A stretch of DNA of 64,000 nucleotides, taken from contig DATIWL010000082.1 of NCBI GenBank assembly GCA_035519435.1, positions 5,692-69,691 of the forward strand, in the 5' to 3' direction. The translations under genes were made by a program, and so were the position numbers. The notes below the pieces were generated by a model. The model searched no databases. It was not told where the DNA came from and saw nothing but the letters and a program-made list of their open reading frames with translations. Source of the stretch: Terriglobales bacterium. GTDB lineage: Bacteria; Acidobacteriota; Terriglobia; Terriglobales; Acidobacteriaceae. Within the stretch, counting starts at the first letter, position 1. Each line of letters begins with the position of its first letter. This document shows positions 1-64,000 of this stretch, in pieces.

Positions 1-2122
1 AACCCTCCTTTAGTGCCCGCACTGCTTCCTCATCGTGCAGTCCGGCAAAAAATTGCTCGGCCGCCTCTGCGGCTTCGCGGTCCATTCCTTTCTTGTAGTA
101 AGCGCCCCAAAGGCCCAGATAGGCCGAAGACCACTCGGGCTGCGTGATCAGAACCCTCTGCATTTCTGCGACGGCTTCATCGTAGCGGCCGATGTAGACC
201 AGATGCCATCCGTAAAAGCAGCGAACGAAATAACTCAGGGGATCCAGTTCGAGCGCCTTCTGGATTTCTCGCTCCCATTCCTGGTTCCGCCGTCTGGAAA
301 TCAGGTAATCGGCGTACATGAAGTGCGCCATCGCATGGTTGGGATTGAGCTCGATGGCGCGCCGGAACTCCGTTTCCGATTCCCGATCGTCGGTGGCCAG
401 ATTCGCTAAAGTGACGTGGGCATCGGCGAGCGATTCGTCAAGCTGCAGAGCCTTAGCAGCAGCTGCTTTCGCTTCAGGGAGAGCTTGCTCTGGGGCTAGA
501 ATTCCAGTATCACTGCGCGCCATCCACACATCTGCCAGGCCTACATAAGCCAAGGCGTAGTCTGGATCTCGGTCCAAGGCGAGTTGAAAATACAGCTCCG
601 CGTTGTCCAGTTCGTCCTTCGAAAGTTTGTACCAATGAAACCGGCCCTTGAGATAGGCCTCGTAGGCCTCAGGATCCACGGGACGAGCGCTGCTCAAATG
701 CCTGGTTTCTTCAGGAGAAAGTGCAACCCTGATTTCGCGGGCAACCGTTCTTGCGACTTCGTTCTGTAGCTCCAGGACATCCTGCAGATCACGTTCGTAA
801 GTTTCCGCCCAAAGGTGAGTGTCGGTCGGCGCATAGATAAGTTGTGCCGTGACCACTACGCGCCCTCGCGAGCGCTGCACCGATCCCTCGAGGATACCGT
901 CCGCTCCGAGTTCTCGCGCGATCTGCGGCAGGGCTTTCTTCACGCCTTTGTATTGCATCACGGAAGTCCGGGAAATCACTTTCAGCGCCCGGATCTTCGA
1001 CAAGTTGGCGATCAATGCTTCCGTCATTCCGTCGGCGAGAAACTCCTGGCCGGCATCTCCAGACAGGTTGGCCATCGGCAATACCGCCAGGGATCGGATC
1101 ACTGGCGCATGTCCGCGACCCGTCATCCGCTCTCGCAGCCCGCCCAAATTCCAGATCCACGCGCCTGCCACCAACAGAATCGCCGCCGCGATTCCCATTG
1201 GCACGAATGTCCGTGCACGTCTGCGGCGAGGGACTGAACTGGCTGGGATGGCCGTGCTCGTCGGCAGCAGCAGCCGGCGCAGATCCACTGCCAGTTCGCG
1301 CACAGATTGATACCGGTTCTCCGGATCCTTTTCCAGGCATTTCAGGATGATGTCTTCGAGTCTCGTACTTATTCCCGCGTTCAGCCTGGTAGGCGGCAGA
1401 GGCGCCTTGCGCAAAATGGCGCCAACCAGCTGGGCGGGTTCGATCTCGCTGTGCGGTCTTTGACCGGTAGCCATTTCGTAGAGCACGACACCGGTGCAAT
1501 AGATGTCGGTGCGGGGGTCCGCCTGTCCGCCCAGCAACTGTTCCGGCGCCATATACGGCAGCGTTCCTGCCAAGCTGGTGGTCTGCGTCAGGGTTTCCGT
1601 CGGCGCAGTTGGCGAGACCGGGAGGCGCAGCCTGGCCAGCCCGAAGTCGAGTATCTTGAGCCGCTGGTCTGCGGTGACCATCAGATTCTTAGGCTTCAAA
1701 TCGCAGTGAATCACACCATGCCGGTGGGCCTCTGCCAGGCCATCCGCGAGTTGCAGGCCCAAACGGATCATTTCCTTGTCTGGAAGCGGACGGCCTGCGA
1801 GCTTCTCGCTGAGCGCCATTCCCGAGATGTACTCCATGACCAGGAAATCGACTCCACTCTGCGTATCGAAGTCGTGAATGGTAGCGATATTGGGATGATT
1901 CAACTTGGAAAGTGCGAGCGCCTCTTTGTGGAAACGCTTGCGCGAAGGCTCGTCGGCCAAAGTCCCAGGAGATAGGACTTTGATGGCCACCTGGCGGTCG
2001 AGGTGTTCATCCTGGGCGAGGTAGACATCCCCCATGCCACCGGCACCGATCTTTTCGACGATGCGATAGTGGGCCAGCGTTTTACCGGCCAACTCTTCAG
2101 GAAAAACTCCGTGACCGGCCAT
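1..2122 (-). CDS. Ser/Thr protein kinase with TM helix and TPR-like C-terminal region (3' end runs off window)
   Basis: Absent from the ORF track because it has no in-window stop. My reverse-complement translation from ATG at 2122-2120 gives MAGHGVFPEELAGKTLAHYRIVEKIGAGGMGDVYLA.. with VAIK, HCDLKPKN, DFG and APE kinase motifs. A hydrophobic helix (MGIAAAILLVAGAWIW) follows, then TPR-like repeats (ALDRDPDYALAYVGLA, AIELNPNHAMAHF) continuing to position 1. Confidence 0.85.
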   Translation of the reverse strand, partial: MAGHGVFPEELAGKTLAHYRIVEKIGAGGMGDVYLAQDEHLDRQVAIKVLSPGTLADEPSRKRFHKEALALSKLNHPNIATIHDFDTQSGVDFLVMEYISGMALSEKLAGRPLPDKEMIRLGLQLADGLAEAHRHGVIHCDLKPKNLMVTADQRLKILDFGLARLRLPVSPTAPTETLTQTTSLAGTLPYMAPEQLLGGQADPRTDIYCTGVVLYEMATGQRPHSEIEPAQLVGAILRKAPLPPTRLNAGISTRLEDIILKCLEKDPENRYQSVRELAVDLRRLLLPTSTAIPASSVPRRRRARTFVPMGIAAAILLVAGAWIWNLGGLRERMTGRGHAPVIRSLAVLPMANLSGDAGQEFLADGMTEALIANLSKIRALKVISRTSVMQYKGVKKALPQIARELGADGILEGSVQRSRGRVVVTAQLIYAPTDTHLWAETYERDLQDVLELQNEVARTVAREIRVALSPEETRHLSSARPVDPEAYEAYLKGRFHWYKLSKDELDNAELYFQLALDRDPDYALAYVGLADVWMARSDTGILAPEQALPEAKAAAAKALQLDESLADAHVTLANLATDDRESETEFRRAIELNPNHAMAHFMYADYLISRRRNQEWEREIQKALELDPLSYFVRCFYGWHLVYIGRYDEAVAEMQRVLITQPEWSSAYLGLWGAYYKKGMDREAAEAAEQFFAGLHDEEAVRALKEG

Positions 2123-2277
2123 GGGGAAAGTTGCCCTTTCCCCTCACCCTCTCGGGTAACTGTAGGTCTGGCTCAGCACTCGCGTCAATGGGGAAAGGCA
2201 GCCTCTGGCCAGCCGGCTTTGTGCCAGTTTTGAGCGCGGGGAGCGGCGAAGGCAAGGACTGTATAATCAAGAATCCG

Positions 2278-4050
2278 ATGAGCTACCAGGTCCTGGCCCG
2301 TAAGTACCGTCCGCAGAAATTCTCCGATGTCATCGGCCAGGAGCATGTTACCCAGACCCTGAAGAACGCGATCGAGCAGGAGCGGATCGCACACGGCTAC
2401 ATCTTCAGCGGGCATCGCGGGATCGGCAAAACCACGGTGGCACGCATTCTGGCGATGTCGCTGAACTGCCGCTCGGCAGCCAAGCCGGTCTCGGAGCCCT
2501 GCGGCATATGCGAGTCCTGCGTCGAGATTCGCGCAGGAAATTCGGTGGATGTGATCGAGATCGATGCGGCAACCAATCGCGGCATCGACGAGATCCGTGA
2601 GTTGCGCGAGGCGGCACGGTATCTTCCGGCGCGCGACCGGTTCAAGATCTACATCCTCGACGAAGCGCACCAGATTACGGATGCAGCCTTCAATGCATTG
2701 CTGAAGACGCTGGAGGAGCCGCCGGGGCATGTCGTCTTCATGCTGGCGACGACGCAACCGGAGGATATTCCGCAGACGATCCGGTCGCGCTGCCAGCACT
2801 TCAGTTTTCGCGCGGTGAAGTTCGAGGACATTCTTGGACAGTTGCGAGCGTTAGCCGCCAAAGAGAAGATCCCAGCCGACGAGGATGCGCTGGCATTGCT
2901 GGCAGAGGCGGGCGACGGATCGCTGCGCGACGCGCTGTCAATCCTGGATCAGGCGATCGCTTCTTCGGCCGATCACCTGACGCGCGACGCCGTGCGGCGT
3001 CTGATTGGCACGGCTCCGGCAGAGGCACTCGAGAGCGTGATGCAATCGGTGGCGGAGAGTTCGAGCGAGATGATCCTGCTGCTGGTGGATGAATTGGTTG
3101 GTGAAGGCCATAGTCCGGTGCATTTTGCGCGCCAGCTCGTACGCTTTCTGCGGAATGTGACCGTCGCGAAGATCGCCGGGAAGGATTCGCCGTTGCTGCA
3201 GGTTTCTTCCGATGAGCGGGAAAGAGCCGGGCGCATCGCCGCATTCTTCAGCGAAGAGGATCTGGCGCGGCACTTGCAGATCATGCTGCGGACGCACAGC
3301 GAACTCAGCTACCGGCAGGATCAGCGGTTCCACCTGGAGTTGGGACTGCTGAAAATGGCTCACGCGCAGCGTCTGTTGCCGCTGGAACAACTGCTCAGCG
3401 ATGCGGTTCCGGGAACATCGGGAACGGTGCGACCCGCGGGCCGTCCGGTGCTGGCGACGACGGAAACACGGAGAACAGATCCGGCTTCCGCCCGGTCAAA
3501 CTTTGTATCGCCATTCGCAGCGGATTCCGCGCGAAAGAATGTGCCGAAGAGCGAGTCGAGCAACGACGTCGCCCCGCGCGCCGGCAGCGCCAACGTCGTG
3601 ATCATGGGATCGGCAGCGCCGGCAGTCGCAGAAGTTGCGCAGCCGGAGCCGGCAGTGGCCGCGGCAAGTGGGATCGATGCCGTACGCGATGCCGTCTTGA
3701 ACGGGCTGGGCGGTCAACCGATGCTTGCCTCCATGCTGGAAGGCGGGCAGTGGAGTCTGGAGGGCAATTCCCTTCTGGTTCGAGTTGCCTCATCGGCCAC
3801 GATGATTGAGATGTCGTTCCATGCGGATGCGCGGCGTGTGGCCGCGGCGGCGGCCAGCGGCGCAGCGGGACGTCCGATCAAAGTGCAGGTGCTTCCAGGA
3901 GGAACGGCACAAGGGGCATTACCCACACGTCGACCGGCATCGAACGGAAGCGCCCGCAGCCGGGCGGAACAGGATCCAGTGGTCCAGCGTATGCAGGAGA
4001 CATTCGGGGCGGAGATTCGGACGGTGATCGATTACAGGCAGAAGGAGTGA
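2278..4050 (+). CDS. dnaX: DNA polymerase III subunit gamma/tau
   Basis: ORF 2131-4050. The canonical N-terminus MSYQVLARKYRPQKFSDVIGQEHV starts at ATG 2278. Walker A GHRGIGKTT, zinc module CGICESC, and SRC motif (IRSRCQHF) are present. Sits in the conserved dnaX-ybaB-recR order. Confidence 0.92.
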   Translation: MSYQVLARKYRPQKFSDVIGQEHVTQTLKNAIEQERIAHGYIFSGHRGIGKTTVARILAMSLNCRSAAKPVSEPCGICESCVEIRAGNSVDVIEIDAATNRGIDEIRELREAARYLPARDRFKIYILDEAHQITDAAFNALLKTLEEPPGHVVFMLATTQPEDIPQTIRSRCQHFSFRAVKFEDILGQLRALAAKEKIPADEDALALLAEAGDGSLRDALSILDQAIASSADHLTRDAVRRLIGTAPAEALESVMQSVAESSSEMILLLVDELVGEGHSPVHFARQLVRFLRNVTVAKIAGKDSPLLQVSSDERERAGRIAAFFSEEDLARHLQIMLRTHSELSYRQDQRFHLELGLLKMAHAQRLLPLEQLLSDAVPGTSGTVRPAGRPVLATTETRRTDPASARSNFVSPFAADSARKNVPKSESSNDVAPRAGSANVVIMGSAAPAVAEVAQPEPAVAAASGIDAVRDAVLNGLGGQPMLASMLEGGQWSLEGNSLLVRVASSATMIEMSFHADARRVAAAAASGAAGRPIKVQVLPGGTAQGALPTRRPASNGSARSRAEQDPVVQRMQETFGAEIRTVIDYRQKE

Positions 4051-4053
4051 GGC

Positions 4054-4148
4054 TGATATTTGATATTTGTAATTTGCAATTTGTAATTTCGTGTTCTGGG
4101 CACCGCGGATTTCAATTGCAAATTGCAAATTACCAATTACCAATTCCA
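4054..4148. repeat. Heptad-built inverted repeat filling the dnaX-ybaB spacer
   Basis: Left arm 4054-4088 is TGATATT TGATATT TGTAATT TGCAATT TGTAATT. Right arm 4114-4148 is AATTGCA AATTGCA AATTACC AATTACC AATTCCA, the reverse-complement word. GC-rich loop of about 25 nt. The last heptad runs into the ybaB ATG. Confidence 0.7.
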
Positions 4149-4456
4149 TGCCGGGATTCAATCTACAAGACCTGATGTCGCAAGCCAAGCAGCAGGCCGA
4201 AGCGCTGCAGAAGAAGATGCAGGAGACCGTCGTCGAGGCATCGGCAGGCGGAGGGACCGTCGCCGTCAAGATGGACGGCCGCAAGCAGGTGCTTGGCATC
4301 GTGATTGATCCAGAAGCGGTGAAAGCGGGCGATGTCGAAATGCTGCAGGACCTGGTGATGGCTGCCATGAACGAAGCGGCGCGGAAGGTCGATCAGGCGA
4401 TGCAATCCAGCCTGGGAGGAATGCTGGGAGGACTGGGAGGGATGCTCAATTTGTAA
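4148..4456 (+). CDS. ybaB: YbaB/EbfC family nucleoid-associated protein
   Basis: MPGFNLQDLMSQAKQQAEALQKKMQE..VAVKMDGRKQVLGIVIDPEAV.. matches the YbaB family pattern. Lies between dnaX and recR. Confidence 0.9.
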   Translation: MPGFNLQDLMSQAKQQAEALQKKMQETVVEASAGGGTVAVKMDGRKQVLGIVIDPEAVKAGDVEMLQDLVMAAMNEAARKVDQAMQSSLGGMLGGLGGMLNL

Positions 4457-4548
4457 TTGGTAATTTGTAATTGGTAATTGAAAACCTAGCCACCCTGCCG
4501 ACCTGCATTTCAATTACAGATTACAAATCACAAATTACAAATCCCATG
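4450..4548. repeat. Heptad-built inverted repeat filling the ybaB-recR spacer
   Basis: Left arm 4450-4484 is TTTGTAA TTGGTAA TTTGTAA TTGGTAA TTGAAAA; the ybaB TAA stop lies in the first unit. Right arm 4514-4541 is TTACAGA TTACAAA TCACAAA TTACAAA, and the next unit TCCCATG contains the recR ATG. GC-rich loop between the arms. Confidence 0.7.
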
Positions 4549-5145
4549 TCCCGTTTTGCCGAGCCGATGACCCGGCTCATTGACGAATTGAAGAAGCTGC
4601 CCGGCATTGGTAACAAGACTGCGCAACGCCTGGCCTTCCATATCCTGCGCTCGAGCGAAGACGACGCGGAGGCGCTGGCGGGCGCGGTGCGCGACGTGAA
4701 AGCCAAGCTGCGGCTGTGCTCCGTCTGCAACAACATCACCGACGTCGATCCCTGCTCGTATTGCAGCAGTCCGACGCGCAACCAGAAACTGATCTGCGTC
4801 GTCGAGGAACCGACCAACATCGCTGCCGTGGAGAAGACGCGGCACTTCAATGGCGTGTACCACGTGTTGCACGGGTCGATTTCGCCGCTGCACGGCGTGG
4901 GGCCGGAACAGTTGCGGATCGGCAATCTGCTGAAGCGGGTCGAGGGCGGGCAGGTGGAGGAAGTGATTCTGGCGACGAATCCGACGGTCGAGGGCGAGGC
5001 GACAGCGACTTATCTGGCGCAGCAACTCCGGCGGCAGGGAATGCGCGTGACGCGGATCGCGATGGGCATTCCTGTGGGCAGCGATATCGAGTACACCGAC
5101 GAAGTGACCATGCTAAAGGCGATGGAGGGGCGGAGGGAAATGTAA
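4546..5145 (+). CDS. recR: Recombination protein RecR
   Basis: [34 protein letters not shown] (HhH), C4 zinc finger CSVC..CSYC, and Toprim region [24 protein letters not shown]. Confidence 0.93.
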
Positions 5146-5335
5146 GGGCCCCGGCATCCCTGGGGAGCGGCACTCTCCTCAACAAGTTGCACACAATGGA
5201 GTGCAATAGTTTGAACACTCGTATCCCGCATAGCGATCGGCCTGCGGGCCAATGCGCGGGACCGAAGGCAAACTAAGGTCAATTTCATCAATAGATTACA
5301 AATTTCATCGAAATTTATTGTTTAACTAGGATTCC

Positions 5336-5351
5336 TGGCAGAAGGGATGCT
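5336..5351 (+). promoter_or_regulatory. Possible sigma-54 type -24/-12 element
   Basis: TGGCAGAAGGGATGCT has GG and GC with the canonical 11-nt offset (consensus TGGCAC-N5-TTGCW). It sits in an AT-rich stretch about 190 nt downstream of recR. A single weak match. Confidence 0.2.
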
Positions 5352-5361
5352 TCCTGCCTGG

Positions 5362-5511
5362 AGTCTGTTTCCTCGCTCTGTCTGAACACTCTTGCTGGCG
5401 AGGAGGGCAACCGGCGCTATCGCCGGGATACTCCAAGGCCAGCGCGCCGCGAGATGTAACCGCATCCCACGACGCTACCGAAACCGGGCCAACCAGCCCG
5501 GTTTCTTTTTT
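5362..5511 (+). ncRNA. Candidate orphan small RNA (unclassified)
   Basis: About 330 nt of non-coding sequence lies between recR and a strong plus-strand intrinsic terminator. It contains a perfect hairpin CCGGCG-CTAT-CGCCGG and a CCTCGC...GCGAGG stem. No convincing ORF. The 5' end is a guess from the sigma-54-like site. Confidence 0.2.
5481..5511 (+). terminator. Rho-independent terminator
   Basis: AAACCGGGC (5481-5489), loop CAACCA, GCCCGGTTT (5496-5504), then CTTTTTT. The U-tract is present only in the plus orientation. Confidence 0.7.
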
Positions 5512-5553
5512 GGCTGTTGGCTCCTAGCTCTTAGCTCTCAGCTCCCAGCTTTT
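5512..5553. repeat. Six in-phase heptads (AGCT word family)
   Basis: GGCTGTT GGCTCCT AGCTCTT AGCTCTC AGCTCCC AGCTTTT, directly after the terminator. Confidence 0.65.
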
Positions 5554-5597
5554 GCACGCAAGGGCACGAGTTTTCAAGGGTGTTGCTGAGAGGAAAA

Positions 5598-6149
5598 CTA
5601 CTCTGCCAGCGATTCCGTCAAGAATCCAATCGGTTCGTCTTCGACCGACGACATTCCAACGGGAAGTGAACCGCCGTTGTAGTCGATCATGCGATTCTTC
5701 CACTTCAGGAAATCGGTGATGGTTTGCGGCTCGATGCGGACTTCAACCCGGCGCAGGCTGGCCAGAAGCAGATTCATTTCGTAGCGGAAGCCGATCTCGG
5801 TACGCAGGTTCCTGGCAGCGAGTTTCGCGCGCTCGACCTCTCGACCGGATACTTCCAGCAGGCCCCAGCCGGCAGGCAACTCGCCGACGCGGATTAGTCC
5901 ACGGGGCGCCAGGTAGTAGCGTTCATTGCCCACGCCGGTTTCGGGTTGCCGCCGAAACGGTTTGTCGCGATCCGCGAGAAAGTCTGCGCGGGAGACCTTG
6001 CACTCGACCAGTACTGAGTGGCAGGCCTTCTTCCATCCGATGGCATCGGGCATCTCGCCGCTGAGACAGGCCTGCTCGGACAACACGACTCCGCAGCGAT
6101 AGCGGCGAAGCCAGCGGACAGCCAGATCAACCAGTTTTGCGTGGGTCAC
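5598..6149 (-). CDS. PD-(D/E)XK nuclease-fold protein, MmcB-like (function tentative)
   Basis: 183-aa ORF. The motif layout ..EMPDAIGW..(18 aa)..VLVECKVSRADF.. fits D...ExK of the restriction-endonuclease fold, and ERYYLAP resembles the MmcB/DUF1052 family. Assigned from memory of the family pattern. Confidence 0.55.
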   Translation of the reverse strand: MTHAKLVDLAVRWLRRYRCGVVLSEQACLSGEMPDAIGWKKACHSVLVECKVSRADFLADRDKPFRRQPETGVGNERYYLAPRGLIRVGELPAGWGLLEVSGREVERAKLAARNLRTEIGFRYEMNLLLASLRRVEVRIEPQTITDFLKWKNRMIDYNGGSLPVGMSSVEDEPIGFLTESLAE

Positions 6150-6193
6150 AGGAACTAGGATGAATGGGAGAATGCATTCTGAGAAGTGACGTT

Positions 6194-6228
6194 GCAGCTA
6201 CGAGCTACGAGCTGCGCGCTCCGCGTGA
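6194..6228. repeat. Five in-phase heptads
   Basis: GCAGCTA CGAGCTA CGAGCTG CGCGCTC CGCGTGA. Abuts the stop (6230-6232) of the minus-strand CHAD gene. Confidence 0.6.
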
Positions 6229-6229
6229 G

Positions 6230-7696
6230 CTAGTGGCTCCCAGGCGCGCGTATCGCTCGCACCAGCACCGGCCGGCGCAATACGGTCTCGAGCAGGTGAC
6301 GAGCGGCGGCTATTTCTTCGGCGGATCGATCAAGAGCGCGGTAGCCGGGGACGTGCACAGTAACCACACGGTTGTGTGTTTCTACATGCAGGGTGGGTTG
6401 AGTGCCGTTGCGGAAATCGAGGCGGTTGGCGAGGCGCAGAACCGCGGAAAGCTGGGTTGCAACCTTGCGGTCCGGCAGTTCGAGACTCCGCAGCGCCTTG
6501 CTGCGCGAGCGGGGCAAGGCGCCACGGTGGAAGCGCGCTACCGCAGCCGCCATTCCGATTTCGCGCGGAGTCCAGCCGGCGGGAACAGCCATGTCGCGAA
6601 TGAGCTTGAACGAATCTCTCTGGTGACCCTTGTCTCGTTTGGCCCTGCCTACGTCGTGCAGCATGGCCGCCGCTTCAAGAATCAGGCGGGAATCGTGATG
6701 CGGGCCGATTCCCAGCAGGCCGGCGCGCGCCAAGCCGTCGAATAGCTGCAGGGCCAATCGGACCACGCGCTGCGAGTGGGCGAAATCGGGATCGAGGTAT
6801 CCGGCCCAGACGCGCATGCGCGCCATGGCCACCGAGCGCAATAGCGGGCCGGAGGGCAATTCGGCCCGCCACATCCGCCAGAGAGATTCCTTTCCCAGCA
6901 TCTTGGAGCGATAGCGGTCCACGCGCCTGGAACGGTCCGCGGTCAGCCGCTCGCGCCAGCGGTTCCGGCTCTCGATGTCGGGGAAGGCGGCGACCTGAAC
7001 TGCTGTCGCCCACAGCACGTCGAGGTCATGAACCTCTCCCAGCAGGTCCTGCAATTCCTTGAGATCATTTCCCCAGGCGGCGTGCTGCTGAGGCAGAAAA
7101 TTCTCCACGGTGTAGCGAAAGCGTTTGATGCCGATGCGCAGCTCGTGCAGAGCAGTCTGGGAGCGCGTGCGCAGGGCGCGCTTGTGCAGGTCGTAGGCGG
7201 CAGCCCATTTTTCGAGCGCAAGATGTTTGAACACGATGCTGCCGAGGCGCACGCGGGCGGCACGGCGCGGAAGCGAGCGGCTCCACTGACGCCATTGCTT
7301 TCGATCAAATTGCTGCAGGGACTGAAAGGCCTGTTCTTTGCACTGCGCTTCGCGCGCATGAATGTGATTCAGCAGCTTGACAGCAACGGGATCAGAAGCG
7401 TCGCCCAGCTTCTCTACCCACTCCTGCATCACATGCATGTCGCGCAGATCGCCGAGGGACTGGAAGAGCTTCTTCCCTGCTTTTTTCATGTCGTTCCAAG
7501 CCGGGTCGGGATCCATGGCCATCAGGCCATCGGCGAGCGAACGACAGCGGCGCAAGGCAACCCGCAAGTCGTGCACCGGGTCAGCTTCGAATCCGGCCGA
7601 CGCGCGGTCACATTCGAGGAGCACGCGTTCCATCCACGCACGCAGCCCGAGCCGGTTCGTGGATTTCTCCGCGGGATTAGCGAAGGAGGTTCCCAT
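6230..7696 (-). CDS. CHAD domain plus HD (Ppx/GppA C-terminal-like) domain protein
   Basis: CHAD-like conserved histidine helices (VHDLRVALRRCRS, LGDLRDMHV, LHELRIGIKRFRYTVE, LGEVHDLDV). C-terminal HD signature: HSQRVVRLALQLF..AAMLHDVGR. The ORF extends to 7852, but ATG 7696 (MGTSFANPAE) leaves a sensible divergent promoter region. Confidence 0.75.
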   Translation of the reverse strand: MGTSFANPAEKSTNRLGLRAWMERVLLECDRASAGFEADPVHDLRVALRRCRSLADGLMAMDPDPAWNDMKKAGKKLFQSLGDLRDMHVMQEWVEKLGDASDPVAVKLLNHIHAREAQCKEQAFQSLQQFDRKQWRQWSRSLPRRAARVRLGSIVFKHLALEKWAAAYDLHKRALRTRSQTALHELRIGIKRFRYTVENFLPQQHAAWGNDLKELQDLLGEVHDLDVLWATAVQVAAFPDIESRNRWRERLTADRSRRVDRYRSKMLGKESLWRMWRAELPSGPLLRSVAMARMRVWAGYLDPDFAHSQRVVRLALQLFDGLARAGLLGIGPHHDSRLILEAAAMLHDVGRAKRDKGHQRDSFKLIRDMAVPAGWTPREIGMAAAVARFHRGALPRSRSKALRSLELPDRKVATQLSAVLRLANRLDFRNGTQPTLHVETHNRVVTVHVPGYRALDRSAEEIAAARHLLETVLRRPVLVRAIRAPGSH

Positions 7697-7858
7697 TGGG
7701 ATGGCCAGAACTTTTCGGAAACTATTGTCGCGTCTTTTGCGTAATACTTCCACAGCGCCAACGAAAACGGGCTTGGTTCGTCTTACGATAGAAAGACGAA
7801 AACAGCGGTTTGGGCGCAGATTCTCGTCGGCGCCATTGGGGCCGAATCGCAACCGACA

Positions 7859-8824
7859 ATGAAGAAACTCCTGAAGATCGTACTGATCATCGTGTGCCTG
7901 CTGGGAGTGCTACTGGCTCTCGGTGTCACGGTAACCATCGGGTGGCGGCCCTTCTTCGGGCCAAGGGCGCGCGGTTTGACCAGCCGTCGTTTCGACGCAA
8001 CACCGGAACGTCTGGCCCGGGGAAAGTACCTGGTGCAGAGCACGCTGGTGTGCTTTGATTGCCACTCCGATCATGACTGGAAAGCTGCGGGCATGCCCGC
8101 GCTGCCCGGCCGCGAAGGTGCAGGTTGGGTCATTGCCGAAGAAGGTCTCCCGGGCCGGATTGTGGCTCAAAACCTCACGCCGGATCGGGAAACGGGAACT
8201 GGAACGTGGAGCGATGATCAGTTGGCCCGTGCGATCCGCGAAGGCGTCGGTCATGACGGCCGCGCGTTGTTCCCGATGATGCCCTACCGCAACTTCAGGC
8301 GCTTGCCTGACGAAGACCTGGCGTCGGTCGTGGTTTACCTGCGTTCGCTGCCGGGCGTGCACAATCCTCTTCCTCCCACGGAAATGATTTTTCCGGTGAA
8401 GTACCTGATCCGTTCTGTTCCCGAACCCCTCACGGAGCCGGTATCGGCCCCGGATTTGTCGACGCCGGAACGGCGCGGCGAATATCTCGTCACACTGGCC
8501 GGTTGCGCCGATTGCCATACTCCGATGGATCGCGGACGTTCGAACGAAAGCAAAGCGTTCGCGGGCGGAAATCGGTTCAAGGGACCCTGGGGAGATGTGC
8601 TCAGCGCGAACATCACACCGGACAAGACGGGCATCTCGTACTACAACGAAGCGTTGTTCCTGGAAATGATGCGGACGGGAAATGTTATGGGAAGGCAACT
8701 GAATGCCATCATGCCCTGGGGCGTCTACCGCAATATGACGGACGATGATCTGAAGTCCATCTGGGCCTATTTGCGGACCGTCAAACCGGTGGAGAATCGC
8801 GTGCGGCGGACTGCGGCGGAATGA
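7859..8824 (+). CDS. Membrane-anchored dihaem c-type cytochrome
   Basis: N-terminal hydrophobic helix MKKLLKIVLIIVCLLGVLLALG. Two CxxCH motifs (CFDCH, CADCH). Confidence 0.85.
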   Translation: MKKLLKIVLIIVCLLGVLLALGVTVTIGWRPFFGPRARGLTSRRFDATPERLARGKYLVQSTLVCFDCHSDHDWKAAGMPALPGREGAGWVIAEEGLPGRIVAQNLTPDRETGTGTWSDDQLARAIREGVGHDGRALFPMMPYRNFRRLPDEDLASVVVYLRSLPGVHNPLPPTEMIFPVKYLIRSVPEPLTEPVSAPDLSTPERRGEYLVTLAGCADCHTPMDRGRSNESKAFAGGNRFKGPWGDVLSANITPDKTGISYYNEALFLEMMRTGNVMGRQLNAIMPWGVYRNMTDDDLKSIWAYLRTVKPVENRVRRTAAE

Positions 8825-8849
8825 GCGCGGGGCAATGCCGAGGAAACAG

Positions 8850-8884
8850 AAGGCCAGCTTCGCTTGAAGCTGGCCTTGGCTTTT
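8850..8884. terminator. Bidirectional hairpin terminator between convergent genes
   Basis: Perfect 12-bp stem AAGGCCAGCTTC (8850-8861) / GAAGCTGGCCTT (8866-8877), loop GCTT. Followed by GGCTTTTCG on plus and T-rich TCTGTTTCC on minus. Confidence 0.55.
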
Positions 8885-8917
8885 CGCTCCACCGGATGGA
8901 TCAGGTTCCGTATCCGA

Positions 8918-11338
<2,421 letters not shown>

Positions 11339-11345
11339 TTTCAGC

Positions 11346-11366
11346 CTTGAGTGACTTTTACTCAAC
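11346..11366. promoter_or_regulatory. HAIR-like (HspR-associated inverted repeat) operator upstream of lon
   Basis: CTTGAGT-GACTTTT-ACTCAAC matches consensus CTTGAGT-N7-ACTCAAG at 13 of 14 positions. Lies 7 nt upstream of the preferred lon ATG. Confidence 0.5.
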
Positions 11367-11541
11367 CTTTGATGAGTTCAGACAGCAAAAAGATGCAGGG
11401 TCCACGCTAGGGTGTTGAATTCTAGACCTTTTTTCGTTTTTTTCAAGACACGGAAGGGATACGGCTCTGCGGGAGCGTTGGGCGGCTGGAGATAGGGTCT
11501 TCCCGAGCGCTCCCGGCAGTCAAGAATCCGACGGCTCAGTG

Positions 11542-11916
11542 TCAGAACACGTGCTTGGCGCGATCGCCCTTAAAGATCAATTCCTGGAGAACCCATTCAT
11601 TCTTGGCATTCTCGGTGTAGATCTTCTGGTTGTCCTTCGCCTTTTCTGTGAGCGGCACCAAGGTGCACTTGGCGCGGACTTCCACCGGCTTCCGCACGCC
11701 GAGTTGACGGAAGACCATGATGTGGTTCTCGCCTTCCATCACATGGCGGATTTCGTAGTTTCCCTGGGGAAGGAGCGTGTCGGCAACGCGAACGCTCTGC
11801 ACAAAGCTGACGCGGTAAGTGTCGGAAATCCCCATGGGGTTCTGTCCGGCGACCGCGAATACTGCCATGAAGACAATCATCGATAAAAGAAGTGCTGCAA
11901 GTTTAATGGGACGCAT
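11542..11916 (-). CDS. Small secreted hypothetical protein
   Basis: 124 aa with signal peptide MRPIKLAALLLSMIVFMAVFAVAGQ. No recognisable domain. Confidence 0.65.
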   Translation of the reverse strand: MRPIKLAALLLSMIVFMAVFAVAGQNPMGISDTYRVSFVQSVRVADTLLPQGNYEIRHVMEGENHIMVFRQLGVRKPVEVRAKCTLVPLTEKAKDNQKIYTENAKNEWVLQELIFKGDRAKHVF

Positions 11917-12123
11917 AGAAGCCCTCCTGTCGGCTTCGCATCAGTACGATCCAAGTTCAGCATGAGCGCAACATTTGTTGTTGGCTGTGTGGCGGCTCAC
12001 GGGCGCTTGTGATCTGAAACCAGAAAAGGGGTGACGGAGCGTCACGTTATCTTCGCAAACACAGGAGAGCGCGTGGTTTTGCGCGAACCGGCGGACGCAG
12101 ATTACTTTTGGGGTGACCAGCAG

Positions 12124-12936
12124 TCAATCGGCTGCAGGATAGATTCCCAGCACCTTGACGAGTTCGGCGACCTCTCCGAGGTGGCGCAGGGCGTTGCGTG
12201 CAGCCTCATCATCGGCGCGGAGAAGATCGACGAAGAAGACGTATTCCCAGGGGCGACCACGCAACGGCCTCGACTCAATCTTGCTGAGACTGATGTCACG
12301 GAGGGCAAATACGCTGAGCGCCTTGAACAGGGCTCCCGGGAGATTGCGCACACTGAAAGCCAGCGAGGTTTTGGAAGCGCGCGGTGCCGCCTGAGCTTGG
12401 CCCCGCTGAATCAGGAAGAAGCGGGTAAAGTTTTTCTTGTCGTCTTCGATGCCACTCTTAAGAATGTTGCCTCCGTATACCTCGGCAGCGCGGCGGCTGG
12501 CTATGCCCGCCGCATCGCGCAGCCGGCTCCCGACGACGTGCTTTACGCTGCCGGCAGTGTCGTAAAAAGGCTCGGCCTGAAGCTGGCGATATTTCGAGAA
12601 CAGATCGCGGCACTGATCGAGCGCCACCGGGTGCGAAAATACGTGCCGCACATCGCGGAACCTGACTCCCGGAGGCGCGATCAGGTTGTGCACGATGCGC
12701 AAACGGAACTCCCGCACGATGTGGACGTCGCGGCTCAACAAAAGATCGAAGTGCTCCGCGACCGAGCCGGCCAGCGAGTTCTCGATAGGAATTACGGCGC
12801 AGTCAACCGTTCCCCGCCCGACGCGGTCGAACACCTCCGAGGATCGTGCGCACGTGACAACCTTGGCGGAGCGCACCATCGCTTCCGCCGCCTGATGGCT
12901 GAAGGAACCGAGTTCTCCCTGGATCGCGAGTTTCAT
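12124..12936 (-). CDS. pheA: Prephenate dehydratase
   Basis: MKLAIQGELGSFSHQAA.., PDT domain, and C-terminal ACT region with the ESRP motif (LSKIESRPLRGRPWEYVFFVD). Confidence 0.9.
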   Translation of the reverse strand: MKLAIQGELGSFSHQAAEAMVRSAKVVTCARSSEVFDRVGRGTVDCAVIPIENSLAGSVAEHFDLLLSRDVHIVREFRLRIVHNLIAPPGVRFRDVRHVFSHPVALDQCRDLFSKYRQLQAEPFYDTAGSVKHVVGSRLRDAAGIASRRAAEVYGGNILKSGIEDDKKNFTRFFLIQRGQAQAAPRASKTSLAFSVRNLPGALFKALSVFALRDISLSKIESRPLRGRPWEYVFFVDLLRADDEAARNALRHLGEVAELVKVLGIYPAAD

Positions 12937-12975
12937 GAAAGCAGCTCTTCCCTCCAGCTCTTGGCCTGGAGCCTC

Positions 12976-13473
12976 TCACGTGCCTGATGCAACAGAAGTT
13001 GCAGCCAGATCTTTCCGCATGACCAGTGCATCGAGGTGATTGGAATAGTAACCGGGGACGGTCTTTTCCACGAAATAGCCTTTTTGCCTGTAGAAGTGGA
13101 TGGCTCCGGAATTGTCGACGGCGGTCTCAAGTTCGACGGTGGCAGCGCCCGCGGCCCGCAAATGATCTTCCGCCGCCTGGAGCAACGCCGAGCCGATACC
13201 GCCTCGGCGCGATGCCGGGATCACGTCGATGGTGATGATGTGGCCAGCGCGGCGGCGCACCTCGGCCACGATGAAGCCGACAATCCCTCCGAAGTCTCCG
13301 TCGCCAACCTTCCCGGTCAGCGGTTCCGCCACCAGAGTGAACGCACCCGGCCTACGCATGTAGAACGCCAGCTCGGGGCGGGAATAGGCGAGCAGAGGGT
13401 CGAAACAGATCTGGTCGATCCTCCACAGGGACTCAAAATCCGTTTTTTGGAATGCCCGGATACGAAAGGACAC
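12976..13473 (-). CDS. GNAT family N-acetyltransferase (RimI-like)
   Basis: 165 aa. Acetyl-CoA binding motif RRGGIGSALL, and the tail ..AIHFYRKGY.. typical of GNAT. Confidence 0.85.
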   Translation of the reverse strand: MSFRIRAFQKTDFESLWRIDQICFDPLLAYSRPELAFYMRRPGAFTLVAEPLTGKVGDGDFGGIVGFIVAEVRRRAGHIITIDVIPASRRGGIGSALLQAAEDHLRAAGAATVELETAVDNSGAIHFYRQKGYFVEKTVPGYYSNHLDALVMRKDLAATSVASGT

Positions 13474-13501
13474 ATCCGCATTCTAGCCGGAGCGGCATGC
13501 A

Positions 13502-14236
13502 ATGGACGCTCCCAATTTTCCATTCTCTACCCCTTGCGAAGTTGCATTCCCGGACGTACGATTTCGCATCAGAGGGAACGTGGGGCGACTGATCCTCATC
13601 GACGCGGCGGCGGTTGGTGTCCTTCTCGCCTTGTGGTATGCCTGTTTTGTCCACTACAACCGGCGCCGGGGAACGGCGCTGCTGGAATGGGTGCAAGGCG
13701 CCTGCCTGGGAAAGGGCCGCATCCTTACCTCCGAATGGCGGGCGAGCAGTTCCCAGCTCCGAGCAAGCCTACGGCTTTCTTCGAGGTGGTTTGAGGACAT
13801 CCATCTCACCATCCGGCTGCTGCCGCGAGCATTGCCGATGCAGTGGCTGCTGAGCCGCTGGCGCAAGCAGGGCGAGACGCTGACCTTCGAAGCCGACCTG
13901 GGATTCCCGCCGACTTTCAGCCTGGATGTAATCCGGCGCCGCTGGTCGGGCCATTCGCTGAAACGGAACTCATCGGCAACGAGCGTCTGGACAATCAGCC
14001 GACCCGGCCCCGTGATCCTTACGACAAAGGAAGATTGGCCGCTGGAACTGACTCCGCTGATCAATGCGCTGACGTCCTGGCACGACAAGGACTTTCTGAG
14101 TGTGCGCTTCAATCCCACGTCGCCGCACTTTACGGCGACCGTTCCGCTGGAGAACCTGAGCGACGAGAATACTGCCGCAGCACTGCTGGGCCTGTTCCGG
14201 GAACTGGCGATGAGTTCCTCCGCCAAGCAACATTGA
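13502..14236 (+). CDS. Hypothetical membrane-anchored protein
   Basis: 244-aa ORF with one hydrophobic helix (LILIDAAAVGVLLALWYACFV). No recognisable domain. Start uncertain. Confidence 0.5.
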   Translation: MDAPNFPFSTPCEVAFPDVRFRIRGNVGRLILIDAAAVGVLLALWYACFVHYNRRRGTALLEWVQGACLGKGRILTSEWRASSSQLRASLRLSSRWFEDIHLTIRLLPRALPMQWLLSRWRKQGETLTFEADLGFPPTFSLDVIRRRWSGHSLKRNSSATSVWTISRPGPVILTTKEDWPLELTPLINALTSWHDKDFLSVRFNPTSPHFTATVPLENLSDENTAAALLGLFRELAMSSSAKQH

Positions 14237-14316
14237 TGATTGCGGATTTTTGATTGTCGGTTGCTTGTGCCTACCGTTGGCGAATCAACATTCAAGAATC
14301 AATAAATCAACAATCC
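14233..14316. repeat. Heptad-built inverted repeat between convergent genes
   Basis: Left arm 14233-14267 is TTGATGA TTGCGGA TTTTTGA TTGTCGG TTGCTTG; the TGA stop is inside the first unit. Right arm 14282-14316 is GAATCAA CATTCAA GAATCAA TAAATCAA CAATCC. GC-rich loop. Confidence 0.65.
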
Positions 14317-14321
14317 CATGC

Positions 14322-15074
14322 CTACTCTGGTTCCGCGACAAAGCGATACCCCACTCCCCGCACCGTTTGCAGGTGCTTTGGCTCGGCGGGGTCTTCCTCA
14401 ATGTAGCGGCGCAATCGCACGACAAAGTTGTCGATCGCGCGCGTATCGGTATCTTCGTGCAGTCCCCAGACCTCTTCGAGGATCGACTTGCGAGAAACCA
14501 CGCGGCCATTGTTGCGGATGAGGTGGCGGAGGAACTGAGCTTCCATTACGGTGAGGTGAATGGTGTTGCCCAGACTGCGGAGTTCTAGTTCCGAAAAATC
14601 CATGGTCTTCCCGCAGAACGTGTAGGTGTGGGGTTCCGGAGGCACGGACACTGATGGACGCAGGCCACTCTCGGACGGCTGGCGTGAAGCGATTTCTTTC
14701 ATCCAGGCGCTGCGCCGAAGCAGGCCATCCAGGCGGGCGATGAGGATGGGCAACTCAAACGGCTTGGGGAGGTAGTCGTCGGCGCCAGAAGCAAAGCCTT
14801 TGAGGACGTCCTCGGCACGGCCGCGCGCGGTCAACATGAGGATGGGGACGTAGTTCTTGTTTTCGCGCAACTCCGAGGCAACATGGAATCCGTTCTTCCC
14901 GGGCAGCATGACGTCGAGAACGATGGCATCGAAGGATTCTTTTCTGTGCAGGAGGCGTTCGAGCGCTGCTTCGCCGTCTCCAGCCACAGTCACGGCATGG
15001 CCTTCGGCTTCGAGATTGAAGCGCAGGCCCTGGGCCAAGTGAGCCTCATCCTCGACGATCAGAACGCGGCTCAT
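14322..15074 (-). CDS. OmpR-family response regulator
   Basis: Receiver domain (MSRVLIVEDE..DVMLPGKNG) plus winged-helix trans_reg_C (..VRGVGYRF). The start overlaps the kinase stop by 4 nt. Confidence 0.9.
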   Translation of the reverse strand: MSRVLIVEDEAHLAQGLRFNLEAEGHAVTVAGDGEAALERLLHRKESFDAIVLDVMLPGKNGFHVASELRENKNYVPILMLTARGRAEDVLKGFASGADDYLPKPFELPILIARLDGLLRRSAWMKEIASRQPSESGLRPSVSVPPEPHTYTFCGKTMDFSELELRSLGNTIHLTVMEAQFLRHLIRNNGRVVSRKSILEEVWGLHEDTDTRAIDNFVVRLRRYIEEDPAEPKHLQTVRGVGYRFVAEPE

Positions 15075-15976
15075 GCCACTCTCCTGGGTAGCTCGAGCGT
15101 AACCGTAGTTCCCTTCCCCACACCCTCGCTATGCGCGAATACGCGGCCGCCGTGCTTCCGCGCGATGGAACGCACGATGAAAAGGCCAAGTCCCGTTCCT
15201 TTGACTCCCGTCAGCGAGCGATGCGCAACACGGTAGAAGCGCTTGAAGATGCGCTTAAGTTCGGGTTGCGGGATACCCACCCCCTGATCCCGAACGCGCA
15301 ACACGACGTGCTCTTTGTCGGGCACGTCCAGTTCGACGGAAATATGCACGCCCGCCGGTGAATACTTCACGGCGTTGTCGAGCAGGTTAGCAAGCGCGGT
15401 ACGGAGTTGATCAGGATCCCCAGTTACGGCCGCAGACCCATTTCCATGGAGCGACTCGCGGTACTCGAGGGCTGTGTCCTGCAGGTGATGCCGGATGCGC
15501 GCGAGGTCGACGCTTTCGTGGACGAGCTGATCAAAATCGAGGGTTACACGCTGGAAGGCTTTCTTCTGCGCAGCTTCTCCGGCTTTGAGGACCTGCTCTA
15601 CGGTGTGGAGCAAGCGCTCGGTATCCTGCAGCATGTGCTGGTAAAACTCGCGGCGCTGCAATTCCTCGACTTCGCGCCGTTCGAGTGTTTGCAGGTAAAG
15701 GCGGATGGAAGTGATCGGTGTCTTCAGTTCGTGCGTGACGGCGTTGATGAAGCTGTCATGCTGCTCGTTGCGCCGGATCTCGCGCACCAGGAAGATGGTG
15801 TTGAGCAACACGCCGGCGATGATGGCGAGAAAGAGTATCGCGCCCAAAAACAACTTGATCTCCTGGCGCCAGTTGAGAATCACCCAACTGACGTTCAGCG
15901 CGATGGCGGCGGCAACAATGCAGACGCCAAGTGCGATCACCAGGTAGATCGCGCGGCGGCGGCTAATGATGCGCAC
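15071..15976 (-). CDS. Sensor histidine kinase, two TM helices with minimal external loop
   Basis: H-box THELKTPITS, N-box LLDNAVKYSP, G-boxes DQGVGI and GTGLGL. Two N-terminal hydrophobic helices are separated by about 10 residues. No HAMP or PAS visible. Confidence 0.9.
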   Translation of the reverse strand: MRIISRRRAIYLVIALGVCIVAAAIALNVSWVILNWRQEIKLFLGAILFLAIIAGVLLNTIFLVREIRRNEQHDSFINAVTHELKTPITSIRLYLQTLERREVEELQRREFYQHMLQDTERLLHTVEQVLKAGEAAQKKAFQRVTLDFDQLVHESVDLARIRHHLQDTALEYRESLHGNGSAAVTGDPDQLRTALANLLDNAVKYSPAGVHISVELDVPDKEHVVLRVRDQGVGIPQPELKRIFKRFYRVAHRSLTGVKGTGLGLFIVRSIARKHGGRVFAHSEGVGKGTTVTLELPRRVA

Positions 15977-15994
15977 CTAGCGATTGTAGAAGAG

Positions 15995-16089
15995 CAGGTC
16001 TCGGGTGTCAGGTGTCAGCTCTCAGCGAGAGAGGTGGACATACCAACACCTGCGTCAAGACCCTGACACCCAATACCTGAGACCTGAAC
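15995..16089. repeat. Heptad-built inverted repeat between desaturase and kinase genes
   Basis: Left arm 16001-16028 is TCGGGTG TCAGGTG TCAGCTC TCAGCGA. Right arm 16062-16089 is CCTGACA CCCAATA CCTGAGA CCTGAAC. The right arm ends 4 nt from the desaturase stop. Confidence 0.65.
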
Positions 16090-16092
16090 TCG

Positions 16093-17019
16093 TCAGTCGT
16101 TTCCCGCGGCAGTCGCCAGCGCAGCCGCTTTCAGATCGCGGGTCAGGGCCGGCTTGGGAGGCAAATTGTCGAGCGAGACCTTGTAAACATGCCGCGCCAG
16201 ACCAAGCTTCTTGAGGATCCAGATTCCGTACCAGTTCAGATCGACTTCGTACCAGGCGATGCCATGGCGAGCCGAGACCGGATGGGCATGGTGATTGTTG
16301 TGCCAACCCTCGCCAAAGGTGAAGATCGCGACGAGCCAGTTGTTGGTGGAGAGGTCCTTGGTGGCAAAGCGGCGCGAGCCCCACAAGTGGGTGACGGAGT
16401 TCACGGCCCAGGTGGCGTGCAGTCCGACAACGACACGAAGGAAGGCACCCCACAGCAGCCAAGGCAGGCCGCCGATGGCAAACAAGATCGCGCCCACGAG
16501 AATGTTCGAGGTGTAGTGATACTTGGTCAGCCAGACATGCACCTTGTCTTTGGTCAGATCAGGGACGTAGCGGGCAAGCGTCGTAGTGTCGTGATGCATG
16601 GACTTGCCCATCAGGATCCAACCCATGTGTGACCACCACTTGCCGTCGATCGGGGAATGCGGGTCACCATCCTCGTCGGAGAACTGGTGATGGATGCGGT
16701 GTGTAGCCACCCAGAAGATCGGCCCGCCCTCGAGCGCCAGCGTGGCGCACCAGGTCAGGAAATATTCGACCCACTTTGGCGTCTTGTAGCCGCGATGCGT
16801 GAGCAGGCGGTGGTAGCTCATGCCGATGCCGAGGCTGCCGGACACCCACCAGAGAAATGCCGAGACGAATAACGCCGGCCAGGTGAAGAAGAAAAGCGCG
16901 GCGATGGCACCGATGTGAAAGAGGCCCATGGCCGTCGCCGTGCCCCAGTTAATACCGTCCTTGCTGGCCCGCTCTTTGCGCAGGCTGAGATCGTGCATGA
17001 AATTAGGTTCTCCCCACAA
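16093..17019 (-). CDS. Membrane acyl-CoA/acyl-lipid delta-9-type fatty acid desaturase
   Basis: Three histidine boxes: HRLLTH, HRIHHQFSD, HNNHHAHP. Multiple TM helices. Confidence 0.9.
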   Translation of the reverse strand: MWGEPNFMHDLSLRKERASKDGINWGTATAMGLFHIGAIAALFFFTWPALFVSAFLWWVSGSLGIGMSYHRLLTHRGYKTPKWVEYFLTWCATLALEGGPIFWVATHRIHHQFSDEDGDPHSPIDGKWWSHMGWILMGKSMHHDTTTLARYVPDLTKDKVHVWLTKYHYTSNILVGAILFAIGGLPWLLWGAFLRVVVGLHATWAVNSVTHLWGSRRFATKDLSTNNWLVAIFTFGEGWHNNHHAHPVSARHGIAWYEVDLNWYGIWILKKLGLARHVYKVSLDNLPPKPALTRDLKAAALATAAGND

Positions 17020-17260
17020 ATGGTTGGAAGCTGGTCGTGAGTGACGATATCAGGGAAGATCGCACAGTCTTTGTAATAGTTGTGTAATCCCGAGGACTCA
17101 AGAGGTTACGCGCGTAATGGCAACCCGCGCGGAGACCGGTTTGGGGGAGGGTTGCTCATGTGGTTCGCGACACACGCCTGTGTGATCTAGCGCGCTTTCC
17201 GTGCTTCTGCGCAAGTCGTAGAATGTAGGCAGAGTTTCAACCGATCTCTGTGTCGAGGAG

Positions 17261-17722
17261 GTGGCTGTGTTGAGACGAGGTATCCCGGTCCTTCTCGGAT
17301 TGCTGATTCTGGCCTGCGTAGTAATTGCGCAACAGGAGCAACAGACGCAACCGACACAACAGGCGCAGCCAGCGCAGACTCCCGCCAAGCCGAGTCCCGA
17401 GTACAAGATTCCAGCGGATGCGGCGCAAAAAGATAATCCGGTAAAGCCCACGCCCGAGTTGATGGCCAAAGCCAAGAAAACCTACGCCATCGACTGCGCC
17501 ATGTGCCATGGCGAAGAAGGGGACGGCAAAGGGGATATGGCCGCCGACATGAAAAATGTCACCGACTTTACCAAGCCCGATGCCCTGAAGAGCCGCACCG
17601 ACGGCGAACTGTTCTACATCATTCGCAAAGGCAAAGGCGACATGCCACCGGAGGGCGACCGCGCGAAGGACGCCGACGTGTGGAGTCTAGTGAACTACAT
17701 CCGCGCGTTTGCAAAGAAGTAG
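17261..17722 (+). CDS. Class I c-type cytochrome
   Basis: Signal/anchor MAVLRRGIPVLLGLLILACVVIA, a Q/P-rich linker, and a single CAMCH haem motif. In-frame GTG at 17267 is an alternative start just after a GAGGAGG motif. Confidence 0.8.
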   Translation: MAVLRRGIPVLLGLLILACVVIAQQEQQTQPTQQAQPAQTPAKPSPEYKIPADAAQKDNPVKPTPELMAKAKKTYAIDCAMCHGEEGDGKGDMAADMKNVTDFTKPDALKSRTDGELFYIIRKGKGDMPPEGDRAKDADVWSLVNYIRAFAKK

Positions 17723-17739
17723 GACGACGGGCGACTGAA

Positions 17740-17822
17740 GAAGGCAGAAGTCAGATTGCAGAAGTGAGGTTTGGCAACCCGGCTCACAATCCCGCCTTCT
17801 CCCATAGGTCCTGTTCTGCAAG
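17740..17822. repeat. Heptad element (GAAGT word family) between convergent genes
   Basis: 17740-17767 is GAAGGCA GAAGTCA GATTGCA GAAGTGA. A degenerate complementary stretch (..CCTTCTCCC..TTCTGCAAGC) lies at 17791-17822. Confidence 0.5.
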
Positions 17823-17842
17823 CAATTGGTTTTTGGAGAATC

Positions 17843-20071
17843 TCAAAATTCAAAAGCCAGGCCCGCGGAGGGCGTAACGGGCAGGCCTTGCCCAGTCACT
17901 ACCGTGGCCGTTCCGTCGGGATTAAAGGCGGAGTAAAAGTAGCGTCGATTCGCATGGTCAGTCAGGTTGAGCACTTCTCCATACAGGGTGAGTTTCCATC
18001 GGGTGAACGCCCAATCCTTCTCGCCGCGTAGATCGAGGCGCTGATAGTCGCCCAACCGCGTGTCATTGTTTTCGCTCGGGATGGGGAAGCCCGAGCCGTA
18101 CAACCACTTGCCGCCGATACGCACCGTCGGGCTCACCCTGTAGCTGGCAAAAAGGTTCAGCGTGTGGCGTTGATCGGCCAGACTTGGAAAATACGGGGTG
18201 AAGTGGGCATCCCCGAGAGGACCGATCAAGTCACTTTCGCTCGCATAGGTGAATGTATATGCAATCCAGCCCGATAGCCGACTTGCCGTCCTGCTTTGCA
18301 GCGTGAATTGCACGCCGCGGGAGTAGCTGTGCTGGAAAGCGTTGAAGGCATGGGGAGGGAAAACCGGATTGCAGCAACCAGGACGGTTCGCGGCCGAAGA
18401 CGTGTCGCCTTCGCGATCAAAGAATAGCGCGCGGATGCGCGTGGTTTCTCCGAAGCGATGCTCCACCCCGGCGGAATAATGATTGGCTGTTTGCAGGACC
18501 TCGGAGGCCGGATAACATAACCCGCCGCCCAGATCTGTCAGGGGCGTCGCGGGAAGCTGAAACTGGTTATAGCGCCCGATACCGAACTGCAGTTGGGTTG
18601 AAGAGCTGACCTGCAACGAAGTCGACAGCTGCGGTGAGAGAGGGTGGATCGGGAACTGCTCAGCAGCATCGACACGCACGCTGCCCGCCACATGAAGACG
18701 ATTGTGGAAGTAGCTTCCTCCGTTTTGCACATAGGCGTCGTTCTTCCAGCCCCGGTTGCTCCGATCAAAGAAGCCGTTCACTGTATCATCCGGGTTGTAG
18801 AAGACGGATTGAGTGCGATCGCTGACCCGTCGCACCATCCATCCCGCCTCGACTACCTGGTTCGAGCGCCAAGTCCAGCTCAGGTCGGCTCCCGCGACCC
18901 ATTCGGCGTGATGATCATGACTGAGCATCTGACGAAGCACGTTCCAAGTTTCGTCGGGCGTATGCAGGTAGGCAGCGCGAGTCGCGAGCGAGAGTCGCGG
19001 ACTGACGGTCCAGCGCCATCCTGTCCGGGCCATGACGAAGTCATTGGTTCCCCGCTGAAAGTTGTTGGGATCGGCGCCCTCCGGGGCGTTAACCAAATCG
19101 GCGAAGGTGTGTCCACCGACCCCGTAGAAGGTCAACGTGTGATTTGGCCGCACGTCATAGGTAAGTTTCAAGCTTCCATCGTAGAACGACACGTCGGTGT
19201 AGTTGTCGTGCAAGCGGTTTCGGAGCAGGTAGCCCAAGTAACTCTTTCGTGCGGAAGCCAGCCAGGAGCCCCGGCCGCTGCGACCCAGCCTACCCTCGCC
19301 GAGGATATCGCTATCCACCAGGCCAACAGACGCGCGGAAAATTGGGGCGGTGCGACTGCCATCTCGAGTATGGACGTCCAGAGCCGCGCCGACCGTGTCG
19401 CCAAATTTCTGCGGGTAGGCCACCGGAAGCAGCTTTAGGTCTTCAATCGTTTCGCTGGTAAGAATGCTGAGGGTGGCGCCTTCACTGATGTTGGTCAGGC
19501 CATGAAAGGGTTGGGGAACGAGAATCCCGTCAAGATAGGTACCCGTATTTTCGAAGGGCACACCCATCACCGAGAACTGTGCATAGAAGTCGTTATTCCC
19601 CGACGCAGAGACTCCCGGCAGAGTTTGGATAGAACGAAACGGATCGTCGGCGAGCACGGTCGAAGTCTCGCGCAGTTCGGAACTCGTAAGGTTGGCCTCG
19701 ATGACGGCGGGAGAATCGGGCCCGTGAAAGATATCGCCCTTCACTTCGACTTTTTCGGTGCGGCGGAAGTTATCGGGAACCAGGGTAACGTCGAATTCCT
19801 TCACTGATTCGTCGGAAGGGAGGGTAAACGGAACCGTTACGAGGCGGTAGCCAATCGCATTGAAGCGGAGCGTGAAGTTGCCGGCAGCGAGTCCCGAGAT
19901 AACGAACGCCCCGTCTCCGTCGGTGACCGCTTGTGCGCTGGTCTCAAGGAGTGTTACTTGTACTCGCGCCAGAGCCTCGCCACCATCAACGGTGACCACC
20001 TTGCCGCGGATCTCGGCGGCATGAGCCCAGACAGAGCAAGCAATCAGGAAGGCGGCAAAGCGAGCGTGCAT
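17843..20071 (-). CDS. TonB-dependent receptor-like outer membrane protein with carboxypeptidase-regulatory-like N-domain
   Basis: Signal peptide, then the CarboxypepD_reg pattern (IRGKVVTVDGGEALARVQVTLLE..TDGDGAFVISGLAAGNFTL). Plug-like region, long beta-barrel, and terminal ..GLAFEF aromatic residue. Confidence 0.8.
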   Translation of the reverse strand: MHARFAAFLIACSVWAHAAEIRGKVVTVDGGEALARVQVTLLETSAQAVTDGDGAFVISGLAAGNFTLRFNAIGYRLVTVPFTLPSDESVKEFDVTLVPDNFRRTEKVEVKGDIFHGPDSPAVIEANLTSSELRETSTVLADDPFRSIQTLPGVSASGNNDFYAQFSVMGVPFENTGTYLDGILVPQPFHGLTNISEGATLSILTSETIEDLKLLPVAYPQKFGDTVGAALDVHTRDGSRTAPIFRASVGLVDSDILGEGRLGRSGRGSWLASARKSYLGYLLRNRLHDNYTDVSFYDGSLKLTYDVRPNHTLTFYGVGGHTFADLVNAPEGADPNNFQRGTNDFVMARTGWRWTVSPRLSLATRAAYLHTPDETWNVLRQMLSHDHHAEWVAGADLSWTWRSNQVVEAGWMVRRVSDRTQSVFYNPDDTVNGFFDRSNRGWKNDAYVQNGGSYFHNRLHVAGSVRVDAAEQFPIHPLSPQLSTSLQVSSSTQLQFGIGRYNQFQLPATPLTDLGGGLCYPASEVLQTANHYSAGVEHRFGETTRIRALFFDREGDTSSAANRPGCCNPVFPPHAFNAFQHSYSRGVQFTLQSRTASRLSGWIAYTFTYASESDLIGPLGDAHFTPYFPSLADQRHTLNLFASYRVSPTVRIGGKWLYGSGFPIPSENNDTRLGDYQRLDLRGEKDWAFTRWKLTLYGEVLNLTDHANRRYFYSAFNPDGTATVVTGQGLPVTPSAGLAFEF

Positions 20072-20189
20072 TCCGGCCTCGGAGAGAACAGGGGCCCAAC
20101 TACCGCCCGGGACGAATCCGTACCCGACTTATGAGAACGAGCACGATAGCATGAGTTGCAGGAACAGTCTGTGAGATGCAATCTCTCGA

Positions 20190-21068
20190 CTAACTCGCTG
20201 CCTTTACTTCGACTCCAGCCCACTTCTCCAGGAGAGTTAGAGTTGCGGCGTAGTCGAGATCCTTCTGACCTTCTTCCGCTGCCAGGTCATACACTTCTTC
20301 GACGGCCTCCAGTCCAGGCAGGCGAACGCGGGCTTCCTTGGCGGCATCGAGCGTCAGGTGGATGTCTTTCAGCATGAGGCGAAGAGGAAAATTAGGGGAG
20401 AAATCACGTTTCAGAATGAACGGGGTCTTGTAGTCCACGACGCCTGAGCGAACCATCGAGGCTTGAACGAGCGGCATGAGCCGATTGATGTCCACGCCTA
20501 ACTTGGTGGCCAGTGTCAGCGCTTCGGCGAAGCCTTCGTAAATGAGTGCGATCTGGAGGTTCATAGCGAGCTTGGTCGCCTGGCCCTTCCCTGTTTCTCC
20601 CATGTGGAACACTTGTTTGCCCATGGCTTGCAAGAGTGGCTGCAGGCGGCTGAGAGAAGCGTTGTCCGCACCTGCCATGAAGATGAGACTGCCATTTTCG
20701 GCGGCGATCTTGGAGCCTGTAACGGGAGCATCAACGTAATCCGCCCCGCGCGCCTTCACACGTCCGGCAAAGCGCAACGTGGCGGACGGCGAAATGGTAC
20801 TGGAGTCGGCTACGATCATGCCGGGCGCAAGCGACGGTTCTGCTCCGTCCGGGCCAAAAAGCAGGGCTTCGACGGCGTTGGTGTCGGAGACGCACATCCA
20901 GACGACTTCGACGCCTGATGCGGCGTCGGCAGGAGACGAGGCGCTGCGTGCGCCTTCGACGTCCTTGCCCGGCGTCCGGTTCCAAATGGCAACGTCGTGG
21001 CCGGCTTTCACGAGATTGGCCGCCATCGGCCGTCCCATAATTCCCATCCCCAAAAAGGCAACGCGCAT
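20190..21068 (-). CDS. NAD(P)-dependent beta-hydroxyacid dehydrogenase family oxidoreductase
   Basis: MRVAFLGMGIMGRPMAANL (Rossmann GxGxxG). The family pattern DAPVTGS..AA.G.L matches 3-hydroxyisobutyrate/6PGDH-like enzymes. ATG 21068 is preferred over 21086. Confidence 0.85.
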   Translation of the reverse strand: MRVAFLGMGIMGRPMAANLVKAGHDVAIWNRTPGKDVEGARSASSPADAASGVEVVWMCVSDTNAVEALLFGPDGAEPSLAPGMIVADSSTISPSATLRFAGRVKARGADYVDAPVTGSKIAAENGSLIFMAGADNASLSRLQPLLQAMGKQVFHMGETGKGQATKLAMNLQIALIYEGFAEALTLATKLGVDINRLMPLVQASMVRSGVVDYKTPFILKRDFSPNFPLRLMLKDIHLTLDAAKEARVRLPGLEAVEEVYDLAAEEGQKDLDYAATLTLLEKWAGVEVKAAS

Positions 21069-21256
21069 CCGGCTTGTGTCCTCCAAACTTTGGATTAGAT
21101 ATGACCACGAAAGTCACGGTCAAGCGAAACCGATATGCTTTACACTAGAACGAACGCAATGGAAAGCGTAGGTGGGGACGCGGCTCGCAGCCTGTGCGCA
21201 GCGACGCGGCGGCCGATGGGGAACGAGTGTATTCCGTCTCCGGCAATTGAGATGGT

Positions 21257-22162
21257 TTGGAATCGATGTTAAGGGCCTCCTGGAAGAATCCGGCGCTGCG
21301 CAAGCGTGCCAGCCAGTTCACGCGCTTGGTGCGGCATTCTGCGGTCACACCACGCACCGGGCAAACCCACAAACCGCGCCTGGTCACCAACGGGGAGCTC
21401 GGCGTCACATTCATCGGGCATTCCAGTTTCTTCCTGCAAATCGGGGGACAGAGCGTCCTGATCGATCCCAATTTTGCGCGCTGGTTGTTTCTTTTAAAGC
21501 GGTTGCGACAGCCGGGCTTGCACATTGGCGACCTGCCGCCGGTCGACGTGATTCTGGTCACGCACGCGCACTTCGACCACTTGCACCGGCAGTCGCTGCG
21601 CTCGATCGCGCGGCAAACGCGCCGGCAATCCGGATCTTCGCCGACGCTGGTGATTCCACACCACGTCTTCGACCTCGTCTCTGATCTCGGGTTCCAGGAC
21701 ATCGTTGAGTTGGAGTGGTGGAACACCTATCGCCACCGCGGCTTGGATATCACCCATGTACCGTCGCGGCACTGGGGAGCGCGCATCATCAAGGATTCGC
21801 ATCGCGGCTACGGTGGATACGTGTTGCGCTCGACAAAGCACTCCGTTTATCACGCCGGCGACACGGCATATTTTTCCGGATTCCGCGACATCGGAAGGAG
21901 GCTGGAGCCTGAACTGGCGCTGTTGCCGATTGGGGCGTACAACCCTCCGCAGTTCAGAAACGTCCATACCAGCCCGGCCGATGCGACACGAGCCTTCCTG
22001 GACTTAAATTCGAAATGGATGGTCCCCATGCACTATGGGACGTTCCGGCTGTCGCACGAGCCCATTGATGAGCCTCTGCAGTTGCTGGCTCGGGAAGCAG
22101 AGGCGGCCGGGGTCAAGGACCGGGTGGTTGTGCTGGAAGAAGGGGTCACGCGGTTCTTCTGA
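21257..22162 (+). CDS. MBL-fold metallo-hydrolase
   Basis: VTHAHFDHL metal motif. Overall pattern resembles the NAPE-PLD/UlaG-like beta-lactamase fold. Exact start uncertain. Confidence 0.8.
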   Translation: MESMLRASWKNPALRKRASQFTRLVRHSAVTPRTGQTHKPRLVTNGELGVTFIGHSSFFLQIGGQSVLIDPNFARWLFLLKRLRQPGLHIGDLPPVDVILVTHAHFDHLHRQSLRSIARQTRRQSGSSPTLVIPHHVFDLVSDLGFQDIVELEWWNTYRHRGLDITHVPSRHWGARIIKDSHRGYGGYVLRSTKHSVYHAGDTAYFSGFRDIGRRLEPELALLPIGAYNPPQFRNVHTSPADATRAFLDLNSKWMVPMHYGTFRLSHEPIDEPLQLLAREAEAAGVKDRVVVLEEGVTRFF

Positions 22163-22167
22163 CCGGC

Positions 22168-22334
22168 CCGATTGGAATCCCTTGAATCAATTGAGGCATC
22201 GGATCATTGAGTCATCGGGTGATTGAGTCATCATATTTTGTGTGTGCCAGACGACCCTCTCATATCACCGCAAAAATCGTCGGCTTGAGCACCCACCGAG
22301 ACCTCATGAATCAATGACCAAAAGCCTCAATCGG
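22168..22334. repeat. 16-nt tandem repeat with inverted partner
   Basis: 22190-22234 is ATTGAGGCATCGGATC ATTGAGTCATCGGGTG ATTGAGTCATCAT. Reverse complement of 22300-22334 is ..ATTGAGGCTTTTGGTC ATTGATTCATGAGGTC. Begins 6 nt after the stop at 22162. Confidence 0.6.
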
Positions 22335-22457
22335 CTGAACTGCGGTAACCAGGCGCGGAATCCTGCATCTCATTAAAAGCAGGGGATTACATGCTATACT
22401 GCGCTCAGATGCGGTGGCAGGATCCCTCCACATTGCACTGCCTGAGGAATTTACAAC

Positions 22458-24056
22458 ATGGCCGGTAGTTCTCGTCGCTCTCTCTTCCTGGTAGTTTTTG
22501 TGCTCGCATTATTCGGCTTGCTGGGAATGGTGTTCGCGCAGCGAATCAACCCTGCGGCTACTCCCAGTAGTGATTCGGACGTCCGGGACAGCTACAAGCA
22601 GTTCACAACGGTCTATGAGACTGTGGAGGAGAACTACGCCGAGCCGGTGAACGCCGACAAGGCAATTTACAACGGCGCCATTCCAGGCATGCTGCATTCG
22701 CTCGATCCGCACTCGAATTTCTTCGATCCGAAGTCCTATTCGCTGCTCCGCGAAGAGCAGCGTGGCAAGTATTACGGCGTGGGCATGACGGTCGGGCCAC
22801 GCAACAACAAAGTGATCGTGATCGCTCCGTTTGTCGGTACGCCGGCGTACCGCGCGGGCATTCATCCGGGCGACATCATTGTGGCTGTCGACGGCAAGAA
22901 CACCGACAACATGAGCACCTCGGATGTCGCGGACCTGCTCAAGGGGCCCAAGGGAACGACGGTTCGGATTACCGTGTTGCGCGAAGGCGCGGACCATCCG
23001 CTGGAGTTCAGCGTGGTGCGCGACGAGATTCCGCGCTATAGCGTCGATCTGCATTTCATGATCAAGCCCGGCGTCGGCTACATGCATGTCTCGGGTTTCC
23101 AGGAGACGACGGAACACGAAGTCGCCCAGGCGCTCGATGAGATGGGGGATCTGAAGGGCTTGATTCTCGATCTGCGGCAAAATCCGGGCGGGTTGCTGAG
23201 CGAAGGCGTGGGCGTGGCGGACAAGTTCCTTAAGAAGGGGCAGCTCATCGTCTCTCATCATGGCCGCTCGTCACCGGAAAAGCGTTACACGGCTGCACAC
23301 GGCAACGGCGGCAAGGATTATCCGCTGGTCGTGCTCGTGAATCGAGGGACGGCTTCGGCGGCCGAGATTGTTGCGGGCGCCATTCAGGACCACGATCGCG
23401 GCCTGATCGTCGGCGAAACAACTTTTGGCAAGGGCCTGGTTCAGACCGTGTATCCGCTGGCGGAGAACACCGGGTTGGCCCTGACCACCGCGCGCTACTA
23501 CACGCCGAGTGGGCGGCTGATCCAACGCGACTATTCGAATCTCTCGCTGTACGACTACTACTACAACCGCGAAAAGGAAGAAAACAACGCCAGCCACGAG
23601 GTCAAACTCACCGACAGCGGACGCACCGTCTATGGCGGCGGCGGGATTACGCCCGATGTGAAGCTGCCCGCGATCAAGTCGAACAAGTTCCAGGATTCGC
23701 TTCTGCAGCACTATGCGTTCTTCAACTTCGCCAAACGGTACGTGGTGTCGCACAAGGTCGGGCATGACTTCGATGTCGATGAGGTGGTCATGCAGGACTT
23801 CCGCAAATTCCTCGACGAAGAGAAGATTCCGTTCACTGAGGGAGAACTGATCGAGAACCACGATTGGCTGCGGTCCAACATCAAGAGCGAACTGTTCGTC
23901 GATGCCTTTGGCCAGGAAGAGGGTCTGAAAGTCCGGGCTGAAACCGATCCGGAAGTGACGAAGGCTCTGGAACTGCTGCCGCAGGCAAGAGCGCTGGCGG
24001 AGAACGCGCGCAAGATCATTGCCGAGCGAAACTCGGCGATGCCGGTGTCGAGATAG
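22458..24056 (+). CDS. ctpA: S41 family carboxyl-terminal processing peptidase with PDZ domain
   Basis: Signal anchor, PDZ (GDIIVAVDGK), and the S41 catalytic region (LVNRGTASAAEI..TFGKG). Confidence 0.9.
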   Translation: MAGSSRRSLFLVVFVLALFGLLGMVFAQRINPAATPSSDSDVRDSYKQFTTVYETVEENYAEPVNADKAIYNGAIPGMLHSLDPHSNFFDPKSYSLLREEQRGKYYGVGMTVGPRNNKVIVIAPFVGTPAYRAGIHPGDIIVAVDGKNTDNMSTSDVADLLKGPKGTTVRITVLREGADHPLEFSVVRDEIPRYSVDLHFMIKPGVGYMHVSGFQETTEHEVAQALDEMGDLKGLILDLRQNPGGLLSEGVGVADKFLKKGQLIVSHHGRSSPEKRYTAAHGNGGKDYPLVVLVNRGTASAAEIVAGAIQDHDRGLIVGETTFGKGLVQTVYPLAENTGLALTTARYYTPSGRLIQRDYSNLSLYDYYYNREKEENNASHEVKLTDSGRTVYGGGGITPDVKLPAIKSNKFQDSLLQHYAFFNFAKRYVVSHKVGHDFDVDEVVMQDFRKFLDEEKIPFTEGELIENHDWLRSNIKSELFVDAFGQEEGLKVRAETDPEVTKALELLPQARALAENARKIIAERNSAMPVSR

Positions 24057-24140
24057 AAGTCGGAATGCAGAAGTCAAAATGCAGAAGTGAAACCCTCTAG
24101 GCCCGAGTCTTCCCTTCTACATCCTCATTCTGCATTCCCC
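24056..24140. repeat. Heptad-built inverted repeat (GAAGT word family)
   Basis: 24056-24090 is GAAGTCG GAATGCA GAAGTCA AAATGCA GAAGTGA, starting on the last base of the TAG stop. A complementary arm ..CTCATTC TGCATTC lies at 24124-24137. Confidence 0.65.
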
Positions 24141-24237
24141 CCTTGAGTACTCTTCCCAAAAGCCCTAAAGTATTTGCAGCTAGCGTCGCGGAGGCGCCGG
24201 TCTGCCCTCAGCCACCATCCCCCAACTTGGTCCATGG

Positions 24238-24747
24238 ATGCCGGCGGTACTGACGGCTGTGGTTGCGGGGAGTCTGGATTGGCGCTATCGACGGATCCCC
24301 AACTGGCTGACCGTCTCAGGACTGGCTGCGGGCATCGCGGTGAACTCCGCGATCTTCGGATGGTCGGGCCTGAAAGCATCATGGCTGGGGGCGGCGCTGG
24401 GGCTGGGAATCCTCTTGCCGTTTGTCCTGATCAGGGCCCTGGGCGCCGGTGATTGGAAACTGGCGGGCGCTTTGGGCGCATGTCTGGGACCGCGCGATTT
24501 GCTCGCGGTACTGGTGGGGACGATCCTGGTGGCGGGTATCATGGCACTGGGAGTGGTGATCTGGAAGCGGCGGCTGTGGCTCACGCTGCGGAATATCGTC
24601 CACATTCTTGCGGCGTTCTTCCATTTCCGGATGCCTGGCGCCGAGTTTTCGCTGGATAGCCCGCAATCCACCAAGATTCCTTTTGGCGTGGCGATGGCGG
24701 CGACGGTGTTAGTTCTGGGAGCAGCACACGCACTCGGCAAGTTGTGA
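24238..24747 (+). CDS. cpaA: A24 family prepilin peptidase (CpaA/TadV-like)
   Basis: 169 aa, polytopic. The DWRYRRIPN and GAGDWKL aspartate motifs are typical of Flp prepilin peptidases. Confidence 0.8.
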   Translation: MPAVLTAVVAGSLDWRYRRIPNWLTVSGLAAGIAVNSAIFGWSGLKASWLGAALGLGILLPFVLIRALGAGDWKLAGALGACLGPRDLLAVLVGTILVAGIMALGVVIWKRRLWLTLRNIVHILAAFFHFRMPGAEFSLDSPQSTKIPFGVAMAATVLVLGAAHALGKL

Positions 24748-24754
24748 ATCGGCA

Positions 24755-25303
24755 ATGTTGAAAAGGATTCGCCAACTCAGAAGCAGCGACGGCGCTGAAA
24801 TCGCCGAGGCAGCTCTGGTGTTGCCGATCGTGTTCACGTTCCTGCTGGGTATTGTCTGGTTTGGAAGGGCGTTTCAGATCTACTCGACGATCACGCAAGC
24901 GGCCGAACGTGGCGCAACGATTGCGGCACGCCCCTTGTGCGCCACGTGCCCGGGCACGGGGTGGGCTGGCACTGGTTTCCCGGACAATGCCACAGTGGAA
25001 AACTCCGTCTTGGGCGTGATGACTGCATCGAGTTTGGATCCCGGGCAGATTTCGCAGTATGCGCCGACGGGCATGCAGCAATGCCCGAATGCTCCCCCGA
25101 TCGAGTGCCCTCACTATACGGGGAACAACATCGCGATTTGCCGGTCGGTGTGGTTGAACCCGTCGGCTGCCGATCCCCCTCCACCACCGCATTGTGGGGT
25201 GATCGTCAGTTTCCAGTACCCGTTCCAGCTCAACGTGCCTTTCACATCTCTGGGCCAGCAGATCATGCTGAAGGCGCAAGCGCAGAGCCGGATGGAGAAC
25301 TGA
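24755..25303 (+). CDS. TadE-like pseudopilin
   Basis: N-terminal GAEIAEAALVLPIVFTFLLGIVWFGRAF matches the TadE (PF07811-type) pattern. Confidence 0.8.
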   Translation: MLKRIRQLRSSDGAEIAEAALVLPIVFTFLLGIVWFGRAFQIYSTITQAAERGATIAARPLCATCPGTGWAGTGFPDNATVENSVLGVMTASSLDPGQISQYAPTGMQQCPNAPPIECPHYTGNNIAICRSVWLNPSAADPPPPPHCGVIVSFQYPFQLNVPFTSLGQQIMLKAQAQSRMEN

Positions 25304-25304
25304 A

Positions 25305-25874
25305 ATGCACTGGCGACTGCTCAACCTTGTCCGGCAGACCCAAGGCTCGGCATTGATCGAGTTCGCGATCGTGCTGCCTCTGCTCGTGGTCTTCGTTGTC
25401 GGCATTTACGACTTCAGCGGGGCCTACAACCAGAAGCAGAAGATCGAACATGCGGCGCAAGTGGGCGCGATTGTGGCGGGCGCCCAACCCACCAGTGACA
25501 TGAATTCCTCCGTTGCCAAGCCGGACTCGCTGCAGGCTGTGGTGACAGTAATTTTCAACTCGCTGGTCGCCGACAGCGTGCTTCCCGTGGCAAACCCGGC
25601 AACGTGTACTCCCGTTGCAGCGACGGTGGTCCATAGCAACCTGGCGTGGACGTATACAATTTCCGGCTGCTCCAGCGTACCCGGGGATCTCGTGATCACG
25701 ATTGACCGGGGAGTCGTCGCGGTTGGCCAACCCAGCATCGTTAGCACTTCGGTGACGGTCAGTTATCCGTATCATTGGCGCTTCAACAGCGCGATCCAGC
25801 TTTTGCTCCCGGGTTCCACGTATGCGGCGACCACCGATCTGCGCGAGACGTCCATCGTCCACAATCAAACGTGA
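25305..25874 (+). CDS. TadE-like pseudopilin
   Basis: N-terminal GSALIEFAIVLPLLVVFVVGIYDFSGAY. Starts 2 nt after the previous stop. Confidence 0.8.
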   Translation: MHWRLLNLVRQTQGSALIEFAIVLPLLVVFVVGIYDFSGAYNQKQKIEHAAQVGAIVAGAQPTSDMNSSVAKPDSLQAVVTVIFNSLVADSVLPVANPATCTPVAATVVHSNLAWTYTISGCSSVPGDLVITIDRGVVAVGQPSIVSTSVTVSYPYHWRFNSAIQLLLPGSTYAATTDLRETSIVHNQT

Positions 25875-25881
25875 GGGCATT

Positions 25882-27165
25882 GTGTATCGCAGGCAATCCA
25901 TTTCCCGGCGCAAGGGCGAACGTGGCGTAGTCATCCTGCTGGTGGCGATCGTGTTGCTATTCGTGGTGGGCGCGATGGCGGCCCTGGCGGTCGACTTCGT
26001 AACGTTCTATACCGCCCGCAGTGAGGCGCAGTTGGCTGCCGACAGCGCTGCCTTGGCGGGGGCACGGATGATGGCGAATTCCGGCGTGACATCGAATCCT
26101 TCCGACAGCGGGCTCAATTCTGCAGCGCAGACTCTCGCGGAAAACGTCGCCCGCCAAGTGGCGATGAGCAACAAAGTCGGCGGCAGAAACCTGGTTGGCA
26201 CCGAGGTAGTGGTCACACTTTCGACGGCGTCCAGCGGCGGTGGCGGAGGACTGGGGCCGAATCCGCGCATCACGGTGCAGATCAGCAGGACTGACCTGCC
26301 GACATTCTTCGCACGCATCTGGGGGAGGACGCAGTTATCGCTGTCCGCGTCGGCGACGGCTGAGGCATACAACCCCTCAGGGTTGAACGGTTCGCCAGGG
26401 AGGTATCCGACGGTCGCACCAATCTGCGTCAAGCCCTGGGTGCTCCCGAATCTGGATCCGAACGGGAATCCATTGTTCAACGCGACGACGGGAGCGGCGA
26501 TCAACGCCAGTGGCGTGCTGGGGTGGTCAGACGCGGCTCAGCCCACGGGGCGCTTTCGTTCGGCGACCGGCGGAGCGCCGCAGGCCTGGCACTACTACCC
26601 CGGAAGTCAGCTGGACTTCCCGGCTCCAACGCAAGCGTTGCCCAATTGCGGAGGCTTGGACTCCTATCAGGAAAGCATTGCCGGGTGTGTCTCAACCCCA
26701 ATTTCCTGCAACAGCACGGTGCGTTTGGACACAGGTCCGTACTTTCAGCGGACCCGTAAGACTGCGATCGCCGTTAACTGCTTGACGCACGCTGCAACAA
26801 ATGGCGGCGATCAGGTCAGCACCGCACCGCCGGGGCGGGCTTTCCGGTTTGTCGGTGGAGATGGGAACCCGATCGCGGCCTTGGACAACCAGGAAGTCAT
26901 GGTCAGCAACTCACTGGTCACGGTCCCGGTATACAACAGCAGCGGCGTCGCACCCGGGACCACTGTCCAGATTGTCGGTTTCGTTCAGCTTTTCATGAAC
27001 CCGGACGGAAATGCAGCACCGACCGCCGGGTTCGGCGGCCCTCCACCCCCGATCAAGACTGCCGTTGTCAATCTCGTCGGATGTGGCACGAACGCCTCGA
27101 CCACCGACCAACCGGTGCTCGGCAACGGTGCGTCTCCCGTAGCGGTACGACTGGTCACACCGTAG
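25882..27165 (+). CDS. TadG-like Flp pilus-assembly protein
   Basis: GERGVVILLVAIVLLFVVGAMAALAVDFVTFYTARSEAQLAADSAALAGA matches the Tad/TadG N-terminal pattern. In-frame GTG 25882 is preferred over 25822, which overlaps the upstream gene. Confidence 0.75.
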   Translation: MYRRQSISRRKGERGVVILLVAIVLLFVVGAMAALAVDFVTFYTARSEAQLAADSAALAGARMMANSGVTSNPSDSGLNSAAQTLAENVARQVAMSNKVGGRNLVGTEVVVTLSTASSGGGGGLGPNPRITVQISRTDLPTFFARIWGRTQLSLSASATAEAYNPSGLNGSPGRYPTVAPICVKPWVLPNLDPNGNPLFNATTGAAINASGVLGWSDAAQPTGRFRSATGGAPQAWHYYPGSQLDFPAPTQALPNCGGLDSYQESIAGCVSTPISCNSTVRLDTGPYFQRTRKTAIAVNCLTHAATNGGDQVSTAPPGRAFRFVGGDGNPIAALDNQEVMVSNSLVTVPVYNSSGVAPGTTVQIVGFVQLFMNPDGNAAPTAGFGGPPPPIKTAVVNLVGCGTNASTTDQPVLGNGASPVAVRLVTP

Positions 27166-27170
27166 TAAAC

Positions 27171-27198
27171 CAGCTGTCAGCTCTTAGCTCTTAGCTCA
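27171..27198. repeat. Four in-phase heptads (AGCT word family)
   Basis: CAGCTGT CAGCTCT TAGCTCT TAGCTCA, starting 6 nt after the TadG-like stop. Confidence 0.6.
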
Positions 27199-27268
27199 GA
27201 AAGCGTCGTGCCAGACTGTGGGCTCTTGCAATCGTCATGTTTCAGGGAACCAAGATTTGGGGACTTCC

Positions 27269-28006
27269 CTACCGCACGGTCAGGATGGCTTTCTGCAGGG
27301 AGCGTCCGCGATTGTTGCCGACGAAGATGAAGTTGTAACGAGAGCCATTGAGAAGCGCCGCCAGCACGTCGCGCACGGGCGCGGGGCCCAGTTCGGCGGC
27401 GATTTCTTCGCTTTCAGCTCCCGCCGGGATAGCGATCTCGGCGCCGGTCTGCCGCTGCACTTCGTAGAGCACCTGTGCCAGTGTGGCGCGCTCCACGTGG
27501 ATGCGGAGCATTCCACTGCTGTAGGTCACGTCCATCGGAGGCTTCTGCGGCGTGACGGGCGGCGGTTCGTTGGCCTCCGCTGCAGTCTCCGGCGCAGGAG
27601 CTTTCACGATCGGGTTCACCGTGCCTACCTTGAGCATCACAGCGTTCCTGATGGAGAAGATCTGGTATTGCTGCGGTCCCGCCAGATCGAGAACCACGCG
27701 TGTCACCGGAGGATTCGCCGAGAACAGCCCGGAGCGAATCGCCTTGAGAGGTCCCCGGCTCACATTCACAGGGCGCAGCTCCGCAGCCGGAAGAGCGCCC
27801 GGAAAGTCGACGATAATGCGGTCGGGATTGGAGATCGCCTGGCACTGCGGGGTTACGGGTCCTGAAGATTGAATCTCCACTTCGATCGCCTGCCCGCTAC
27901 CCAGGACGGAGATGTGCTGCACGCGCGGCGGCGCTTGTGCGGCCAGCGGCGCAACCATCAACATCGCTGCACAACGTAGCTGTACGCGGCGGAAACAGAA
28001 AGACAT
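27269..28006 (-). CDS. AMIN domain protein with STN-like C-terminal domain, no secretin domain
   Basis: Signal peptide. AMIN pattern: IEVEIQSSGPV..ISNPDRIIVDFPGA..IRSGLFSANPPVTRVVLDL. The C-terminal ATLAQVLYEVQRQTGAEIAIP..VRDVLAALLNGSRYNFIF resembles the Secretin/TonB N-terminal short domain. Confidence 0.7.
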   Translation of the reverse strand: MSFCFRRVQLRCAAMLMVAPLAAQAPPRVQHISVLGSGQAIEVEIQSSGPVTPQCQAISNPDRIIVDFPGALPAAELRPVNVSRGPLKAIRSGLFSANPPVTRVVLDLAGPQQYQIFSIRNAVMLKVGTVNPIVKAPAPETAAEANEPPPVTPQKPPMDVTYSSGMLRIHVERATLAQVLYEVQRQTGAEIAIPAGAESEEIAAELGPAPVRDVLAALLNGSRYNFIFVGNNRGRSLQKAILTVR

Positions 28007-28517
28007 GACGCGTCCTAGGTTGAGTTTAGCAGTGTGGGAGAGCCAGTTTCCTACCCGGAAGTCGTAGTCCTAATTCGGCGTCAGATCACGGGTCGGCAGG
28101 GCTGGCGGTCGCGGTGGGGCCCGCGTCGCACCCAGCCGTTCAGAACGTCTGTTGTCTTGCGGGCTTCTTCGAGCGCCCGATGGGGATCGCGTCCAGTAGC
28201 TTCCCTTGTACCAATACGCCGGCAGACTCTCGAGCACGGAACCTCGCTGAGATTCGGGTCACAGACCGGAGCGGCACGAAAGGACTGGACTACAGGAGAG
28301 GCGCTAATTTTCATCTTAGCGATCGCGGGCCTGTCGCGAAAAAGTCGGCGCAGCACTCACCGCGAGGAATAGAATTTCAGCCAAGAGATTCAGCCGCCGA
28401 GGTGGGCTTATGCTGGATACCTCGATCACCGCCCACTCTTCCCCATCGAAGCTCCGCTCATCCGATGCATTGATCGATCGTGTTTCCGACCTGGGGATTT
28501 CGATTCCAGTTTCCGGG

Positions 28518-29666
28518 ATGCCGGCGGCGCCGCTCGATCGCAGGACGTTCCTGAAGGCAACAACATTACCCTGCCTGGCTGCCTGCGCGTTTTGCCTGCG
28601 AGGCGCTCCGGCGCATGGTCTGGCGACGCTTTCGGCCGGCGAAGACGACGCCCGCTTTCGGGTCGAAGCGAGGTTCTACGAGAAGTTGCCGGACAAACTC
28701 GTTCGCTGTCATTTATGCCCGCGGGGCTGCGTCGTCGCAAGCGGCCAGCGCGGGCATTGTCGCATCCGCGAAAACCGTAACGGTACGTACTATTCCCTGG
28801 TCCACTCGCGCGTGTGCGCCGCGCATGTCGATCCCATCGAGAAGAAGCCCTTTTTTCATTTCCATCCGGGAGTGGTTGCCTTTTCGCTTGCGACCGTGGG
28901 CTGCAACGTAACGTGCAAGTTCTGCCAGAACTGGGAAATCTCGCAGGCCAAGCCGGAAGAATTGCCGGCCCGCTATATGCCGCCGGCGGATGTGGCCTCG
29001 CTGGCCAAACAGAACCAGTGCCCGGCGGTCGCTTTCACCTACAGCGAGCCGACGGTATGGAACGAGTTCGTTACAGATGCAGCCGATGCGGTTCGCGAGC
29101 AGGGACTGAAAGCCGTGGTCGTGTCGAATGGATTCATTCAGCAGGAACCGCTGAAACGTCTCTGCCGCCATGTCGATGCGATCAAGATCGACATGAAAGC
29201 ATTTTCGGCAAAGTACTACCGTGAAGTTGTCGACGGCGAGCTTCAGCCCATTTTGGACACCCTGGTGACCACCCGCAAGGAAGCCAGGTGGATGGAGATC
29301 GTCCACCTGGTCGTGCCGACGTTGAATGACGGCGACGCCGAGTTCCGCGATCTGGCGAAATGGATCAAGGCCAATCTCGGGAACGATGTTCCCATTCACT
29401 TCACGCGGTTTCATCCCATGTTCCTGCTGAAGAACCTTCCGCCGACGCCGGTCGGAACTCTGGAGCGCGCCAAGGCGATCGCCGACGCGGAAGGCTTGCA
29501 ATATGTGTACATCGGCAACGTGCCGGGACATCCCGCGGAGAATACCTATTGCCCGAAGTGCCACCGCCTGCTCATTGAGCGTGCCGGATTCACAGTGAAG
29601 CAGAATCACATTCGCAAGGGAAAGTGCGAGTACTGCCAGCATGGCATTCCTGGAATGTGGAGCTGA
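28518..29666 (+). CDS. AmmeMemoRadiSam system radical SAM enzyme with twin-arginine signal
   Basis: CNVTCKFCQNWEIS (CxxxCxxC). Upstream cysteine cluster CHLCPRGC..GHC. Overall family pattern EARFYEKL..VRC.LCPR. The N-terminus MPAAPLDRRTFLKATTLPCLAACAFCLRGAPAHG contains a textbook RRxFLK motif. The ORF extends to 28410. Confidence 0.85.
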   Translation: MPAAPLDRRTFLKATTLPCLAACAFCLRGAPAHGLATLSAGEDDARFRVEARFYEKLPDKLVRCHLCPRGCVVASGQRGHCRIRENRNGTYYSLVHSRVCAAHVDPIEKKPFFHFHPGVVAFSLATVGCNVTCKFCQNWEISQAKPEELPARYMPPADVASLAKQNQCPAVAFTYSEPTVWNEFVTDAADAVREQGLKAVVVSNGFIQQEPLKRLCRHVDAIKIDMKAFSAKYYREVVDGELQPILDTLVTTRKEARWMEIVHLVVPTLNDGDAEFRDLAKWIKANLGNDVPIHFTRFHPMFLLKNLPPTPVGTLERAKAIADAEGLQYVYIGNVPGHPAENTYCPKCHRLLIERAGFTVKQNHIRKGKCEYCQHGIPGMWS

Positions 29667-29690
29667 GGCAGCGACAGAATTGGAGTTCCT

Positions 29691-31286
29691 ATGAATGCGA
29701 AGGTGGGAGTAACGCTGCTCCTGACGGTCCTCTGCGTGGGCGCTTGCCCGAAGCTCGGGGGCGGCTCGCCGGCCGACTCCGAACGCGTGCGGCAGGCAGG
29801 GGTGGCAGGGTCGTTCTATCCCGCCGATCCCAAAGAGCTGGCGGCCATGGTCGACGGATTCGTGGCACAGGCGAAGGTGCCGACGCAGAAGGGGGAAATT
29901 GTCGCACTGATCGCACCTCACGCCGGCTACCCGTTTTCCGGACCGGTCGCCGGCCACAGCTATGCCCTGTTGAAAGGACGGCCGACCCATCGCGTGGTGG
30001 TGATCGCGCCTTCCCATTTCGAGGCGTTCTCGTTCACTTCGGTTTATGGCGGCGACGCGTACATCACTCCGCTCGGGACGGTTCCCGTGGACAAGGAGTT
30101 TGCCCGGAAACTGGTGAAGTTGGATCCGGAAAGCCGGCTCTCCAGCAGCGGCCATATTCCCACCCCGGCGGGCCCGGAGCACGCGCTGGAGGATCAGTTG
30201 CCATTCCTGCAACGAGTGCTGGGAGATTTTCAGCTCGTGCCGGTGGTTATGGGGGACCAGAGCTATGAGGCGAGCCGTGCCCTGGGTGTCGCCCTCGCGC
30301 AATTGATTCGAGGAACAGACACCTTAATCGTTGCCAGCTCCGATCTTTCTCACTACCATCCCTACGATCAGGCAGTCGCCATCGACGGAAAAACACTGAG
30401 TGCGATTGGCCAGTGGGATTACCTCGCCCTGTCTGACAACTTCGCGAGCCGCACGTGGGAAGCCTGTGGGGGCGCTCCGATTGTCGCGGCGATGATCGCG
30501 GCCGAGCGGCTCGGGGCCACGCAGGCGCAGGTGATCAAATACGCGAACTCGGGCGACGTTACCGAGGACCGCACGCGAGTGGTGGGATACAGCTCGGTCG
30601 CGTTCCTCAAGGAGGAAGACTCTCGCGCCGGCGAGATGCCCAGGTTCTCATTGTCGTCTGCTGAGAAACGGCAGTTGCTTGAGATTGCCAGGAAATCAGT
30701 CGAATCGGCCGTCAGGGAACACAAGGGTTATACGCTTCCCGCGAATCTGCCCGCCAGCCTGATGCAGGATCGGGCTGCGTTTGTGACGCTCAAGGAGAAC
30801 GGCGACCTTCGCGGCTGTATCGGACACGTCGTGGCCATGCAACCGCTAGCCGAGACGGTGCGCGATGTGGCGGCCCTGGCGGCGCTGCGCGACCCTCGCT
30901 TTCGCTCGGTGAGTCCAAGCGAATTGCCGCTCCTCACCTATGAAGTCTCTGTGCTGTCTCCGTTGCGCCACGTTGCGAATGTCAATCAGATTAAGGCCGG
31001 CGAACATGGGCTCATGATCGTGAAGGGCTCGGCACGAGGAGTTCTTCTGCCGCAGGTCGCGACCGAACAACACTGGGACCGCAATACCTTGCTCGATGAA
31101 ACGGCGATGAAAGCGGGCTTGCCGGCAAAAGCCTGGCGAGAGAACGACGCCGATCTGTTCATGTTCACGGCCGTGGTCTTTGGGGAGATCGAAACGTCCC
31201 GCGACGTTATGCCGAACGGAATCCCCGTTTGGCCCAACCCACACTCGCGGCCAGAACAGCCGGCACCAGGTTGGCCGCCGCAATAA
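29691..31286 (+). CDS. Fused AmmeMemoRadiSam protein B (MEMO1-like) and protein A (AMMECR1-like) with signal/lipoprotein peptide
   Basis: N-terminal MNAKVGVTLLLTVLCVGAC. Memo pattern AGSFYPADPKEL..ALIAPHAGYPFSG..SSDLSHYH. C-terminal AMMECR1 pattern AAFVTLKENGDLRGCIGH..LRDPRF..L.YEVSVLSP. Confidence 0.85.
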   Translation: MNAKVGVTLLLTVLCVGACPKLGGGSPADSERVRQAGVAGSFYPADPKELAAMVDGFVAQAKVPTQKGEIVALIAPHAGYPFSGPVAGHSYALLKGRPTHRVVVIAPSHFEAFSFTSVYGGDAYITPLGTVPVDKEFARKLVKLDPESRLSSSGHIPTPAGPEHALEDQLPFLQRVLGDFQLVPVVMGDQSYEASRALGVALAQLIRGTDTLIVASSDLSHYHPYDQAVAIDGKTLSAIGQWDYLALSDNFASRTWEACGGAPIVAAMIAAERLGATQAQVIKYANSGDVTEDRTRVVGYSSVAFLKEEDSRAGEMPRFSLSSAEKRQLLEIARKSVESAVREHKGYTLPANLPASLMQDRAAFVTLKENGDLRGCIGHVVAMQPLAETVRDVAALAALRDPRFRSVSPSELPLLTYEVSVLSPLRHVANVNQIKAGEHGLMIVKGSARGVLLPQVATEQHWDRNTLLDETAMKAGLPAKAWRENDADLFMFTAVVFGEIETSRDVMPNGIPVWPNPHSRPEQPAPGWPPQ

Positions 31287-33579
31287 ACACGGCGGCCTTG
31301 AAAAAACCGAACAGCGGAATCAGGAACGCGCTGAGCAGCAGCGCGCCCGCAGACGCGCCGATGAGATCCATTCCATAGAGGATTCCCATGTTCGCCGGGA
31401 GCGATTCTGCCTGCGCGAAAAAAGCCTCGGCTGCCAGCGCAAACTCATAGCCTCCGAGCGCTCCCGCGAGCAAAGCAAGGATGGGAAAAAGAATCGCACT
31501 CGCGAGGACGAGCGCATGCACGCTTCGCACACCTGCGACGGCGCTGAGGAAGCGATAGACCAGGAGCGGCGACAGCGCCACGACAAGTTGGAGGATGGCC
31601 AGGCGTAGCAATGATGCCGCCAGCGTCGCGGCTGGAGATCGGCTGGCCTGCCGCAGGCGGAACCAGTTCCCCAGCGCCATGCCCGACATGAATAGGGCAA
31701 TCAGAATTGCCAGCCGGTGGTAGACATAGCCGTAGATGGCCTGGAACCCGAGCAGGAGCAAGACCTCGAGTCCGATCATCGTCAACCCAGTTAGCGCCGC
31801 GCACAAGACGGCGCTGCCACGAGCCCGGGCAGGAGTTCGCGGCCAGCAAAGAATGGCAATGCCAATCACGGACAGGCCCACGACAGTCCATTCCAGGAGC
31901 GCTCGAAACTGAATTCGTGCAATCGTGCCGAAGACACGCTGATACTCGCGGTTAAACTGCGTACTCCAAAGCTCGACGTCGAAGTAGTACGCGATAGGGG
32001 CCAGATCACGGTTGAGCGGCGTGTCAGGCTGCGGCCGAATGCTTTGTTCAAGATCGGCCACGCGGTCGGGCATCATCCGAAATGGGATGTAGTATTCGCG
32101 CACATAGCTGGTGTTAAGGCGCCGCTGTTGAAGCCGTGAGAGGAGTTCTGCAGAATCTGCCGCGAGAACGCCTGCCCGCTTGGCCGCGTAGAAATGCACG
32201 ATGTCGCCGGGCATCGTCTGGACGACGGGAAATGCCTGCTGGAGCGAATGGAGGATGCAGCGCAGAAAAGCGCTCAGGTCCGGGCTCAGGTACTCCTCCG
32301 CGGCGTGCAACTGAAATGAGAAGACTCCGTCATCGGCAAGTTTGTCGGCTGCCTCGCGGAAGAATTCCACCGTATAGAAGCGGTTCAGCTGGGCGGTCTG
32401 CGGCGTGGGCAGATTGACGATGATTGCATCGTAGGTCAGTGGGCTTGATTTCAGGAACAGCCGCCCATCCGCCGCATGGATATGTACGCGGGGATCTGCG
32501 CGAGCGGCTTGCCATTGCTCGGGGAAGTGCTGGTCAGCCAACTCCAGAACGGTGGGATCGAGTTCGACATAGTCCACGCGTTCGAGGCTGGGATGCTGCA
32601 GGGCCTGCAAAAGTGCTCCACCGGCTCCGCCGCCGATCAGAAAAAGCCTTCTCGGGGCGCGAGCCTCGAGCAGGGCAAAGTGTACGGCTTCCTCGGCGGC
32701 AGCCGGATCGGGTGCATTAAACATCAGCAGGCCATTCTCGAACAGGCTGCGCGTCCCGCCGGTTTCTACGACAGCCAGATTCCCGTACACGGAGTTGCGG
32801 GTGTCGAGCAACTGAAAGCCCGGCCACAGGCGCGAAAAAGAAGCGCCTTCCAGATAGCGGCCTCCCGGCAGACCGGCAACCACCCAGGTGACGAACAGCA
32901 CTATGACCGCAGTCACCTGGCGCGACAATCGCCGCAGAACGAAGGTGGCAGCGGCCGTGACATTGAGGGCGCTCACAAGAAACGCGAACTGCAACGAGTC
33001 GAGAAGACGCAGGAGGAAAACGCTGGCGAGAATACCTCCGAGCGCGGATCCGGCTGCCTCGAGCAGGTACATTGAGTTCACGGCCCGTGCGGTGGAAGTT
33101 CCGGATTGTTGTGCAAGCAGGCGGCTGCCGGCGACGAACGTCCAGCCGGAAATGGCGCAGAAGCAACTCAAGGTGACCAGGCAGGTGACAAGAATCGGAG
33201 CCGGTCCCAGAACCTCACCCGGAAAGGCGTGAAATACGGTGCGGGAGGCGCGTATCGCGAGGACAGTTAGGGGGAGGAAAAAGGCCAGCAGTAGTTGCAG
33301 CACGGCCACGCGCTTCGCCGGGTCCGGCCCCGGCGCTGTTGACCGGCTGAACATGCTGCCCAGCGCCGTCCAGAGAAGCCAAGATGCGAGCATGACTCCC
33401 AGGGAGATTTCGTTGCCATAGGAAACAACCATCAGCTCGCGCAGAAGAATAATCTGGGCAATTGTCGCGGTGAAGCCGACCAGGGCCAGCACGATTGGAA
33501 GTCTCAGGCTCGCGCGGCTGGCCGCCGAGAGTGGTGGGGCGAAACTCACTGCACAGTCATTAGACGTCAACTGCTCCAA
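31207..33579 (-). CDS. Polytopic membrane protein fused to a spermidine-synthase-like (class I MTase fold) domain
   Basis: 790 aa. About 7 TM helices, then the central pattern LFLIGGGAGGALLQALQHPSLERVDYVELDP..DAIIVNLP (aminopropyltransferase-like), then further TM helices. Confidence 0.8.
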   Translation of the reverse strand: MEQLTSNDCAVSFAPPLSAASRASLRLPIVLALVGFTATIAQIILLRELMVVSYGNEISLGVMLASWLLWTALGSMFSRSTAPGPDPAKRVAVLQLLLAFFLPLTVLAIRASRTVFHAFPGEVLGPAPILVTCLVTLSCFCAISGWTFVAGSRLLAQQSGTSTARAVNSMYLLEAAGSALGGILASVFLLRLLDSLQFAFLVSALNVTAAATFVLRRLSRQVTAVIVLFVTWVVAGLPGGRYLEGASFSRLWPGFQLLDTRNSVYGNLAVVETGGTRSLFENGLLMFNAPDPAAAEEAVHFALLEARAPRRLFLIGGGAGGALLQALQHPSLERVDYVELDPTVLELADQHFPEQWQAARADPRVHIHAADGRLFLKSSPLTYDAIIVNLPTPQTAQLNRFYTVEFFREAADKLADDGVFSFQLHAAEEYLSPDLSAFLRCILHSLQQAFPVVQTMPGDIVHFYAAKRAGVLAADSAELLSRLQQRRLNTSYVREYYIPFRMMPDRVADLEQSIRPQPDTPLNRDLAPIAYYFDVELWSTQFNREYQRVFGTIARIQFRALLEWTVVGLSVIGIAILCWPRTPARARGSAVLCAALTGLTMIGLEVLLLLGFQAIYGYVYHRLAILIALFMSGMALGNWFRLRQASRSPAATLAASLLRLAILQLVVALSPLLVYRFLSAVAGVRSVHALVLASAILFPILALLAGALGGYEFALAAEAFFAQAESLPANMGILYGMDLIGASAGALLLSAFLIPLFGFFKAAVFIAAANLVPAVLAASVGWAKRGFRSA

Positions 33580-33669
33580 CGAAGACAGGTAAAGGGATCA
33601 CACGAATATGTGACCGCTACGCGCGCATTGGGCAGGCCAACTCTCCATCAACATGGGTTCGCATCTTCC

Positions 33670-33981
33670 CTAGCGAATCCCAAAGTGGAAGGTCACCGAG
33701 AACGTGGCAACCGTCGCCAGACTGACGATGATGCAGTTTGCGTACTTCACTTCCCGCGATACGGCCCGATTGATGCCTGCCAGAACACCTGCAAGCGCCG
33801 CAAGGAAGACCAACGGCCAACCAAAAAAAACTGCCGTCGCGACCACGACCGATGAGACGGTTCCCCACTCGTCCATACGCCTCTGCAGCAACAGGCTCCC
33901 TAGAATCACGAATCCGCCACAAAGACTCGGCAGGCACAGCAGAACGACAGGAACCAGGCTGAGGATGCTCTTGGCCTGCAT
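33670..33981 (-). CDS. Small hypothetical membrane protein
   Basis: 103 aa with three hydrophobic segments. No other support. Confidence 0.4.
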   Translation of the reverse strand: MQAKSILSLVPVVLLCLPSLCGGFVILGSLLLQRRMDEWGTVSSVVVATAVFFGWPLVFLAALAGVLAGINRAVSREVKYANCIIVSLATVATFSVTFHFGIR

Positions 33982-34133
33982 CTGAGACCAGCCTTTCCCT
34001 TCAACAACGTGCTTGGAACGGCTCTCAATGACTACGCTATGCCTTCGTACTGACGCGTGCAGTGATTGAAGTGACCGGTCAGTGTGATGAAGGCACGGAG
34101 GGACGGCACGTTGCCGCTAAACGATTGAAAATA

Positions 34134-34209
34134 TGGTGGAGCTAGTCGGGATCGAACCGACGACCTCATCGTTGCGAACGATGCGCTCTCCCAGCTGAGC
34201 TATAGCCCC
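34134..34209 (-). tRNA. tRNA-Ala (anticodon CGC)
   Basis: Reverse complement is GGGGCTATAGCTCAGCTGGGAGAGCGCATCGTTCGCAACGATGAGGTCGTCGGTTCGATCCCGACTAGCTCCACCA. It has a cloverleaf, the G3:U70 alanine identity pair, anticodon loop TT-CGC-AA, and an encoded CCA. Confidence 0.95.
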
Positions 34210-34463
34210 ACTGCTGGAGAAATGCTGGAACTTGTCAATTTTACCAGCGCCCGGTTTTTTCGCCTACCTGGAGATGACCTTCCTGGGGAAGGGGCGCATC
34301 AAAACCCTAAGAAACGGGTTTCGAACATTAGAAGTCCCTCTCTCCCGTCGGAAGTGACCAGCTTTCCGGACGCGCTCAGAGCAGGGCACATTCAGGATCC
34401 AAAGGGGACGGTTGTACCAACCGGCGGCTCGGGGACTGCATTCTTTTCTGAGGAGAAGCCGGA

Positions 34464-35864
34464 ATGACTGGGTTCAGGATCGGTTTACTGCTGGGTCTCG
34501 TCATCGCGTGCGCGAGTTTGCTGCTTAGTCTGAACGGCTGTGGAAGTGTCTCGTCGGGCAGCAACCCACCACCGCCTCCCCCACCCGGCAAGATCAACCA
34601 TGTCGTGATCATTTTTCAGGAGAACCGCACCCCGGACAACCTATTCCACGATCCGGTCCTGATCAGCCGCGGCGCTGACATCGCGAGCACCGGGAAAATA
34701 TCGACGGGCCAAACGGTTCCGTTGACTCCGGTCTCGCTCGTCACCAGTTATGATCTCGGCCACGGCCATCACAACTTCCTGCTGGAATGGGACAACGGCG
34801 CGATGGATGGTGGGGACCTGATCAGTTGCCCACCGGAAATTCCGACCTGCGCGTATCAATATGTTCAGGACAGCCGTCTCCAGCCTTATTTCACGCTGGC
34901 GGAAACCTATACGTTCGGCGACCGCATGTTCCAGACGAACCAGGGACCGAGTTTTCCGGCGCATCAGTACATCATTTCGGGAACGTCTGCGATCAGCGAG
35001 AAAAGCACTTTGAGTGTGTCGGAAAATCCCACCAACACCGATTCCGATCACACTGGATGCATTGCGCCGCCAGACGGGATTGTGAGGATTATCGACACGA
35101 CAAATCCTGACCCCAAGACGAACGAGACGCAGACGATGTATCCGTGCTTCGACCATCCCACGCTGACCGATCTGCTCGATACGAACGGAATCAGCTGGAA
35201 GTACTACACGCCGAAAGCGGGTTCGATCTGGACCGGGCCTAACGCGATCCAACACATGTGTGGACCCGACGCTCCTCCGCCGAATGGAACAAACTGCGTC
35301 GGCTCGGATTGGACCAATCATGTGATCATCGGGCAAACGCAGGTGCTGAACGACATCAGCAGCGGTAATCTTGCAGCCGTGAGCTGGGTCATTCCGACCA
35401 ATACCGCTTCCGACCACGCCAGCGGCACCGACGGCACCGGGCCCTCCTGGGTCGCTTCCGTGGTGAATGCGATTGGCTCCAGCCAGTACTGGAAGGATAC
35501 GGCGATCATCATCACGTGGGATGACTGGGGAGGCTGGTATGATCACGTGCCGCCGCCGGCGATTCAGAACTCCTACGAGTACGGCCTGCGAGTGCCGCTG
35601 ATCGTTGTGTCGCCTTATGCCAGGGCGGCCTACATCTCGCACGTTAACCACGATTTCGGCAGCATCTTGAAGTTCATCGAAAAGGTCTTCGGGCTGGGTG
35701 AGATTGACCCCGCAGTCGGGTATGCCGATGCACGGGCGGACGATCTCTCGGATTGCTTCGACTTCACCCAGACGCCTCTGCCCTATAAGACCGTGGCGGC
35801 CCCGCTCGACGCACAGTACTTCCTAGATGACAAGACTCCTCCGGAGGGTCCGGATGACGACTAG
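34464..35864 (+). CDS. Phosphoesterase family (phospholipase C / AcpA-like) lipoprotein
   Basis: Lipobox LSLNGC and a PPPPPP linker. INHVVIIFQENRTPDNLF and ..WDDWGGWYDHV.. are typical of the PF04185 phosphoesterase family. Confidence 0.8.
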   Translation: MTGFRIGLLLGLVIACASLLLSLNGCGSVSSGSNPPPPPPPGKINHVVIIFQENRTPDNLFHDPVLISRGADIASTGKISTGQTVPLTPVSLVTSYDLGHGHHNFLLEWDNGAMDGGDLISCPPEIPTCAYQYVQDSRLQPYFTLAETYTFGDRMFQTNQGPSFPAHQYIISGTSAISEKSTLSVSENPTNTDSDHTGCIAPPDGIVRIIDTTNPDPKTNETQTMYPCFDHPTLTDLLDTNGISWKYYTPKAGSIWTGPNAIQHMCGPDAPPPNGTNCVGSDWTNHVIIGQTQVLNDISSGNLAAVSWVIPTNTASDHASGTDGTGPSWVASVVNAIGSSQYWKDTAIIITWDDWGGWYDHVPPPAIQNSYEYGLRVPLIVVSPYARAAYISHVNHDFGSILKFIEKVFGLGEIDPAVGYADARADDLSDCFDFTQTPLPYKTVAAPLDAQYFLDDKTPPEGPDDD

Positions 35865-36184
35865 TCGGATGCCTTGGGGGAGAGGCTCGTGCAGTCTGTG
35901 CCGGGTTCGGACGGATTGACGGTGGAATGGCTTCCCCCAATAAGGGGGACCGAAATTCGTGTTCCCCCATTAAGGACTCGTCTGGCGCCGAAGCGCGCCC
36001 GATGTGTGCAAAGTGTTGCAGGTCCAAATCCTTCTCATAGTCCTTGGAAATCTCATGGTATGAGCAACGCACAGTCATTAGGTCTCTTAGCGCCTCCAGT
36101 CCGGCTCCCCCACTGGTTGAATAATTGCTGCTGTGGACATAACTGCCTGGGGTAAGCACCACATTCTCTAAGAGGAGCCTGGTA

Positions 36185-38680
36185 ATGGGTTTCGGGTATT
36201 GGTTCGATACGGCGGAGAATTCCCACCGAGCCGTGTCACGTTGCAATTCGGGACGCTGCTCGAAGTGGATTGGAGCAACCGTGGTTGTCATGTGCCTGGT
36301 ATCGCTGGTTTCGGCCCAGGAGGCATTCACCACCAGCCATGGCAATAACGCCCGAACCTCCGCCAATACCAATGAGGTGTTGCTATCACCCAGCAACCTG
36401 AACAAGACCGACTTCGGCCGCCTCTTCAGTTATCCGCTGGACTATCAGGCCCTGGCGCAGCCTCTGTACGTGCCGAACGTCAATATCCCAGGGAAGGGTA
36501 CGCACAACGTCGTCTATGTTGCGACGATGGCAGATTCGGTCTATGCGTTCGATGCGGAGAGCAATTCGGGACCGAATGCGGAGCCGCTTTGGCACGTCAA
36601 TTTCACCGATCCTGCCCATGGCATCACCACCGCCAGCGGCGCATTCCTGCCTTGCGCGAGTACCGAGGATCGCGGGCCGGGCTTCACGCAGGAAGGTATT
36701 GTGGCCACCCCTGTGATCGATACCACGACCAATACCATGTACGTGGTGGACAAAATCCTCGACAACGGTACGGTCCGGCATCAGTTGCATGCCCTCGATA
36801 TTGGAACCGGGCAGGACAACCCTGGGAGCCCGGTTACGATCAGCGCGACTTCCACCAGCAACGCGGGAAAGGTCGTCACCTTCAATAGCCTTCACCAGAA
36901 GAATCGGCCGGGGTTGCTGTTGGCCAATGGCATCGTCTACCTCGGTTTTGGCTCAAACTTCTGCAACGACGGAAATCATTCGTGGGTACTGGGATATGAC
37001 GCCGCCACCCTGGCGCAAACCGGCGTCTTCAATACCAACCCTGATCACGGTCTTACTTCGATCTGGCAGGCCGGCGGTGGTTTAGCAGGGGACGATGCCG
37101 GCAACATCTATCCGCTGACGTCGGAAGGAAATTACGACGCGGACATCGGCGGACAGGGCTATACCAATAGTGTTCTGAAACTTGGCCCCGATCTGCAACT
37201 GCTCGATTTCTTTATCCCCGGGGCGGTGCAATATCTGAACGACCATGACCTCGATCTCAGCGCCGGTTCGCCGGTCCTTCTGCCCGACATGGACGGACCC
37301 TATCCACACGTAATGGTGGCGAGTGGCAAGCAAGGAATCATTTACGTATTGAATCGCGACAACCTCGGGATGTACTCGCCGAGCGACAGCCAGATCATCC
37401 AGGAACTGGTCGGCGTCATCGGGTCATTTCGGACAGCCCCCGCATACTGGAACGGCCGGCTGTATTACAGCGCGAAGGCCGAGCCGATGAAAGTGTTTTC
37501 GGTTTCCAGCGGGATGCTTTCGCCCGCTCCGATCGCCATGACCTCGCTGCAGCTTACCGGAGCGCATGCGCCGTCGGTCTCATCCAACGGGGACGCTAAT
37601 GGCATTGTGTGGGTTATCCACGGCGGCGATCTCTATGCCTTCGACGCGATCACTTTGAAGATGCTGTACAACACGCATCAGATGGCGCGCGACAATTTGC
37701 CGAAGCTGTCGCACTTCGTGACTCAGACGGTCATCAACGGAAGAGTCTACATCGCCACGCGGACTTCGCTCGAAGTGTACGGCCTCATGCACTATATGAC
37801 TGTAGCGGCGGGCGGAGGCCAGAGTGGGCCTGTGAAGAGCGCGTTGCCCGTGCCGATCCAGGTTAAGGCACTGCAGGCCTACACGAACGTGCCTTATCCC
37901 GGCGTGACGGTTACCTTCAGCGATGGAGGAAAGGGCGGCGCATTCAACCCCGCCTCGGCCGCAACTGACAGCAGCGGCACAGCCACGACTGCGTATACGC
38001 TCCCTCAGAAGGTCGGGACGTTTACCCTGACCGCGTCGGCGACTGGCTTCGGAAATCTCACGACCACGGCAACCGCCATCAGCGGAGCGCCCGCGCAGAT
38101 GACAGCCGCCGCCGGAAATCAACAGTATGGATGGCCTGGTTCCGTACTCCCGGTTCCGCTCACAGCGAGAGTGCTGGACACCTACAAGAACGGCGTGCCG
38201 GGTGTGACGGTCACGTTCGATGACGGAGGCAAGGGCGGATCCTTGACCCCGGTCACCGGCGTCACCGACGCTACGGGAAGAGCGTATGGGTCCTATCAGT
38301 TACCCAATACCGCCGGGAAGATCACGGTCAAGGCCAGCACCACCGGTGTGAAGACGATCAACTTCGCTGAACATGCGGCGGTAGCATCGAGCGTCGTCAC
38401 CGTTTCCGGGAACAGCCAGTCCGGTCCCGCAGGTACGCAGTTGGCCCAGGCACTCGTCGTGAAAGTTGTCGACAATGGTGGCCACGCTGTTTCGGGCGCG
38501 GCTGTGACCTTTGACGATGGCGGAGCTGGAGGGCAGTTCGCGAACAGCAATCCAGTGATCACCGACGCCACAGGAACAGCGTCGAATTTCTATACTCTTC
38601 CTGCAGTCGTGGGTTCCGTCAACATCACCGCCACCGTTGGCGGCGTCAGCCCGGTGGACTTCAGCGAACTGGCACAGTAG
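36185..38680 (+). CDS. Secreted PQQ-like beta-propeller protein with three C-terminal Ig-like repeats
   Basis: Signal-like segment ATVVVMCLVSLVSAQEA. The N-terminal ~530 aa show propeller-like repeats (VVYVATMADSVYAFD, MYVVDK, IVYLGFG, LYAFDA, RVYIAT). The C-terminus has three Ig-like repeats. Confidence 0.7.
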   Translation: MGFGYWFDTAENSHRAVSRCNSGRCSKWIGATVVVMCLVSLVSAQEAFTTSHGNNARTSANTNEVLLSPSNLNKTDFGRLFSYPLDYQALAQPLYVPNVNIPGKGTHNVVYVATMADSVYAFDAESNSGPNAEPLWHVNFTDPAHGITTASGAFLPCASTEDRGPGFTQEGIVATPVIDTTTNTMYVVDKILDNGTVRHQLHALDIGTGQDNPGSPVTISATSTSNAGKVVTFNSLHQKNRPGLLLANGIVYLGFGSNFCNDGNHSWVLGYDAATLAQTGVFNTNPDHGLTSIWQAGGGLAGDDAGNIYPLTSEGNYDADIGGQGYTNSVLKLGPDLQLLDFFIPGAVQYLNDHDLDLSAGSPVLLPDMDGPYPHVMVASGKQGIIYVLNRDNLGMYSPSDSQIIQELVGVIGSFRTAPAYWNGRLYYSAKAEPMKVFSVSSGMLSPAPIAMTSLQLTGAHAPSVSSNGDANGIVWVIHGGDLYAFDAITLKMLYNTHQMARDNLPKLSHFVTQTVINGRVYIATRTSLEVYGLMHYMTVAAGGGQSGPVKSALPVPIQVKALQAYTNVPYPGVTVTFSDGGKGGAFNPASAATDSSGTATTAYTLPQKVGTFTLTASATGFGNLTTTATAISGAPAQMTAAAGNQQYGWPGSVLPVPLTARVLDTYKNGVPGVTVTFDDGGKGGSLTPVTGVTDATGRAYGSYQLPNTAGKITVKASTTGVKTINFAEHAAVASSVVTVSGNSQSGPAGTQLAQALVVKVVDNGGHAVSGAAVTFDDGGAGGQFANSNPVITDATGTASNFYTLPAVVGSVNITATVGGVSPVDFSELAQ
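37796..38677 (+). repeat. Three tandem ~95-aa Ig-like coding repeats
   Basis: Repeat cores are GVTVTFSDGGKGGAFNP..TDSSGTATTAYTLP, GVTVTFDDGGKGGSLTP..TDATGRAYGSYQLP, and GAAVTFDDGGAGGQFAN..TDATGTASNFYTLP. Confidence 0.6.
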
Positions 38681-38837
38681 GAAAGCCTGTCAAACGGGGC
38701 CTCTCTTGCGAGTGGCCCTGTCGACCTTCCGGCTGCAGCCCCGCCATTCGCCCCACGCGATTCTCAGCTCGGTCGCGCTTGGTTGGGCGCGGGTCTAATG
38801 AACCCTATCAATTTCAGGGATGACGCGGCTGTTGAGT

Positions 38838-40418
38838 TCAGCTATTGACGTCTGCCTGGGAGGGTTCGACCACATCCGGAAGCAGCTTGATCTCCACGGA
38901 TTCGGCTTCTTTTTGGGCCACGAGTTCTCCCGTACTGAGAGCCCTGTTTGCCCGGTACGCCCACAGCAGTCCCGCACCATAGACCGCGCCGCCGATGAGC
39001 AACTGCAATCCGAGTTGACGATAGGTATGCGGCACAAACCATTGTTTGAGGAGCAGGAGCGTGGCCACAAGCGGCATCGTGAGCAGGAATGGCAGCGTGT
39101 AGGCTTCGCGCACGTACGTCGTGAGCCGAATTCCCAGGAGCTTGGAGACGTGCCGCGGCATGAAGTAGGTCGTGCTCAAGGCCAGTGGAATTGCGGTGCC
39201 CAAAGCATCGCCGATAATGCCGAGGTAGCGGATGAGCGCGACGCTCAAGATGAGATTGCCAATACCTTCGATCAGTGTGATTTTGGCCCAGGTGTTATGC
39301 CGGGATAAGCCGAACAGCACGCGCCCGGATGCGCTCTGTGACCACCACAAGGTGCAGGAAAGAATCATGATGACCAGCACCGGGTAGCTGACCTCGACGT
39401 ACTTTCTGCCCATCCACACTTCGATGACCGACTTGCCAAGAATCAGTAACGTGGCGCAGATCGGAAAGATAATGAAGGCGCACACCCGGTTCCCGACCAC
39501 GAAGATCTTGCGCAGCCTTGTCACGTCTCCCTTGGCTCCCGATTGAGCTGACATCGGGACAAAGACTTGCGCCAAGGTCGTCACCACCTGCCCGGCATAG
39601 TCCACGATGCGGTTGCCGATGTTGAAATAGGTAATGGCCGCCGCCGACATCATCGTGCCGATCACGATTTCGTCGGTCTTGAACTTCAGGCGCCCCGCGA
39701 CCATGATCATGAAGCTGGAACTGCTGTAGTTGGCGATACGACGGAACGTTCCCTTTTTCACATAATGCAGGCCGATGGGGACGGGACGCAGGTGCAGGGC
39801 GATAAAGGCGCGCAGTATGGCAGCGATCAATGGAAGAATGATGGTGATGAAGGCCACCATCAAAAGGCCGTATCCACGCTTCAAGACAACGACAATCAGG
39901 GCCGCCCGGAGCAACGTGGAAACGATGTTGGTCCAGTTGAGAATGTAGAAGCGTTGTAAGCCCTCAAGAAAACCGCCAAACACGCCGAGCGGGAAACTGA
40001 CGGCGACCGACGCACCCACCATCAGCAGCAGCCAGCGCGCGGTCGGAATCATGTCCAACGGCACCTTCCGGAAGACATGCTCCACGTTGAAACACAGCAC
40101 CAGGGTGACGATCAGGCTGGCCAGACCAATGCAGCTGTAACTGAAGAGGCTCGTATTGACGATCTTGGCCAATTCCTCGTTTTCTTCCGTGGCGGTGTAT
40201 CGGGAAACGTAGTGCACCACGGAAGAACGGATGCCAAGATCAAACAGACCGTAATATCCCGTAACTGAAAAGATGAGAACCCAGACGCCGAAGGCCGTGT
40301 CGCCCAGACGATGAAGGATGAAAGGCGAGAGGAAAATCCCGGTGACGATGTTGATCCCGAGAGAGAACCAGCTCGAGCTGATGTTCTTGATGATCTGACC
40401 TTTTTCGAATTTGCGCAT
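38838..40418 (-). CDS. Wzx-like oligosaccharide/polysaccharide flippase (MOP superfamily)
   Basis: 526 aa with about 12-14 TM helices. N-terminal pattern IKNISSSWFSLGINIVTGIFLSPFILHRLG typical of polysaccharide biosynthesis protein families. Confidence 0.85.
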   Translation of the reverse strand: MRKFEKGQIIKNISSSWFSLGINIVTGIFLSPFILHRLGDTAFGVWVLIFSVTGYYGLFDLGIRSSVVHYVSRYTATEENEELAKIVNTSLFSYSCIGLASLIVTLVLCFNVEHVFRKVPLDMIPTARWLLLMVGASVAVSFPLGVFGGFLEGLQRFYILNWTNIVSTLLRAALIVVVLKRGYGLLMVAFITIILPLIAAILRAFIALHLRPVPIGLHYVKKGTFRRIANYSSSSFMIMVAGRLKFKTDEIVIGTMMSAAAITYFNIGNRIVDYAGQVVTTLAQVFVPMSAQSGAKGDVTRLRKIFVVGNRVCAFIIFPICATLLILGKSVIEVWMGRKYVEVSYPVLVIMILSCTLWWSQSASGRVLFGLSRHNTWAKITLIEGIGNLILSVALIRYLGIIGDALGTAIPLALSTTYFMPRHVSKLLGIRLTTYVREAYTLPFLLTMPLVATLLLLKQWFVPHTYRQLGLQLLIGGAVYGAGLLWAYRANRALSTGELVAQKEAESVEIKLLPDVVEPSQADVNS

Positions 40419-40452
40419 ACTGACCCGAACGACGGGCCGCTCCAGTGGGTTC

Positions 40453-41322
40453 CTAGCGATGTTCCTTCACGAGTTCCGGCGATTCGACTGCCGTGCCGTA
40501 TTCACCTCGGTTGGTTGTCAGCGAATATCCGAGTTCGCGCATCAGCGGGCCCCACGCCGACTCGATTTCAAGCGCCGAACTTGCCGGAAGTTTTTCCTTC
40601 CACAATCCCGAGGACGCGGTTCGGACGAAGGGGATGTCGCTACGCTTGTTTTTCGTCGAGACCCACTGATCGCCCTGATCCGCTTCCAGGCGGCGCATGC
40701 GCTCCGCAGAGCTTCGCTCAATTGCGGTGCGCAAGCGTTCTGGCGTTGCTTCCATGCCGAGGAGACGCGAGATTTTCCCGAGTTCCGCCTCCGTATCCCG
40801 AAGCATGTCTTCATAGCGGAGGAGCAGGAACTGCGGTTGGCTCCCGCGCGTGTACAGCCAACTGGCGACGTTTTCTCCCCATGTCCCCCAGTCTGAAGAG
40901 GACAACCTGCCGGCGACAAAATCGCTCGCAAATGAGGTCAGGGGATAGTCATTTTCGATCTGCCGATATTTGCGCGCGAAATCGTAATACGAGAGGGCTA
41001 CATCACGCGGATCGCGAACGATGTAAATGATCTTGCCATAGCGCGGATCGAAATACTGGTGGCTCTTGATGATGCGCGGCCTCGGAATCCGCTTCACGTA
41101 CCGGCTCGACATCGCCTCGGAGTCAGGGATGAGTTGCTCGATGTTGGCGAAGGTCACCGCTTGGTTAGGATAGACCAGGTTCGCGACCAGGAATCGAGTC
41201 CAAGTGTTCCCCGAACGGGGATAGGAAACGATAAACGTGTCATCGGGAAACACCGCCAGATTTCTGCCGGCGATGTCGGTACCCAGCACGTACTTGATGA
41301 CCCGTTTGAGCCCGTAGATCAT
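40453..41322 (-). CDS. PAPS-dependent sulfotransferase (Sulfotransfer_1-like), paralogue 3
   Basis: SYPRSGNTWTRF (5'-PSB loop), RPRIIKSH, YIVRDPRDV, FVRTASSGLWKEKL (3'-PB-like). The preferred ATG at 41322 overlaps the upstream stop as TGATG. Confidence 0.85.
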   Translation of the reverse strand: MIYGLKRVIKYVLGTDIAGRNLAVFPDDTFIVSYPRSGNTWTRFLVANLVYPNQAVTFANIEQLIPDSEAMSSRYVKRIPRPRIIKSHQYFDPRYGKIIYIVRDPRDVALSYYDFARKYRQIENDYPLTSFASDFVAGRLSSSDWGTWGENVASWLYTRGSQPQFLLLRYEDMLRDTEAELGKISRLLGMEATPERLRTAIERSSAERMRRLEADQGDQWVSTKNKRSDIPFVRTASSGLWKEKLPASSALEIESAWGPLMRELGYSLTTNRGEYGTAVESPELVKEHR

Positions 41323-42182
41323 CAGACCCCGCTCGACACCAGGCTTGAGAACTCCGCCGGCTGTCCGGCAGTCCCCCGGGTCACCAGCTTGTAGCCCAGG
41401 AAGACCATGAGCTGAGGCCAAGCGTCTTCGATTTTTGCCACCAGTGGTTCAGACAAATCCTTTTGCCAGCTGCCGGACTTCGCAGCGCGAACAAAGGATA
41501 AGTCTTTGCGGGAATCCTTGGTCAACCCGCACTCATCGGCCTGCGCTCTTTCCAGTTTCCTCATCCGGTCTGCGGAGCTTCGCTCGACGGCCTTTGCGAT
41601 ACGCTCCGAGTCTGCCTTGATTCCCACAAAGGCGGCGACGCGGCCGAGTTCGCGTTGCGTATCCGCCACCATGTCTTCGTATTTCAGCAACAGGAAGCGC
41701 GGATCGTTATGCCGGGCGGTGAGCCACGTTCCGACGTTTTCTCCCCATGATCCGTGCGGACAGGTGTCGCCGGCCACGAAACGGTCCACGAACTTTTCCA
41801 TCGGATAGCCGTCCTCGATCTTCTTGCATTTCCGATGGTAGTGATATTGGGAAATGACAACGTCACGCGGATCGCGAACGATATACATCACTCGCGGATA
41901 CCGCGGCTCGAAGCACTCGTGGCTCTTGATGATGCGGGGCCTTGCCATCCGCTCCATGTCTCTTTTCGAGGTCCCATAGGGATCCGGTACCAGCTTATGA
42001 ATGTTCTTGAAGCCAACGGGCGCATCGGGGAAAACGAGGTTCGCAATCAGGAAGCGCGTCCATGTGTTGCCCGATTTTGGAAATGAAACCAGAAAGATGT
42101 CGTCAGGCCAAATCTTCAGAGAGCGGCGAGGCTTGTGCAGGCCAAGCAGCATCTTTGAACCACCGATCAGTCGCGAAAACAT
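41322..42182 (-). CDS. PAPS-dependent sulfotransferase (Sulfotransfer_1-like), paralogue 2
   Basis: SFPKSGNTWTRF, RPRIIKSH, YIVRDPRDV, FVRAAKSGSWQKDL. Confidence 0.85.
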   Translation of the reverse strand: MFSRLIGGSKMLLGLHKPRRSLKIWPDDIFLVSFPKSGNTWTRFLIANLVFPDAPVGFKNIHKLVPDPYGTSKRDMERMARPRIIKSHECFEPRYPRVMYIVRDPRDVVISQYHYHRKCKKIEDGYPMEKFVDRFVAGDTCPHGSWGENVGTWLTARHNDPRFLLLKYEDMVADTQRELGRVAAFVGIKADSERIAKAVERSSADRMRKLERAQADECGLTKDSRKDLSFVRAAKSGSWQKDLSEPLVAKIEDAWPQLMVFLGYKLVTRGTAGQPAEFSSLVSSGV

Positions 42183-42241
42183 GTCCCCCCCTCAGTCTAC
42201 GAACTTGCCCAACTATGCGATTACTTCTGCACGCCTCTTTG

Positions 42242-43129
42242 TTATGGGCGTTCTCCAACAAACAATCCCGCATGCTGATCTTCCGGCACGGGCTCCTTAT
42301 CAGCGAGGACGGTCTCGTATCCCAGCCACCGGATCAAGGGCGCCCAGGCTTCGTCAAGCTGGAGGGCATGTTCCTCGGGTAGAGAGGACCGCCATCCGCC
42401 CGCTTTCGCCGCTCTCACGAAGGCAATGTCCTGGCGCGTGTTCTTCGTGGACGAGAATAATTGCGCCTGCGATTTTTCGAGCGTACGCATCCGGTCGGCA
42501 GAACTGCGCTCTACGGCTTGCAGGATTGTCTCCGGTGTGGAGGCGACACCCAGGAAGGCCGCGATCTTTGACAGCTCGCGGGGAGTGTCTTCCACCATAT
42601 CCTCGTACCGCAGCAGCAAAAATCCGGGCCGCCCGTGGCGGGTCGCCAGCCAGCTGGCCACGTGCTCTCCCCAGGACCCGTAGAACGAGGTCTGGCCGGA
42701 GACGAAGCGCCCAACGTATTCCGAGAGCGGGAATTGATCGTCGACCACTTTGCGCTTGCGCTGGAAATGGTATTGCGAAATCACCACATCGCGAGGGTCG
42801 CGGACAATGTAGATCACGCGCGGATAGCGAGGATCGAAATATTGATGGCTTTTCACCACGCGCGGCCGAGGTGTGCGTATCAGATCACGATTGCGCGTCA
42901 CTTCGATGCCGGGGATCATGCGATTGACATTCGAGAAATCAATGTCGGCTTGCGGATGCAACAGGTTGGCAATCAGGAATCGTGCCCAGGTATTCCCTGA
43001 TTTGGGGTAAGAAACGAGAAATGTGTCATCGGGAAAGACGGCGACATTCCGCCCGGGAGCGTGGAACCCCAGGACGCGCTCTGCGCCAACGATGAAACGC
43101 TTCAGCATCGAAGTCTTCTCTGCCCTCAC
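42242..43129 (-). CDS. PAPS-dependent sulfotransferase (Sulfotransfer_1-like), paralogue 1
   Basis: SYPKSGNTWARF, RPRVVKSH, YIVRDPRDV, FVRAAKAGGWRSSL. An alternative start lies at 43108. Confidence 0.85.
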   Translation of the reverse strand: MRAEKTSMLKRFIVGAERVLGFHAPGRNVAVFPDDTFLVSYPKSGNTWARFLIANLLHPQADIDFSNVNRMIPGIEVTRNRDLIRTPRPRVVKSHQYFDPRYPRVIYIVRDPRDVVISQYHFQRKRKVVDDQFPLSEYVGRFVSGQTSFYGSWGEHVASWLATRHGRPGFLLLRYEDMVEDTPRELSKIAAFLGVASTPETILQAVERSSADRMRTLEKSQAQLFSSTKNTRQDIAFVRAAKAGGWRSSLPEEHALQLDEAWAPLIRWLGYETVLADKEPVPEDQHAGLFVGERP

Positions 43130-43139
43130 ATTCTGAAAT

Positions 43140-44132
43140 TCAAGTACGCGCCCACTTCGGTCGCGCGGTTCCGCTGATGAGCCGATTCCAGAACGAAGCC
43201 ATAGTCCGTGTCAGGTTCGGAACGACGCGCAGTCCGAACAGCACCAGGCTGAGTCGCCGCGTCTTCTGGTTGCCGTTGGCTTCCGCAAAGAGTTGGCGCG
43301 CTTTGTCGAATTGTCCTTCACCGAGCCAGCGTTTGCCCTCTTCAATCAAATATCGAGTCCTGATTTCTGCCGCGCGCTTTTCGACCACCTGTCGGTCGGC
43401 ATCGCTCAGCGGCAGCGTACGCTTGAGCTTTTCCAGGATTTCCCAGTAGGCCAGCACCATCTTGGATTTTTCCTGAGACATGGAACCCGGCCGCCCGATG
43501 TAGCAGCAGGCCGAAAGCTTGCGGTTGTACCCGATCTTGGCTCCGTGAAAAGCGGTCCGCACCCACATGTCATAGTCGTCGCAGCGGGGCAGCGTTTCAT
43601 CGAATCCGCCGGCCCGCACAATTGCCTCTTTGCGTGCGACAACCGTTGAAATCGGGATGTGGCACCGCTCTACGACCAAGGTGGCGAACGTCGCCGGCCC
43701 GTTTGACGGGCATTTCTCCATGAAGCGGCCTTCTCGCGCCGGGTCACCGGCAATCAGGCAGTCGCAATAGACGAGTTCGAGAGAAGGATCGTCGGCGAAT
43801 TGCTGCATCTGGGCAGCCAGGTGCTCGGAATACCAGACGTCGTCACTATCCAGAAAAGCGAGGAATTCGCCGCGCGCATGCCGGATCGCCGTGTTCCGTG
43901 CGCCTGCACAGCGCTTGTTCTCCTGCTTGATGTACACGATCCGGTCCAGGTACGGCTGCAGGACTTTTTCCAGTTCCGGCGTGTCGGGTGATCCGTCGTT
44001 GACCACGACGGCCTCGAAGTCCTGGTTGGTCTGCGCCATGAGGGAGTCCAGGCACCGCGCAATGAAATGCGCGGTCTTGTAGCTGGGAATGATCACGCTG
44101 ACTTTCGGCGTTGCATTAGCGGCTACTGGCAT
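43140..44132 (-). CDS. Family 2 glycosyltransferase
   Basis: VSVIIPSYKTAHFIARCLDSL..VVNDGSPD..FLDSDD (DxD) is the typical GT2 N-terminal fold. Confidence 0.9.
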   Translation of the reverse strand: MPVAANATPKVSVIIPSYKTAHFIARCLDSLMAQTNQDFEAVVVNDGSPDTPELEKVLQPYLDRIVYIKQENKRCAGARNTAIRHARGEFLAFLDSDDVWYSEHLAAQMQQFADDPSLELVYCDCLIAGDPAREGRFMEKCPSNGPATFATLVVERCHIPISTVVARKEAIVRAGGFDETLPRCDDYDMWVRTAFHGAKIGYNRKLSACCYIGRPGSMSQEKSKMVLAYWEILEKLKRTLPLSDADRQVVEKRAAEIRTRYLIEEGKRWLGEGQFDKARQLFAEANGNQKTRRLSLVLFGLRVVPNLTRTMASFWNRLISGTARPKWART

Positions 44133-44156
44133 GGTGTTGTTATAGACTCCCTCCGT

Positions 44157-45521
44157 TTACGCACTGTGAAAAACCTGCTCTTGCTCTCCGGCCAGAATGT
44201 TGTTGACGCCTTCCACACCCATCATGACCGAGTGATCCATGTTGCCAATCTCATAGCGCCAGGCGCCGAAACGGCCTCGGGAATAGATGCCTTTCGCGAG
44301 CAAGGCGGGTTGCAGAATATTCAGCGCCTGATCCCGGCCGAGCGTGGGAATCGGATAGGAGTAACCGACAACCCGGTGGTAGCGGGATACGATGCGCTGC
44401 CGATCGCCTTCCTCGATCATGCCGGCGCGGATCAGCCCAGCAGTCATTTTCTCAAACATCTGTTCCGGATCGGGCGTGTCTCCCTCTTTGAACGACATTT
44501 CACACATCAGCGAACTATAGCGATCGGTATTGCCGCCGGGCACGTTGTTCGGAGAATAGTGTGAGAAATACGTCGCGCGGTAACAAGGCATCTCGGCGTC
44601 CGTGAAGTAAATCCAGCAGCGACCAGTTTCGATTTTCTTTTCCAGCCCGATGCCCATCACCATCAGGTTGTTGTGCTCGAGCCCGGCGGACGCGTCTGTC
44701 AGGCGGTTGTCGCCCGGACGGATCATCTTTTGAACCAGCAGGTCGACGGGAGCCGTGGAGATGAGAACGTCGTACGTGTCTCCTGATCCGTCTGCAAAGG
44801 AGATTCGACGGCGTTCAGGATCTACCTCTACGAGTTGCCTCCCCGTCTTCACCTTCCCCGGAAACTGTGCCGCCATGCGGCGATAGATTTCGCCGGTTCC
44901 ACCGTAGAGGGGGAAGCGAAATTTGCTGTTTGGCCCCCAGCCGACGTCGTCGCGCTCGTAGAGGACGTTCTCGAGCAGCCTTTTGAAGTCGACCACTGCC
45001 ACGCGGTCCGCGATCCACGCCTTGGACATTCGCTCCAGCGGCGTCGTCCATACCTTGGAGTTGTACGGGAACATGAAGTGCTCGGCGATGCCTTCGCCGA
45101 AGGTGCCGAGGATCCAGTCGCGAAAGTTAGCCGCTTGCTTGCCGGCTCCGTTGGAAGCTGCCTTGGCCGCGCCGACCAGACACTGGACCTGCACTTCCTT
45201 GGGCAGATAGCGCAAGTTGCTCTGAAAGGGATAGGGAACCCAGTTCCCTTCCTTGACGATCCAGCTTTCGCGGATGCGCTCGTGTACCTCTTTGCCGAGC
45301 ATCTTGTCGATCAGATCATCGAAGTACTTGTAGTGCGAGAAGATTACGTGGCCGCCCTCATCCCAGACGAAACCCTGCTTATCGACGTGCGAACAGGAAT
45401 GTCCGCCAACACCATCGGACTTTTCGTACAACACCCAGTTCTGGTAGCCCAGTTCGTTGAGGCGGTGAGCGGCACCCAGTCCGGTGGGTCCTGCTCCGAT
45501 GATGACGATCTTTTTGTCCAT
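44157..45521 (-). CDS. glf: UDP-galactopyranose mutase, long eukaryote-type form
   Basis: IVIIGAGPTGLGAAHRL, GGHVIFSHYKYFDD, WVPYPFQ, GWGPNSKFRFPLYGGTG, YRATYFSHYSP, SRGRFGAWRYEIGNMDHSVMMGVEGVNNI. These blocks match my recollection of the fungal/trypanosomatid UGM sequence. Confidence 0.75.
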   Translation of the reverse strand: MDKKIVIIGAGPTGLGAAHRLNELGYQNWVLYEKSDGVGGHSCSHVDKQGFVWDEGGHVIFSHYKYFDDLIDKMLGKEVHERIRESWIVKEGNWVPYPFQSNLRYLPKEVQVQCLVGAAKAASNGAGKQAANFRDWILGTFGEGIAEHFMFPYNSKVWTTPLERMSKAWIADRVAVVDFKRLLENVLYERDDVGWGPNSKFRFPLYGGTGEIYRRMAAQFPGKVKTGRQLVEVDPERRRISFADGSGDTYDVLISTAPVDLLVQKMIRPGDNRLTDASAGLEHNNLMVMGIGLEKKIETGRCWIYFTDAEMPCYRATYFSHYSPNNVPGGNTDRYSSLMCEMSFKEGDTPDPEQMFEKMTAGLIRAGMIEEGDRQRIVSRYHRVVGYSYPIPTLGRDQALNILQPALLAKGIYSRGRFGAWRYEIGNMDHSVMMGVEGVNNILAGEQEQVFHSA

Positions 45522-45853
45522 GGCCTTGAAGGAGAACTATGAACCGAAAGGACTTACCCTATCGCAAGCAATCCCACGTCCTTGTGTCAGATCTTAGCAT
45601 CTGCGCCCCCAACAACCTCGTGCCCCAGGTAACTCGGCTGCTCCCCCGAAAGCCTTTGCTGACGCGGATGTTCGGCCTCAACTGGCTTGAAATCCAGCCA
45701 AAAGCCTGCAATCGTCCTACCTTAGGCTGCGGTGGTTCGCCTGTAGTTGACTGGAAAACAAGCATCTTTCGACGCTTGAATGACATGGAGGGATACGGAT
45801 GTGCAAATCCCTTCACCTTTCTGGAACCGTCGTGGATAGATGGGGTTAAGGGT

Positions 45854-46879
45854 TCAGCCTGGCAGGCGCGAACTGGCACCAGTTTGCAGGAACCAGCGTT
45901 CCATCCGCCAGATCCACCCGTCGAAGTCCTTGCCAGCAGGGATACGCTTGAGGCTCAGCGGCTCTTCTCCCGAAAAAACCGGTCCGGTGGTGGTCAGGAC
46001 CGCGGACTTGAATCCTGCTTCGCGAGTGATCTGAAGTGTCCGTTGATTCCAGTGAGGCTCCAGTGCTGGATGGGGATAGGAAAAATGCTGGATGGGCTGA
46101 CCGAGTTTCTCATCGAGACGCTGCTTGCACCCCTGGATTTCGGCCCGCGCATCTACTTCGGTGACGTGAGCAAGATTGGGGTGAGACAACGTGTGCCCTC
46201 CGATCGTGTGACCTGCGTTCTTCAGGGCGCGAACCTGATCCCAATTCATCATCAAACCGCTTTTGCGATCCAGAGGCTCAACCTGGAGAGACTCTTCGAT
46301 CTGGCGAATGAACTGTTCCTGAGCGGCGCCAGCCAGTGCCGCACCCAGGTCCCAGACCACGTTCAGCGCTGCTTTCTTGCCGTCATCGCTGGCGATAGCA
46401 AAGGTCCGGTTGTTCTCGGGATGCTTCCATTCGCGTACCGCCGTCGTATTGAAGGCAAAATTAAGCCGGGCATACCAGGGAGGTGTGCCCGTGTCTACCG
46501 CATTCACCATGATGTAGAACGTTGCCGGAACGCCGTACCGATTCAGGATTGGCGTGGCCACATCATGGTTGTCGGCGAAGCCGTCGTCGAAAGTCACGGC
46601 TGCCGACCGCGGAGGCAAAGGCTTCCCCTCGGCGGCGAACTCTCTGACTTGCTCGATGGTGACGGGATTAAAATGCCGGGCTAACGCGCCGATTTGAGCT
46701 TCAAAACTGGCTCTCGCATGGGAGATGCGAATGGTATTGGCGGTGTCCTGTGGGTTTTCGACTACCGAATGGTAACCAAGGACCAGGACGCGAGGTCTGG
46801 CAAGGCGGGTCGCAGCCCTGAGAATCCCGCTGTTTACGGCCATGCTTTTCAGCCATTGCTTGGGTCTGAATCGAGGCAA
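45854..46879 (-). CDS. Polysaccharide deacetylase (NodB homology) family protein
   Basis: VTFDDGFADN.., GHTIGGHTLSHPNL.. and ..FSYPHP are NodB-domain motifs. Confidence 0.85.
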   Translation of the reverse strand: MPRFRPKQWLKSMAVNSGILRAATRLARPRVLVLGYHSVVENPQDTANTIRISHARASFEAQIGALARHFNPVTIEQVREFAAEGKPLPPRSAAVTFDDGFADNHDVATPILNRYGVPATFYIMVNAVDTGTPPWYARLNFAFNTTAVREWKHPENNRTFAIASDDGKKAALNVVWDLGAALAGAAQEQFIRQIEESLQVEPLDRKSGLMMNWDQVRALKNAGHTIGGHTLSHPNLAHVTEVDARAEIQGCKQRLDEKLGQPIQHFSYPHPALEPHWNQRTLQITREAGFKSAVLTTTGPVFSGEEPLSLKRIPAGKDFDGWIWRMERWFLQTGASSRLPG

Positions 46880-47024
46880 AGATCGCTCCTGCGCGAGGCC
46901 ATCGGGTGACTAGTGTGCCATTGCGGTCGATGAATGATAGCGTATTATGACAGCCACCGACCATGCGCGTAGAAGGCGCGGGTCACCCACCTTGGGGACA
47001 TCAGCTACCAACTGGAGAGATTGA

Positions 47025-47834
47025 ATGAGTTCGGAACAACACGTCCAGGAAGTCAAAGAACAGGTTAACGAGCTGTTCACGAAAACGGTGGACGACTGGG
47101 CGCGCTTTTACGAGGATCCAAAGCCGGCAACCTTGACCGCCCAGAACCTTGTTTCCCGGCGCCGGTTCACGCTGGAGATGGTCGAATCGCGGCTTGCCCC
47201 GGGGTCGAAGATCCTGGATGTCGGATGCGGGACGGGCCACCTGGCCGGAGCCTTAATGCAGCGCGGCTATGACGCCTGGGGTGTGGACTTCTCCGAGGGC
47301 ATGGTGCAGTACGCCGCCGTACACTACCGCGCGGATCGCTTTCAGGTGGGTGATATTGAGCGGATTCCATTCCCGGACAACACGTTTGATGGAATCGTCT
47401 GCCTTGGGGTGATGGAGTACCTGAGCAGCGATGAAAAGGCTCTTCGTGAGATGTGGCGGGTGCTGAAACCGGGTGGCGTAGCCATCATCACGACGCCGAA
47501 CGCCCTCTGCCCCTTCTGGTACTGCGACCGTGGATTGCTGAAAGCGAGAATTCTCGCCCGGCCATTGGTGCGCCTCGTGCGGAGGTCGTTGACCGCGGCA
47601 AAGGATTTGCCGACTGTCACGCACCGCCGATTCTTCCCCGGCCACTGGGCCAAGTTGATGCGCTCCGTAGGACTGAAGACAGAAGAAGTGGTCTGCCACG
47701 CCTGGGGATGGTACAGCCTGGAACGATTCTTTCCCCAGGGAGGTTTCTGCCGCGCAAGTGACCGCTTCGCCCGCAACCGCGCGATCAACTGGTTCGCTTC
47801 GGATCAGCTCTCCTGCGTTCGCGCAATCAAATAG
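47025..47834 (+). CDS. Class I SAM-dependent methyltransferase
   Basis: ILDVGCGTGHLAG (motif I), FDGIVCLGVMEYL, LKPGGVAII. Confidence 0.85.
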   Translation: MSSEQHVQEVKEQVNELFTKTVDDWARFYEDPKPATLTAQNLVSRRRFTLEMVESRLAPGSKILDVGCGTGHLAGALMQRGYDAWGVDFSEGMVQYAAVHYRADRFQVGDIERIPFPDNTFDGIVCLGVMEYLSSDEKALREMWRVLKPGGVAIITTPNALCPFWYCDRGLLKARILARPLVRLVRRSLTAAKDLPTVTHRRFFPGHWAKLMRSVGLKTEEVVCHAWGWYSLERFFPQGGFCRASDRFARNRAINWFASDQLSCVRAIK

Positions 47835-47923
47835 GCGCGGCCTCTGCGGCGTACGCGACAAAGGCCCGGATGTTGTGATCCACGTCACTCTGTGATGTTC
47901 GGCGCGCGTGTAAAGTAAGGGGC

Positions 47924-48328
47924 ATGGGTGGATTCGCAATCCTCACCAACCGCAAACGGGCGATCATCGCGCTCGCGCATGCGGTTGTCTTTTGCGTGAT
48001 TGCCACCTGGCAACTGGTTGCCGGGCCAATCGCAAGGGGCATGGGCACGCCAGCCTCGGCGTCCACCGGAACCTGGGTTCTCTGCGGGATCTACTTCCTC
48101 GTGTCTTCTGTCCTGCTCTGGCTGCTCGTGATTTCGCGCGGCTGGATGGAGAAGACCTACTTCGCCTTCTGCACCATCAGCGCCGCCTCGGGCCTGCTTC
48201 GAACCCTGGCGGGAGACTCCGCCTTCCCGGTGGGACGCCATCTGCGGGTGGTCATGCTGATGAGCGCAATCCTGGTGGGGCTGTTGATCACACGCGCGCA
48301 CTCCGCGATGGCAGAGAGCGGCTCGTAG
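47924..48328 (+). CDS. Hypothetical four-TM membrane protein
   Basis: 134-aa ORF with four hydrophobic segments. No domain recognised. Confidence 0.45.
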   Translation: MGGFAILTNRKRAIIALAHAVVFCVIATWQLVAGPIARGMGTPASASTGTWVLCGIYFLVSSVLLWLLVISRGWMEKTYFAFCTISAASGLLRTLAGDSAFPVGRHLRVVMLMSAILVGLLITRAHSAMAESGS

Positions 48329-48414
48329 TCCCCGTCACGTTCGAGATTGTGCCGCGAACCAATGTACTGGGCAGAAGCCGAAACGTGGCCGCTTCCATCT
48401 TCTATAATCTTAGG

Positions 48415-49029
48415 GTGGATTCTCCGAAGGTAAAGCAGGTCGCGTCGGCAGACTTTCCCACGCGCTGGGGCCATTTTCAGATTCACGGTTTCACGACCGG
48501 AGGCGGGAACGGCGCAAACAAGCGGGAGGAAGCGGTCGCGCTGGTCATGGGCGACGTGCATTCCGGCTCGCCATTGGTGCGCATTCATTCGCAGTGCCTG
48601 ACCGGCGACGTCTTCGGCTCACTGCGCTGCGACTGCCGCCAACAACTGGAAATGGCGCTCTCGATGATTGCCCAGCAAGGCGCTGGAGTTCTGATCTACG
48701 AGCAGCAGGAGGGACGCGGCATCGGTCTGATGGCCAAACTGCAAGCCTATGCGTTACAGGACAGTGGCCTGGACACAGTCGAGGCCAATGAGAGGCTTGG
48801 ATTCAAGGCGGATCACCGCGAGTTCCAGATGCCCGCGGAGATTCTGAAGGCCCTGGGGATTCGCAGTGTACGGCTGCTCTCGAATAATCCTGACAAAGTA
48901 GCGGCGCTGCAGCGGGCAGGAATCAAAGTGACCGAACGGGTTCCGTGCGAAGTGCCGTCCAGCGAGTACTCAGAAGACTATCTCAAGACAAAGAAAGAAA
49001 AGCTGGGCCACTTGTTCACCAAGCGCTAG
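48415..49029 (+). CDS. ribA: GTP cyclohydrolase II
   Basis: FPTRWGHFQIHGF, VRIHSQCLTGDVFGSLRCDCRQQL, EGRGIGL. In-frame GTG 48415 gives the canonical length. The longer ORF from 47992 overlaps the upstream gene. Confidence 0.9.
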   Translation: MDSPKVKQVASADFPTRWGHFQIHGFTTGGGNGANKREEAVALVMGDVHSGSPLVRIHSQCLTGDVFGSLRCDCRQQLEMALSMIAQQGAGVLIYEQQEGRGIGLMAKLQAYALQDSGLDTVEANERLGFKADHREFQMPAEILKALGIRSVRLLSNNPDKVAALQRAGIKVTERVPCEVPSSEYSEDYLKTKKEKLGHLFTKR

Positions 49030-49035
49030 CCGCGG

Positions 49036-49920
49036 TTAGTAGGTAGTCCTATACCCACGTCGGCGTGCCTCGTTCAACAACCGTTCCAGTCCTTTCCGGT
49101 TCTTCAGCGGTAACCTGCGCAGTGCCGACCGTGCCAGGGCCACATACACTTCGCGCGGTAGGGGGTGGTTTCTCAACACGGCGAGGTGCCGCGCCACCGT
49201 ATCCACGTCTCCACGGATGATCGGCCCGCTGAAGGAGTTCCCGGGCCCGAGTCGAGTGTAGTTCTCCAATGTCTGGCGGACGATGGGCAAGCTCATGCGG
49301 CGCGCGTCGTTACGGCTCAGTCCCGCCACGGCCGCGGCTTCCTCCAGCGTCACGAGAAAGGCCAGCAGCAGAGGCGAAGTCATGGTCGCCCAGGCGTGAT
49401 AGGCGGCTTTGCGTGAAGCTGAAAGCCGGAAACTCAATCCGCCCAAATCGCGCACGATGCGGCGAGCAAAGCGGACCGCGGCGGAATCGCCTTCTACGGC
49501 AAAAGGAACGCCGGCGAGTGGGGGCCGCGTCGCCGCGACAAACGTCATGAGTGGATGCACGGACGCGACCGCGATCCCGACCTTGCGCAACGGCTCCAAC
49601 TCGCGGCTGCTGAGGGCGCCGCTTGCATGGAACGCAAAGCGGACTCTTTCCTTCCCGAGTTTCGTCACTGAAGCTGCCGCTTTGCGTATCTCGCGATCGG
49701 GAACGCAAAGCCAGAGCAGACCGGCTCGCAGTTGGGCCGACTCAAGTGTGACCGCCTGCGCACCGACAGCTCGCGCCAGCCGCTGTGCGCGACGATGTGA
49801 GGCGGATGAGCCGCGGCCGGCAATCTCAGCGATGGTATAGCCGGCGTCCCTGAGCGCGGGCGCCAGGGAGGTGGCCAGGCTGCCGGCCCCGACAATTGCG
49901 ATTCGGGGCTTGCGAGTCAC
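49036..49920 (-). CDS. Rossmann-like plus DUF2520 domain protein
   Basis: PRIAIVGAGSLATSLAPAL dinucleotide fold. The C-terminal pattern ..TGP..RGD.. is typical of DUF2520. Confidence 0.75.
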   Translation of the reverse strand: MTRKPRIAIVGAGSLATSLAPALRDAGYTIAEIAGRGSSASHRRAQRLARAVGAQAVTLESAQLRAGLLWLCVPDREIRKAAASVTKLGKERVRFAFHASGALSSRELEPLRKVGIAVASVHPLMTFVAATRPPLAGVPFAVEGDSAAVRFARRIVRDLGGLSFRLSASRKAAYHAWATMTSPLLLAFLVTLEEAAAVAGLSRNDARRMSLPIVRQTLENYTRLGPGNSFSGPIIRGDVDTVARHLAVLRNHPLPREVYVALARSALRRLPLKNRKGLERLLNEARRRGYRTTY

Positions 49921-50039
49921 GCGCGCAGCATATCATTGCAGACCGCGCGCCGGCTCGCTTACCCGAAACGGGCCCGGAGTCGTGCGCTCCGAACGGAGCC
50001 GGAAGAGGATTCGTCACACGCTCGGTTATATTGTCTGTC

Positions 50040-50609
50040 ATGGGGAAATCAGGAACGCCACGGTCCAAAGCACGAGTTATTTCTTCGCGCGTAAGCTATC
50101 GCGGACCAGTCTTTTCCGTCACGACCGATCAGGTGGAGGAGCCGGGAGGAATTCGGGCCCGTCGCGATGTGGTCCGGCACTCGGGTTCGATCGTCGTGCT
50201 GGCGGTAGACGATCACTCTCCTGAGCCGCGAATTCTGCTGGAGTGGCAATACCGGCATGCGGCCGGAGCGATGATGTTGGAACTCCCCGCCGGGCGGATC
50301 GACGATGGCGAACGCGAGCTGGCGGCGGCCAAACGCGAATTGCTGGAAGAAACCGGCTATAGCGCGCGGCGCTGGAAGAGGATGTTGCATTTCTATGTCA
50401 GCCCTGGCTTCCTCGACGAAGCTATGACCATCTACCTCGCTCAAGACCTCAAGGCAGGTATCGCGCAACCCGAGGAAGACGAGAAGATTCAGATCCGGTT
50501 CGTCCCGCTTTCCCAGGCCGTTCGCATGGTCGGCAGTGGCCAGATCCGGGACGCCAAGACGATCGCCGGCCTCCTCTGGTTTGCCCAGAACGGCAGAAAA
50601 CATCGGTAA
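50040..50609 (+). CDS. NUDIX hydrolase (ADP-ribose pyrophosphatase-like)
   Basis: Nudix box [26 protein letters not shown] 50040 is preferred over 49896, which overlaps the divergent gene. Confidence 0.85.
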
Positions 50610-50773
50610 ATCCCACGGATTCCGCGTGGGCGAAGCTGGCCGACATGTCCGCGTCCCGTGTGATACCAGTCCTTGACAGTGCCCATGTGCCGCCTCACAA
50701 TGCGTACGCATTCCTGCAGCCTCACGCGGGAATCGTCCACCGTTTCGCGGGAGGCGCGGGGCAGGGGGGGCAC

Positions 50774-50983
50774 GTGGAACGTCTGAAAGGAACCGTCAAG
50801 TGGTTCAACAACGCGAAGGGATACGGGTTCATCGGCCGCGACGACGGGCCTGATGTATTCGTACACTACAGCGCGATCACCGCCGAAGGCTATAAAAGCC
50901 TTCAGGAGGGTGACAAAGTCGAATTTGAAATTGTTCAGGGACAGAAGGGCCCTCAGGCAGCGAACGTAACGAAGGCCTCCTAG
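50774..50983 (+). CDS. cspA: Cold-shock protein (CspA family)
   Basis: [15 protein letters not shown] (RNP1), DVFVHYS (RNP2). In-frame GTG 50774 gives 69 aa, with a long 5' leader as is typical for csp genes. Confidence 0.9.
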
Positions 50984-51000
50984 TCTGCGAGGCCGTTTTT
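50974..51000 (+). terminator. Rho-independent terminator after csp
   Basis: GGCCTC (50974-50979), 9-nt loop, GAGGCC (50989-50994), then GTTTTT. Confidence 0.55.
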
Positions 51001-51105
51001 CCTCAACGCCCAGGTTATTGTTTTCCTCTGGCCGCAGGCTGTGGTGTGCCTCTCCGCACTCCGATCCAACGCATTCGCATCCGCGGCGCTACAATTTCTC
51101 CATTC

Positions 51106-52848
51106 ATGGACAACAAGGCTATCGCCAGCGTTCTGTACGAAACCGCCGACCTGCTCGAAATCGACGGGCAGGATTCTTTCCGTGTGCGCTCCTACCGTAA
51201 TGCCGCGCAGGCGATCGAGGCATTGCCGCAGCAGGTGAAGGATCTGATCGAGGAGCCGAAGAAACTGCTCGAAGTTCCCGGCATCGGCAAAGGTATGCTG
51301 CTCAACATGCAGCAGCTTCTCAGCGAAGGACGGCTCGAAGCGCACGCCGCATTGCTGAAGAAGTACCGGCCCTCAATGCTGGAACTGCTCAAGATTCAGG
51401 GCTTGGGACCGAAGACGATCGCGCTGATCTGGAGCGCCTATCAGGTCAGCGACCTCGACGGGGTCGAGAAGCTGGCGCGTGAGGGCAAGATTCGCACGCT
51501 GCCGCGCATGGGCGAAAAGCATGAGCTGAAGCTGATCAAGGCGATTGAAGACTACCGCCGAATCGGCGGGCGGTTCCTGCTGGATACAGCGGAACAATTG
51601 GCGGAGAAGCTCGTCGAGCATTTGCGGCAGGTTCCAGGCGTGGAGAAAGTGACGCCGGCGGGCTCCTTGCGTCGCGGGCGTGAAACGGTTGGAGATCTCG
51701 ACATCCTCGTGACCGGCAAGGCTTGCTGCTCTGCGGAAGCGCTGCAGACGATCAAGGACCATCTGATTCGTTTTCCTGGCCTGATGGAGATCATCGCGCA
51801 GGGCGAGAACAAGGTCAGCTTTCGTCAGCGCAACGGCATACAGGTCGACGTGCGCCTTCTGCCGCCGGAATCCTTCGGCGCCGCCATGCAGTACTTCACC
51901 GGGTCGAAGGCGCATAACGTTGCCTTGCGCCAGCGCGCGTTGAAGATGGGTTACACGCTCAGCGAATACAGCCTGGCCACGCTGGAAGGCGAAAAGCCGG
52001 TCGCCGGCAAAACAGAGGAGGAGATTTACTCGAAGCTGAAGCTGGATTTCATCCCCCCTGAATTGCGTGAAAACCAGGGCGAGATTGAAGCGGCGGCAAG
52101 TCACTCGCTGCCAGAGTTGCTGGAACTGGCGGACATCCGCGGCGATGTGCACATGCACACGGTGGAAACCGACGGCCGCAACACGATCGAGGAGATGGCG
52201 GAAGCCGCACGCGAGCGCGGATATCAGTACATCGCGATCACGGACCACTCGAAGAACCTTGCCTTCGCCAACGGTCTCACGGACGAGCGCGCACTGATCC
52301 ACATCGACCGGATTCGGACGGCAGAGAAAAAACAGAAAGGTCTTCGCATACTGGCTGGCGTCGAAGTCGATATTCTCGTCGATGGCGCTCTTGATCTGTC
52401 TGATTCTGTACTCGCCCAGATGGATATCGTCATCGCCAGCGTGCACTCACACTTCAATCAGGATCGCGACACGATGACCGAGCGATTGCTGAAGGCGGTC
52501 AGCAATCCGAACGTCTCGGTTCTTGGACACCCGACTGGCAGGCAGTTATTGCGGCGCGATGCGTATCCATTCGACATGGACGCCGTCCTGAAAACTGCGG
52601 CCAAGAACAAAGTGGCCATGGAACTCAATGCATATCCCGACCGGCTCGACCTGTGTGATGTGCACCTGAGGATGGCCAAGCAACATGGCGTAAAAGTCGT
52701 GATCAATACCGATTCCCACCACACCTCGCACCTGGACAAAATACGCTACGGTATAACCCAGGCCCGGCGGGCCTGGCTGACAAAGGATGACGTCCTGAAC
52801 ACTTTGCCGGCCCAGAAGTTTGCTTCTGCCATTCGACGGGGATGGTGA
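51106..52848 (+). CDS. polX: DNA polymerase X family protein with C-terminal PHP domain
   Basis: MDNKAIASVLYETADLLEI.. (HhH), GSLRRGRETVGDLDILV (pol beta-like nucleotidyltransferase), and PHP histidines (DVHMHT..TDHS..). Confidence 0.9.
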   Translation: MDNKAIASVLYETADLLEIDGQDSFRVRSYRNAAQAIEALPQQVKDLIEEPKKLLEVPGIGKGMLLNMQQLLSEGRLEAHAALLKKYRPSMLELLKIQGLGPKTIALIWSAYQVSDLDGVEKLAREGKIRTLPRMGEKHELKLIKAIEDYRRIGGRFLLDTAEQLAEKLVEHLRQVPGVEKVTPAGSLRRGRETVGDLDILVTGKACCSAEALQTIKDHLIRFPGLMEIIAQGENKVSFRQRNGIQVDVRLLPPESFGAAMQYFTGSKAHNVALRQRALKMGYTLSEYSLATLEGEKPVAGKTEEEIYSKLKLDFIPPELRENQGEIEAAASHSLPELLELADIRGDVHMHTVETDGRNTIEEMAEAARERGYQYIAITDHSKNLAFANGLTDERALIHIDRIRTAEKKQKGLRILAGVEVDILVDGALDLSDSVLAQMDIVIASVHSHFNQDRDTMTERLLKAVSNPNVSVLGHPTGRQLLRRDAYPFDMDAVLKTAAKNKVAMELNAYPDRLDLCDVHLRMAKQHGVKVVINTDSHHTSHLDKIRYGITQARRAWLTKDDVLNTLPAQKFASAIRRGW

Positions 52849-52978
52849 AGTGCCCCGGCGACTGGGCAACAGTATTCCTATTATTCCCGCCGTGCCCTGC
52901 TGCAAGCTGCAAATGCATTCACACCAGCGCTGCTCCCCGGCTAGAATCAACCAGTTAGGGCCGTAGCGGGGCAAATCG

Positions 52979-54172
52979 TTGGTCTCTGACGTGCTGGCCG
53001 TGACAGAGGGGTGCCCTGCCCTCCAGGTCGAATTTACGACTGATCTGAGGTCCGAGGAAAAGACGCGATTGGCCGAAGTGACGATTCAAGCGAACCAGAT
53101 CGAGACAGTTCCCATACAGAGCGCCGCTCGTGGGACGGATACGTCTGCGGATCGCAGCCGTCGTCCTGTGTTTGTGATTGGCTGCCACCGTTCCGGTACG
53201 AACCTGCTTTACGACATGCTTCTTTCCTCGGGCGACTTCGCGATCTACCGCGGACAGCTGCCGGTCTATAAGCTGTTCCTCCCAAAGTTCGGCAGCCTGG
53301 ATAAACGGGGCAATATGGAACGCGCCGTAGACACGTGGCTCCATAGCAAGGGTTATCGCAGGTCAGGCCTGAAGGCGAAGGAAATTCGGGCGAAGCTTCT
53401 GGAGGCGCGCCACAGCGCAGGGGACTTCATGCGCACCGTCATGAACGAGATCGCCAGCAACCAGAATGCGCGGCGCTGGGCGATCTACGATCCCGATGGC
53501 GTGCTTTACATGCAGCAGATCAAGGCGGACATTCCGGAGGCTTTGTTCATCCACATCGTCCGTGACGGGCGCGACATCGCTCTCTCCCTGAAAAAGATGG
53601 AAGGTTTCAAGCCCCTGCCGTGGGACATTGGCTCGTCGCGGGGACTGCTCGCGACGGCCGCCTACTGGAAATGGATGGTTCGGACGGGACAGACCTGCGG
53701 GCGCACGATCCCGGCAGACTACATGGAAGTGCGATACGAAGATCTTGTGCAAACGCCGCACGAGACGCTCGCAGCGCTCGGCCGTTTTTTAGATCACGAC
53801 CTGGATTACGAGCGGATCCAGAAAGCCGGTCTGGGGCGATTAAGCGAGACGAATTCCTCCTTTCGCGAGGAAGGGGCGCATTCTGGGATCAACCCTGTCC
53901 AGCGCTGGAAGGAGCGGCTGTCACACGACCAGGTTGCTGCTCTTGAAGCGCTGGTCGGTGACTGCCTGGAAGAACATGGATATGAGTTGGCGACTCCATT
54001 GAAACAGAGAAAGGCCGGACTCCACGGAAAATGGATCCGCGCTTTCTATCCGGCTCTGCTCGGTGCTAAGCAATGGCTGAAGACCAGGACTCCACTGGGG
54101 AAGCTGGCTAATTTATCGGTGCTGGAACTCTCCGACGTGGTGCCCGAGACCAGCGTGGTGGACAGCAGGTAA
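52979..54172 (+). CDS. Sulfotransferase family protein (Sulfotransfer_3-like)
   Basis: PVFVIGCHRSGTNLLYDML (PAPS 5'-phosphate loop), FIHIVRDGRDIALS, YEDLV. Start (TTG 52979) uncertain. Confidence 0.75.
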   Translation: MVSDVLAVTEGCPALQVEFTTDLRSEEKTRLAEVTIQANQIETVPIQSAARGTDTSADRSRRPVFVIGCHRSGTNLLYDMLLSSGDFAIYRGQLPVYKLFLPKFGSLDKRGNMERAVDTWLHSKGYRRSGLKAKEIRAKLLEARHSAGDFMRTVMNEIASNQNARRWAIYDPDGVLYMQQIKADIPEALFIHIVRDGRDIALSLKKMEGFKPLPWDIGSSRGLLATAAYWKWMVRTGQTCGRTIPADYMEVRYEDLVQTPHETLAALGRFLDHDLDYERIQKAGLGRLSETNSSFREEGAHSGINPVQRWKERLSHDQVAALEALVGDCLEEHGYELATPLKQRKAGLHGKWIRAFYPALLGAKQWLKTRTPLGKLANLSVLELSDVVPETSVVDSR

Positions 54173-54190
54173 AACGGAGACACTCCTCTA

Positions 54191-55594
54191 GTGGATTCCA
54201 CTTCCGATCACGGTCCGCTGTTGGGACGAGCCCTGCTGGCTCTCACCTGCCGCATGCGCGGCTTCGACACGCTGGGTGTACTCGACGAGATCAAGACGGC
54301 ACCGTTCCGGCCGGCTGAAGAAATCCGGGAGAGGCAATTCCGCGCAGCCGCTTCCCTGCTGGCGCATGCTGAAACGCACGTTCCCTACTACCGTGAACTG
54401 TTCCGCAGTCTCGGGATCATCAGCCGCGATATCCGCAGCTGGGACGATTTCGAAAAGTTGCCGGTTTTGACCAAAGACATCATCCGCGCAAGGCAGCGCG
54501 ATCTGGTGCGGGAAGATGTGCCGTTGGAACAACTGCGGCCCCACTTCAGCGGAGGATCGACAGGCGTGCCTCTGAAATTCTTCCGCAGTCGCGAATACAT
54601 GGTCGCCAGCGACGCAGGGACCTACCGCAATTTGATGCAATGCGGATGGCGTCCGGGAGAGATGGTCGCCTTCTTCTGGGGCGGGAACGACAAGCTCTAC
54701 GCCATGTCCCGAATAGAATTCGAGTTGCGCCAGTTCGCGCGCCGCATGTATCAGTTCGACCCTTTTCATTCCGGCGAAGCAGAAATGGCCAGCTGGGAAA
54801 GGCAATTCCGGCGGATCCGGCCTCGCGCGATTCTCGGGTATGCCTCTACGATCGCGCGTTTTGCGCAATTCCTCGACAGCCGCAAGCAAACGATCGATCG
54901 GATCAAAGGCGTTTTCACAACCGCGGAGAAGTTGTACGCGCCGCAACGCGCCGTCATCGAACGCGTCTTCCAGGGCAAGGTGTTTGACTGCTATGGCTCG
55001 AGTGAGGTGCAGAACATCGCAGCCGAGTGCCTTAGGGGAAGCATGCACATCAACGCCGATTTCGTCGTGCTCGAGGAGGATCGGACGGCGGCGCAAGGTC
55101 CAAGACCGTTCCTGCTGACCTCGCTGAAGAACTGGTCCATGCCGTTCCTTCGTTATCGCAACGAGGACTGCGGATATGTTTCAGGTGAACGCTGCTCGTG
55201 CGGCAACAATTTTCCATTGATGCGGCTTGAGATCGCTCGCACCAGCGACAATTTCCTGTTTCCGGGCGGGCGAGTCGTGCACGGCGAGTTCTTCACGCAC
55301 CTTATGTATGGCAGCGACGGGATCGTGAACTTCCAGTTTCATCAGACCGCCACAGACGAAATCAAACTGTGGATCGTGCCCGGTCCGGGAAATGAAAGGG
55401 CGCGTGAGGAGAAGATCCAGGAATCGATTCGACAGATTCAGGCGGTATCTCCAGGTCATCCCATTCGAATCGAGGTACGAGAGGTCGATGCCATCCCGCT
55501 GTCCACGGCCGGGAAGCACCGCTTCACTCGGTCCGACGTGGGTTCGCGAACCAGCTCGGCTCCCGATCCTGCCGTGGCGGAAATCAGGTCCTGA
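54191..55594 (+). CDS. CapK/PaaK-like adenylate-forming enzyme (phenylacetate-CoA ligase family)
   Basis: SGGSTGVPLKF AMP-binding loop. The pattern YYRELF..W.DF.KLPVLTK is typical of F390-synthetase/CapK relatives. Confidence 0.8.
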   Translation: MDSTSDHGPLLGRALLALTCRMRGFDTLGVLDEIKTAPFRPAEEIRERQFRAAASLLAHAETHVPYYRELFRSLGIISRDIRSWDDFEKLPVLTKDIIRARQRDLVREDVPLEQLRPHFSGGSTGVPLKFFRSREYMVASDAGTYRNLMQCGWRPGEMVAFFWGGNDKLYAMSRIEFELRQFARRMYQFDPFHSGEAEMASWERQFRRIRPRAILGYASTIARFAQFLDSRKQTIDRIKGVFTTAEKLYAPQRAVIERVFQGKVFDCYGSSEVQNIAAECLRGSMHINADFVVLEEDRTAAQGPRPFLLTSLKNWSMPFLRYRNEDCGYVSGERCSCGNNFPLMRLEIARTSDNFLFPGGRVVHGEFFTHLMYGSDGIVNFQFHQTATDEIKLWIVPGPGNERAREEKIQESIRQIQAVSPGHPIRIEVREVDAIPLSTAGKHRFTRSDVGSRTSSAPDPAVAEIRS

Positions 55595-55965
55595 CCTCAG
55601 AACCGTTCATTCCACCCGTTTAGCTGCCTCCCGTTGGGGATGGTAGAGTGGAACTTGCGACTCCATTTCCGAGGGTCGTACCGCATTCTTTTTCACACTT
55701 AACGACGGGTTCGGCTGGAATCTGGTCCGCTCGGGGGCGCGTTGGGGTTTTAGGGTATTGTTGTCAATAACTTACATAACCACGTTCAGCCGCCTACGGA
55801 ATTGGAATTGCTCCTCCTGCCCTGTTACACAGCTTTCGTACGCAGCCAGAGAACATCTGTAGAACGACGCTGGGGTAGAGGATGCCCTTGCAGCCCCGCG
55901 GGGGAGCCCTGGCGGCCGGAGTGATGACAAGCGGAATCGTTTGCTTTCCCAGAAAACAGAGGTAT

Positions 55966-57735
55966 ATGGAACACACCATGGAGGTTACAGAATTGACGGT
56001 CTCGACCAACCATCTTATCGCCCCGCACGGGGGAGAACTTATTGAGCTGCAAGTGCCGGCCGAGCGTGCCGCGGAGTTGAAAGCGCATTCCAAAGAATGG
56101 CCGTCCTGGGACCTGACGGGACGTCAGCTGTGCGATCTGGAACTGTTGGTGAGTGGCGGGTTTTCGCCGCTGCGTGGATTCCTGAACCGCGCCGATTATG
56201 AGAGCGTTTGCTGCGACATGAGGCTGGCGGACGGAACACTGTGGCCGATGCCGATCACTCTCGATGTCACCGAAGAATTTGCCAAGAAACTGACTCCCGG
56301 CAGCAGCAAGGTTGCATTGCGCGATCCCGAGGGCGTGATGCTGGCCGTCGTTCATGTCGAAGATGTATGGCAACCTGACCGTGTAGCGGAAGCAAAGGCG
56401 GTATTCAATTCGACGAGCGCGGCCCATCCTGGGGCCGATTATGCCATCAACAAGTCGAACCCATGGTACGTAGGCGGCAGGGTGGAAGGCCTGCAACCGC
56501 CATCCCACTACGATTTCCGCAGCCTCCGCCTGACCCCAGCGGAGCTTCGCGCTGAATTCCAGCGCCTGGGATGGACGCGTATTGTTGCCTTCCAGACCCG
56601 CAACCCGATGCACCGCGCGCACGTTGAACTGACGATGCGGGCAGCGAAACAGGTGGAAGCCGATCTGCTCATTCATCCATCGGTCGGAATGACCAAGCCG
56701 GGCGACGTCGACTACTTTGTCCGTACCCGTTGCTACCAACTGCTGCTCTCCAAGTACCCGCACGGGACGGTAAAGCTTTCCATGCTGCCTCTGGCGATGC
56801 GTCTGGGCGGTCCGCGGGAGGCCATCTGGCACGGCCTGATCCGCAAGAACCACGGCTGCACGCACTTCATCGTCGGACGCGATCATGCCGGCCCGGGAAA
56901 AGACACCGACGGGAAGCCGTTCTATGGTCCGTATGACGCTCAGGAACTCTTCAAGAAGCACGAAGCAGAGATGGGCGTGATCATGGTGCCCTTCCAGATG
57001 ATGGTCTACCTGCAGAACGAGGACCGCTATGTACCCGCGGATGAGGTACCACAGGGCGCAAAGGTTCTCGATATCTCCGGCACTGAATTGCGCGCCCGGC
57101 TGAACGAAGGCCGTGAAATTCCGAGTTGGTTCACGTACCCGGAAGTGGTGCAGGAGTTGCGCCGGAGCTATCCGCCGCGGCACAAGCAGGGCGTAACGAT
57201 CTTCTTCACGGGCCTTTCCGGCTCCGGTAAATCGACGATCGCCAACGCGCTGATTACCAAGTTTCTCGAAATGGGCGGACGCCCGGTGACGCTGCTGGAT
57301 GGCGATCTGGTGCGCAAGCATCTCTCGTCGGAGCTCGGCTTCTCCAAAGAGCACCGCGACATCAACATCCGGCGTATCGGTTACGTGGCTTCGGAAATTA
57401 CGAAGAATGGCGGCATCGCCATCTGCGCTCCGATCGCGCCCTATGAGGCGACGCGAAAAGCTGTGCGGCAGATGATCGAACCCTATGGCGGCTTCATCCT
57501 GGTGCATGTGGCCACTTCGCTTGAAGTCTGCGAGGAGCGCGACCGCAAGGGGTTGTACGCGAAGGCGCGTGCCGGCATCGTAAAGGAGTTCACGGGCATC
57601 TCAGATCCGTACGAAGCGCCCCCGAAGGCCGAGGTGGTGATCGATACGGCGAAGCTGAGTCCGGAAGAAGCCGCACAGGCCATCATTCTGCATCTCGACC
57701 GTGAAGGCTTTATTGGGGTGAACGGCAACCAGTAG
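55966..57735 (+). CDS. Bifunctional sulfate adenylyltransferase / adenylylsulfate kinase (PAPS synthesis)
   Basis: ATP sulfurylase motifs QTRNPMHRAH and VGRDHAG. C-terminal APS kinase P-loop GLSGSGKST and LDGDLVR. ATG 55966 (MEHTMEVTEL) preferred. Confidence 0.9.
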   Translation: MEHTMEVTELTVSTNHLIAPHGGELIELQVPAERAAELKAHSKEWPSWDLTGRQLCDLELLVSGGFSPLRGFLNRADYESVCCDMRLADGTLWPMPITLDVTEEFAKKLTPGSSKVALRDPEGVMLAVVHVEDVWQPDRVAEAKAVFNSTSAAHPGADYAINKSNPWYVGGRVEGLQPPSHYDFRSLRLTPAELRAEFQRLGWTRIVAFQTRNPMHRAHVELTMRAAKQVEADLLIHPSVGMTKPGDVDYFVRTRCYQLLLSKYPHGTVKLSMLPLAMRLGGPREAIWHGLIRKNHGCTHFIVGRDHAGPGKDTDGKPFYGPYDAQELFKKHEAEMGVIMVPFQMMVYLQNEDRYVPADEVPQGAKVLDISGTELRARLNEGREIPSWFTYPEVVQELRRSYPPRHKQGVTIFFTGLSGSGKSTIANALITKFLEMGGRPVTLLDGDLVRKHLSSELGFSKEHRDINIRRIGYVASEITKNGGIAICAPIAPYEATRKAVRQMIEPYGGFILVHVATSLEVCEERDRKGLYAKARAGIVKEFTGISDPYEAPPKAEVVIDTAKLSPEEAAQAIILHLDREGFIGVNGNQ

Positions 57736-57775
57736 TGGGGTCGGATCCGCACCTGGGCGGGCAGGCACGGAACGC

Positions 57776-58546
57776 ATGGAACTGGTGACACTAAAAATCC
57801 TGATCGGGTTCATTGTGGGGACCTTGATCGGGCTGACGGGATTGGGCGGCGGCGTGTTGCTGCTGCCCATACTCATCTTTGGGTTGCGTGTCCCTCCCAT
57901 CATCGCGGTGGGATCCGATGCCCTATTCAATTTCCTGACGAAAATCCCGGCCGGTATTCTTCACCTGTCGAAGGGCACGGTTCGGAAGAAGGTCGTCGCC
58001 GCCATGGCGGTGGGCAGTGTCCCGGGATCGCTGCTCGGGGTAACCCTCCTGCAGCACTTGCGGAACGTATATGGAACGGGGGTCAATGACTTCATCAAGT
58101 CCGCTGTGGGAATGCTGCTGGTCTGCATTCCCATGCTTCTGCTGTTTCAGGGCCGCATTGAAGAGCACCTGGCCAAGCGGAAGCCGACGCTGAAGTCTCT
58201 TGCTGGGATGAGCGTCATTGGCCTGTTCGGCGGATTTCTGGTCGGCATGACCTCGGTAGGCTCGGGGAGCATTATCATGATGCTCCTGCTTCTGTTCTAT
58301 ACCTACGCGCCCAAGGTGATGGTGGGCACCGATATTGTGCATGCTGTCATCCTTACAGGTGTAACGAGTCTGCTGCACGCGCGCTTGGGCAATGTCGATT
58401 TGTCGCTCGTTATTCCGCTTCTGGTCGGTTCAGTTCCGGGCGGCATTCTCGGGTCGCACCTGAGCACGCGGGTGCCGGTGCTCTGGCTGCGGAGAATCCT
58501 GTGTGCCGTACTGCTGACGACCGGAGCCAGAATGTTGTGGGCGTAA
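57776..58546 (+). CDS. TauE/SafE family sulfite/organosulfur anion permease
   Basis: 256 aa with about 8 TM helices. GLTGLGGGVLLLPIL and the second-half repeat GMTSVGSGSIIM are typical of the family. Confidence 0.8.
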   Translation: MELVTLKILIGFIVGTLIGLTGLGGGVLLLPILIFGLRVPPIIAVGSDALFNFLTKIPAGILHLSKGTVRKKVVAAMAVGSVPGSLLGVTLLQHLRNVYGTGVNDFIKSAVGMLLVCIPMLLLFQGRIEEHLAKRKPTLKSLAGMSVIGLFGGFLVGMTSVGSGSIIMMLLLLFYTYAPKVMVGTDIVHAVILTGVTSLLHARLGNVDLSLVIPLLVGSVPGGILGSHLSTRVPVLWLRRILCAVLLTTGARMLWA

Positions 58547-58549
58547 GAG

Positions 58550-58640
58550 CAGTGGCTAGAAAGCAGCTTTTCGCTCCTGCCGTTAGCTCTTAGCTTGCAC
58601 CTCAAGAGCGAAGCTGTTGGCTAAAAGCTGGGAGCTGACC
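58550..58640. repeat. Heptad element (AGCT word family)
   Basis: TAGCTCT TAGCTTG (58584-58597) and AAGCTGT TGGCTAA AAGCTGG GAGCTGA (58611-58638). AAAAGCTGGGAGCTGA is the reverse complement of TCAGCTCCCAGCTTTT at 5538-5553. Confidence 0.6.
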
Positions 58641-58654
58641 ACAACGGAGATTTC

Positions 58655-59464
58655 ATGACGCAATCGCAAGACACCGTCGTACGCATCCATGCCGCGCTCG
58701 AAGCCGCGCGTGCGGTGCTGAAGACATTTACTCCGGGCGCGATCGAAGCGGAGTACAAGGCCGGCCACGATCCTGTGACGGAAGCCGATCGCGCGGTCGA
58801 TCGCGTGCTTCGCGAAAATCTCTTGCGCGAGGGCGAAGGCTGGCTTTCGGAAGAAAGCGTCGATAATCTTTCCCGGCTGGAGAAACGACGGGTATGGGTA
58901 GTCGATCCACTCGACGGCACCCGTGAATTCGTGCAAGGCATCCCTGAGTTCTGCGTTTCCATCGCCATGGTCGAAGACGGGATTCCTGTCGCGGGCGGAA
59001 TCTGCAATCCCGCGACGGACGAATTGATTCTCGGTTCGCGCGAGACCGGGGTGACCTACAACGGCCAACCGGCTCATCCCAGCCAGCGCAAGGGCCTGCA
59101 TGGAGCCCTTGTCCTCGCCAGCCGCAGCGAAGTCAAGCGAGGCGAGTGGAAGCAGTTCGAGTCTGCCGAGTTCAATATTCGGCCGATGGGCTCTGTCGCT
59201 TACAAATTGGGCCTGGTGGCGGCTGGCAAGGCTGATCTCACATTCACGCTCGTGCCGAAAAACGAGTGGGACGTCGCGGCTGGCGCGGCGCTGGTCGAAA
59301 GCGCCGGAGGTTTCATCCTCACCCTCAACAACTCGCCCCTGCGCTGCAACCAGAAGGATCCATTGCTATCCGGACTCCTGGGCGGAGGGCCATTTCTGCG
59401 CGCGCCATTGCTGGCGCTGCTCGACCGCCACGCGCAGACTGTGGGAGACGACAAATCGCGCTGA
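58655..59464 (+). CDS. cysQ: 3'(2'),5'-bisphosphate nucleotidase (CysQ-like, inositol monophosphatase fold)
   Basis: WLSEES, WVVDPLDGTREF, WDVAAGAALVESAGG motifs. Context is next to PAPS synthase. Confidence 0.75.
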   Translation: MTQSQDTVVRIHAALEAARAVLKTFTPGAIEAEYKAGHDPVTEADRAVDRVLRENLLREGEGWLSEESVDNLSRLEKRRVWVVDPLDGTREFVQGIPEFCVSIAMVEDGIPVAGGICNPATDELILGSRETGVTYNGQPAHPSQRKGLHGALVLASRSEVKRGEWKQFESAEFNIRPMGSVAYKLGLVAAGKADLTFTLVPKNEWDVAAGAALVESAGGFILTLNNSPLRCNQKDPLLSGLLGGGPFLRAPLLALLDRHAQTVGDDKSR

Positions 59465-59534
59465 ATCATCTGCGACCGGCCAGGAACTACAATACTCGTC
59501 TGTATTGTTCCGGAAGCTCCCAGATACCAATCCG

Positions 59535-60320
59535 ATGGCTGCCTCTCGCATCGTCTACCTGATGTACCACGAGTTGGAACTCGAGGGCCGGAAGTTGGTC
59601 CAGTCCGAACCCGGCTACGTGCGTTACATTCTGCCGCTCGGCGTTTTCCGACGGCAAATGGAAGTGATGAGAGATGCGGGTTTCCGGGGTTTAAGCGTCG
59701 GCGAGGCGATTCACGATCCCCACGAACGAAGTGTCTGCATCACCTTCGACGACGGCTGCGAGACGGATCTGATTGCCGCCGCTCCCGTGCTGCAGGATCT
59801 CGGCTTTCGGGCAACCTTCTTTCTCACGGCGGGGTTTCTCGATACCCCGGGCTACTTACGTTCAGCCCAGGTCCGCGACTTGGACGCCCGCGGCTTTGAG
59901 GTTGGATGTCACTCGATGACGCATCCCTACCTCACCGATCTCTCGGACGCCGAACTCCGGCGTGAGGTCGTCGATGCCAAGCATCGTATTGAACAAATCG
60001 TGGGCCACACGATCGAGCATTTCTCCTGCCCGGGCGGACGCTACGATTCCCGCACCCTGGAGGTCGCCCGGCGCGCCGGATTCCACACGGTAGCTAACAG
60101 CGAGTTTCATGCCAACTCTTCCACCGCCAGCCCCTACCGACTTGGCCGCGTGGCGATTCTCCGGGACATGACAGAGGAGGAATTCGTGGACATTTGCGGC
60201 GGTCAGGGCCTGTGGAAAAGACGGTTGCAGGATCAAGTCCGTCGCGGCGTGCGGCAGTTCCTCGGGAATCGGGCCTACGAGCGCATACGCTCCTCTCTTC
60301 TCCGCGAGCGCCAGACATAG
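59535..60320 (+). CDS. Polysaccharide deacetylase (NodB homology) family protein
   Basis: ITFDDGCETD, GCHSMTHPYL and FSCPGG motifs. ATG 59535 preferred; the longer ORF from 59100 overlaps cysQ. Confidence 0.85.
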   Translation: MAASRIVYLMYHELELEGRKLVQSEPGYVRYILPLGVFRRQMEVMRDAGFRGLSVGEAIHDPHERSVCITFDDGCETDLIAAAPVLQDLGFRATFFLTAGFLDTPGYLRSAQVRDLDARGFEVGCHSMTHPYLTDLSDAELRREVVDAKHRIEQIVGHTIEHFSCPGGRYDSRTLEVARRAGFHTVANSEFHANSSTASPYRLGRVAILRDMTEEEFVDICGGQGLWKRRLQDQVRRGVRQFLGNRAYERIRSSLLRERQT

Positions 60321-60621
60321 GCGCTGCCCAAGCCTGTTACCATCGGCGCCTCACAGCGCTCTCTGGCTCTTCAACTCGTTCATATTGCACAAAGGGTGCG
60401 AATCGAGAGAGTAACCCCTCTGCACTAGTTACTGAACCTATCCTGGCCGAACGCCACAGTCATGCGCGAATCCGCGCTTCGCGCGGTGTCCGCCACGGCA
60501 TGTACGGGTGCGTTGTACCCGACATGCCCTGTCGGCATCTGGGCCCCTTTACGCCATCCCGGTAGATTCGATGCTGAGGACTCGAGCTACCAGTCCCCCA
60601 CTTCGTAAACGAGGGCTCGTG

Positions 60622-63285
60622 ATGTCCAAAACAAGATGGGTATTATCCCGGGGAAGAATTCCGCGGGCTACATTCATAGAACACTTGCTGCATGTCCTTG
60701 CCGGCACGCTCGTGCTCGCTGCGGCGCTGCTGACCACGTCTTGCGGTTTGATGGCGAACAACTCCAGCCAAGATACCGCTGAGGCCCTGACATTATCGGG
60801 GACTCTCCCGAACGGCGTCACCCACCAGGAATATAGCGCGGTGCTGACGGTGAGCGGCGGGAGTGCTCCGTATCAGTTTTCCGTCCTGTCAGGAAGCCTG
60901 CCTCCAGGTATGAGCCTGAATCCGGCCACTGGCTCCCTCTCCGGGACGCCGACGGCCGCCGGCGCATACGTCTTCGAAATCGCAGTCACTGACTTGCCGG
61001 CCCCGCATCGGGGGAGCAAGAGTTTCAGTGTCTCGGTCAAATCCGGCGATTCTGGAAGCGGCGTCCACGTCACAGTGTCGCCTTCGACCCTCAACATCGT
61101 CTCCGGTGAAAGTTACTCATTTACCGCCACGGTAAAAGGAACCGACAACCCAGGTGTGACCTGGGCGGCCTCCGCGGGCTCCATCACTTCAGCAGGCGTT
61201 TACACCGCTCCATCGGTGAGTACGGCAACCAACGCCACGATTACCGCTACGAGCAAGGCCGACTCCAAGCAAGAGGGCGTCGCGATGGTCGTCATCGAAC
61301 CGGCGCACGGCTCGGCACTGACTATCACCAGTAGCGGCCTGCCAGATGGCCGAACCGGAGCTGCGTACGATGCAGCGTTCACGGCGACGGGGGGTACCTC
61401 GCCCTACATTTGGAGCGTGTCCGCCGGCCTGCCTCCGGGCTTGAGCCTTGCGGCGAGCACCGGTGAATTGGCGGGAATGCCGAGCGCCGTCGGCACGTAC
61501 GGCTTCACGGTAAAGGTCACCGATGCCAAGGCGCAGTCGGTGCAAAAGGCATTTTCGGTGAATGTTGCGGCGAGCGGCAATGTTGATGGCCCGGCTGAAC
61601 TGCCACGCGTGACCGTATCCAGCACCATGGCCGACACACTCGCTCCCGGTCGCGTGATCCCCGTGAGTGCGGGCGGCGATCTTCAGGCTGCTCTGAACAG
61701 CGCCAAGTGCGGAGACATTGTGGAACTCCAGGCCGGCGCTACGTTCAGCGGAACGTTTACGCTGCCGGGTAAGAGCTGCGACAGCAATCACTGGATCATC
61801 GTACGTAGCAGCGGCTTCGAGAGTGTCCTATCGGAAGGAAGCCGCGCCAATCCATGCTTTGCCGGAATTCGATCGCTGCCCGGGCGTCCTGCCTACAGTT
61901 GCTCGAACCCGCAGAAAGCCATGGCGCGCCTAGAATATTCGAAGACGGCAAACGGACCCATCATCCTGGGCAGCGGCGCCAATTACTACCGCCTGGTTGG
62001 ACTCGAGATTACCAAGACCGACGGGGTTAGAAGCGCTCCTACGCTGATCTCCGTGACACCGGGCGGGCTGGCCGACCATATCGTAATTGACCGTTCCTGG
62101 CTGCACGGTAATACGCATGACGAAACGCAGGCTGGTGTCTCGCTGAATCGGATCAATTATGCCGCCGTCATCGATTCATACTTCAGCGACTTCCATTGCA
62201 TCTCGGGCACGGGGATGTGCACGGACGCGCACGCCGTGGCCGGCGGCCTCGGCAACCACCAGGATGGTCCCTGGAAGATCGAGAACAATTTCCTGGAGGC
62301 TTCCGGTGAAGCCATCCTGTTCGGTGGAGGCGCGGCGACGGTTACGCCCGCCGACATCGAGATCCGTCGCAATCACTTCTTCAAGCCATGGCAATGGATG
62401 CCGGGAAGCGCGGGGTTCGTTGGATCCGCCGACGGGCACCCATTCATCGTCAAGAACCACGTCGAACTCAAGAACGCGATGCGGGTGCTGATCGAAGCCA
62501 ACATCCTGGAAAACACCTGGGGAGGCTTTACGCAAGCGGGGTATGCTCTTCTACTGTGCCCCAAGAACCAGCACACTCGAGGCAACGGAAATGTCTGTCC
62601 GCTGTGCCAGGTGCTGGATGTGACGGTGCGCTACACGCGCATCATGCACTCGGGCGGCGGGATCGCGATGTCCACGGCGATCTCCGGGTCCCACGGGAAT
62701 GGAAGCTACGCTCTGGCGGGTGGGCGTTTCAGTATCCACGATGTTGTCATCGATGATGTCAACCGCAAGTACGTGGGGCCTGGAACCTTGCTCCAGATTT
62801 CCAATCACTGGCCGAAGAATCCGCTCAACACGATCACGATTAATCACATCACCGCGTTTCCGGCCGAGGACAGCCATCTGATAAGCATGGGAGATATCAA
62901 CTCCGCTCCCCCGATGTACGGCTTCGTTTTCACGAACAACATTGTAATGACGGGGGCATACCCGGTGTGGAACATGGGTGGCGGAGACACATCCTGCGCT
63001 TACGGCCGTACGCCGGTTGAAAAGATCTCGAGTTGTTTTAAGACCTATCAATTCAGCAACAATGCCCTGGTCGCCGCTCCGGCAGCTACTCCGCCATCGG
63101 CCTGGCCGTCCGGGAACTTCTTCCCGACCACAGCGGATGCCGTGGACTTTACCCAATACAAGCCAGGTGGAGGCGGCAACTACCAGTTGCAGTCGAAGAG
63201 TCCTTTTAAGGGCGCGGGCACCGACGGTCGTGATCTGGGGGCGGATATCGCCGGATTGCAGGCCGCGATAGCAGGTGTCGAATAG
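60622..63285 (+). CDS. Secreted lipoprotein with Ig-like repeats and right-handed beta-helix domain
   Basis: Lipobox LLTTSCG. Two putative-Ig repeats (LPPGMSLNPATGSLSGTPTAAGAYVFEIAVTD and LPPGLSLAASTGELAGMPSAVGTYGFTVKVTD). One Big_2-like repeat. The C-terminal ~550 aa resemble a pectate-lyase-fold beta-helix (CGDIVELQAGATFSG, IVIDRSWLHGN, IENNFLE). Confidence 0.7.
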   Translation: MSKTRWVLSRGRIPRATFIEHLLHVLAGTLVLAAALLTTSCGLMANNSSQDTAEALTLSGTLPNGVTHQEYSAVLTVSGGSAPYQFSVLSGSLPPGMSLNPATGSLSGTPTAAGAYVFEIAVTDLPAPHRGSKSFSVSVKSGDSGSGVHVTVSPSTLNIVSGESYSFTATVKGTDNPGVTWAASAGSITSAGVYTAPSVSTATNATITATSKADSKQEGVAMVVIEPAHGSALTITSSGLPDGRTGAAYDAAFTATGGTSPYIWSVSAGLPPGLSLAASTGELAGMPSAVGTYGFTVKVTDAKAQSVQKAFSVNVAASGNVDGPAELPRVTVSSTMADTLAPGRVIPVSAGGDLQAALNSAKCGDIVELQAGATFSGTFTLPGKSCDSNHWIIVRSSGFESVLSEGSRANPCFAGIRSLPGRPAYSCSNPQKAMARLEYSKTANGPIILGSGANYYRLVGLEITKTDGVRSAPTLISVTPGGLADHIVIDRSWLHGNTHDETQAGVSLNRINYAAVIDSYFSDFHCISGTGMCTDAHAVAGGLGNHQDGPWKIENNFLEASGEAILFGGGAATVTPADIEIRRNHFFKPWQWMPGSAGFVGSADGHPFIVKNHVELKNAMRVLIEANILENTWGGFTQAGYALLLCPKNQHTRGNGNVCPLCQVLDVTVRYTRIMHSGGGIAMSTAISGSHGNGSYALAGGRFSIHDVVIDDVNRKYVGPGTLLQISNHWPKNPLNTITINHITAFPAEDSHLISMGDINSAPPMYGFVFTNNIVMTGAYPVWNMGGGDTSCAYGRTPVEKISSCFKTYQFSNNALVAAPAATPPSAWPSGNFFPTTADAVDFTQYKPGGGGNYQLQSKSPFKGAGTDGRDLGADIAGLQAAIAGVE

Positions 63286-63304
63286 AGAAACTCGGACTTC
63301 GCCG

Positions 63305-63341
63305 GGGTCTGCGGTCAATGCCGCAGACCCTTTCTTTTTTT
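63305..63341 (+). terminator. Rho-independent terminator
   Basis: GGGTCTGCGG (63305-63314), loop TCAATG, CCGCAGACCC (63321-63330), then TTTCTTTTTTT. Confidence 0.8.
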
Positions 63342-63532
63342 GGACCCGAGAGCAAGGACGCGAAAAAAAACAGCAGGCCGATCCCGCCGAGTCGATTTCA
63401 GGCCGTGGCACCGCATGACAGGCAGCCAGGCACGCGGAAATCGCGTGATATCATTTTCATAACTCCGCAGCGTCTGACCCAGCGTTCCTCCCGCAGATAC
63501 GAGGCGGGGTAGCCTGCAAGGAGAATCCCGCC

Positions 63533-64000
63533 ATGACCCCGCGCCTCCCTAGCCGTACTCATTCCAGCCTTCCACTTGCCTGTTGGCTGCCGGTTCTATT
63601 CCTCCTGTTAGGCACCGCGATGCTTGCCGCGGAGACTCCACCTACATCCGAGAACGCATATTGCGGTAAAGGCGACGTGCCGCAGTTTGGCAGCAAAGAC
63701 GGTCCGGCGGAACTTCCGAAAACCTGCTACTACACTGGACTCGACGGCACGCCCTCGCCGGGCAGACAAATTCGCGTGCTCGCCAAGGCGGACCTGGCTT
63801 CCGCCGTGGACGAAGCGAAGTGCGGAGACACGCTGCTTCTGCCTGCCGGCGCGTCATTTGAGATCCGTGAATTGCCGGCGAAGAAGTGTGACGAGCGGCA
63901 CTACATCACAGTAAGAACTGATACTCCGGATTCGAAGCTTCCACCCGAGGGATCGCGCATTTCTCCCGCGTGGGCGGGTGTTGCCAGCCTGCCCGGACGT
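63533..64000 (+). CDS. Secreted beta-helix protein, paralogue of the 60622-63285 C-terminal domain (5' part only)
   Basis: Open frame from ATG 63533 to the window end, absent from the ORF track. It has a signal peptide (LPVLFLLLGTAMLAAE). DGPAELPKTCYYTG..AKCGDTLLLPAGASFE..CDERHYITVRTD..ASLPGR parallels GPAELPRVTV..AKCGDIVELQAGATFSG..CDSNHWIIVRSS..RSLPGR in the upstream gene. Confidence 0.65.
   Translation, partial: MTPRLPSRTHSSLPLACWLPVLFLLLGTAMLAAETPPTSENAYCGKGDVPQFGSKDGPAELPKTCYYTGLDGTPSPGRQIRVLAKADLASAVDEAKCGDTLLLPAGASFEIRELPAKKCDERHYITVRTDTPDSKLPPEGSRISPAWAGVASLPGR

Follow-up and report, generated by a model that had tools for sequence, protein, structure and literature searches.

Tandem heptanucleotide arrays and foldbacks in the gene spacers of a Terriglobales bacterium

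Introduction

What are the short arrays of seven-nucleotide units that recur in the spacers of this locus, several of them facing an inverted partner and many lying close to a stop codon? The window, by which we mean the whole analysed stretch of 64,000 nt, belongs to contig DATIWL010000082.1 of a Terriglobales bacterium (Acidobacteriota, soil), and its non-coding share is only 12%. An original prediction drawn from the letters alone had listed ten strings of in-phase heptamers, all of which were found where it had placed them.

Results

Period-7 arrays in non-coding DNA

Periods from 6 to 15 were scanned, counting an array where self-match reached at least 80% across four units and using 30 dinucleotide shuffles of the window as the control. 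Period 7 gave eight arrays in the window, all eight in non-coding DNA as judged by the crude home-made gene caller on which our coding and non-coding counts rest, and periods 6 and 8–15 gave none at the same criterion. The 30 shuffles likewise contained no period-7 array. In the TRF output for the window, 14 of 27 rows had period 7 or 14, with arrays at 4054, 4065, 4113, 4448, 4512, 5520, 6196, 14283, 15995, 17739, 24055 and 27179; one such row (18976) lies within a called gene. Period 7 had been claimed for ten sites: it is strong at six (4054, 4450, 5512, 6194, 16001 and 27171) and moderate at 14233, 17740 and 24056 (period-7 scores of 0.62–0.67, the true period of 24056 being 14), and the score at 58611 is no better than chance. 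The elements of the window are collected in Table 1.

Table 1. Arrays and foldbacks of the window with their arms, gene context and supporting evidence.
Position	Strand	Element	Arms and units	Gene context	Evidence
4051..4147	+	Foldback	5′ arm 4054–4088 (TGATATT/TGTAATT/TGCAATT); loop 4089–4112; 3′ arm 4113–4145 (AATTGCA/AATTACC); arms 31 nt, 84% complementary	Fills dnaX/ybaB spacer; stop 3 nt from 4054; element end to ybaB ATG 2 nt	TRF, period scan; clear hairpin 4051–4147, fold z = −3.2
4447..4545	+	Foldback	5′ arm 4447–4484 (TTTGTAA/TTGGTAA); loop 4485–4507; 3′ arm 4508–4543; arms 35 nt, 89% complementary, can pair in several registers	Fills ybaB/recR spacer; ybaB stop TAA (4454–4456) is part of 5′ arm, within first unit of 4450 array; directly adjoins recR ATG at 4546	TRF, period scan; clear hairpin 4457–4545, fold z = −3.9
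5510..5553	.	Single array	Six AGCT-type heptamers (GGCTGTT...AGCTTTT); no partner arm	Terminator-like hairpin 5480–5505 immediately precedes; nearest called stop 45 nt from 5512	TRF, period scan; no hairpin at 5505, fold z = +0.9
6194..6228	−	Single array	AGCTACG type	Begins 1–2 nt past stop of minus-strand Ppx/CHAD gene	TRF, period scan; marginal hairpin 6150, z = −1.6
14233..14316	.	Degenerate foldback	5′ arm 14233–14267 (TTGATGA...); 3′ arm 14283–14315 (AATCAAC)	Fills convergent spacer; first unit holds stop TGA	Period-7 score 0.62; TRF 14283–14315, period 7; marginal hairpin 14237, z = −2.0
15995..16086	−	Foldback	Arms 15995–16027 and 16058–16086 (CAGGTGT/GACACCT type); 24 nt, 83% complementary	Between two minus-strand genes; sense-strand start 6 nt past stop at 16093	TRF, period scan; clear hairpin 15977–16092, z = −2.9
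17740..17803	+	Weak array	GAAGTCA type, 17740–17767; decayed partner ~17784–17803	Stop codon 17 nt before	TRF, 68% matches; no stable hairpin at 17723, fold z = +1.35
22190..22334	+	Array missed by original prediction	22190–22232, 16-nt period of two 8-nt units (ATTGAGNC + ATCGGNTN); degenerate inverted partner 22303–22334	Begins 28 nt past stop	TRF period 16, 2.7 copies, 88%; long-range pairing z = −1.7
24056..24141	+	Foldback	5′ arm 24056–24090 (14-nt period, GAAGTCN + GAATGCA); pyrimidine-rich 3′ arm ~24105–24141	Begins on, and array overlaps, S41 peptidase gene stop codon	TRF period 14, 87%; clear hairpin 24057–24180, z = −3.1
27169..27200	.	Single array, AGCT type	CAGCTGT CAGCTCT TAGCTCT TAGCTCA; no partner arm	Convergent spacer; 5 nt past stop	TRF, period scan; no hairpin at 27166, fold z = +1.2
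58582..58639	+	Imperfect hairpin; class membership doubtful	AGCT-containing arms	Nearest called stop 64 nt from 58611	Period score 0.52 (n.s.); marginal hairpin 58547, z = −1.9

Location at gene 3′ ends

The arrays are almost confined to non-coding DNA and begin at or just past stop codons, sometimes providing the stop themselves. The predicted distance of about 0–20 nt holds at 4054, 4450, 6194, 14233, 17740, 24056 and 27171, applies to 16001 only by way of the other arm of its foldback, and fails at 5512 and 58611. A related set of 80 Terriglobales loci (1.34 Mb) shows the same non-coding location for period 7 (111/120) and period 8 (70/73), compared with 18/107 for period 6. Of the 68 units in these related loci that had 60 nt or more of freedom, 28 lie no further than 12 nt from a stop (8.7 expected). 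Between co-directional genes the elements occupy the spacer as far as the next start codon, 26 of 37 ending 0–17 nt 5′ of it. The counts from related loci overstate independence, because a few sites contribute many of the elements as orthologous copies. Among independent metagenome loci, 41% lie within 15 nt of a stop, compared with 10% of random positions.

Gain and loss of whole units

Arrays gain and lose whole units, matching the expectation for replication slippage. Across the dnaX–recR region of seven same-species assemblies (99.7–99.9% identity) the sole indel is one 7-nt unit of the array at 6196: the AGCTACG unit at 6196–6202 is present or absent among strains, with the 7-nt indel in four of the seven assemblies. 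Same-species alignments of ~136 kb (99.6–100% identity) contain two indel sites, this unit and 1 nt at 22301, so that unit polymorphism between strains is seen at only one array of about ten. Arrays orthologous to 6194..6228 range from 2 to ~17 units among relatives. Furthermore, the periods of the two arms of an element agree in 35 of 35 cases (7/7 or 8/8) from related Terriglobales. A generating process acting on the unit register, as originally proposed, is borne out by these three observations; a strict period of 7 is not, 8-nt units being equally typical in relatives.

Matched arms and drifting words

Roughly one site in two is a foldback whose stem is significantly stable, and these foldbacks are the window's strongest inverted repeats. 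Most sites had been expected to possess a second arm and form a hairpin, and among the ten the hairpin is clear at four, marginal at three and absent at three, where fold z exceeds 0. At two sites pairing was much stronger between the arms of one element (−20.5 and −18.2 kcal/mol) than when an arm was combined with the orthologous arm from a different genome (−11.3 and −12.8 kcal/mol, respectively; p = 0.0002 for both), which supports the proposal that the hairpin architecture is a maintained property. Within an element the arms keep the same period and remain matched in sequence, and the loop and the word drift among genomes.

Orthologous elements exist in relatives for the dnaX/ybaB foldback, and the ybaB/recR element is found in most of 72 genomes spanning deep divergence, a wide retention that selection for some function might explain. 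The ybaB/recR spacer of some relatives holds unrelated hairpin-forming repeats, and in five genomes (L001, L005, L015, L019 and L024) it measures merely 3–5 nt and the element is absent. At one orthologous site the word drifts continuously, from TAATTTG through TAATTTGG and TAATCGGG to TGATCGGG.

A limited vocabulary of words

The words had been described as different at each locus and not conserved, and neither description survived. Among the ten consensus words, five pairs differ by at most one mismatch, compared with 0.88 expected for random heptamers of equal composition (P = 0.002). Three families can be distinguished in the window, namely an AATT type (4054, 4450), an AGCT type (5512, 6194, 27171, 58611) and GAAGTCA/GAATGCA (17740, 24056), and word families recur over loci, genomes and phyla. 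The most frequent local families are the AATT, AGCT, GTTTC and ATCGGG types. The Terriglobales loci contain tandem arrays of two Geobacter words, TCTCCGTS of class 2 and MTYCTGA of class 3, the best of them with a single mismatch in 21–24 nt, and three successive MTYCTGA units with 3 mismatches lie at 17744 and at 24067 of the window (minus strand). The vocabulary is limited and common to other genomes and phyla. The arm polarity of metagenome MTYCTGA pairs is fixed (38 vs 5). The Geobacter class 1 word was not found in the window or the Terriglobales loci, and the STRR, TAACTGA and GGGAATC words were absent from the Terriglobales sequences searched.

RNA-level properties

A role in transcript 3′-end formation, one of those originally suggested, found no support in the RNA-level analysis. 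None of the elements qualified by terminator criteria, and the apex lacked a U tract and was terminator-like no more than in shuffles, so intrinsic termination was rejected. Sense and antisense RNA had equal folding energies (MFE, p = 0.49), and the stem mismatches comprised 55 of the sense-G·U type, 53 of the antisense-G·U type and 130 transversions, a balance that bears no signature of selection on the sense RNA.

Discussion

We give about an even chance to the reading that these elements are arrays of the 'long simple-sequence repeat' class, shaped by slippage of units and by a matching of arms at the level of the DNA, and tolerated at the 3′ ends of genes. Arrays of 7- or 8-nt units would lengthen and shorten by whole units through replication slippage, and in about half of the cases two arrays of the same word face each other over a variable loop as an imperfect foldback of 25–35 bp. 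Arm complementarity would be kept by a strand-symmetric process at the DNA level rather than by sense-strand RNA selection, candidates being template switching, gene conversion between arms or replacement of the whole element. The elements may persist at gene 3′ ends because extra DNA is tolerated there. Transcribed foldbacks must form long inter-cistron stem-loops, and these might influence how the mRNA is processed or how neighbouring genes are translated; any such effect looks secondary. Slippage alone leaves three features unaccounted for: the sharing of words between unrelated loci and between phyla, the fixed polarity of pairs and the unit size of 7–8 nt.

Functional RNA stem-loops, serving in the manner of REP/BIME as 3′-end stabilisers, RNase III-type processing sites or a means of translation coupling or insulation, with a repeat texture that would merely mirror how stems grow, appear to us an unlikely explanation. 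No structure in the spacers of the window is more stable than these stems, arm complementarity is kept despite loop divergence, the elements run from stop codons to shortly before the next start, and the ybaB/recR spacer is occupied in most relatives, sometimes by unrelated hairpin repeats; however, neither a sense-strand G·U excess, a sense–antisense energy difference nor a terminator-like apex with a U tract accompanies them, around half of the arrays have only one arm and no fold, and five genomes dispense with the ybaB/recR element. Genes directly 3′ of AATT-type elements have no Shine-Dalgarno match (−0.5 vs −3.4 kcal/mol), but this effect is limited to that one family and two orthologous sites, the CAAGGTTT family retaining GAGG.

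Two further explanations seem to us distinctly improbable, to the same degree. The arrays may be recognised by word-specific proteins with affinity for DNA or single-stranded nucleic acid; a unit would then be one binding register, and facing arrays would load oppositely oriented protein arrays, as in the Geobacter 'global regulator / IHF-HU site' idea. Such binding would suit the conserved core with 2–3 variable positions (xGCTxxx, TCAGxxx), the limited vocabulary common to several phyla and the fixed inward polarity of paired arrays, and was also surmised by the authors of the Geobacter and Nostoc work. Nevertheless, at least eight word families in one lineage would need many factors, one orthologous site shows a continuous drift of its word, the number of units is free to vary from 2 to ~17, divergent promoter regions hold only a minority of the arrays, and no candidate protein has been identified. 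Alternatively, the elements may be non-autonomous mobile DNA of MITE, REPIN or foldback type, the arrays being terminal inverted repeats served by a transposase encoded elsewhere and the single arrays decayed remnants. Occupied and empty versions of an orthologous site, the empty ones sharing a homologous junction, different families in one spacer of different genomes, the finding of the same families at numerous loci and also in further phyla, the fixed polarity, and the IS elements near Geobacter class 1 sites all point towards mobility, whereas no two copies have a loop or defined terminus in common, target-site duplication is not evident, unit number varies freely, identical copies are absent within the window and the window genes checked include no transposase or RAYT gene.

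The original prediction knew of no described class with such properties, yet intergenic heptamer repeats are known in Calothrix/Nostoc, Xanthomonas and Beggiatoaceae, and paired arrays in Geobacter metallireducens. Drosophila foldback (FB) elements have inverted terminal arms made of short tandem repeats; they are eukaryotic, of kilobase scale and known in a transposase-bearing form, and the likeness is one of analogy only. REP/BIME and REPIN sequences lie outside genes as inverted doublets around a spacer of lower conservation, and fold into hairpins as ssDNA or mRNA (Bertels & Rainey 2011, PMC3116915). REPINs fall into several families per genome, their singlets are read as decayed doublets, and their definition requires both an invariant ~16-nt sequence and an associated RAYT gene (PMC3116915). 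Our elements resemble them in their extragenic inverted arm pairs, variable spacer and several families, but their arms are variable-number tandem 7–8-mers that lack a long invariant motif, and no RAYT gene turned up in the window.

Closer counterparts are the heptanucleotide long simple-sequence repeats, such as the cyanobacterial STRR, the Nostoc heptamers and Xanthomonas GGGAATC, which show an intergenic excess, several words per genome, length differences between close relatives, a location near start or stop codons and, in Xanthomonas, inverted pairs (PMC4679880, PMC4692102, bioRxiv 10.1101/2022.06.06.494920). The intergenic tandem heptamers of several words, variable length and proximity to stops are common to both, but in this lineage units of 8 nt match those of 7 nt in frequency and paired foldbacks are far more prominent. 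The 'putative global regulator binding sites' of Geobacter metallireducens, classes 1–3 (Aklujkar et al. 2009, PMC2700814), consist of 3–5 tandem units of 7–9 nt, mostly in opposite-strand pairs at variable distance; they are intergenic, also between cistrons (proB/proA), with several word classes per genome, and class 1 sites have IS elements at a fixed distance (PMC2700814). Tandem 7–8-nt units, facing pairs, intergenic location and the class 2 and 3 words are shared with our elements, which differ in belonging to another phylum and in their local AATT, AGCT, GTTTC and ATCGGG families, which the Geobacter classes do not include. The Geobacter sites were described as part of the annotation in a genome paper, which contains none of the present findings on stop codons, slippage and arm co-evolution. 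The elements described here are a new example, at the level of the lineage, of a known and unexplained class of repeats.

Period-7 arrays in intergenic DNA

The ten strings of in-register heptanucleotides listed in the original prediction are all present at the coordinates given there. A self-written period scan that required a self-match of 80% or more across four units detected eight period-7 arrays in the window, none at period 6 or at periods 8-15, and none in 30 dinucleotide shuffles. All eight lie in non-coding DNA, although this makes up 12% of the window, so the expected excess of the period-7 signal over both shuffled and coding sequence is borne out here. Tandem Repeats Finder returned 27 rows for the window, 14 of them with a period of 7 or 14. 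At the level of single spacers, period 7 ranks first in six (starting at 4051, 4457, 5146, 6150, 15977 and 27166), each scoring at least 0.81; three more (14237, 17723 and 24057) reach period-7 scores of 0.62-0.67, and spacer 58547 scores 0.52, no higher than background. The strong arrays all fall within the first 28 kb of the window, which has a G+C content of ~59%. The earlier observation of periodic intergenic arrays is correct for the most part and statistically solid.

The closest genomes, judged by RecR (92-94% identity), are Terriglobales/Acidobacteriaceae MAGs from peat and soil, and seven assemblies from other samples match the window at 99.7-99.9% identity over the dnaX-recR region.

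Arrays are associated with stop codons

Gene boundaries were taken from a self-made, simple codon-usage caller, whose stops are reliable and whose starts are less so. The relation of individual elements to these boundaries is listed in the table; none of the nine divergent, promoter-only spacers of the window carries an array. Across 80 loci of related Terriglobales (1.34 Mb), 111 of 120 period-7 arrays and 70 of 73 arrays with 8-nt units are non-coding, compared with 18 of 107 period-6 arrays; the period is not fixed at 7, as had been proposed. Array density in the relatives ranges from 0 to 10 per 20 kb. Among units with at least 60 nt of freedom in their spacer, 28 of 68 in these relatives lie at most 12 nt from a stop, against 8.7 expected. 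Among the matches listed from a scan of metagenome contigs for MTYCTGA x3, 41% lie within 15 nt of a stop codon that closes an ORF of 100 codons or more, compared with 10% of random positions, and several ORFs among them overlap the array by 7, 14 or 21 nt before they terminate. As the enrichment in the relatives is joined by this independent sample, the association with stop codons is real.

Two further readings were tried. Arrays do not generally act as three-frame stops for incoming ribosomes: a stop triplet occurs in 17 of 35 inward-reading words versus 9 outward-reading ones, and in 38 of 43 paired cases of the MTYCTGA family among the matches listed, the outward-reading strand carries the TGA. 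Loss of a Shine-Dalgarno sequence was rejected as a general property, since it holds only for the AATT-type elements at ybaB and recR.

Arrays, elements and other features of the window
Feature	Position	Strand	Description
dnaX-ybaB element	4051-4147		begins 3 nt past the dnaX stop; 2 nt separate its end from the ybaB ATG
ybaB-recR element	4447-4545		includes the ybaB stop (AAT TTG TAA), abuts the recR ATG
Arrays at a stop	14233; 24056		contain or overlap a stop codon
Arrays past a stop	6194; 27171		begin 1-5 nt past a stop
Array overlooked in the original prediction	22190-22232		period of 16 nt, i.e. two 8-nt units
tRNA-Ala (CGC)	34134-34209	minus	the window's only Rfam or ARAGORN match
Sulfated-polysaccharide cluster	38838-59464		three tandem sulfotransferase paralogues, a further Sulfotransfer_3 protein, GT2 glycosyltransferase, flippase, deacetylase, bifunctional ATP sulfurylase/APS kinase, TauE, inositol-monophosphatase-family (CysQ-like) protein
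Family X DNA polymerase with PHP domain	51106-52848

Turnover at orthologous sites

In most relatives the dnaX-ybaB and ybaB-recR spacers both carry a similarly built element, with loops that cannot be aligned. The words at these sites form a continuum from TAATTTG/TAATTGG (7 nt) over TAATTTGG/TAATTTTG (8 nt) to TAATCGGG and TGATCGGG (8 nt), and the periods of the two arms agree (7/7 or 8/8) in 35 of 35 elements. Five genomes have a ybaB-recR gap of merely 3-5 nt; the junction at these empty sites (GGGGGACTCTAG-AAA-ATG) is homologous among them and includes a Shine-Dalgarno-like run. At filled ybaB-recR sites the C-terminus of YbaB is rewritten, ending in NL or IG, and the stop codon is supplied by the first repeat unit. 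On a neighbour-joining tree of recR the states 7, 8 and empty require ~11 changes, a rough count from a single locus, and empty sites are scattered over a neighbour-joining tree of DnaX and RecR.

Each 5' arm pairs far better with the 3' arm of its own element than with one from another genome: -20.5 versus -11.3 kcal/mol at one site and -18.2 versus -12.8 kcal/mol at the other (permutation p=0.0002 each), which upholds the proposed maintenance of hairpin architecture. In the relatives, the region downstream of the Ppx/CHAD gene (window position 6194) holds AGC-type arrays that have a single arm and 2 to ~17 units, and a conserved motif follows them.

Recent change was assessed by aligning the window pairwise with 15 contigs of the same species (99.6-100% identity); these alignments, ~136 kb in total, contain two indel sites, at 6196 and 22301. 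That at 6196 is exactly one AGCTACG unit, absent from four of seven assemblies; being the sole array indel and one whole 7-nt unit, it bears out a process that acts on the unit register. Point differences show no enrichment in arrays (3 of 117 variable positions). The site at 22301, a 1-nt (C) indel in the long spacer upstream of an S41 peptidase gene, is the only indel outside arrays.

Pairing of the arms is strand-symmetric

Relative to shuffles, four spacers have clearly stable folds (4051-4147, z=-3.2; 4457-4545, z=-3.9; 15977-16092, z=-2.9; 24057-24180, z=-3.1), three are marginal (14237, z=-2.0; 58547, z=-1.9; 6150, z=-1.6), and spacers 5505, 17723 and 27166 have no stable fold. The claim that most sites possess a second arm is thus roughly right, with four clear and three marginal cases among ten, but the pairing is convincing in only about half. 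The six best inverted repeats of the window are these foldbacks, and several of the top inverted repeats are register-shifted alternatives pairing the same two arms, as expected because the arms are tandem repeats. In the relatives 84 of 180 arrays are paired, across loops of 15-70 nt.

For 37 paired elements flanked by co-directional genes, the sense RNA folds as stably as the antisense RNA (-38.1 versus -38.2 kcal/mol; Wilcoxon p=0.49). The stems hold 1103 matches and 130 transversions, together with 55 mismatches that give G·U in the sense RNA and 53 that do so in the antisense RNA only. As neither folding energy nor the mismatch spectrum carries a signal, selection for sense-strand RNA pairing was rejected; given this parity, complementarity is kept strand-symmetrically. 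Such symmetry points to a process at the DNA level or to wholesale replacement of elements and not to selection on the transcript; an effect at the RNA level is possible.

A role in transcript 3'-end formation, which the original prediction had entertained, likewise found no support. Intrinsic (Rho-independent) terminators, with a G+C-rich stem, short loop and U tract, were rejected: a terminator scan called no element, terminator-like sites of the window overall were no higher than the shuffle level, and a terminator-like apex occurs in 1 of 29 and 2 of 62 orthologous elements, again the shuffle level. A known RNA family was rejected as well, since in an Rfam scan of the window at the gathering threshold no element matched and tRNA-Ala alone passed; a permissive scan of 3950-6300 gave merely sub-threshold look-alikes of miRNA precursors.

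Recurring words and their polarity

The original prediction held the words to be unrelated. This is wrong: the ten window words are closer to each other than composition-matched random heptamers (P=0.002), and word families recur at unrelated sites in the relatives, namely GTAATTT(G), ATCGGGTG, CAAGGTTT, CCAGTTT, TTAGCTC and other AGCT types, TCAGGTG, TTAGTCG and CCAGTAC. A word scan of 1.4 Mb included the three site classes annotated in Geobacter metallireducens. Class 2 (TCTCCGTS x3) has seven matches, the best with 1 mismatch in 24, and class 3 (MTYCTGA x3) has five, the best with 1 mismatch in 21; the class 1 word GTTGCTYN is absent. Four control words gave 0-2 matches, none in tandem. The five MTYCTGA x3 matches include those at 17744 and 24067 in the window, with three mismatches each, and most arrays of the window use words other than GTTGCTYN, TCTCCGTS[Y] and MTYCTGA.

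The scan of metagenome contigs returned at least 120 stretches of MTYCTGA x3, and the matches listed lie on contigs of 37 to 64% G+C. Among them ~45% of arrays are accompanied by an inverted partner; in the paired cases the order TCAGRAK...loop...MTYCTGA prevails by 38 to 5. Unlike heptamer arrays directly adjoin in some of these contigs (for example L121, 6033-6085; L151, 1009-1060); the adjoining arrays are GGGGGCT x4 then CTCCTGA x3, and a GATCGGA-type array then CTTCTGA x4.

In paired elements of the relatives and the window, 27 of 31 distinct words are rich in G+T on the strand that runs 5'->3' towards the loop, a strand-symmetric polarity; these words collapse to about ten families, and the CTTCTGA family (class 3) is an exception. 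A common YYAG core in loop-ward words proved too weak (9 versus 2 of 35 words).

Neighbouring features

On the plus strand, 335 nt downstream of the recR stop, there is a hairpin at 5480-5505 that convincingly resembles a terminator and has a T run. Between that stop and the hairpin (spacer 5146-5511) there is no called ORF and no Rfam match, and 5146-5511 may represent a small RNA or a small gene, as yet unannotated, that ends just short of the 5512 array. The motif GAAGCTACTCTGACACTTCTCAGAAC (in the window ...gcaacgtcacttctcagaatg; ~6155-6190, minus strand) is conserved in the corresponding spacers of several dozen relatives (L001-L073). It separates the variable array from the start of a 183-aa gene (5598-6149) and is probably a promoter or operator.

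A sequence-conserved palindromic repeat (TTGTCATCCTGAGCGAAGCGAAGGA... and its inverse) occurs in the ybaB-recR spacer of six related loci (L032, L038, L041, L061, L067, L076) and in other spacers of L015, L002 and L003. Several hairpin-forming repeats that are unrelated to one another are drawn to these gene junctions. In L003, L013, L020 and L002 the dnaX-ybaB spacer is occupied by highly stable hairpins of the family CCGCCGAGACGCAGAG...CTCGGCGTCTCGGCGG (z as low as -10.7), whose arms seem to consist of 8-9-nt units (NNGCNGAG) and are similar to the CACGGAGA / TCTCCGTG family. The tightly packed sulfated-polysaccharide cluster, which fills most of the window beyond 28 kb, has no strong arrays.

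Origin of the elements

The most likely explanation, in which we place roughly even confidence, is a DNA-level repeat class. Array length would change by slippage of whole units, inter-arm exchange or replacement of the element as a whole would keep the two arms matched, and the elements would persist at gene 3' ends through tolerance; an RNA hairpin effect, if any, would be incidental or secondary. From the original interpretation this retains a process in the unit register and maintained foldbacks, but not unrelated words, a fixed period of 7, an undescribed class or a 3'-end role. In another reading, which we consider improbable, paired arrays would form a cross-phylum miniature foldback class with a common 7-8-nt vocabulary and fixed inward polarity, spread by an unrecognised word-copying or hairpin-specific mechanism. 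This mechanism would set arrays on stop codons, rewrite C-termini and supplant the ribosome-binding site of the gene that follows, whereby stop and start would meet at the base of the stem.

The acidobacterial case adds testable constraints on any explanation: change by whole units, no signature of RNA-strand selection, a fixed polarity of paired arrays, arm periods that stay equal even where relatives switched between 7 and 8 nt, and words that recur across Acidobacteriota, Geobacter and metagenome contigs of diverse kinds. Should a dedicated mechanism or a binding factor exist, it would be widespread and uncharacterised; if there is none, the elements are a clear example of slippage and inter-arm exchange shaping bacterial spacers. 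Either way, they change the C-termini of proteins and the regions where translation starts, and they can lead gene callers and assemblers astray.

Comparison with known repeat classes

To our knowledge, intergenic heptamer repeats in bacteria have been on record since 1990, and we know of no accepted origin or function for them. Our literature search returned no report from Acidobacteria. Several established classes differ from the present elements. The units are contiguous and 7-8 nt long, unlike CRISPR direct repeats of ~23-50 nt with unique spacers of similar length. Fuzzy ends and unalignable internal loops argue against MITEs, and no target-site duplication is visible when empty and filled orthologous sites are compared. 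Among the checked genes of window 1-59.5 kb, precomputed Pfam annotations and Pfam scans gave no transposase domain, including RAYT and Y1. Cyanobacterial STRR words are essentially missing from the 1.4 Mb (CCCCAGT, 0 matches; TTGGTCA, 1 with three mismatches; CAACAGT, 0), and the closest genomes are Terriglobales/Acidobacteriaceae MAGs, not heterocystous cyanobacteria.

The notion that no described class fits is nevertheless wrong. According to PMC4679880 and PMC4692102, heptanucleotide repeats are the commonest class of long SSR in many prokaryotes, and slippage of the polymerase is proposed as their cause. Our arrays resemble this class in having head-to-tail units that fall within its range of 5-11 nt, in runs beyond chance length, in the restriction of non-multiple-of-three units to non-coding DNA, and in differing in unit number among close strains, a variation seen in one of about ten arrays. 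The same literature describes three tandem heptamers in Calothrix, Xanthomonas GGGAATC repeats with some inverted pairs and lengths that differ among close species, and Beggiatoaceae TAACTGA repeats that adjoin start codons and occur in several phyla; TAACTGA and GGGAATC were both absent from our word scan. Nostoc heptamers are placed upstream of recF and recO in this body of work, which includes bioRxiv 10.1101/2022.06.06.494920.

REPINs are defined by a ~16-nt invariant motif and a RAYT gene (PMC3116915). The elements described here have in common with them the logic of an inverted, hairpin-forming doublet with a less conserved spacer, but an invariant, family-specific stretch of at least ~16 nt per arm is missing, and no RAYT gene is among the checked genes of window 1-59.5 kb; the arms are variable-number 7-8-mers, and words and loops vary by copy. 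The closest known match is in the Geobacter metallireducens genome paper, which distinguishes three site classes, each site being built of 3-5 tandem 7-9-mers (PMC2700814). The sites are "mostly found in pairs", with the partners on opposite strands and a variable distance apart, one case lies between proB and proA, and its authors conjecture that they serve global regulators of the IHF/HU type. The Terriglobales elements agree with these sites both in having 3-5 tandem units of 7-9 nt and in pairing on opposite strands at variable distance.

Follow-up and report, generated by a model that had tools for sequence, protein, structure and literature searches.

Three tandem sulfotransferase genes in a probable glycan-assembly operon

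The minus strand of the window (the whole stretch of 64,000 nucleotides that was analyzed, from a soil acidobacterium of the order Terriglobales) carries three consecutive sulfotransferase genes, STa, STb and STc, together with genes for a UDP-galactopyranose mutase (UGM), a glycosyltransferase (GT2) and a Wzx-like flippase. The genes of this cassette and two accessory genes beside it are the following:

47025..47834, plus strand: divergent SAM-dependent methyltransferase, accessory (Methyltransf_11, E 8e-28)
45854..46879, minus strand: CE4 (NodB-type) deacetylase, accessory (PF01522, E 2e-24)
44157..45521, minus strand: eukaryote-type UGM, 454 aa (PDB 4dsg match)
43140..44132, minus strand: GT2 glycosyltransferase, non-processive, 330 aa (PF00535, E 5e-29)
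42242..43129, minus strand: STa, sulfotransferase paralogue 1 (PF00685, E 4e-42)
41322..42182, minus strand: STb, sulfotransferase paralogue 2, 286 aa (PF00685, E 2e-41)
40453..41322, minus strand: STc, sulfotransferase paralogue 3, 289 aa (PF00685, E 8e-36)
38838..40418, minus strand: Wzx-like MOP-family flippase/exporter, 526 aa (Polysacc_synt and Polysacc_synt_3 above cut-off)

UGM, GT2, STa, STb, STc and the Wzx-like gene follow one another in this order in a tight operon, with UGM as the first gene and intergenic gaps of 24, 31, 59, −1 and 34 nt. An ORF check bore out the initial annotation, which had placed three paralogous genes sharing roughly half of their residues at these coordinates within a glycan-assembly operon; pairwise identities among the three proteins were 49–52%. 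Translational coupling, which had been claimed for all three tandem genes, stands for one pair because there is a single overlapping junction: the STb stop and the STc ATG form an exact TGATG at 41320-41324, as annotated, whereas STa and STb are separated by a 59-nt spacer. Translation of STa could start at a GTG at 43129 (295 aa) or at an ATG at 43108 (288 aa), the latter being the start chosen by gene callers in identical public contigs. A consensus scan for promoters and terminators between 38000 and 47200 produced fewer matches than shuffled sequence and was uninformative.

The three proteins are predicted to be PAPS-dependent, SULT-like sulfotransferases

All three proteins matched the PF00685 (Sulfotransfer_1) profile end to end (positions 1 to 247–254 of 255); their scores of 124, 142 and 145 bits, where the gathering cut-off is 22, show on profile evidence that the matches are not due to chance. 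No NCBIfam model matched any of them or the fourth sulfotransferase described below. The motifs reported in the initial annotation, S(Y/F)P(K/R)SGNTW, RPR(I/V)(I/V)KSH, YIVRDPRDV and FVR(A/T)A..G.W, were found in each protein, with the 5'-phosphosulfate-binding (PSB) loop reading PKSGNTW in STa and STb and PRSGNTW in STc.

The best PDB sequence match of STb was human SULT1C2 (E 8e-24). In this alignment the Lys of the PSB loop, the catalytic His, the Arg and Ser of the 3'-phosphate-binding site, the Tyr of YEDM and the C-terminal Arg...G.W were all kept, KSH aligning with KTH and VRDPRDVxxS with ARNPKDNMVS of the human enzyme. The aligned PAPS-binding and catalytic positions were conserved in 74–80 of 80 family members (catalytic His in 79, 3'-phosphate-binding Arg and Ser each in 80); in the C-terminal RKGxxGxW motif, Arg, G and W were present in 74, 77 and 80 members, and K-G was replaced by A/T-A. 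Fold prediction covered STb among the three. Its AF2 model (pLDDT 81.5, pTM 0.81) gave SULT1E1 with PAPS as the top Foldseek match (TM 0.69), and the top 50 matches were all SULT-family structures, one of them annotated as retinol dehydratase, with TM values of 0.62–0.70. Profile match, residue conservation and predicted fold hence uphold the assignment to PAPS-type Sulfotransfer_1 enzymes with intact PAPS-binding residues. By sequence, the nearest relatives of the three proteins are SULTs of the cytosol that act on small molecules and the sulfotransferases of glycopeptide antibiotics (Teg12, StaL), not known carbohydrate sulfotransferases.

The paralogues belong to separate, old clades

Neighbour genes that are alike in size and about 50% identical might be recent tandem duplicates, either redundant through gene dosage or partly decayed, and the Lys-to-Arg exchange in the PSB loop of STc could be read as a sign of such decay. 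We consider this extremely improbable. In an NJ tree STa, STb and STc fell in three separate orthologous clades, each copy grouping with orthologues of other genomes and not with its own neighbours. Because these clades are separate and old, the genes are not recent duplicates, and recent duplication with redundancy was rejected on this tree. Twelve positions are constant within each clade and different between clades (71 are shared), the PAPS-binding and catalytic residues are all kept, and the conservative Lys-to-Arg change is a signature of 20 of 20 members of the STc clade. The STb clade provides the sole sulfotransferase of minimal cassettes.

UGM, GT2, the flippase and the accessory enzymes

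The UGM matched the enzymes of Trypanosoma cruzi (4dsg, E 1e-114) and Aspergillus fumigatus (E 1e-104) in the PDB and was 44% identical to T. cruzi UGM over its full length (alignment E 5e-126), which confirms the identity initially given to this gene. The blocks GGHVIFSHY and YSRGRFGAWRYE.GN.DHS are conserved between both proteins, with residue roles taken from the UGM literature. The bacterial Glf model TIGR00031 scored the protein at 25 bits only. Public databases label its homologues 'protoporphyrinogen oxidase', a mis-annotation that the present assignment corrects.

Pfam likewise confirmed the Wzx-like protein, the GT2, the CE4/NodB-type deacetylase and the divergent methyltransferase that had been noted as flanking genes. 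GT2 carries DSDD and DDYD motifs and has no transmembrane (TM) segment. Its best PDB match was the GT2 domain of the chondroitin synthase KfoC, and its nearest named families (TuaG, EpsD/E, PglI, WcaA and KfoC) are enzymes of lipid-linked oligosaccharides or GAG-like polymers. Judged solely by its tight pairing with UGM, it is probably a galactofuranosyltransferase. The Wzx-like protein showed at least 10 hydrophobic segments in a TM scan and scored 43 bits on the NCBIfam model WZX_like (cut-off 300). The CE4 deacetylase gene lies 332 nt upstream of UGM. Computation places the cassette enzymes in the cytoplasm: all of them, and the CE4 deacetylase, lack TM segments and signal peptides, and the Wzx-like protein is polytopic. 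This fits modification of the product before flipping.

A PAPS-supply island in the same window

An island for PAPS supply, absent from the initial annotation, lies 10–17 kb from the sulfotransferase cassette. It also encodes a PaaK-like adenylating enzyme. Its other members are the following:

52979..54172, plus strand: fourth sulfotransferase, of another family (Sulfotransfer_3; PF13469, E 2e-25)
55882..57735, plus strand: bifunctional ATP sulfurylase/APS kinase, i.e., PAPS synthase (NF004040)
57776..58546, plus strand: TauE/SafE-family anion permease (PF01925, E 9e-46)
58655..59464, plus strand: CysQ-like 3'(2'),5'-bisphosphate nucleotidase for PAP removal (Inositol_P, E 2e-48)
59535..60320, plus strand: second CE4 deacetylase, 261 aa, no signal peptide (PF01522, E 1e-28)
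60622..63285, plus strand: secreted He_PIG Ig-domain protein with a C-terminal domain of about 550 aa (He_PIG)

The PAPS synthase scored 927 bits on NF004040 (cut-off 669) and contains PUA_2, ATP-sulfurylase and APS_kinase domains; its translation probably begins at 55966 or 55978. For the CysQ-like protein the best NCBIfam model was TIGR01331 (CysQ), at 142 bits, below the cut-off of 229. In relatives the TauE gene always follows the PAPS synthase gene and the CysQ-like gene comes after TauE; the permease may transport sulfate or sulfite. The fourth sulfotransferase was present in 10 of 42 related loci, and the second deacetylase was found beside CysQ in 10/42. The linked PAPS synthase and CysQ give indirect support to the predicted PAPS dependence of STa, STb and STc. 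In about 10 related Terriglobales MAG loci the island directly abuts the cassette, the PAPS synthase adjoining it in L014, L015, L017, L022, L025, L026, L036, L037 and L044, and this abutment indicates that island and cassette probably form one functional unit.

The cassette is widely conserved in Terriglobales

A survey of related loci found the UGM-GT2-ST(1-3)-Wzx cassette again in dozens of Terriglobales MAGs, with one to three sulfotransferases each and identities of 55–85%. The homologous loci, as well as the named hosts of sulfotransferase and UGM homologues, were all MAGs; sulfotransferase homologues in metagenomes numbered in the thousands. UGM lay directly upstream of GT2 in 15 of 17 evaluable loci, and a Wzx-like gene was found in 23/42. 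In five related loci, no Wzx lies within 10 kb of UGM-GT2-STb. In L017 the methyltransferase (75% identical) and the CE4 deacetylase lie between UGM and GT2, and in L036, a distant variant, two NRPS genes and one for a PPTase precede a GT2-ST-Wzx-PAPS synthase module. No chemistry was found reported in the literature for any host of these loci.

The arrangement in L036 brings up a secreted small molecule or natural product, in which GT2 would glycosylate an aglycone, the sulfotransferases would act as StaL and Teg12-14 do on glycopeptides, and the MOP/MATE-like protein would export the product. Teg12, Teg14 and StaL are among the PDB relatives of the three sulfotransferases, the exporter has a marginal MatE match and the PAPS island includes the PaaK-like adenylating enzyme. 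Even so we find this reading distinctly unlikely: the best score of the exporter is as a polysaccharide-type MOP protein, the NRPS adjacency occurs in that single distant locus, whose GT2 is just 37% identical, and neither the window nor the conserved neighbourhood of the UGM-type cassette contained NRPS, PKS or terpene genes.

Secreted neighbours and missing assembly functions

Large secreted Ig-domain proteins of two kinds are repeatedly encoded next to the cassette, the He_PIG protein in 13/42 related loci and, in 11/42, a second one:

36185..38680, plus strand: secreted Big_1 protein, 831 aa, with three Big_1 domains (Big_1)

The Big_1 gene is convergent with the Wzx-like gene, and its product has an N-terminal hydrophobic segment. 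It had no PDB sequence match, and Pfam at E <= 1 gave only a sub-threshold PQQ hint for its N-terminus. For the C-terminal domain of the He_PIG protein, Pfam at E <= 1 found no family, and a PDB sequence search with this protein returned nothing useful. Its AF2 model was of low confidence (pLDDT 65); Foldseek matched the C-terminal part to PL9 and PL6 lyases, chondroitinase B and RbmB (TM 0.35–0.47), so a right-handed β-helix resembling polysaccharide lyases is predicted.

The recurrence of both proteins would suit a sulfated protein O-glycan, in which the flipped unit is transferred onto them, and the Galf-containing S-layer glycans of Halobacterium, whose sulfation takes place on the lipid carrier, offer a precedent. 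We judge this very unlikely, given that no oligosaccharyltransferase-type or O-antigen-ligase-like polytopic protein was found in the window and that the modelled C-terminus of the He_PIG protein looks like an enzyme rather than a substrate.

Other assembly functions were also missing, as had been noted initially. Pfam searches of the large ORFs of the 64-kb window turned up neither a priming phosphoglycosyl transferase nor Wzy, PCP or OPX, a hydrophobicity scan of window ORFs of at least 150 aa revealed no Wzy or O-antigen-ligase-like protein (there are three polytopic membrane ORFs, none Wzy-like), and no priming transferase, Wzy or PCP/OPX was among the recurrent neighbours in the 42 loci. 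The locus has one glycosyltransferase. Priming, polymerase and export genes may lie elsewhere in the genome.

A sulfated glycolipid would need no primer, polymerase or exporter. Such a product would carry a single Galf on a membrane lipid (diacylglycerol-type, hopanoid or another acidobacterial lipid), with the head group sulfated up to three times and moved by the MOP protein to the outer leaflet. The single glycosyltransferase, the lack of assembly genes in the window and the conserved neighbourhood, the minimal Wzx-less cassettes (UGM-GT2 and one sulfotransferase) and the resemblance of the sulfotransferases to SULTs acting on lipophilic acceptors speak for it; a SULT-like enzyme of Mycobacterium tuberculosis sulfates a glycolipid, and sulfated glycolipids also occur in haloarchaea. 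We nevertheless hold it to be rather unlikely. GT2 did not match known glycolipid synthases, its nearest families being those of lipid-linked oligosaccharides or polymers, the recurrent CE4 deacetylases and the secreted lyase-like β-helix protein suit a polymer better, and we know of no sulfated lipid from Acidobacteria.

Proposed pathway and significance

We propose, with a probability of about 0.55, that the locus makes a multiply sulfated, galactofuranose-bearing envelope glycan that is sulfated at the cytoplasmic face and then flipped. UGM would convert UDP-Galp to UDP-Galf, from which the soluble GT2 would add Galf, the presumed transferred sugar, to an acceptor whose synthesis takes place elsewhere and which is most probably an undecaprenyl-diphosphate-linked oligosaccharide. 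With PAPS as the donor, STa, STb and STc would sulfate different hydroxyls or residues, one each, and their separate regiospecificities would give three different sulfated positions. In some lineages, the present one included, the CE4 deacetylase and the SAM methyltransferase would modify the unit further. The product, strongly anionic by then, would be flipped to the periplasmic side by the Wzx-like MOP protein, and the secreted β-helix protein could have a role in cutting or processing the completed polymer. PAPS would be supplied by the dedicated Sat-CysC fusion enzyme and PAP removed by the CysQ-like phosphatase, with TauE probably handling a sulfur oxyanion. The order of these steps is the one that we consider plausible.

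This pathway builds on enzyme families with intact PAPS and catalytic residues, an operon and a linked PAPS module that are computational observations. It is strengthened by the PAPS synthase/CysQ/TauE module of the window, adjacent to the cassette in many relatives, and the apparent affinities of GT2 to enzymes of lipid-linked oligosaccharides and GAG-like polymers support it. The single glycosyltransferase, the missing primer, Wzy, PCP and OPX, and the five Wzx-less loci count against it, as does the closer relationship of the sulfotransferases to small-molecule SULTs than to carbohydrate sulfotransferases. As a bolder and rather unlikely extension, the module (UGM, GT2, one to three regiospecific sulfotransferases, MOP flippase and private PAPS synthase/CysQ/TauE) might be a self-contained pathway that caps a surface glycan or lipid with per-sulfated galactofuranose.

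Should this extension be correct, its product would be the first glycoconjugate with sulfate groups to be reported from Acidobacteria, and it could also be a microbial source of sulfate esters in acidic peat and soil organic matter. A literature search (Acidobacteria, Acidobacteriota, Granulicella, Sulfotelmatobacter) found no paper that connects sulfotransferases with glycans of this phylum. Terriglobales dominate acidic soils and peat. If the proposed pathway holds, these bacteria would make a strongly anionic sulfated surface material, with consequences for the binding of metals, the retention of water, the tolerance of acid and interactions with phages and predators, and also for the question of where the ester-sulfate of soil organic sulfur comes from. 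For the heterologous production of sulfated sugars, the cassette provides a compact set of genes.

Comparison with known systems

All parts of the locus belong to known families. Bacterial sulfated polysaccharides have been stated to be known from cyanobacteria only (PMC8205485; PMC13390465). In the synechan (xss) cluster of Synechocystis PCC 6803 several sulfotransferases lie inside a Wzx/Wzy EPS cluster, and lipid-linked sulfation before flipping is presumed, as here (PMC8205485). Unlike the present locus, with one GT2, UGM and no polymerase or export genes in another phylum, xss has eight glycosyltransferases, Wzy, PCP and regulators; its two sulfotransferases are of different subfamilies, whereas the present cassettes carry one to three paralogous Sulfotransfer_1 enzymes, and the consulted description lists no PAPS synthase among the xss genes, in contrast to the dedicated PAPS synthase, CysQ and TauE module found here (PMC8205485).

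STa, STb and STc share Pfam family, fold, PSB loop, catalytic His and 3'-phosphate-binding residues with SULT1/SULT2, Teg12, Teg14 and StaL, but they are about 22–25% identical to them, carry R-A/T-A where the C-terminal motif has RKG, and stand in a context of glycan assembly instead of xenobiotic or antibiotic tailoring. The UGM resembles those of T. cruzi and A. fumigatus in the conserved His-loop and C-terminal substrate-binding blocks and differs in its bacterial host, being also distinct from classical bacterial Glf; nothing helpful was found in the literature on bacterial eukaryote-type UGMs.

Rhizobial Nod-factor tailoring (NodC, NodB, NodS, NodH and NodPQ) likewise combines a GT2, a CE4 deacetylase, a SAM methyltransferase, a PAPS-dependent sulfotransferase and export. 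In contrast to NodC, the present GT2 is non-processive and soluble, with no TM segment, and scored 36 bits on TIGR04242, over the N-terminus, against a cut-off of 550. The locus differs further in its UGM, its SULT-like sulfotransferases, a MOP protein in place of the NodIJ ABC transporter and the lack of a NodA acyltransferase, no NodA-like gene being seen in Pfam scans of the window. Both systems have a dedicated ATP sulfurylase/APS kinase linked to the sulfotransferase.

Identity and organization of the sulfotransferase genes

The initial annotation had described three consecutive minus-strand ORFs between positions 40453 and 43129 as paralogous PAPS-type sulfotransferases (STs), and all three were found as claimed:

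42242-43129, minus strand, STa, GTG start
41322-42182, minus strand, STb, 286 aa
40453-41322, minus strand, STc, 289 aa

On identical public contigs, gene callers chose for STa an alternative ATG start at 43108, which yields 288 aa. Pairwise identity among the three proteins was 49-52%, in line with the earlier estimate of roughly half, and each of them carries the four motifs quoted for the group (S(Y/F)P(K/R)SGNTW, RPR(I/V)(I/V)KSH, YIVRDPRDV and FVR(A/T)A..G.W). At the TGATG in 41320-41324 the STb stop overlaps the STc start; translational coupling, proposed for the entire triad, was therefore retained for STb/STc only, whereas the remaining junctions show no overlap. The deacetylase gene is separated by 332 nt from that of the UDP-galactopyranose mutase (UGM). 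From UGM to the Wzx-like gene the gaps are 24 nt (UGM to GT2), 31 nt (GT2 to STa), 59 nt (STa to STb), -1 nt (STb to STc) and 34 nt (STc to Wzx), and these six genes therefore form a tight operon.

HMM analysis with PF00685 showed that STa, STb and STc each match Sulfotransfer_1 end to end (E 8e-36 to 4e-42), and the NCBI label is already "sulfotransferase domain-containing protein". The closest solved structures were animal cytosolic SULTs (SULT1C2, E 8e-24), followed by Teg12, Teg14 and StaL. In the alignment with SULT1C2, the PSB loop PKSGNTW stands opposite PKAGTTW, the catalytic His (KSH) opposite KTH, and the 3'-phosphate Arg and Ser (VRDPRDVVIS) opposite ARNPKDNMVS, while YEDM and the C-terminal R...G.W line up likewise. 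These positions are kept in 74-80 of 80 family members from related loci. STb, modelled with AlphaFold (pLDDT 81.5, pTM 0.81), gave a TM score of 0.69 to human SULT1E1 with bound PAPS, and every one of the top 50 Foldseek matches belonged to the SULT family, including one structure that carries the annotation retinol dehydratase. Two deviations were observed: the C-terminal motif reads R-A/T-A in place of RKG, and in STc the catalytic PSB-loop Lys at residue 36 is replaced by Arg (PRSGNTW). Since this Arg is fixed in 20/20 STc-clade members, it is a trait of the clade and not a sign of decay.

Divergence of the paralogues

In a neighbour-joining tree of 80 STs, STa, STb and STc fell into three separate clades, each together with orthologues of other genomes. 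In some genomes the third position is taken by a member of a fourth clade, and cassettes with a single ST keep the STb-clade member. Conservation extends over 71 positions in all three clades. A further 12 are constant within each clade but vary from one clade to another; among them are the second residue past the catalytic His and a position in the loop that precedes helix 146-157. Such a pattern would be expected of enzymes specialised by regiospecificity or by acceptor. Recent redundant duplication, which would not give this pattern, is made very unlikely by the separate orthologous clades together with the clade-specific positions.

Genes surrounding the sulfotransferases

The neighbouring genes are as follows:

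44157-45521, minus strand, UGM flavoprotein
43140-44132, minus strand, GT2, soluble, non-processive GT-A enzyme
38838-40418, minus strand, Wzx-like exporter, polytopic MOP/Polysacc_synt protein
36185-38680, plus strand, Big_1 protein, 831 aa, secreted, three Big_1 domains
34464-35864, plus strand, secreted phosphoesterase of the PLC/acid-phosphatase family (PF04185)
31207-33579, minus strand, polytopic protein, 790 aa, spermine/spermidine synthase domain flanked by about 14 hydrophobic segments in all

Pfam returned only generic amine-oxidase models for the UGM, and the classical bacterial Glf model scored only 25 bits. Over its full length the protein is 44% identical to the Trypanosoma cruzi UDP-galactopyranose mutase (E 1e-114 with phmmer, 5e-126 with BLASTP), and the Aspergillus fumigatus enzyme matched equally well; on this homology the earlier UGM call was right, and better than the public annotation. 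This is a eukaryote-type UGM in a bacterium, and thousands of its public homologues carry the name "protoporphyrinogen oxidase" or "FAD-dependent oxidoreductase", apparently a systematic mis-annotation.

The families nearest to the GT2 are TuaG, EpsD/E, PglI, WcaA and the KfoC GT2 domain. For the CE4 deacetylase and the divergently oriented SAM methyltransferase the first description was confirmed, and a sequence scan found no signal peptide or TM segment in these or the cassette enzymes. The N-terminal domain of the Big_1 protein (about 500 aa) gave a weak hint of a PQQ propeller. Apart from the exporter, the 790-aa protein is the sole large polytopic membrane protein close to the cassette. 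At 28410-31286 (plus strand), a Memo-AMMECR1 fusion comes after a radical SAM gene; this arrangement, which recalls an AmmeMemoRadiSam-type pair, has nothing to do with sulfation.

A PAPS-supply island

A second module, overlooked in the initial annotation, lies on the plus strand 10-17 kb from the cassette:

52979-54172, plus strand, Sulfotransfer_3 sulfotransferase
54191-55594, plus strand, PaaK-like adenylating enzyme
55882-57735, plus strand, bifunctional ATP sulfurylase/APS kinase (PAPSS; NF004040, 927 bits vs a cut-off of 669)
57776-58546, plus strand, TauE/SafE permease
58655-59464, plus strand, CysQ-like PAP phosphatase
59535-60320, plus strand, second CE4 deacetylase (DAC2), cytoplasmic
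60622-63285, plus strand, He_PIG protein, secreted

Cassette and island together thus give the window four sulfotransferases along with the enzymes for PAPS synthesis and PAP removal. Between the two modules lie housekeeping genes (RibA-like, DUF2520, NUDIX, CSD and PolX).

For the C-terminal domain of the He_PIG protein (about 550 aa; 61645-63285, plus strand) the search database contains 3106 homologues; the top matches are 60-74% identical, and the few named ones belong to Terriglobales or other Acidobacteria. A Pfam search with this domain returned no family. The only Foldseek matches of its low-confidence AF2 model (pLDDT 65), at TM 0.35-0.47, were polysaccharide lyases with a right-handed β-helix (PL6, PL9), RbmB and tailspike depolymerases. 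At the level of fold, such a lyase-like β-helix hints that the product may be an anionic polymer.

Conservation of the cassette in related genomes

The window comes from a MAG of the order Terriglobales (Acidobacteriota). We fetched 80 genome loci and mapped genes by tblastn; UGM-GT2-ST(n)-Wzx recurred in MAGs of Terriglobales and Acidobacteriaceae, with identities of 55-85%. One ST is present in L025, L026, L033, L044 and L045, with no Wzx nearby in these loci; two in loci such as L014, L015, L018 and L021; and three in the window, L005-L009, L011, L017, L020, L022, L024 and L030. UGM lies directly upstream of GT2 in 15 of 17 evaluable loci, and in L017 the methyltransferase and the deacetylase stand between them. 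Far larger tandem arrays, with nine to ten Sulfotransfer_1-like genes in a row (about 280 aa each), were seen in proteobacterial MAGs (L056 325-7997; L065 3979-11650; L071 4026-12486, labelled Rhodospirillaceae).

In about 10 related loci the PAPS island is the immediate neighbour of the ST cassette, with PAPSS-TauE-CysQ adjoining it in L014, L015, L017, L022, L025, L026, L036, L037 and L044, often accompanied by DAC2 and the He_PIG protein; in L012, TauE and CysQ are placed immediately upstream of Wzx and the STs. In the window, as in L006 and L007, the two modules are kept apart by a lineage-specific insertion.

Recurrent families from unsupervised ORF clustering over 42 loci
ST, 42/42
GT2, 26/42
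Wzx, 23/42
UGM, 19/42
PAPSS, 13/42
CysQ, 13/42
He_PIG protein, 13/42
Big_1 protein, 11/42
TauE, 11/42
PLC-like phosphoesterase, 11/42
Sulfotransfer_3, 10/42
DAC2, 10/42

In its 11 loci the Big_1 protein stands beside the cassette in either orientation. The recurrence of the PF04185 phosphoesterase near the cassette could result from synteny or from a functional connection.

Proposed function of the locus

Glycan sulfation is a well-supported prediction. The best reading, with a rough probability of 0.55, is that a sulfated Galf-bearing glycan is assembled and tailored at the cytoplasmic face and then flipped. UGM would supply UDP-Galf, GT2 would add Galf to an acceptor made elsewhere, the STs would transfer as many as three sulfates from PAPS supplied locally, the deacetylase and the methyltransferase could optionally modify the unit, and the MOP protein would flip the product.

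Three observations count against a full Wzx/Wzy pathway: the locus has a single GT; no primer, Wzy, PCP or OPX was found by Pfam and hydrophobicity scans of the window or, as primer, polymerase or export families, among the recurrent families of the 42 loci; and some lineages have minimal cassettes without Wzx. The same observations therefore make a sulfated Galf-lipid the main rival to the flipped glycan, and an unlikely one.

In a distant variant, L036 329-18348, a pair of NRPS genes (one C-A-T, one C-A-T-TE) and a PPTase precede GT2, a single ST, a MocA-type oxidoreductase, an epimerase/dehydratase, Wzx and PAPSS-TauE-CysQ; UGM is absent. That the module comes after NRPS genes in this one locus would fit a glycosylated natural product, a weaker rival that we regard as improbable.

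Comparison with known systems

Every part of the locus is a member of a known family. Sulfated glycans also occur in rhizobia and in some marine bacteria, so the statement that sulfated polysaccharides in bacteria are confined to cyanobacteria is too strong. That statement appears in PMC13390465 and in PMC8205485. Our literature search on sulfotransferases and sulfated glycans in Acidobacteria found nothing. In its logic the locus comes closest to the synechan xss genes, where, according to PMC8205485, STs lie within a Wzx/Wzy EPS cluster; the Nod-factor toolkit (GT2, CE4, methyltransferase, ST and PAPS synthase) is also close. The locus lacks the defining features of both the synechan-type Wzx/Wzy and the Nod-factor families; it works like both and belongs to neither.

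Follow-up and report, generated by a model that had tools for sequence, protein, structure and literature searches.

The genes of a proposed PAPS supply and clean-up unit lie together at positions 55978-59464 of the window (that is, the whole stretch of 64,000 nucleotides that was analysed), where they encode a fused ATP sulfurylase/APS kinase (Sat/CysC), a TauE/SafE-family permease and a CysQ-like phosphatase. This unit probably belongs to a locus that makes an extracellular sulfated glycan, and the two have probably been inherited together.

Gene content and layout

The host is an uncultured member of the Terriglobales (Acidobacteriota) of soil or peat. The original prediction had named six genes in this region, running from a sulfotransferase to a NodB-type deacetylase, and all six are real, lie on the plus strand and carry the motifs quoted for them (ORFs, Pfam and NCBIfam; Table 1). 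In the order sulfotransferase, CapK-like ligase, Sat/CysC, TauE, CysQ-like phosphatase and deacetylase, the intergenic gaps are 18, 383, 40, 108 and 70 bp; the genes are thus tightly spaced, as had been proposed, except ahead of Sat/CysC, where the 383 bp gap does not fit that description. The deacetylase, moreover, begins beyond position 59464, at which the stretch said to contain it had ended.

Table 1. Features of the locus, by position in the window.
Feature	Position	Strand	Basis
Wzx-type flippase, upstream module	38838-40418	-	Pfam Polysacc_synt and Polysacc_synt_3; NCBIfam WZX_like
Three tandem Sulfotransfer_1 genes (40453-41421, 41322-42182, 42242-43129)	40453-43129	-	PF00685
GT2 glycosyltransferase	43140-44132	-	Family scans (Pfam, NCBIfam)
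PRK07208-type FAD oxidoreductase	44157-45521	-	Family scans (Pfam, NCBIfam)
381-aa protein, family not recognised	45539-46684	+	Pfam scan
SAM methyltransferase	47025-47834	+	Pfam scan
Housekeeping block (RibA-like, DUF2520, NUDIX, cold-shock protein, PolX) splitting the sulfation locus	47992-52848		Family scans, gene table
Sigma-70-like promoter match TTCACA-18-TAGAAT, PolX/sulfotransferase gap	52918-52947	+	Consensus match only
Sulfotransfer_3 sulfotransferase, 393 aa	52991-54172	+	Pfam, gene callers; longest ORF from TTG 52979
CapK/PaaK-like adenylate-forming ligase, 467 aa	54191-55594	+	PDB PaaK matches, Pfam CapK_C
Conserved motif ACGGAATTGGAATTGC (GG-N10-GC, sigma-54 -24/-12 spacing)	55796-55811	+	167 nt 5' of Sat/CysC
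Bifunctional ATP sulfurylase/APS kinase (Sat/CysC), 585 aa	55978-57735	+	NF004040
TauE/SafE (TSUP, former DUF81) permease, putative sulfate importer	57776-58546	+	PF01925
CysQ-like inositol-monophosphatase-family phosphatase, putative PAP 3'-phosphatase	58655-59464	+	PF00459
NodB-type polysaccharide deacetylase, 261 aa	59535-60320	+	PF01522 (Polysacc_deac_1)
Surface lipoprotein-like protein, He_PIG Ig domains and C-terminal right-handed beta-helix	60622-63285	+	Pfam
Beta-helix paralogue (609 aa), first part, cut by window end	63532-64000	+	L001 gene table, tblastn

The PAPS unit also appears to have a conserved upstream control element of its own, apart from the sulfotransferase/ligase pair. 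The motif ACGGAATTGGAATTGC occurs once in the window, with 0 occurrences expected, and among 89 fetched loci it is restricted to the upstream regions of Sat/CysC orthologues (L007, L031, L034, L087 and L088); its spacing would suit a sigma-54-type element. The sigma-70-like match ahead of the sulfotransferase shows no enrichment over shuffles.

The CapK-like ligase, which carries FSGGSTGVPLKF and matches PDB PaaK entries at E 7e-23 to 5e-19 as well as having a precomputed Pfam CapK_C match, is 70-83% identical among Terriglobales MAGs. It had been listed beside the PAPS genes, and a part for it in their sulfate economy is rejected here on account of its partners in 79 loci, which are customarily a DUF362 protein, AsnB-like amidotransferases, GT4s and Wzy, mostly with sulfation genes missing. 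In other words, it is a generic polysaccharide-locus gene, found in three phyla, and is not tied to PAPS. The customary DUF362 partner is absent at the window locus.

Predicted sulfate activation, transport and PAP removal

Sat/CysC, the start of which is that taken by the gene callers, fuses PUA_2, ATP-sulfurylase and APS_kinase domains (Pfam), and it scores 927.5 bits against the equivalog-level NCBIfam model NF004040, for which the cutoff is 669. This two-domain architecture is common to the enzymes of Aquifex aeolicus (2GKS), T. denitrificans (3CR8) and P. chrysogenum (1I2D), of which 1I2D (E 8e-208) and 2GKS (E 9e-178) match along the full length. The nearest relative of the kinase domain is 3CR8 (E 3e-83), an experimentally active APS kinase, the alignment of which begins at query residue 162 and the sulfurylase-like domain of which is presumably inactive. 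In 1I2D, by contrast, it is the kinase that has changed, with a degenerate P-loop (TGYMNSGKD) and LLLGD for LLDGD, and we take this kinase-like domain to be regulatory and non-catalytic. The window protein, like 2GKS, retains both motif sets: the sulfurylase motifs (QTRNPMHRAH and GRDHAG), the kinase P-loop (GLSGSGKST) and the DGD motif are all intact in these alignments. Since both catalytic sets are kept, the fused enzyme should make PAPS.

In this regard, the possibility that Sat activates sulfate for respiration, as in some peatland Acidobacteria, is very remote. The related MAGs do come from bogs and fens, and some peat Acidobacteria carry sat, aprBA, qmoABC and dsr (PMC6018796); against this, the APS kinase to which Sat is fused here is intact, a PAP-phosphatase-like gene lies downstream, and apr, qmo and dsr went unrecognised in the Sat/CysC flanks covered by family scans and gene tables (the window, L001-L006 and L086-L088).

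The permease (PF01925, 156.8 bits) is a putative sulfate importer by analogy with CysZ (Cg3112) of Corynebacterium glutamicum, a DUF81 protein that is needed for growth on sulfate and the deletion of which abolishes growth on sulfate or sulfite (PMC1266029). Compared by family, both are membrane proteins of what is now TauE/SafE, with sulfate-activation genes alongside; the C. glutamicum cluster (cysIXHDNYZ) is assimilatory (PMC1266029), which sets it apart from the role proposed for the window genes. The phosphatase is an Inositol_P family protein with the motif WVVDPLDGT. Its top NCBIfam model is CysQ (TIGR01331), at a score of 142 that lies below the family cutoff of 228.8, and its top PDB matches are generic IMPase/SuhB entries, such that it is conserved synteny that suggests the CysQ assignment and a role as PAP 3'-phosphatase.

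Conservation of the unit in related loci

TauE and then the CysQ-like gene lie downstream of Sat/CysC in 8/8 Terriglobales loci having downstream sequence, the order being kept in L009, L010, L031, L034, L086, L087 and L088 as well as in the window. The CysQ-like gene is usually followed by a cytoplasmic deacetylase (as in L010, L014, L034, L086 and L088) and then by a glycan-active beta-helix protein of the surface; for L017 and L079 the fetched sequence covers just this Deac-HePIG part. A sulfotransferase lies within 10 kb in 9/9 loci, and the PAPS unit has sulfotransferase genes no more than 10-20 kb away even where it is inverted (L010, L014) or placed upstream, not downstream, of CapK (L009, L038).

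A link between the unit and the upstream sulfotransferases had also been proposed, and the co-occurrence of the two modules in relatives agrees with it. The module of Wzx, three Sulfotransfer_1 genes, GT2, flavoprotein and methyltransferase co-occurs with the PAPS unit in five loci (L007, L031, L034, L087, L088), in all of which GT2 and the FAD oxidoreductase are syntenic with Sat/CysC; orthologues of the 381-aa protein and SAM methyltransferase are found in L031, L087, L013, L014 and L018. The housekeeping block between the modules is full in L007, L034 and L086, represented by PolX alone in L031 and L088, and absent from L087. In this last locus the two modules are contiguous, with the three sulfotransferase orthologues abutting Sat/CysC and Wzx, GT2, deacetylase, methyltransferase, UDP-glucose dehydrogenase and flavoprotein directly adjoining Sat. 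Synteny among fairly close relatives could, in part, reflect an inherited backbone and not selected linkage.

The principal alternative, distinctly less probable than a unit embedded in the glycan locus though a serious contender, is a general-purpose operon, wherein the cell has no sulfate-activating system other than Sat/CysC, TauE and the CysQ-like protein and uses it chiefly to make cysteine and methionine, with a reductase encoded elsewhere, while the sulfotransferases share the pool and the glycan linkage is secondary. Sat/CysC is 88-94% identical in more than 120 Terriglobales clusters and apparently single-copy per contig; its conservation (about 91%) exceeds that of the neighbouring housekeeping PolX (about 84%), as expected for a core metabolic gene, and such slow evolution and ubiquity suit a general-purpose role equally well. 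Moreover, E. coli-type assimilation needs both CysC and CysQ. The assimilatory function of the DUF81/TauE-family importer in C. glutamicum points the same way (PMC1266029).

The reductive genes argue otherwise. As had been noted, PAPS and sulfite reductase genes are missing here: cysH, cysI, cysJ, cysD and cysN were not found in the window (tblastn with E. coli proteins; Pfam on all large ORFs), nor near Sat/CysC in any of about 88 loci, and cysH, sir and cysJI adjoin the unit in none of 9 contexts. Glycan-modifying and sulfotransferase genes, on the other hand, always adjoin it, even after rearrangement. The sole acidobacterial cysH seen (L053) belongs with the Fe-S APS reductases, for which no APS kinase is required, but it weighs little, coming as it does from a different lineage. 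Use of the unit for sulfation only would fit these contexts, which comprise the window and the fetched loci; the unit could also be the sole sulfate-activating system of the genome and supply a PAPS or APS reductase as well.

Sulfotransferases and the probable glycan context

The sulfotransferase next to the unit was predicted to be the fourth of the locus; it is indeed a Sulfotransfer_3 gene (90.6 bits, cutoff 27), to which must be added a fifth just outside the window, a Sulfotransfer_3 of 348 aa about 2 kb beyond its end, preceded by the 609-aa beta-helix paralogue (L001 gene table). The adjacent protein bears VIGCHRSGTNLL, with the PAPS-binding motifs CHRSGTNLL and RDGRDIALS, the latter within the 3'-phosphate motif IVRDGRDIALS, and has only weak PDB relatives (CurM-ST, Stf1).

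The three Sulfotransfer_1 ORFs (E 1e-35 to 4e-42; the first has an uncertain start) have cytosolic SULT1A/2A (E 2e-26) and Teg12/StaL as their nearest solved structures. They are closer to small-molecule SULTs than to carbohydrate sulfotransferases, which counts against a polysaccharide.

It is accordingly conceivable, if rather unlikely, that the sulfate ends up on a lipid or small molecule instead, for instance on a glycolipid, a phenolic compound or a lipid of the hopanoid type. These best matches to SULT1A/SULT2A and to the antibiotic sulfotransferases Teg12/StaL favour it, as do the single glycosyltransferase and the absence of Wzy/Wzc from the family scans of the window, in which polymerase, chain-length regulator and initiating transferase were not seen. 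A Bacteroides PAPS cluster, too, adjoins a cholesterol sulfotransferase (PMC9417993). Yet the Wzx flippase, GT2, NodB deacetylase and, in L087, UDP-glucose dehydrogenase are co-conserved, and the CapK/AsnB/GT4/Wzy surroundings in relatives are typical for polysaccharide loci. A pair of secreted beta-helix proteins, lyase/hydrolase-like in fold, is likewise co-conserved; for the first of the pair (AF2 model, pLDDT 82.7) the top Foldseek matches are GH136 LnbX, PL9 and PL6 lyases, chondroitinase B and tailspike depolymerases, and this likeness to polysaccharide lyases and hydrolases indicates a glycan product. The deacetylase lacks a signal peptide and is read as cytoplasmic.

Comparison with known systems

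In rhizobial nodPQ/nodH and Xanthomonas raxPQ/raxST, additional or specialised genes for PAPS synthesis are tied to one particular sulfotransferase and a secreted product. These systems employ CysD/CysN-CysC homologues, their target being a lipo-chitooligosaccharide or a peptide. To our knowledge, no permease or CysQ is linked to either.

Published equivalents are the PAPS operons of Cobetia and Vibrio (PMC11766843, PMC11641403) and of Bacteroides (PMC9417993). The sulfated capsule cluster of Cobetia marina KMM 1449 holds cysN/C, cysD, cysQ and a sulfate permease, and Vibrio sp. KMM 8419 has a second cysDNC copy (PMC11766843, PMC11641403). In common with the window, these combine sulfate permease, ATP sulfurylase, APS kinase and PAP phosphatase, a functional set that lies among the sulfotransferase, glycosyltransferase and export genes of a polysaccharide cluster. 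The components differ, however: the window has a homo-oligomeric Sat type fused to CysC in place of GTPase-coupled CysDN, a TauE/TSUP permease, and Wzx-type in place of Kps ABC export; it also belongs to a different phylum, and its product is predicted from genes alone. In Bacteroides thetaiotaomicron, BT_0411-BT_0416 comprise PAPS genes, a proposed sulfate importer and the cholesterol sulfotransferase (PMC9417993), and this adjacency, like that in the window, is kept across species; there, however, a single sulfotransferase acts on a host sterol with a CysDN-type sulfurylase, as against five sulfotransferases in a glycan context.

Proposed pathway

Taken together, sulfate would enter the cell via the TauE-family permease and, with 2 ATP, be converted to APS and then PAPS by Sat/CysC. 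Cytoplasmic sulfotransferases (the adjacent Sulfotransfer_3, the three Sulfotransfer_1 proteins 10 kb upstream and the downstream Sulfotransfer_3) would move it onto a glycan intermediate, the putative acceptor, which GT2 would build, the NodB-type deacetylase and the methyltransferase would alter, and Wzx would flip. The inhibitory by-product PAP would be converted to AMP by the CysQ-like phosphatase, and the exported polymer may be cut or remodelled by the surface beta-helix proteins. Genes for sulfate uptake, activation and by-product clearance would, in other words, all sit inside the cluster for a sulfated surface polymer, an arrangement known in other bacteria and apparently undescribed in Acidobacteriota, an abundant soil group.

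Gene content of the sulfation locus

The original prediction described six plus-strand genes, tightly spaced and ending at 59464, as a self-contained unit for the supply and recycling of PAPS dedicated to sulfation. ORF calling followed by Pfam and NCBIfam profile searches confirms all six between 52.9 and 60.4 kb (see table), and the gene calls of four near-identical metagenome contigs agree with the gene set of the window. The proposed end is correct for five of these genes but excludes the NodB-type deacetylase, and the spacing is tight except for a 383-bp gap between the CapK/PaaK-like adenylate-forming enzyme (hereafter the ligase) and the fused ATP sulfurylase/APS kinase (Sat/CysC). The first gene belongs to Sulfotransfer_3 (PF13469) by a score well above the family threshold of 27 bits and with both PAPS-binding motifs present; from this family membership it is assigned as a PAPS-dependent sulfotransferase. 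A fifth sulfotransferase lies just beyond the end of the window, after two beta-helix proteins, as seen in the gene calls of a related contig (L001). The remaining 36 kb of the window hold housekeeping genes, and the set comprising a radical SAM protein and a Memo/AMMECR1 fusion protein is presumably an AmmeMemoRadiSam system.

Named homologues of the ligase and of Sat/CysC come only from metagenome-assembled genomes (MAGs) of uncultured Terriglobales, 'Acidobacteriaceae' and other Acidobacteriota, and the MAGs that carry such homologues derive mostly from bogs, fens and soils.

Features of the sulfation locus and of related loci (window coordinates unless a locus is named)
Feature	Position	Strand	Remarks
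Radical SAM protein, then Memo/AMMECR1 fusion protein	28410-31286	+	
Phospholipase C-type phosphoesterase	34464-35864	+	Weak sulfatase-like C-terminal match
Upstream module	38838-47834		Wzx flippase, three Sulfotransfer_1, GT2, flavoprotein, methyltransferase
Three tandem Sulfotransfer_1 proteins	40453-43129	-	
Housekeeping block	47992-52848		RibA-like GTP cyclohydrolase II, DUF2520, NUDIX, cold-shock protein, PolX; inside the sulfation locus
Sulfotransfer_3 protein	52991-54172	+	90.6 bits; CHRSGTNLL PAPS-binding loop, RDGRDIALS 3'-phosphate motif; gene-caller start
PaaK/CapK-type adenylate-forming enzyme	54191-55594	+	FSGGSTGVP; PDB PaaK entries E 7e-23 to 5e-19
ACGGAATTGGAATTGC	55796-55811	+	Gap before Sat/CysC
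ACGGAANNGGNATTGC	55796-55811		Relatives: L007 11639; L031 13126; L034 13072; L087 9838; L088 9861
Fused ATP sulfurylase/APS kinase	55978-57735	+	NF004040 927.5 bits, cutoff 669; gene-caller start
TauE permease	57776-58546	+	156.8 bits
Inositol-monophosphatase-family protein	58655-59464	+	Best NCBIfam model CysQ
NodB-type deacetylase	59535-60320	+	ORF with Pfam and NCBIfam searches
He_PIG beta-helix protein	60622-63285		
Second beta-helix protein	63532-64000		Runs off the window end

The enzymes and permease predicted for PAPS supply

Pfam detects all three expected domains of Sat/CysC (PUA_2, ATP-sulfurylase and APS_kinase), and the NF004040 match, above its curated cutoff, spans model positions 4-570 of 572. 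Full-length alignments were obtained to both the P. chrysogenum ATP sulfurylase 1I2D (E 8e-208) and the Aquifex bifunctional enzyme 2GKS. In 1I2D, however, the kinase-like C-terminal domain, which we take to be regulatory, has the degenerate P-loop TGYMNSGKD along with LLLGD, whereas the window protein has an intact GLSGSGKST P-loop and LLDGDLVR. Its kinase domain is nearest to that of T. denitrificans 3CR8 (E 3e-83), presumably an active APS kinase carrying a dead sulfurylase-like domain; the two have in common an unusual FSKxHRDxNxRR stretch, and FSKEHRDINIRR in Sat/CysC corresponds to FSKAHRDVNVRR in the 3CR8 kinase. Since these kinase motifs are retained together with the sulfurylase motifs QTRNPMHRAH and GRDHAG, the enzyme is predicted to have both activities. 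A dissimilatory role for the sulfurylase is very unlikely and was rejected, given that the fused kinase is intact and that no apr, qmo or dsr gene was recognised in the annotated flanks of Sat/CysC.

The identity of the phosphatase, originally given as CysQ-like, stands in part. CysQ is still its top NCBIfam model (HisN scores 120 and SuhB 77), but the match to TIGR01331, at 142.2 bits, lies under the equivalog cutoff of 228.8, and the best PDB matches are generic IMPase/SuhB proteins, with true CysQs lower in the list (B. thetaiotaomicron 3B8B at 1e-22, M. tuberculosis 5DJF at 8e-17). Its metal motifs, VVDPLDGT and EWDVAAGA, are not specific to CysQ because DPxDGT and WDxAAG are common to the whole IMPase superfamily. 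The gene is, on the other hand, linked to PAPS synthesis genes in all eight loci with sequence downstream of Sat/CysC, and it is on this neighbourhood that the less secure assignment as a PAP phosphatase rests. The permease is a clear member of PF01925 (TauE/SafE, TSUP), scoring 156.8 bits against 32.6 over model positions 2-237 of 237. By analogy, an import role is supported by C. glutamicum, which, on genetic evidence, cannot grow on sulfate without a DUF81/TauE-family protein (PMC1266029).

Conservation of the linkage in relatives

The window proteins were mapped onto 79 loci fetched around ligase homologues, one genome per species, to which three further contexts of Sat/CysC orthologues (L086-L088) were added. 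Sat/CysC is followed by TauE and then by the CysQ-like gene, together the PAPS unit, in every one of the eight contexts that have downstream sequence (the window, L009, L010, L031, L034, L086, L087 and L088), and after these there usually follow the deacetylase and the He_PIG/beta-helix protein. The position of the unit is less constant: in L010 and L014 it has the opposite orientation with respect to the ligase, and it lies upstream rather than downstream of the ligase in L009 and L038, while the fetched stretches of L017 and L079 contain only its deacetylase and He_PIG part. Even so, the rearranged unit remains within 10-20 kb of sulfotransferase genes.

Phylogenetic co-occurrence of the PAPS unit with the upstream module, which had been put forward as a check on the original prediction, was examined and found: the two stand side by side in L007, L031, L034, L087 and L088. 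In L087 the upstream module abuts Sat/CysC directly, and that locus also holds a UDP-glucose dehydrogenase and extra deacetylases. L007, L034 and L086 carry the complete housekeeping block that lies between the two modules in the window; L031 and L088 retain only its PolX gene and L087 has none of it, so the block is a variable insert. Part of the synteny may nevertheless be inherited backbone, the genomes being fairly close (Sat ~90% and PolX ~84% identical).

Sat/CysC in L031 (13312-15049) and a sulfotransferase in L034 (8978-10019) appear to be split by frameshifts; these probably reflect errors of long-read assembly in the two MAGs and not true pseudogenes.

The ligase

The original prediction also listed the ligase with the PAPS genes, and its neighbourhood across the 79 loci speaks against a part in the PAPS economy. 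Clustering of all ORFs of these loci gives a DUF362 protein (Pfam) immediately downstream of the ligase, as a strongly conserved pair, in 40 of 79, AsnB-like amidotransferases nearby in 47 of 79, and GT4s, Wzy-like proteins, heparinase II/III-like proteins and methyltransferases as further recurrent partners. The same pattern is seen in Pyrinomonadaceae, Bryobacteraceae, Vicinamibacteria, Gemmatimonadota and one Limisphaerales MAG. Because these partners recur across phyla, and most of the loci carry no sulfation genes, the ligase is a generic polysaccharide-locus enzyme, and a place for it in PAPS supply was rejected. With scores far under the PaaK equivalog cutoffs (44.5 against 646 bits for TIGR02155 and 66.3 against 700 for NF041878), its sequence places it in the PaaK/CapK/F390-synthetase superfamily only and not with phenylacetate-CoA ligase proper; by analogy, it may make an amide on a sugar acid or amino sugar.

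A cassette of a beta-helix protein, one or two Sulfotransfer_3 genes, the ligase and DUF362 recurs in several Terriglobales loci, and a form of it without DUF362 occurs in one Gemmatimonadaceae locus (L072). The DUF362 partner is lost in the window and in its closest relative, L007; a search of the 383-bp gap before Sat/CysC found no remnant of it.

Homologues of the phospholipase C-type phosphoesterase encoded further upstream in the window lie directly upstream of the ligase in seven loci (L010, L020, L022, L025, L031, L036 and L079).

A dedicated or a general supply of PAPS

As originally proposed, genes for PAPS and sulfite reduction are missing from the window: tblastn with E. coli CysD, CysN, CysH, CysI and CysJ, run against the 64 kb here and about 88 loci (+/-10 kb in relatives), found no homologue in the window and no reductive assimilation gene closer than 10 kb to Sat/CysC in any of the contexts. 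The search gave one unrelated cysH-like match, in an Acidobacteriota MAG (L053, 20755-21219, minus strand), which has the CC...CxxC and ECGLH motifs of the Fe-S APS-reductase type. Such a reductase needs no APS kinase.

These results bear on whether Sat/CysC is instead a general-purpose activator shared by sulfotransferases, a reading that overlaps in part with service to the glycan locus. Sat/CysC is extremely conserved and ubiquitous in the clade, as a core metabolic enzyme would be, and the E. coli-type assimilatory pathway also needs both CysC and CysQ; yet no context places reductive genes near Sat/CysC, and the lone acidobacterial cysH is of the type that would do without the kinase. A general-purpose role is somewhat doubtful, and the PAPS unit probably serves the sulfated-glycan locus, although its dedication to sulfation alone is the least secure part of the original prediction. 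The core interpretation, PAPS supply within a glycan locus, is sound and the feature is real.

Control of the PAPS unit

The gap before Sat/CysC contains ACGGAATTGGAATTGC, whose GG-N10-GC spacing and TTGC box are those of sigma-54 promoters. The sequence ACGGAANNGGNATTGC occurs once in the window against an expectation of 0, and among the 89 fetched loci it is found only 160-200 nt upstream of Sat/CysC orthologues. The sequence flanking it has diverged, and L086 carries a diverged version of the motif itself; a second conserved block, TATTGTTTTCAA..A.TTACA, lies ~30 nt further upstream. The restriction of ACGGAANNGGNATTGC to this position suggests that a separate regulated transcription unit, apart from the sulfotransferase/ligase pair, comprises Sat/CysC, TauE and the CysQ-like gene, and perhaps also the deacetylase, while a sigma-54 reading of the motif is speculative. 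An Rfam scan of 47000-64000 at E<=1 returned no family, so no known riboswitch controls the unit. Terminator and promoter scans were not informative, yielding one promoter-like site and no enrichment over shuffles.

The acceptor of sulfation

The two paralogous secreted proteins downstream of the deacetylase share a beta-helix domain of ~530 residues that has no Pfam family and >5000 homologues in the protein collection. In the He_PIG protein, whose N-terminus looks like a lipoprotein signal, it corresponds to the C-terminal 528 residues, which have no Pfam match. AlphaFold prediction from the single sequence was unusable (pLDDT 31.7); repeated with a 56-sequence alignment, it gave a confident right-handed beta-helix (pLDDT 82.7, pTM 0.88). 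Structurally, this model comes nearest (E about 3e-6, TM about 0.5) to GH136 lacto-N-biosidase, PL9 pectate lyase, PL6 alginate lyases and chondroitinase B, phage capsule depolymerases, the AlgE4 epimerase and RbmB. Such neighbours and the lipoprotein signal, taken with the Wzx, GT2, deacetylase and methyltransferase genes, point to an exported acidic glycan as the product of the locus.

The three Sulfotransfer_1 proteins, by contrast, are nearest to the animal cytosolic SULT1A/SULT2A enzymes (E 2e-26) and to the glycopeptide-antibiotic sulfotransferases Teg12/StaL, with carbohydrate sulfotransferases less similar. As they thus resemble small-molecule SULTs, and as neither a polymerase nor an initiating transferase is encoded in the window, the acceptor could instead be a glycolipid or small molecule; against this stand the same beta-helix, export and glycan-modifying genes that point to the exported acidic glycan.

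Relation to known systems and significance

Under the definition of a PAPS operon in a capsule cluster of the Cobetia/Vibrio type (PMC11766843, PMC11641403), the locus has a permease, ATP sulfurylase, APS kinase and putative PAP phosphatase beside sulfotransferases, a glycosyltransferase and export genes. The sulfated capsule cluster of Cobetia marina includes an operon in which cysN/C, cysD and cysQ stand with a sulfate permease gene, and the capsule cluster of Vibrio sp. KMM 8419 holds a second copy of cysDNC, the Vibrio authors regarding PAPS genes with sulfotransferases in a polysaccharide cluster as a hallmark of the synthesis of sulfated polysaccharides (PMC11766843, PMC11641403). In Bacteroides, PAPS genes and a sulfotransferase are joined in BT_0411-0416 by a putative sulfate importer (PMC9417993). 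The functional module is therefore already published, and the clustering of PAPS genes with sulfotransferases is an established principle; what differs here is the fused Sat-type sulfurylase, the TSUP permease, the occurrence in Acidobacteriota and the number of sulfotransferases, five. In the literature searched, neither sulfated glycans nor sulfated EPS were reported for Acidobacteria, and nothing decisive emerged on their sulfur assimilation.

Few bacteria are considered to make sulfated polysaccharides, which are wanted in biotechnology as, for instance, heparin-like materials. Ester sulfate, moreover, makes up much of the organic sulfur in soils, and little is known of the organisms that produce it. 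In this regard, a bolder and rather unlikely proposal is that a large, uncultured Terriglobales lineage dominating bogs and acidic soils makes, as a core trait, an acidic surface polysaccharide that is heavily sulfated and in part de-N-acetylated. This polymer would be served by five sulfotransferases and by a PAPS unit that is dedicated to it and under separate, possibly sigma-54-dependent, control, and might therefore resemble a glycosaminoglycan. If true, the lineage could rank among the main biological suppliers of ester sulfate to soil organic sulfur. The compact four-gene PAPS supply set, whose named members are the TauE permease, the fused Sat/CysC and the CysQ-like phosphatase, could be reused, and the locus gives functional context to one TauE-family transporter and one unassigned IMPase-family phosphatase. 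Its conservation across many uncultured peat and soil Terriglobales predicts the sulfation of surface glycans by these abundant bacteria, and a conserved sulfation locus in such a clade is a useful lead.
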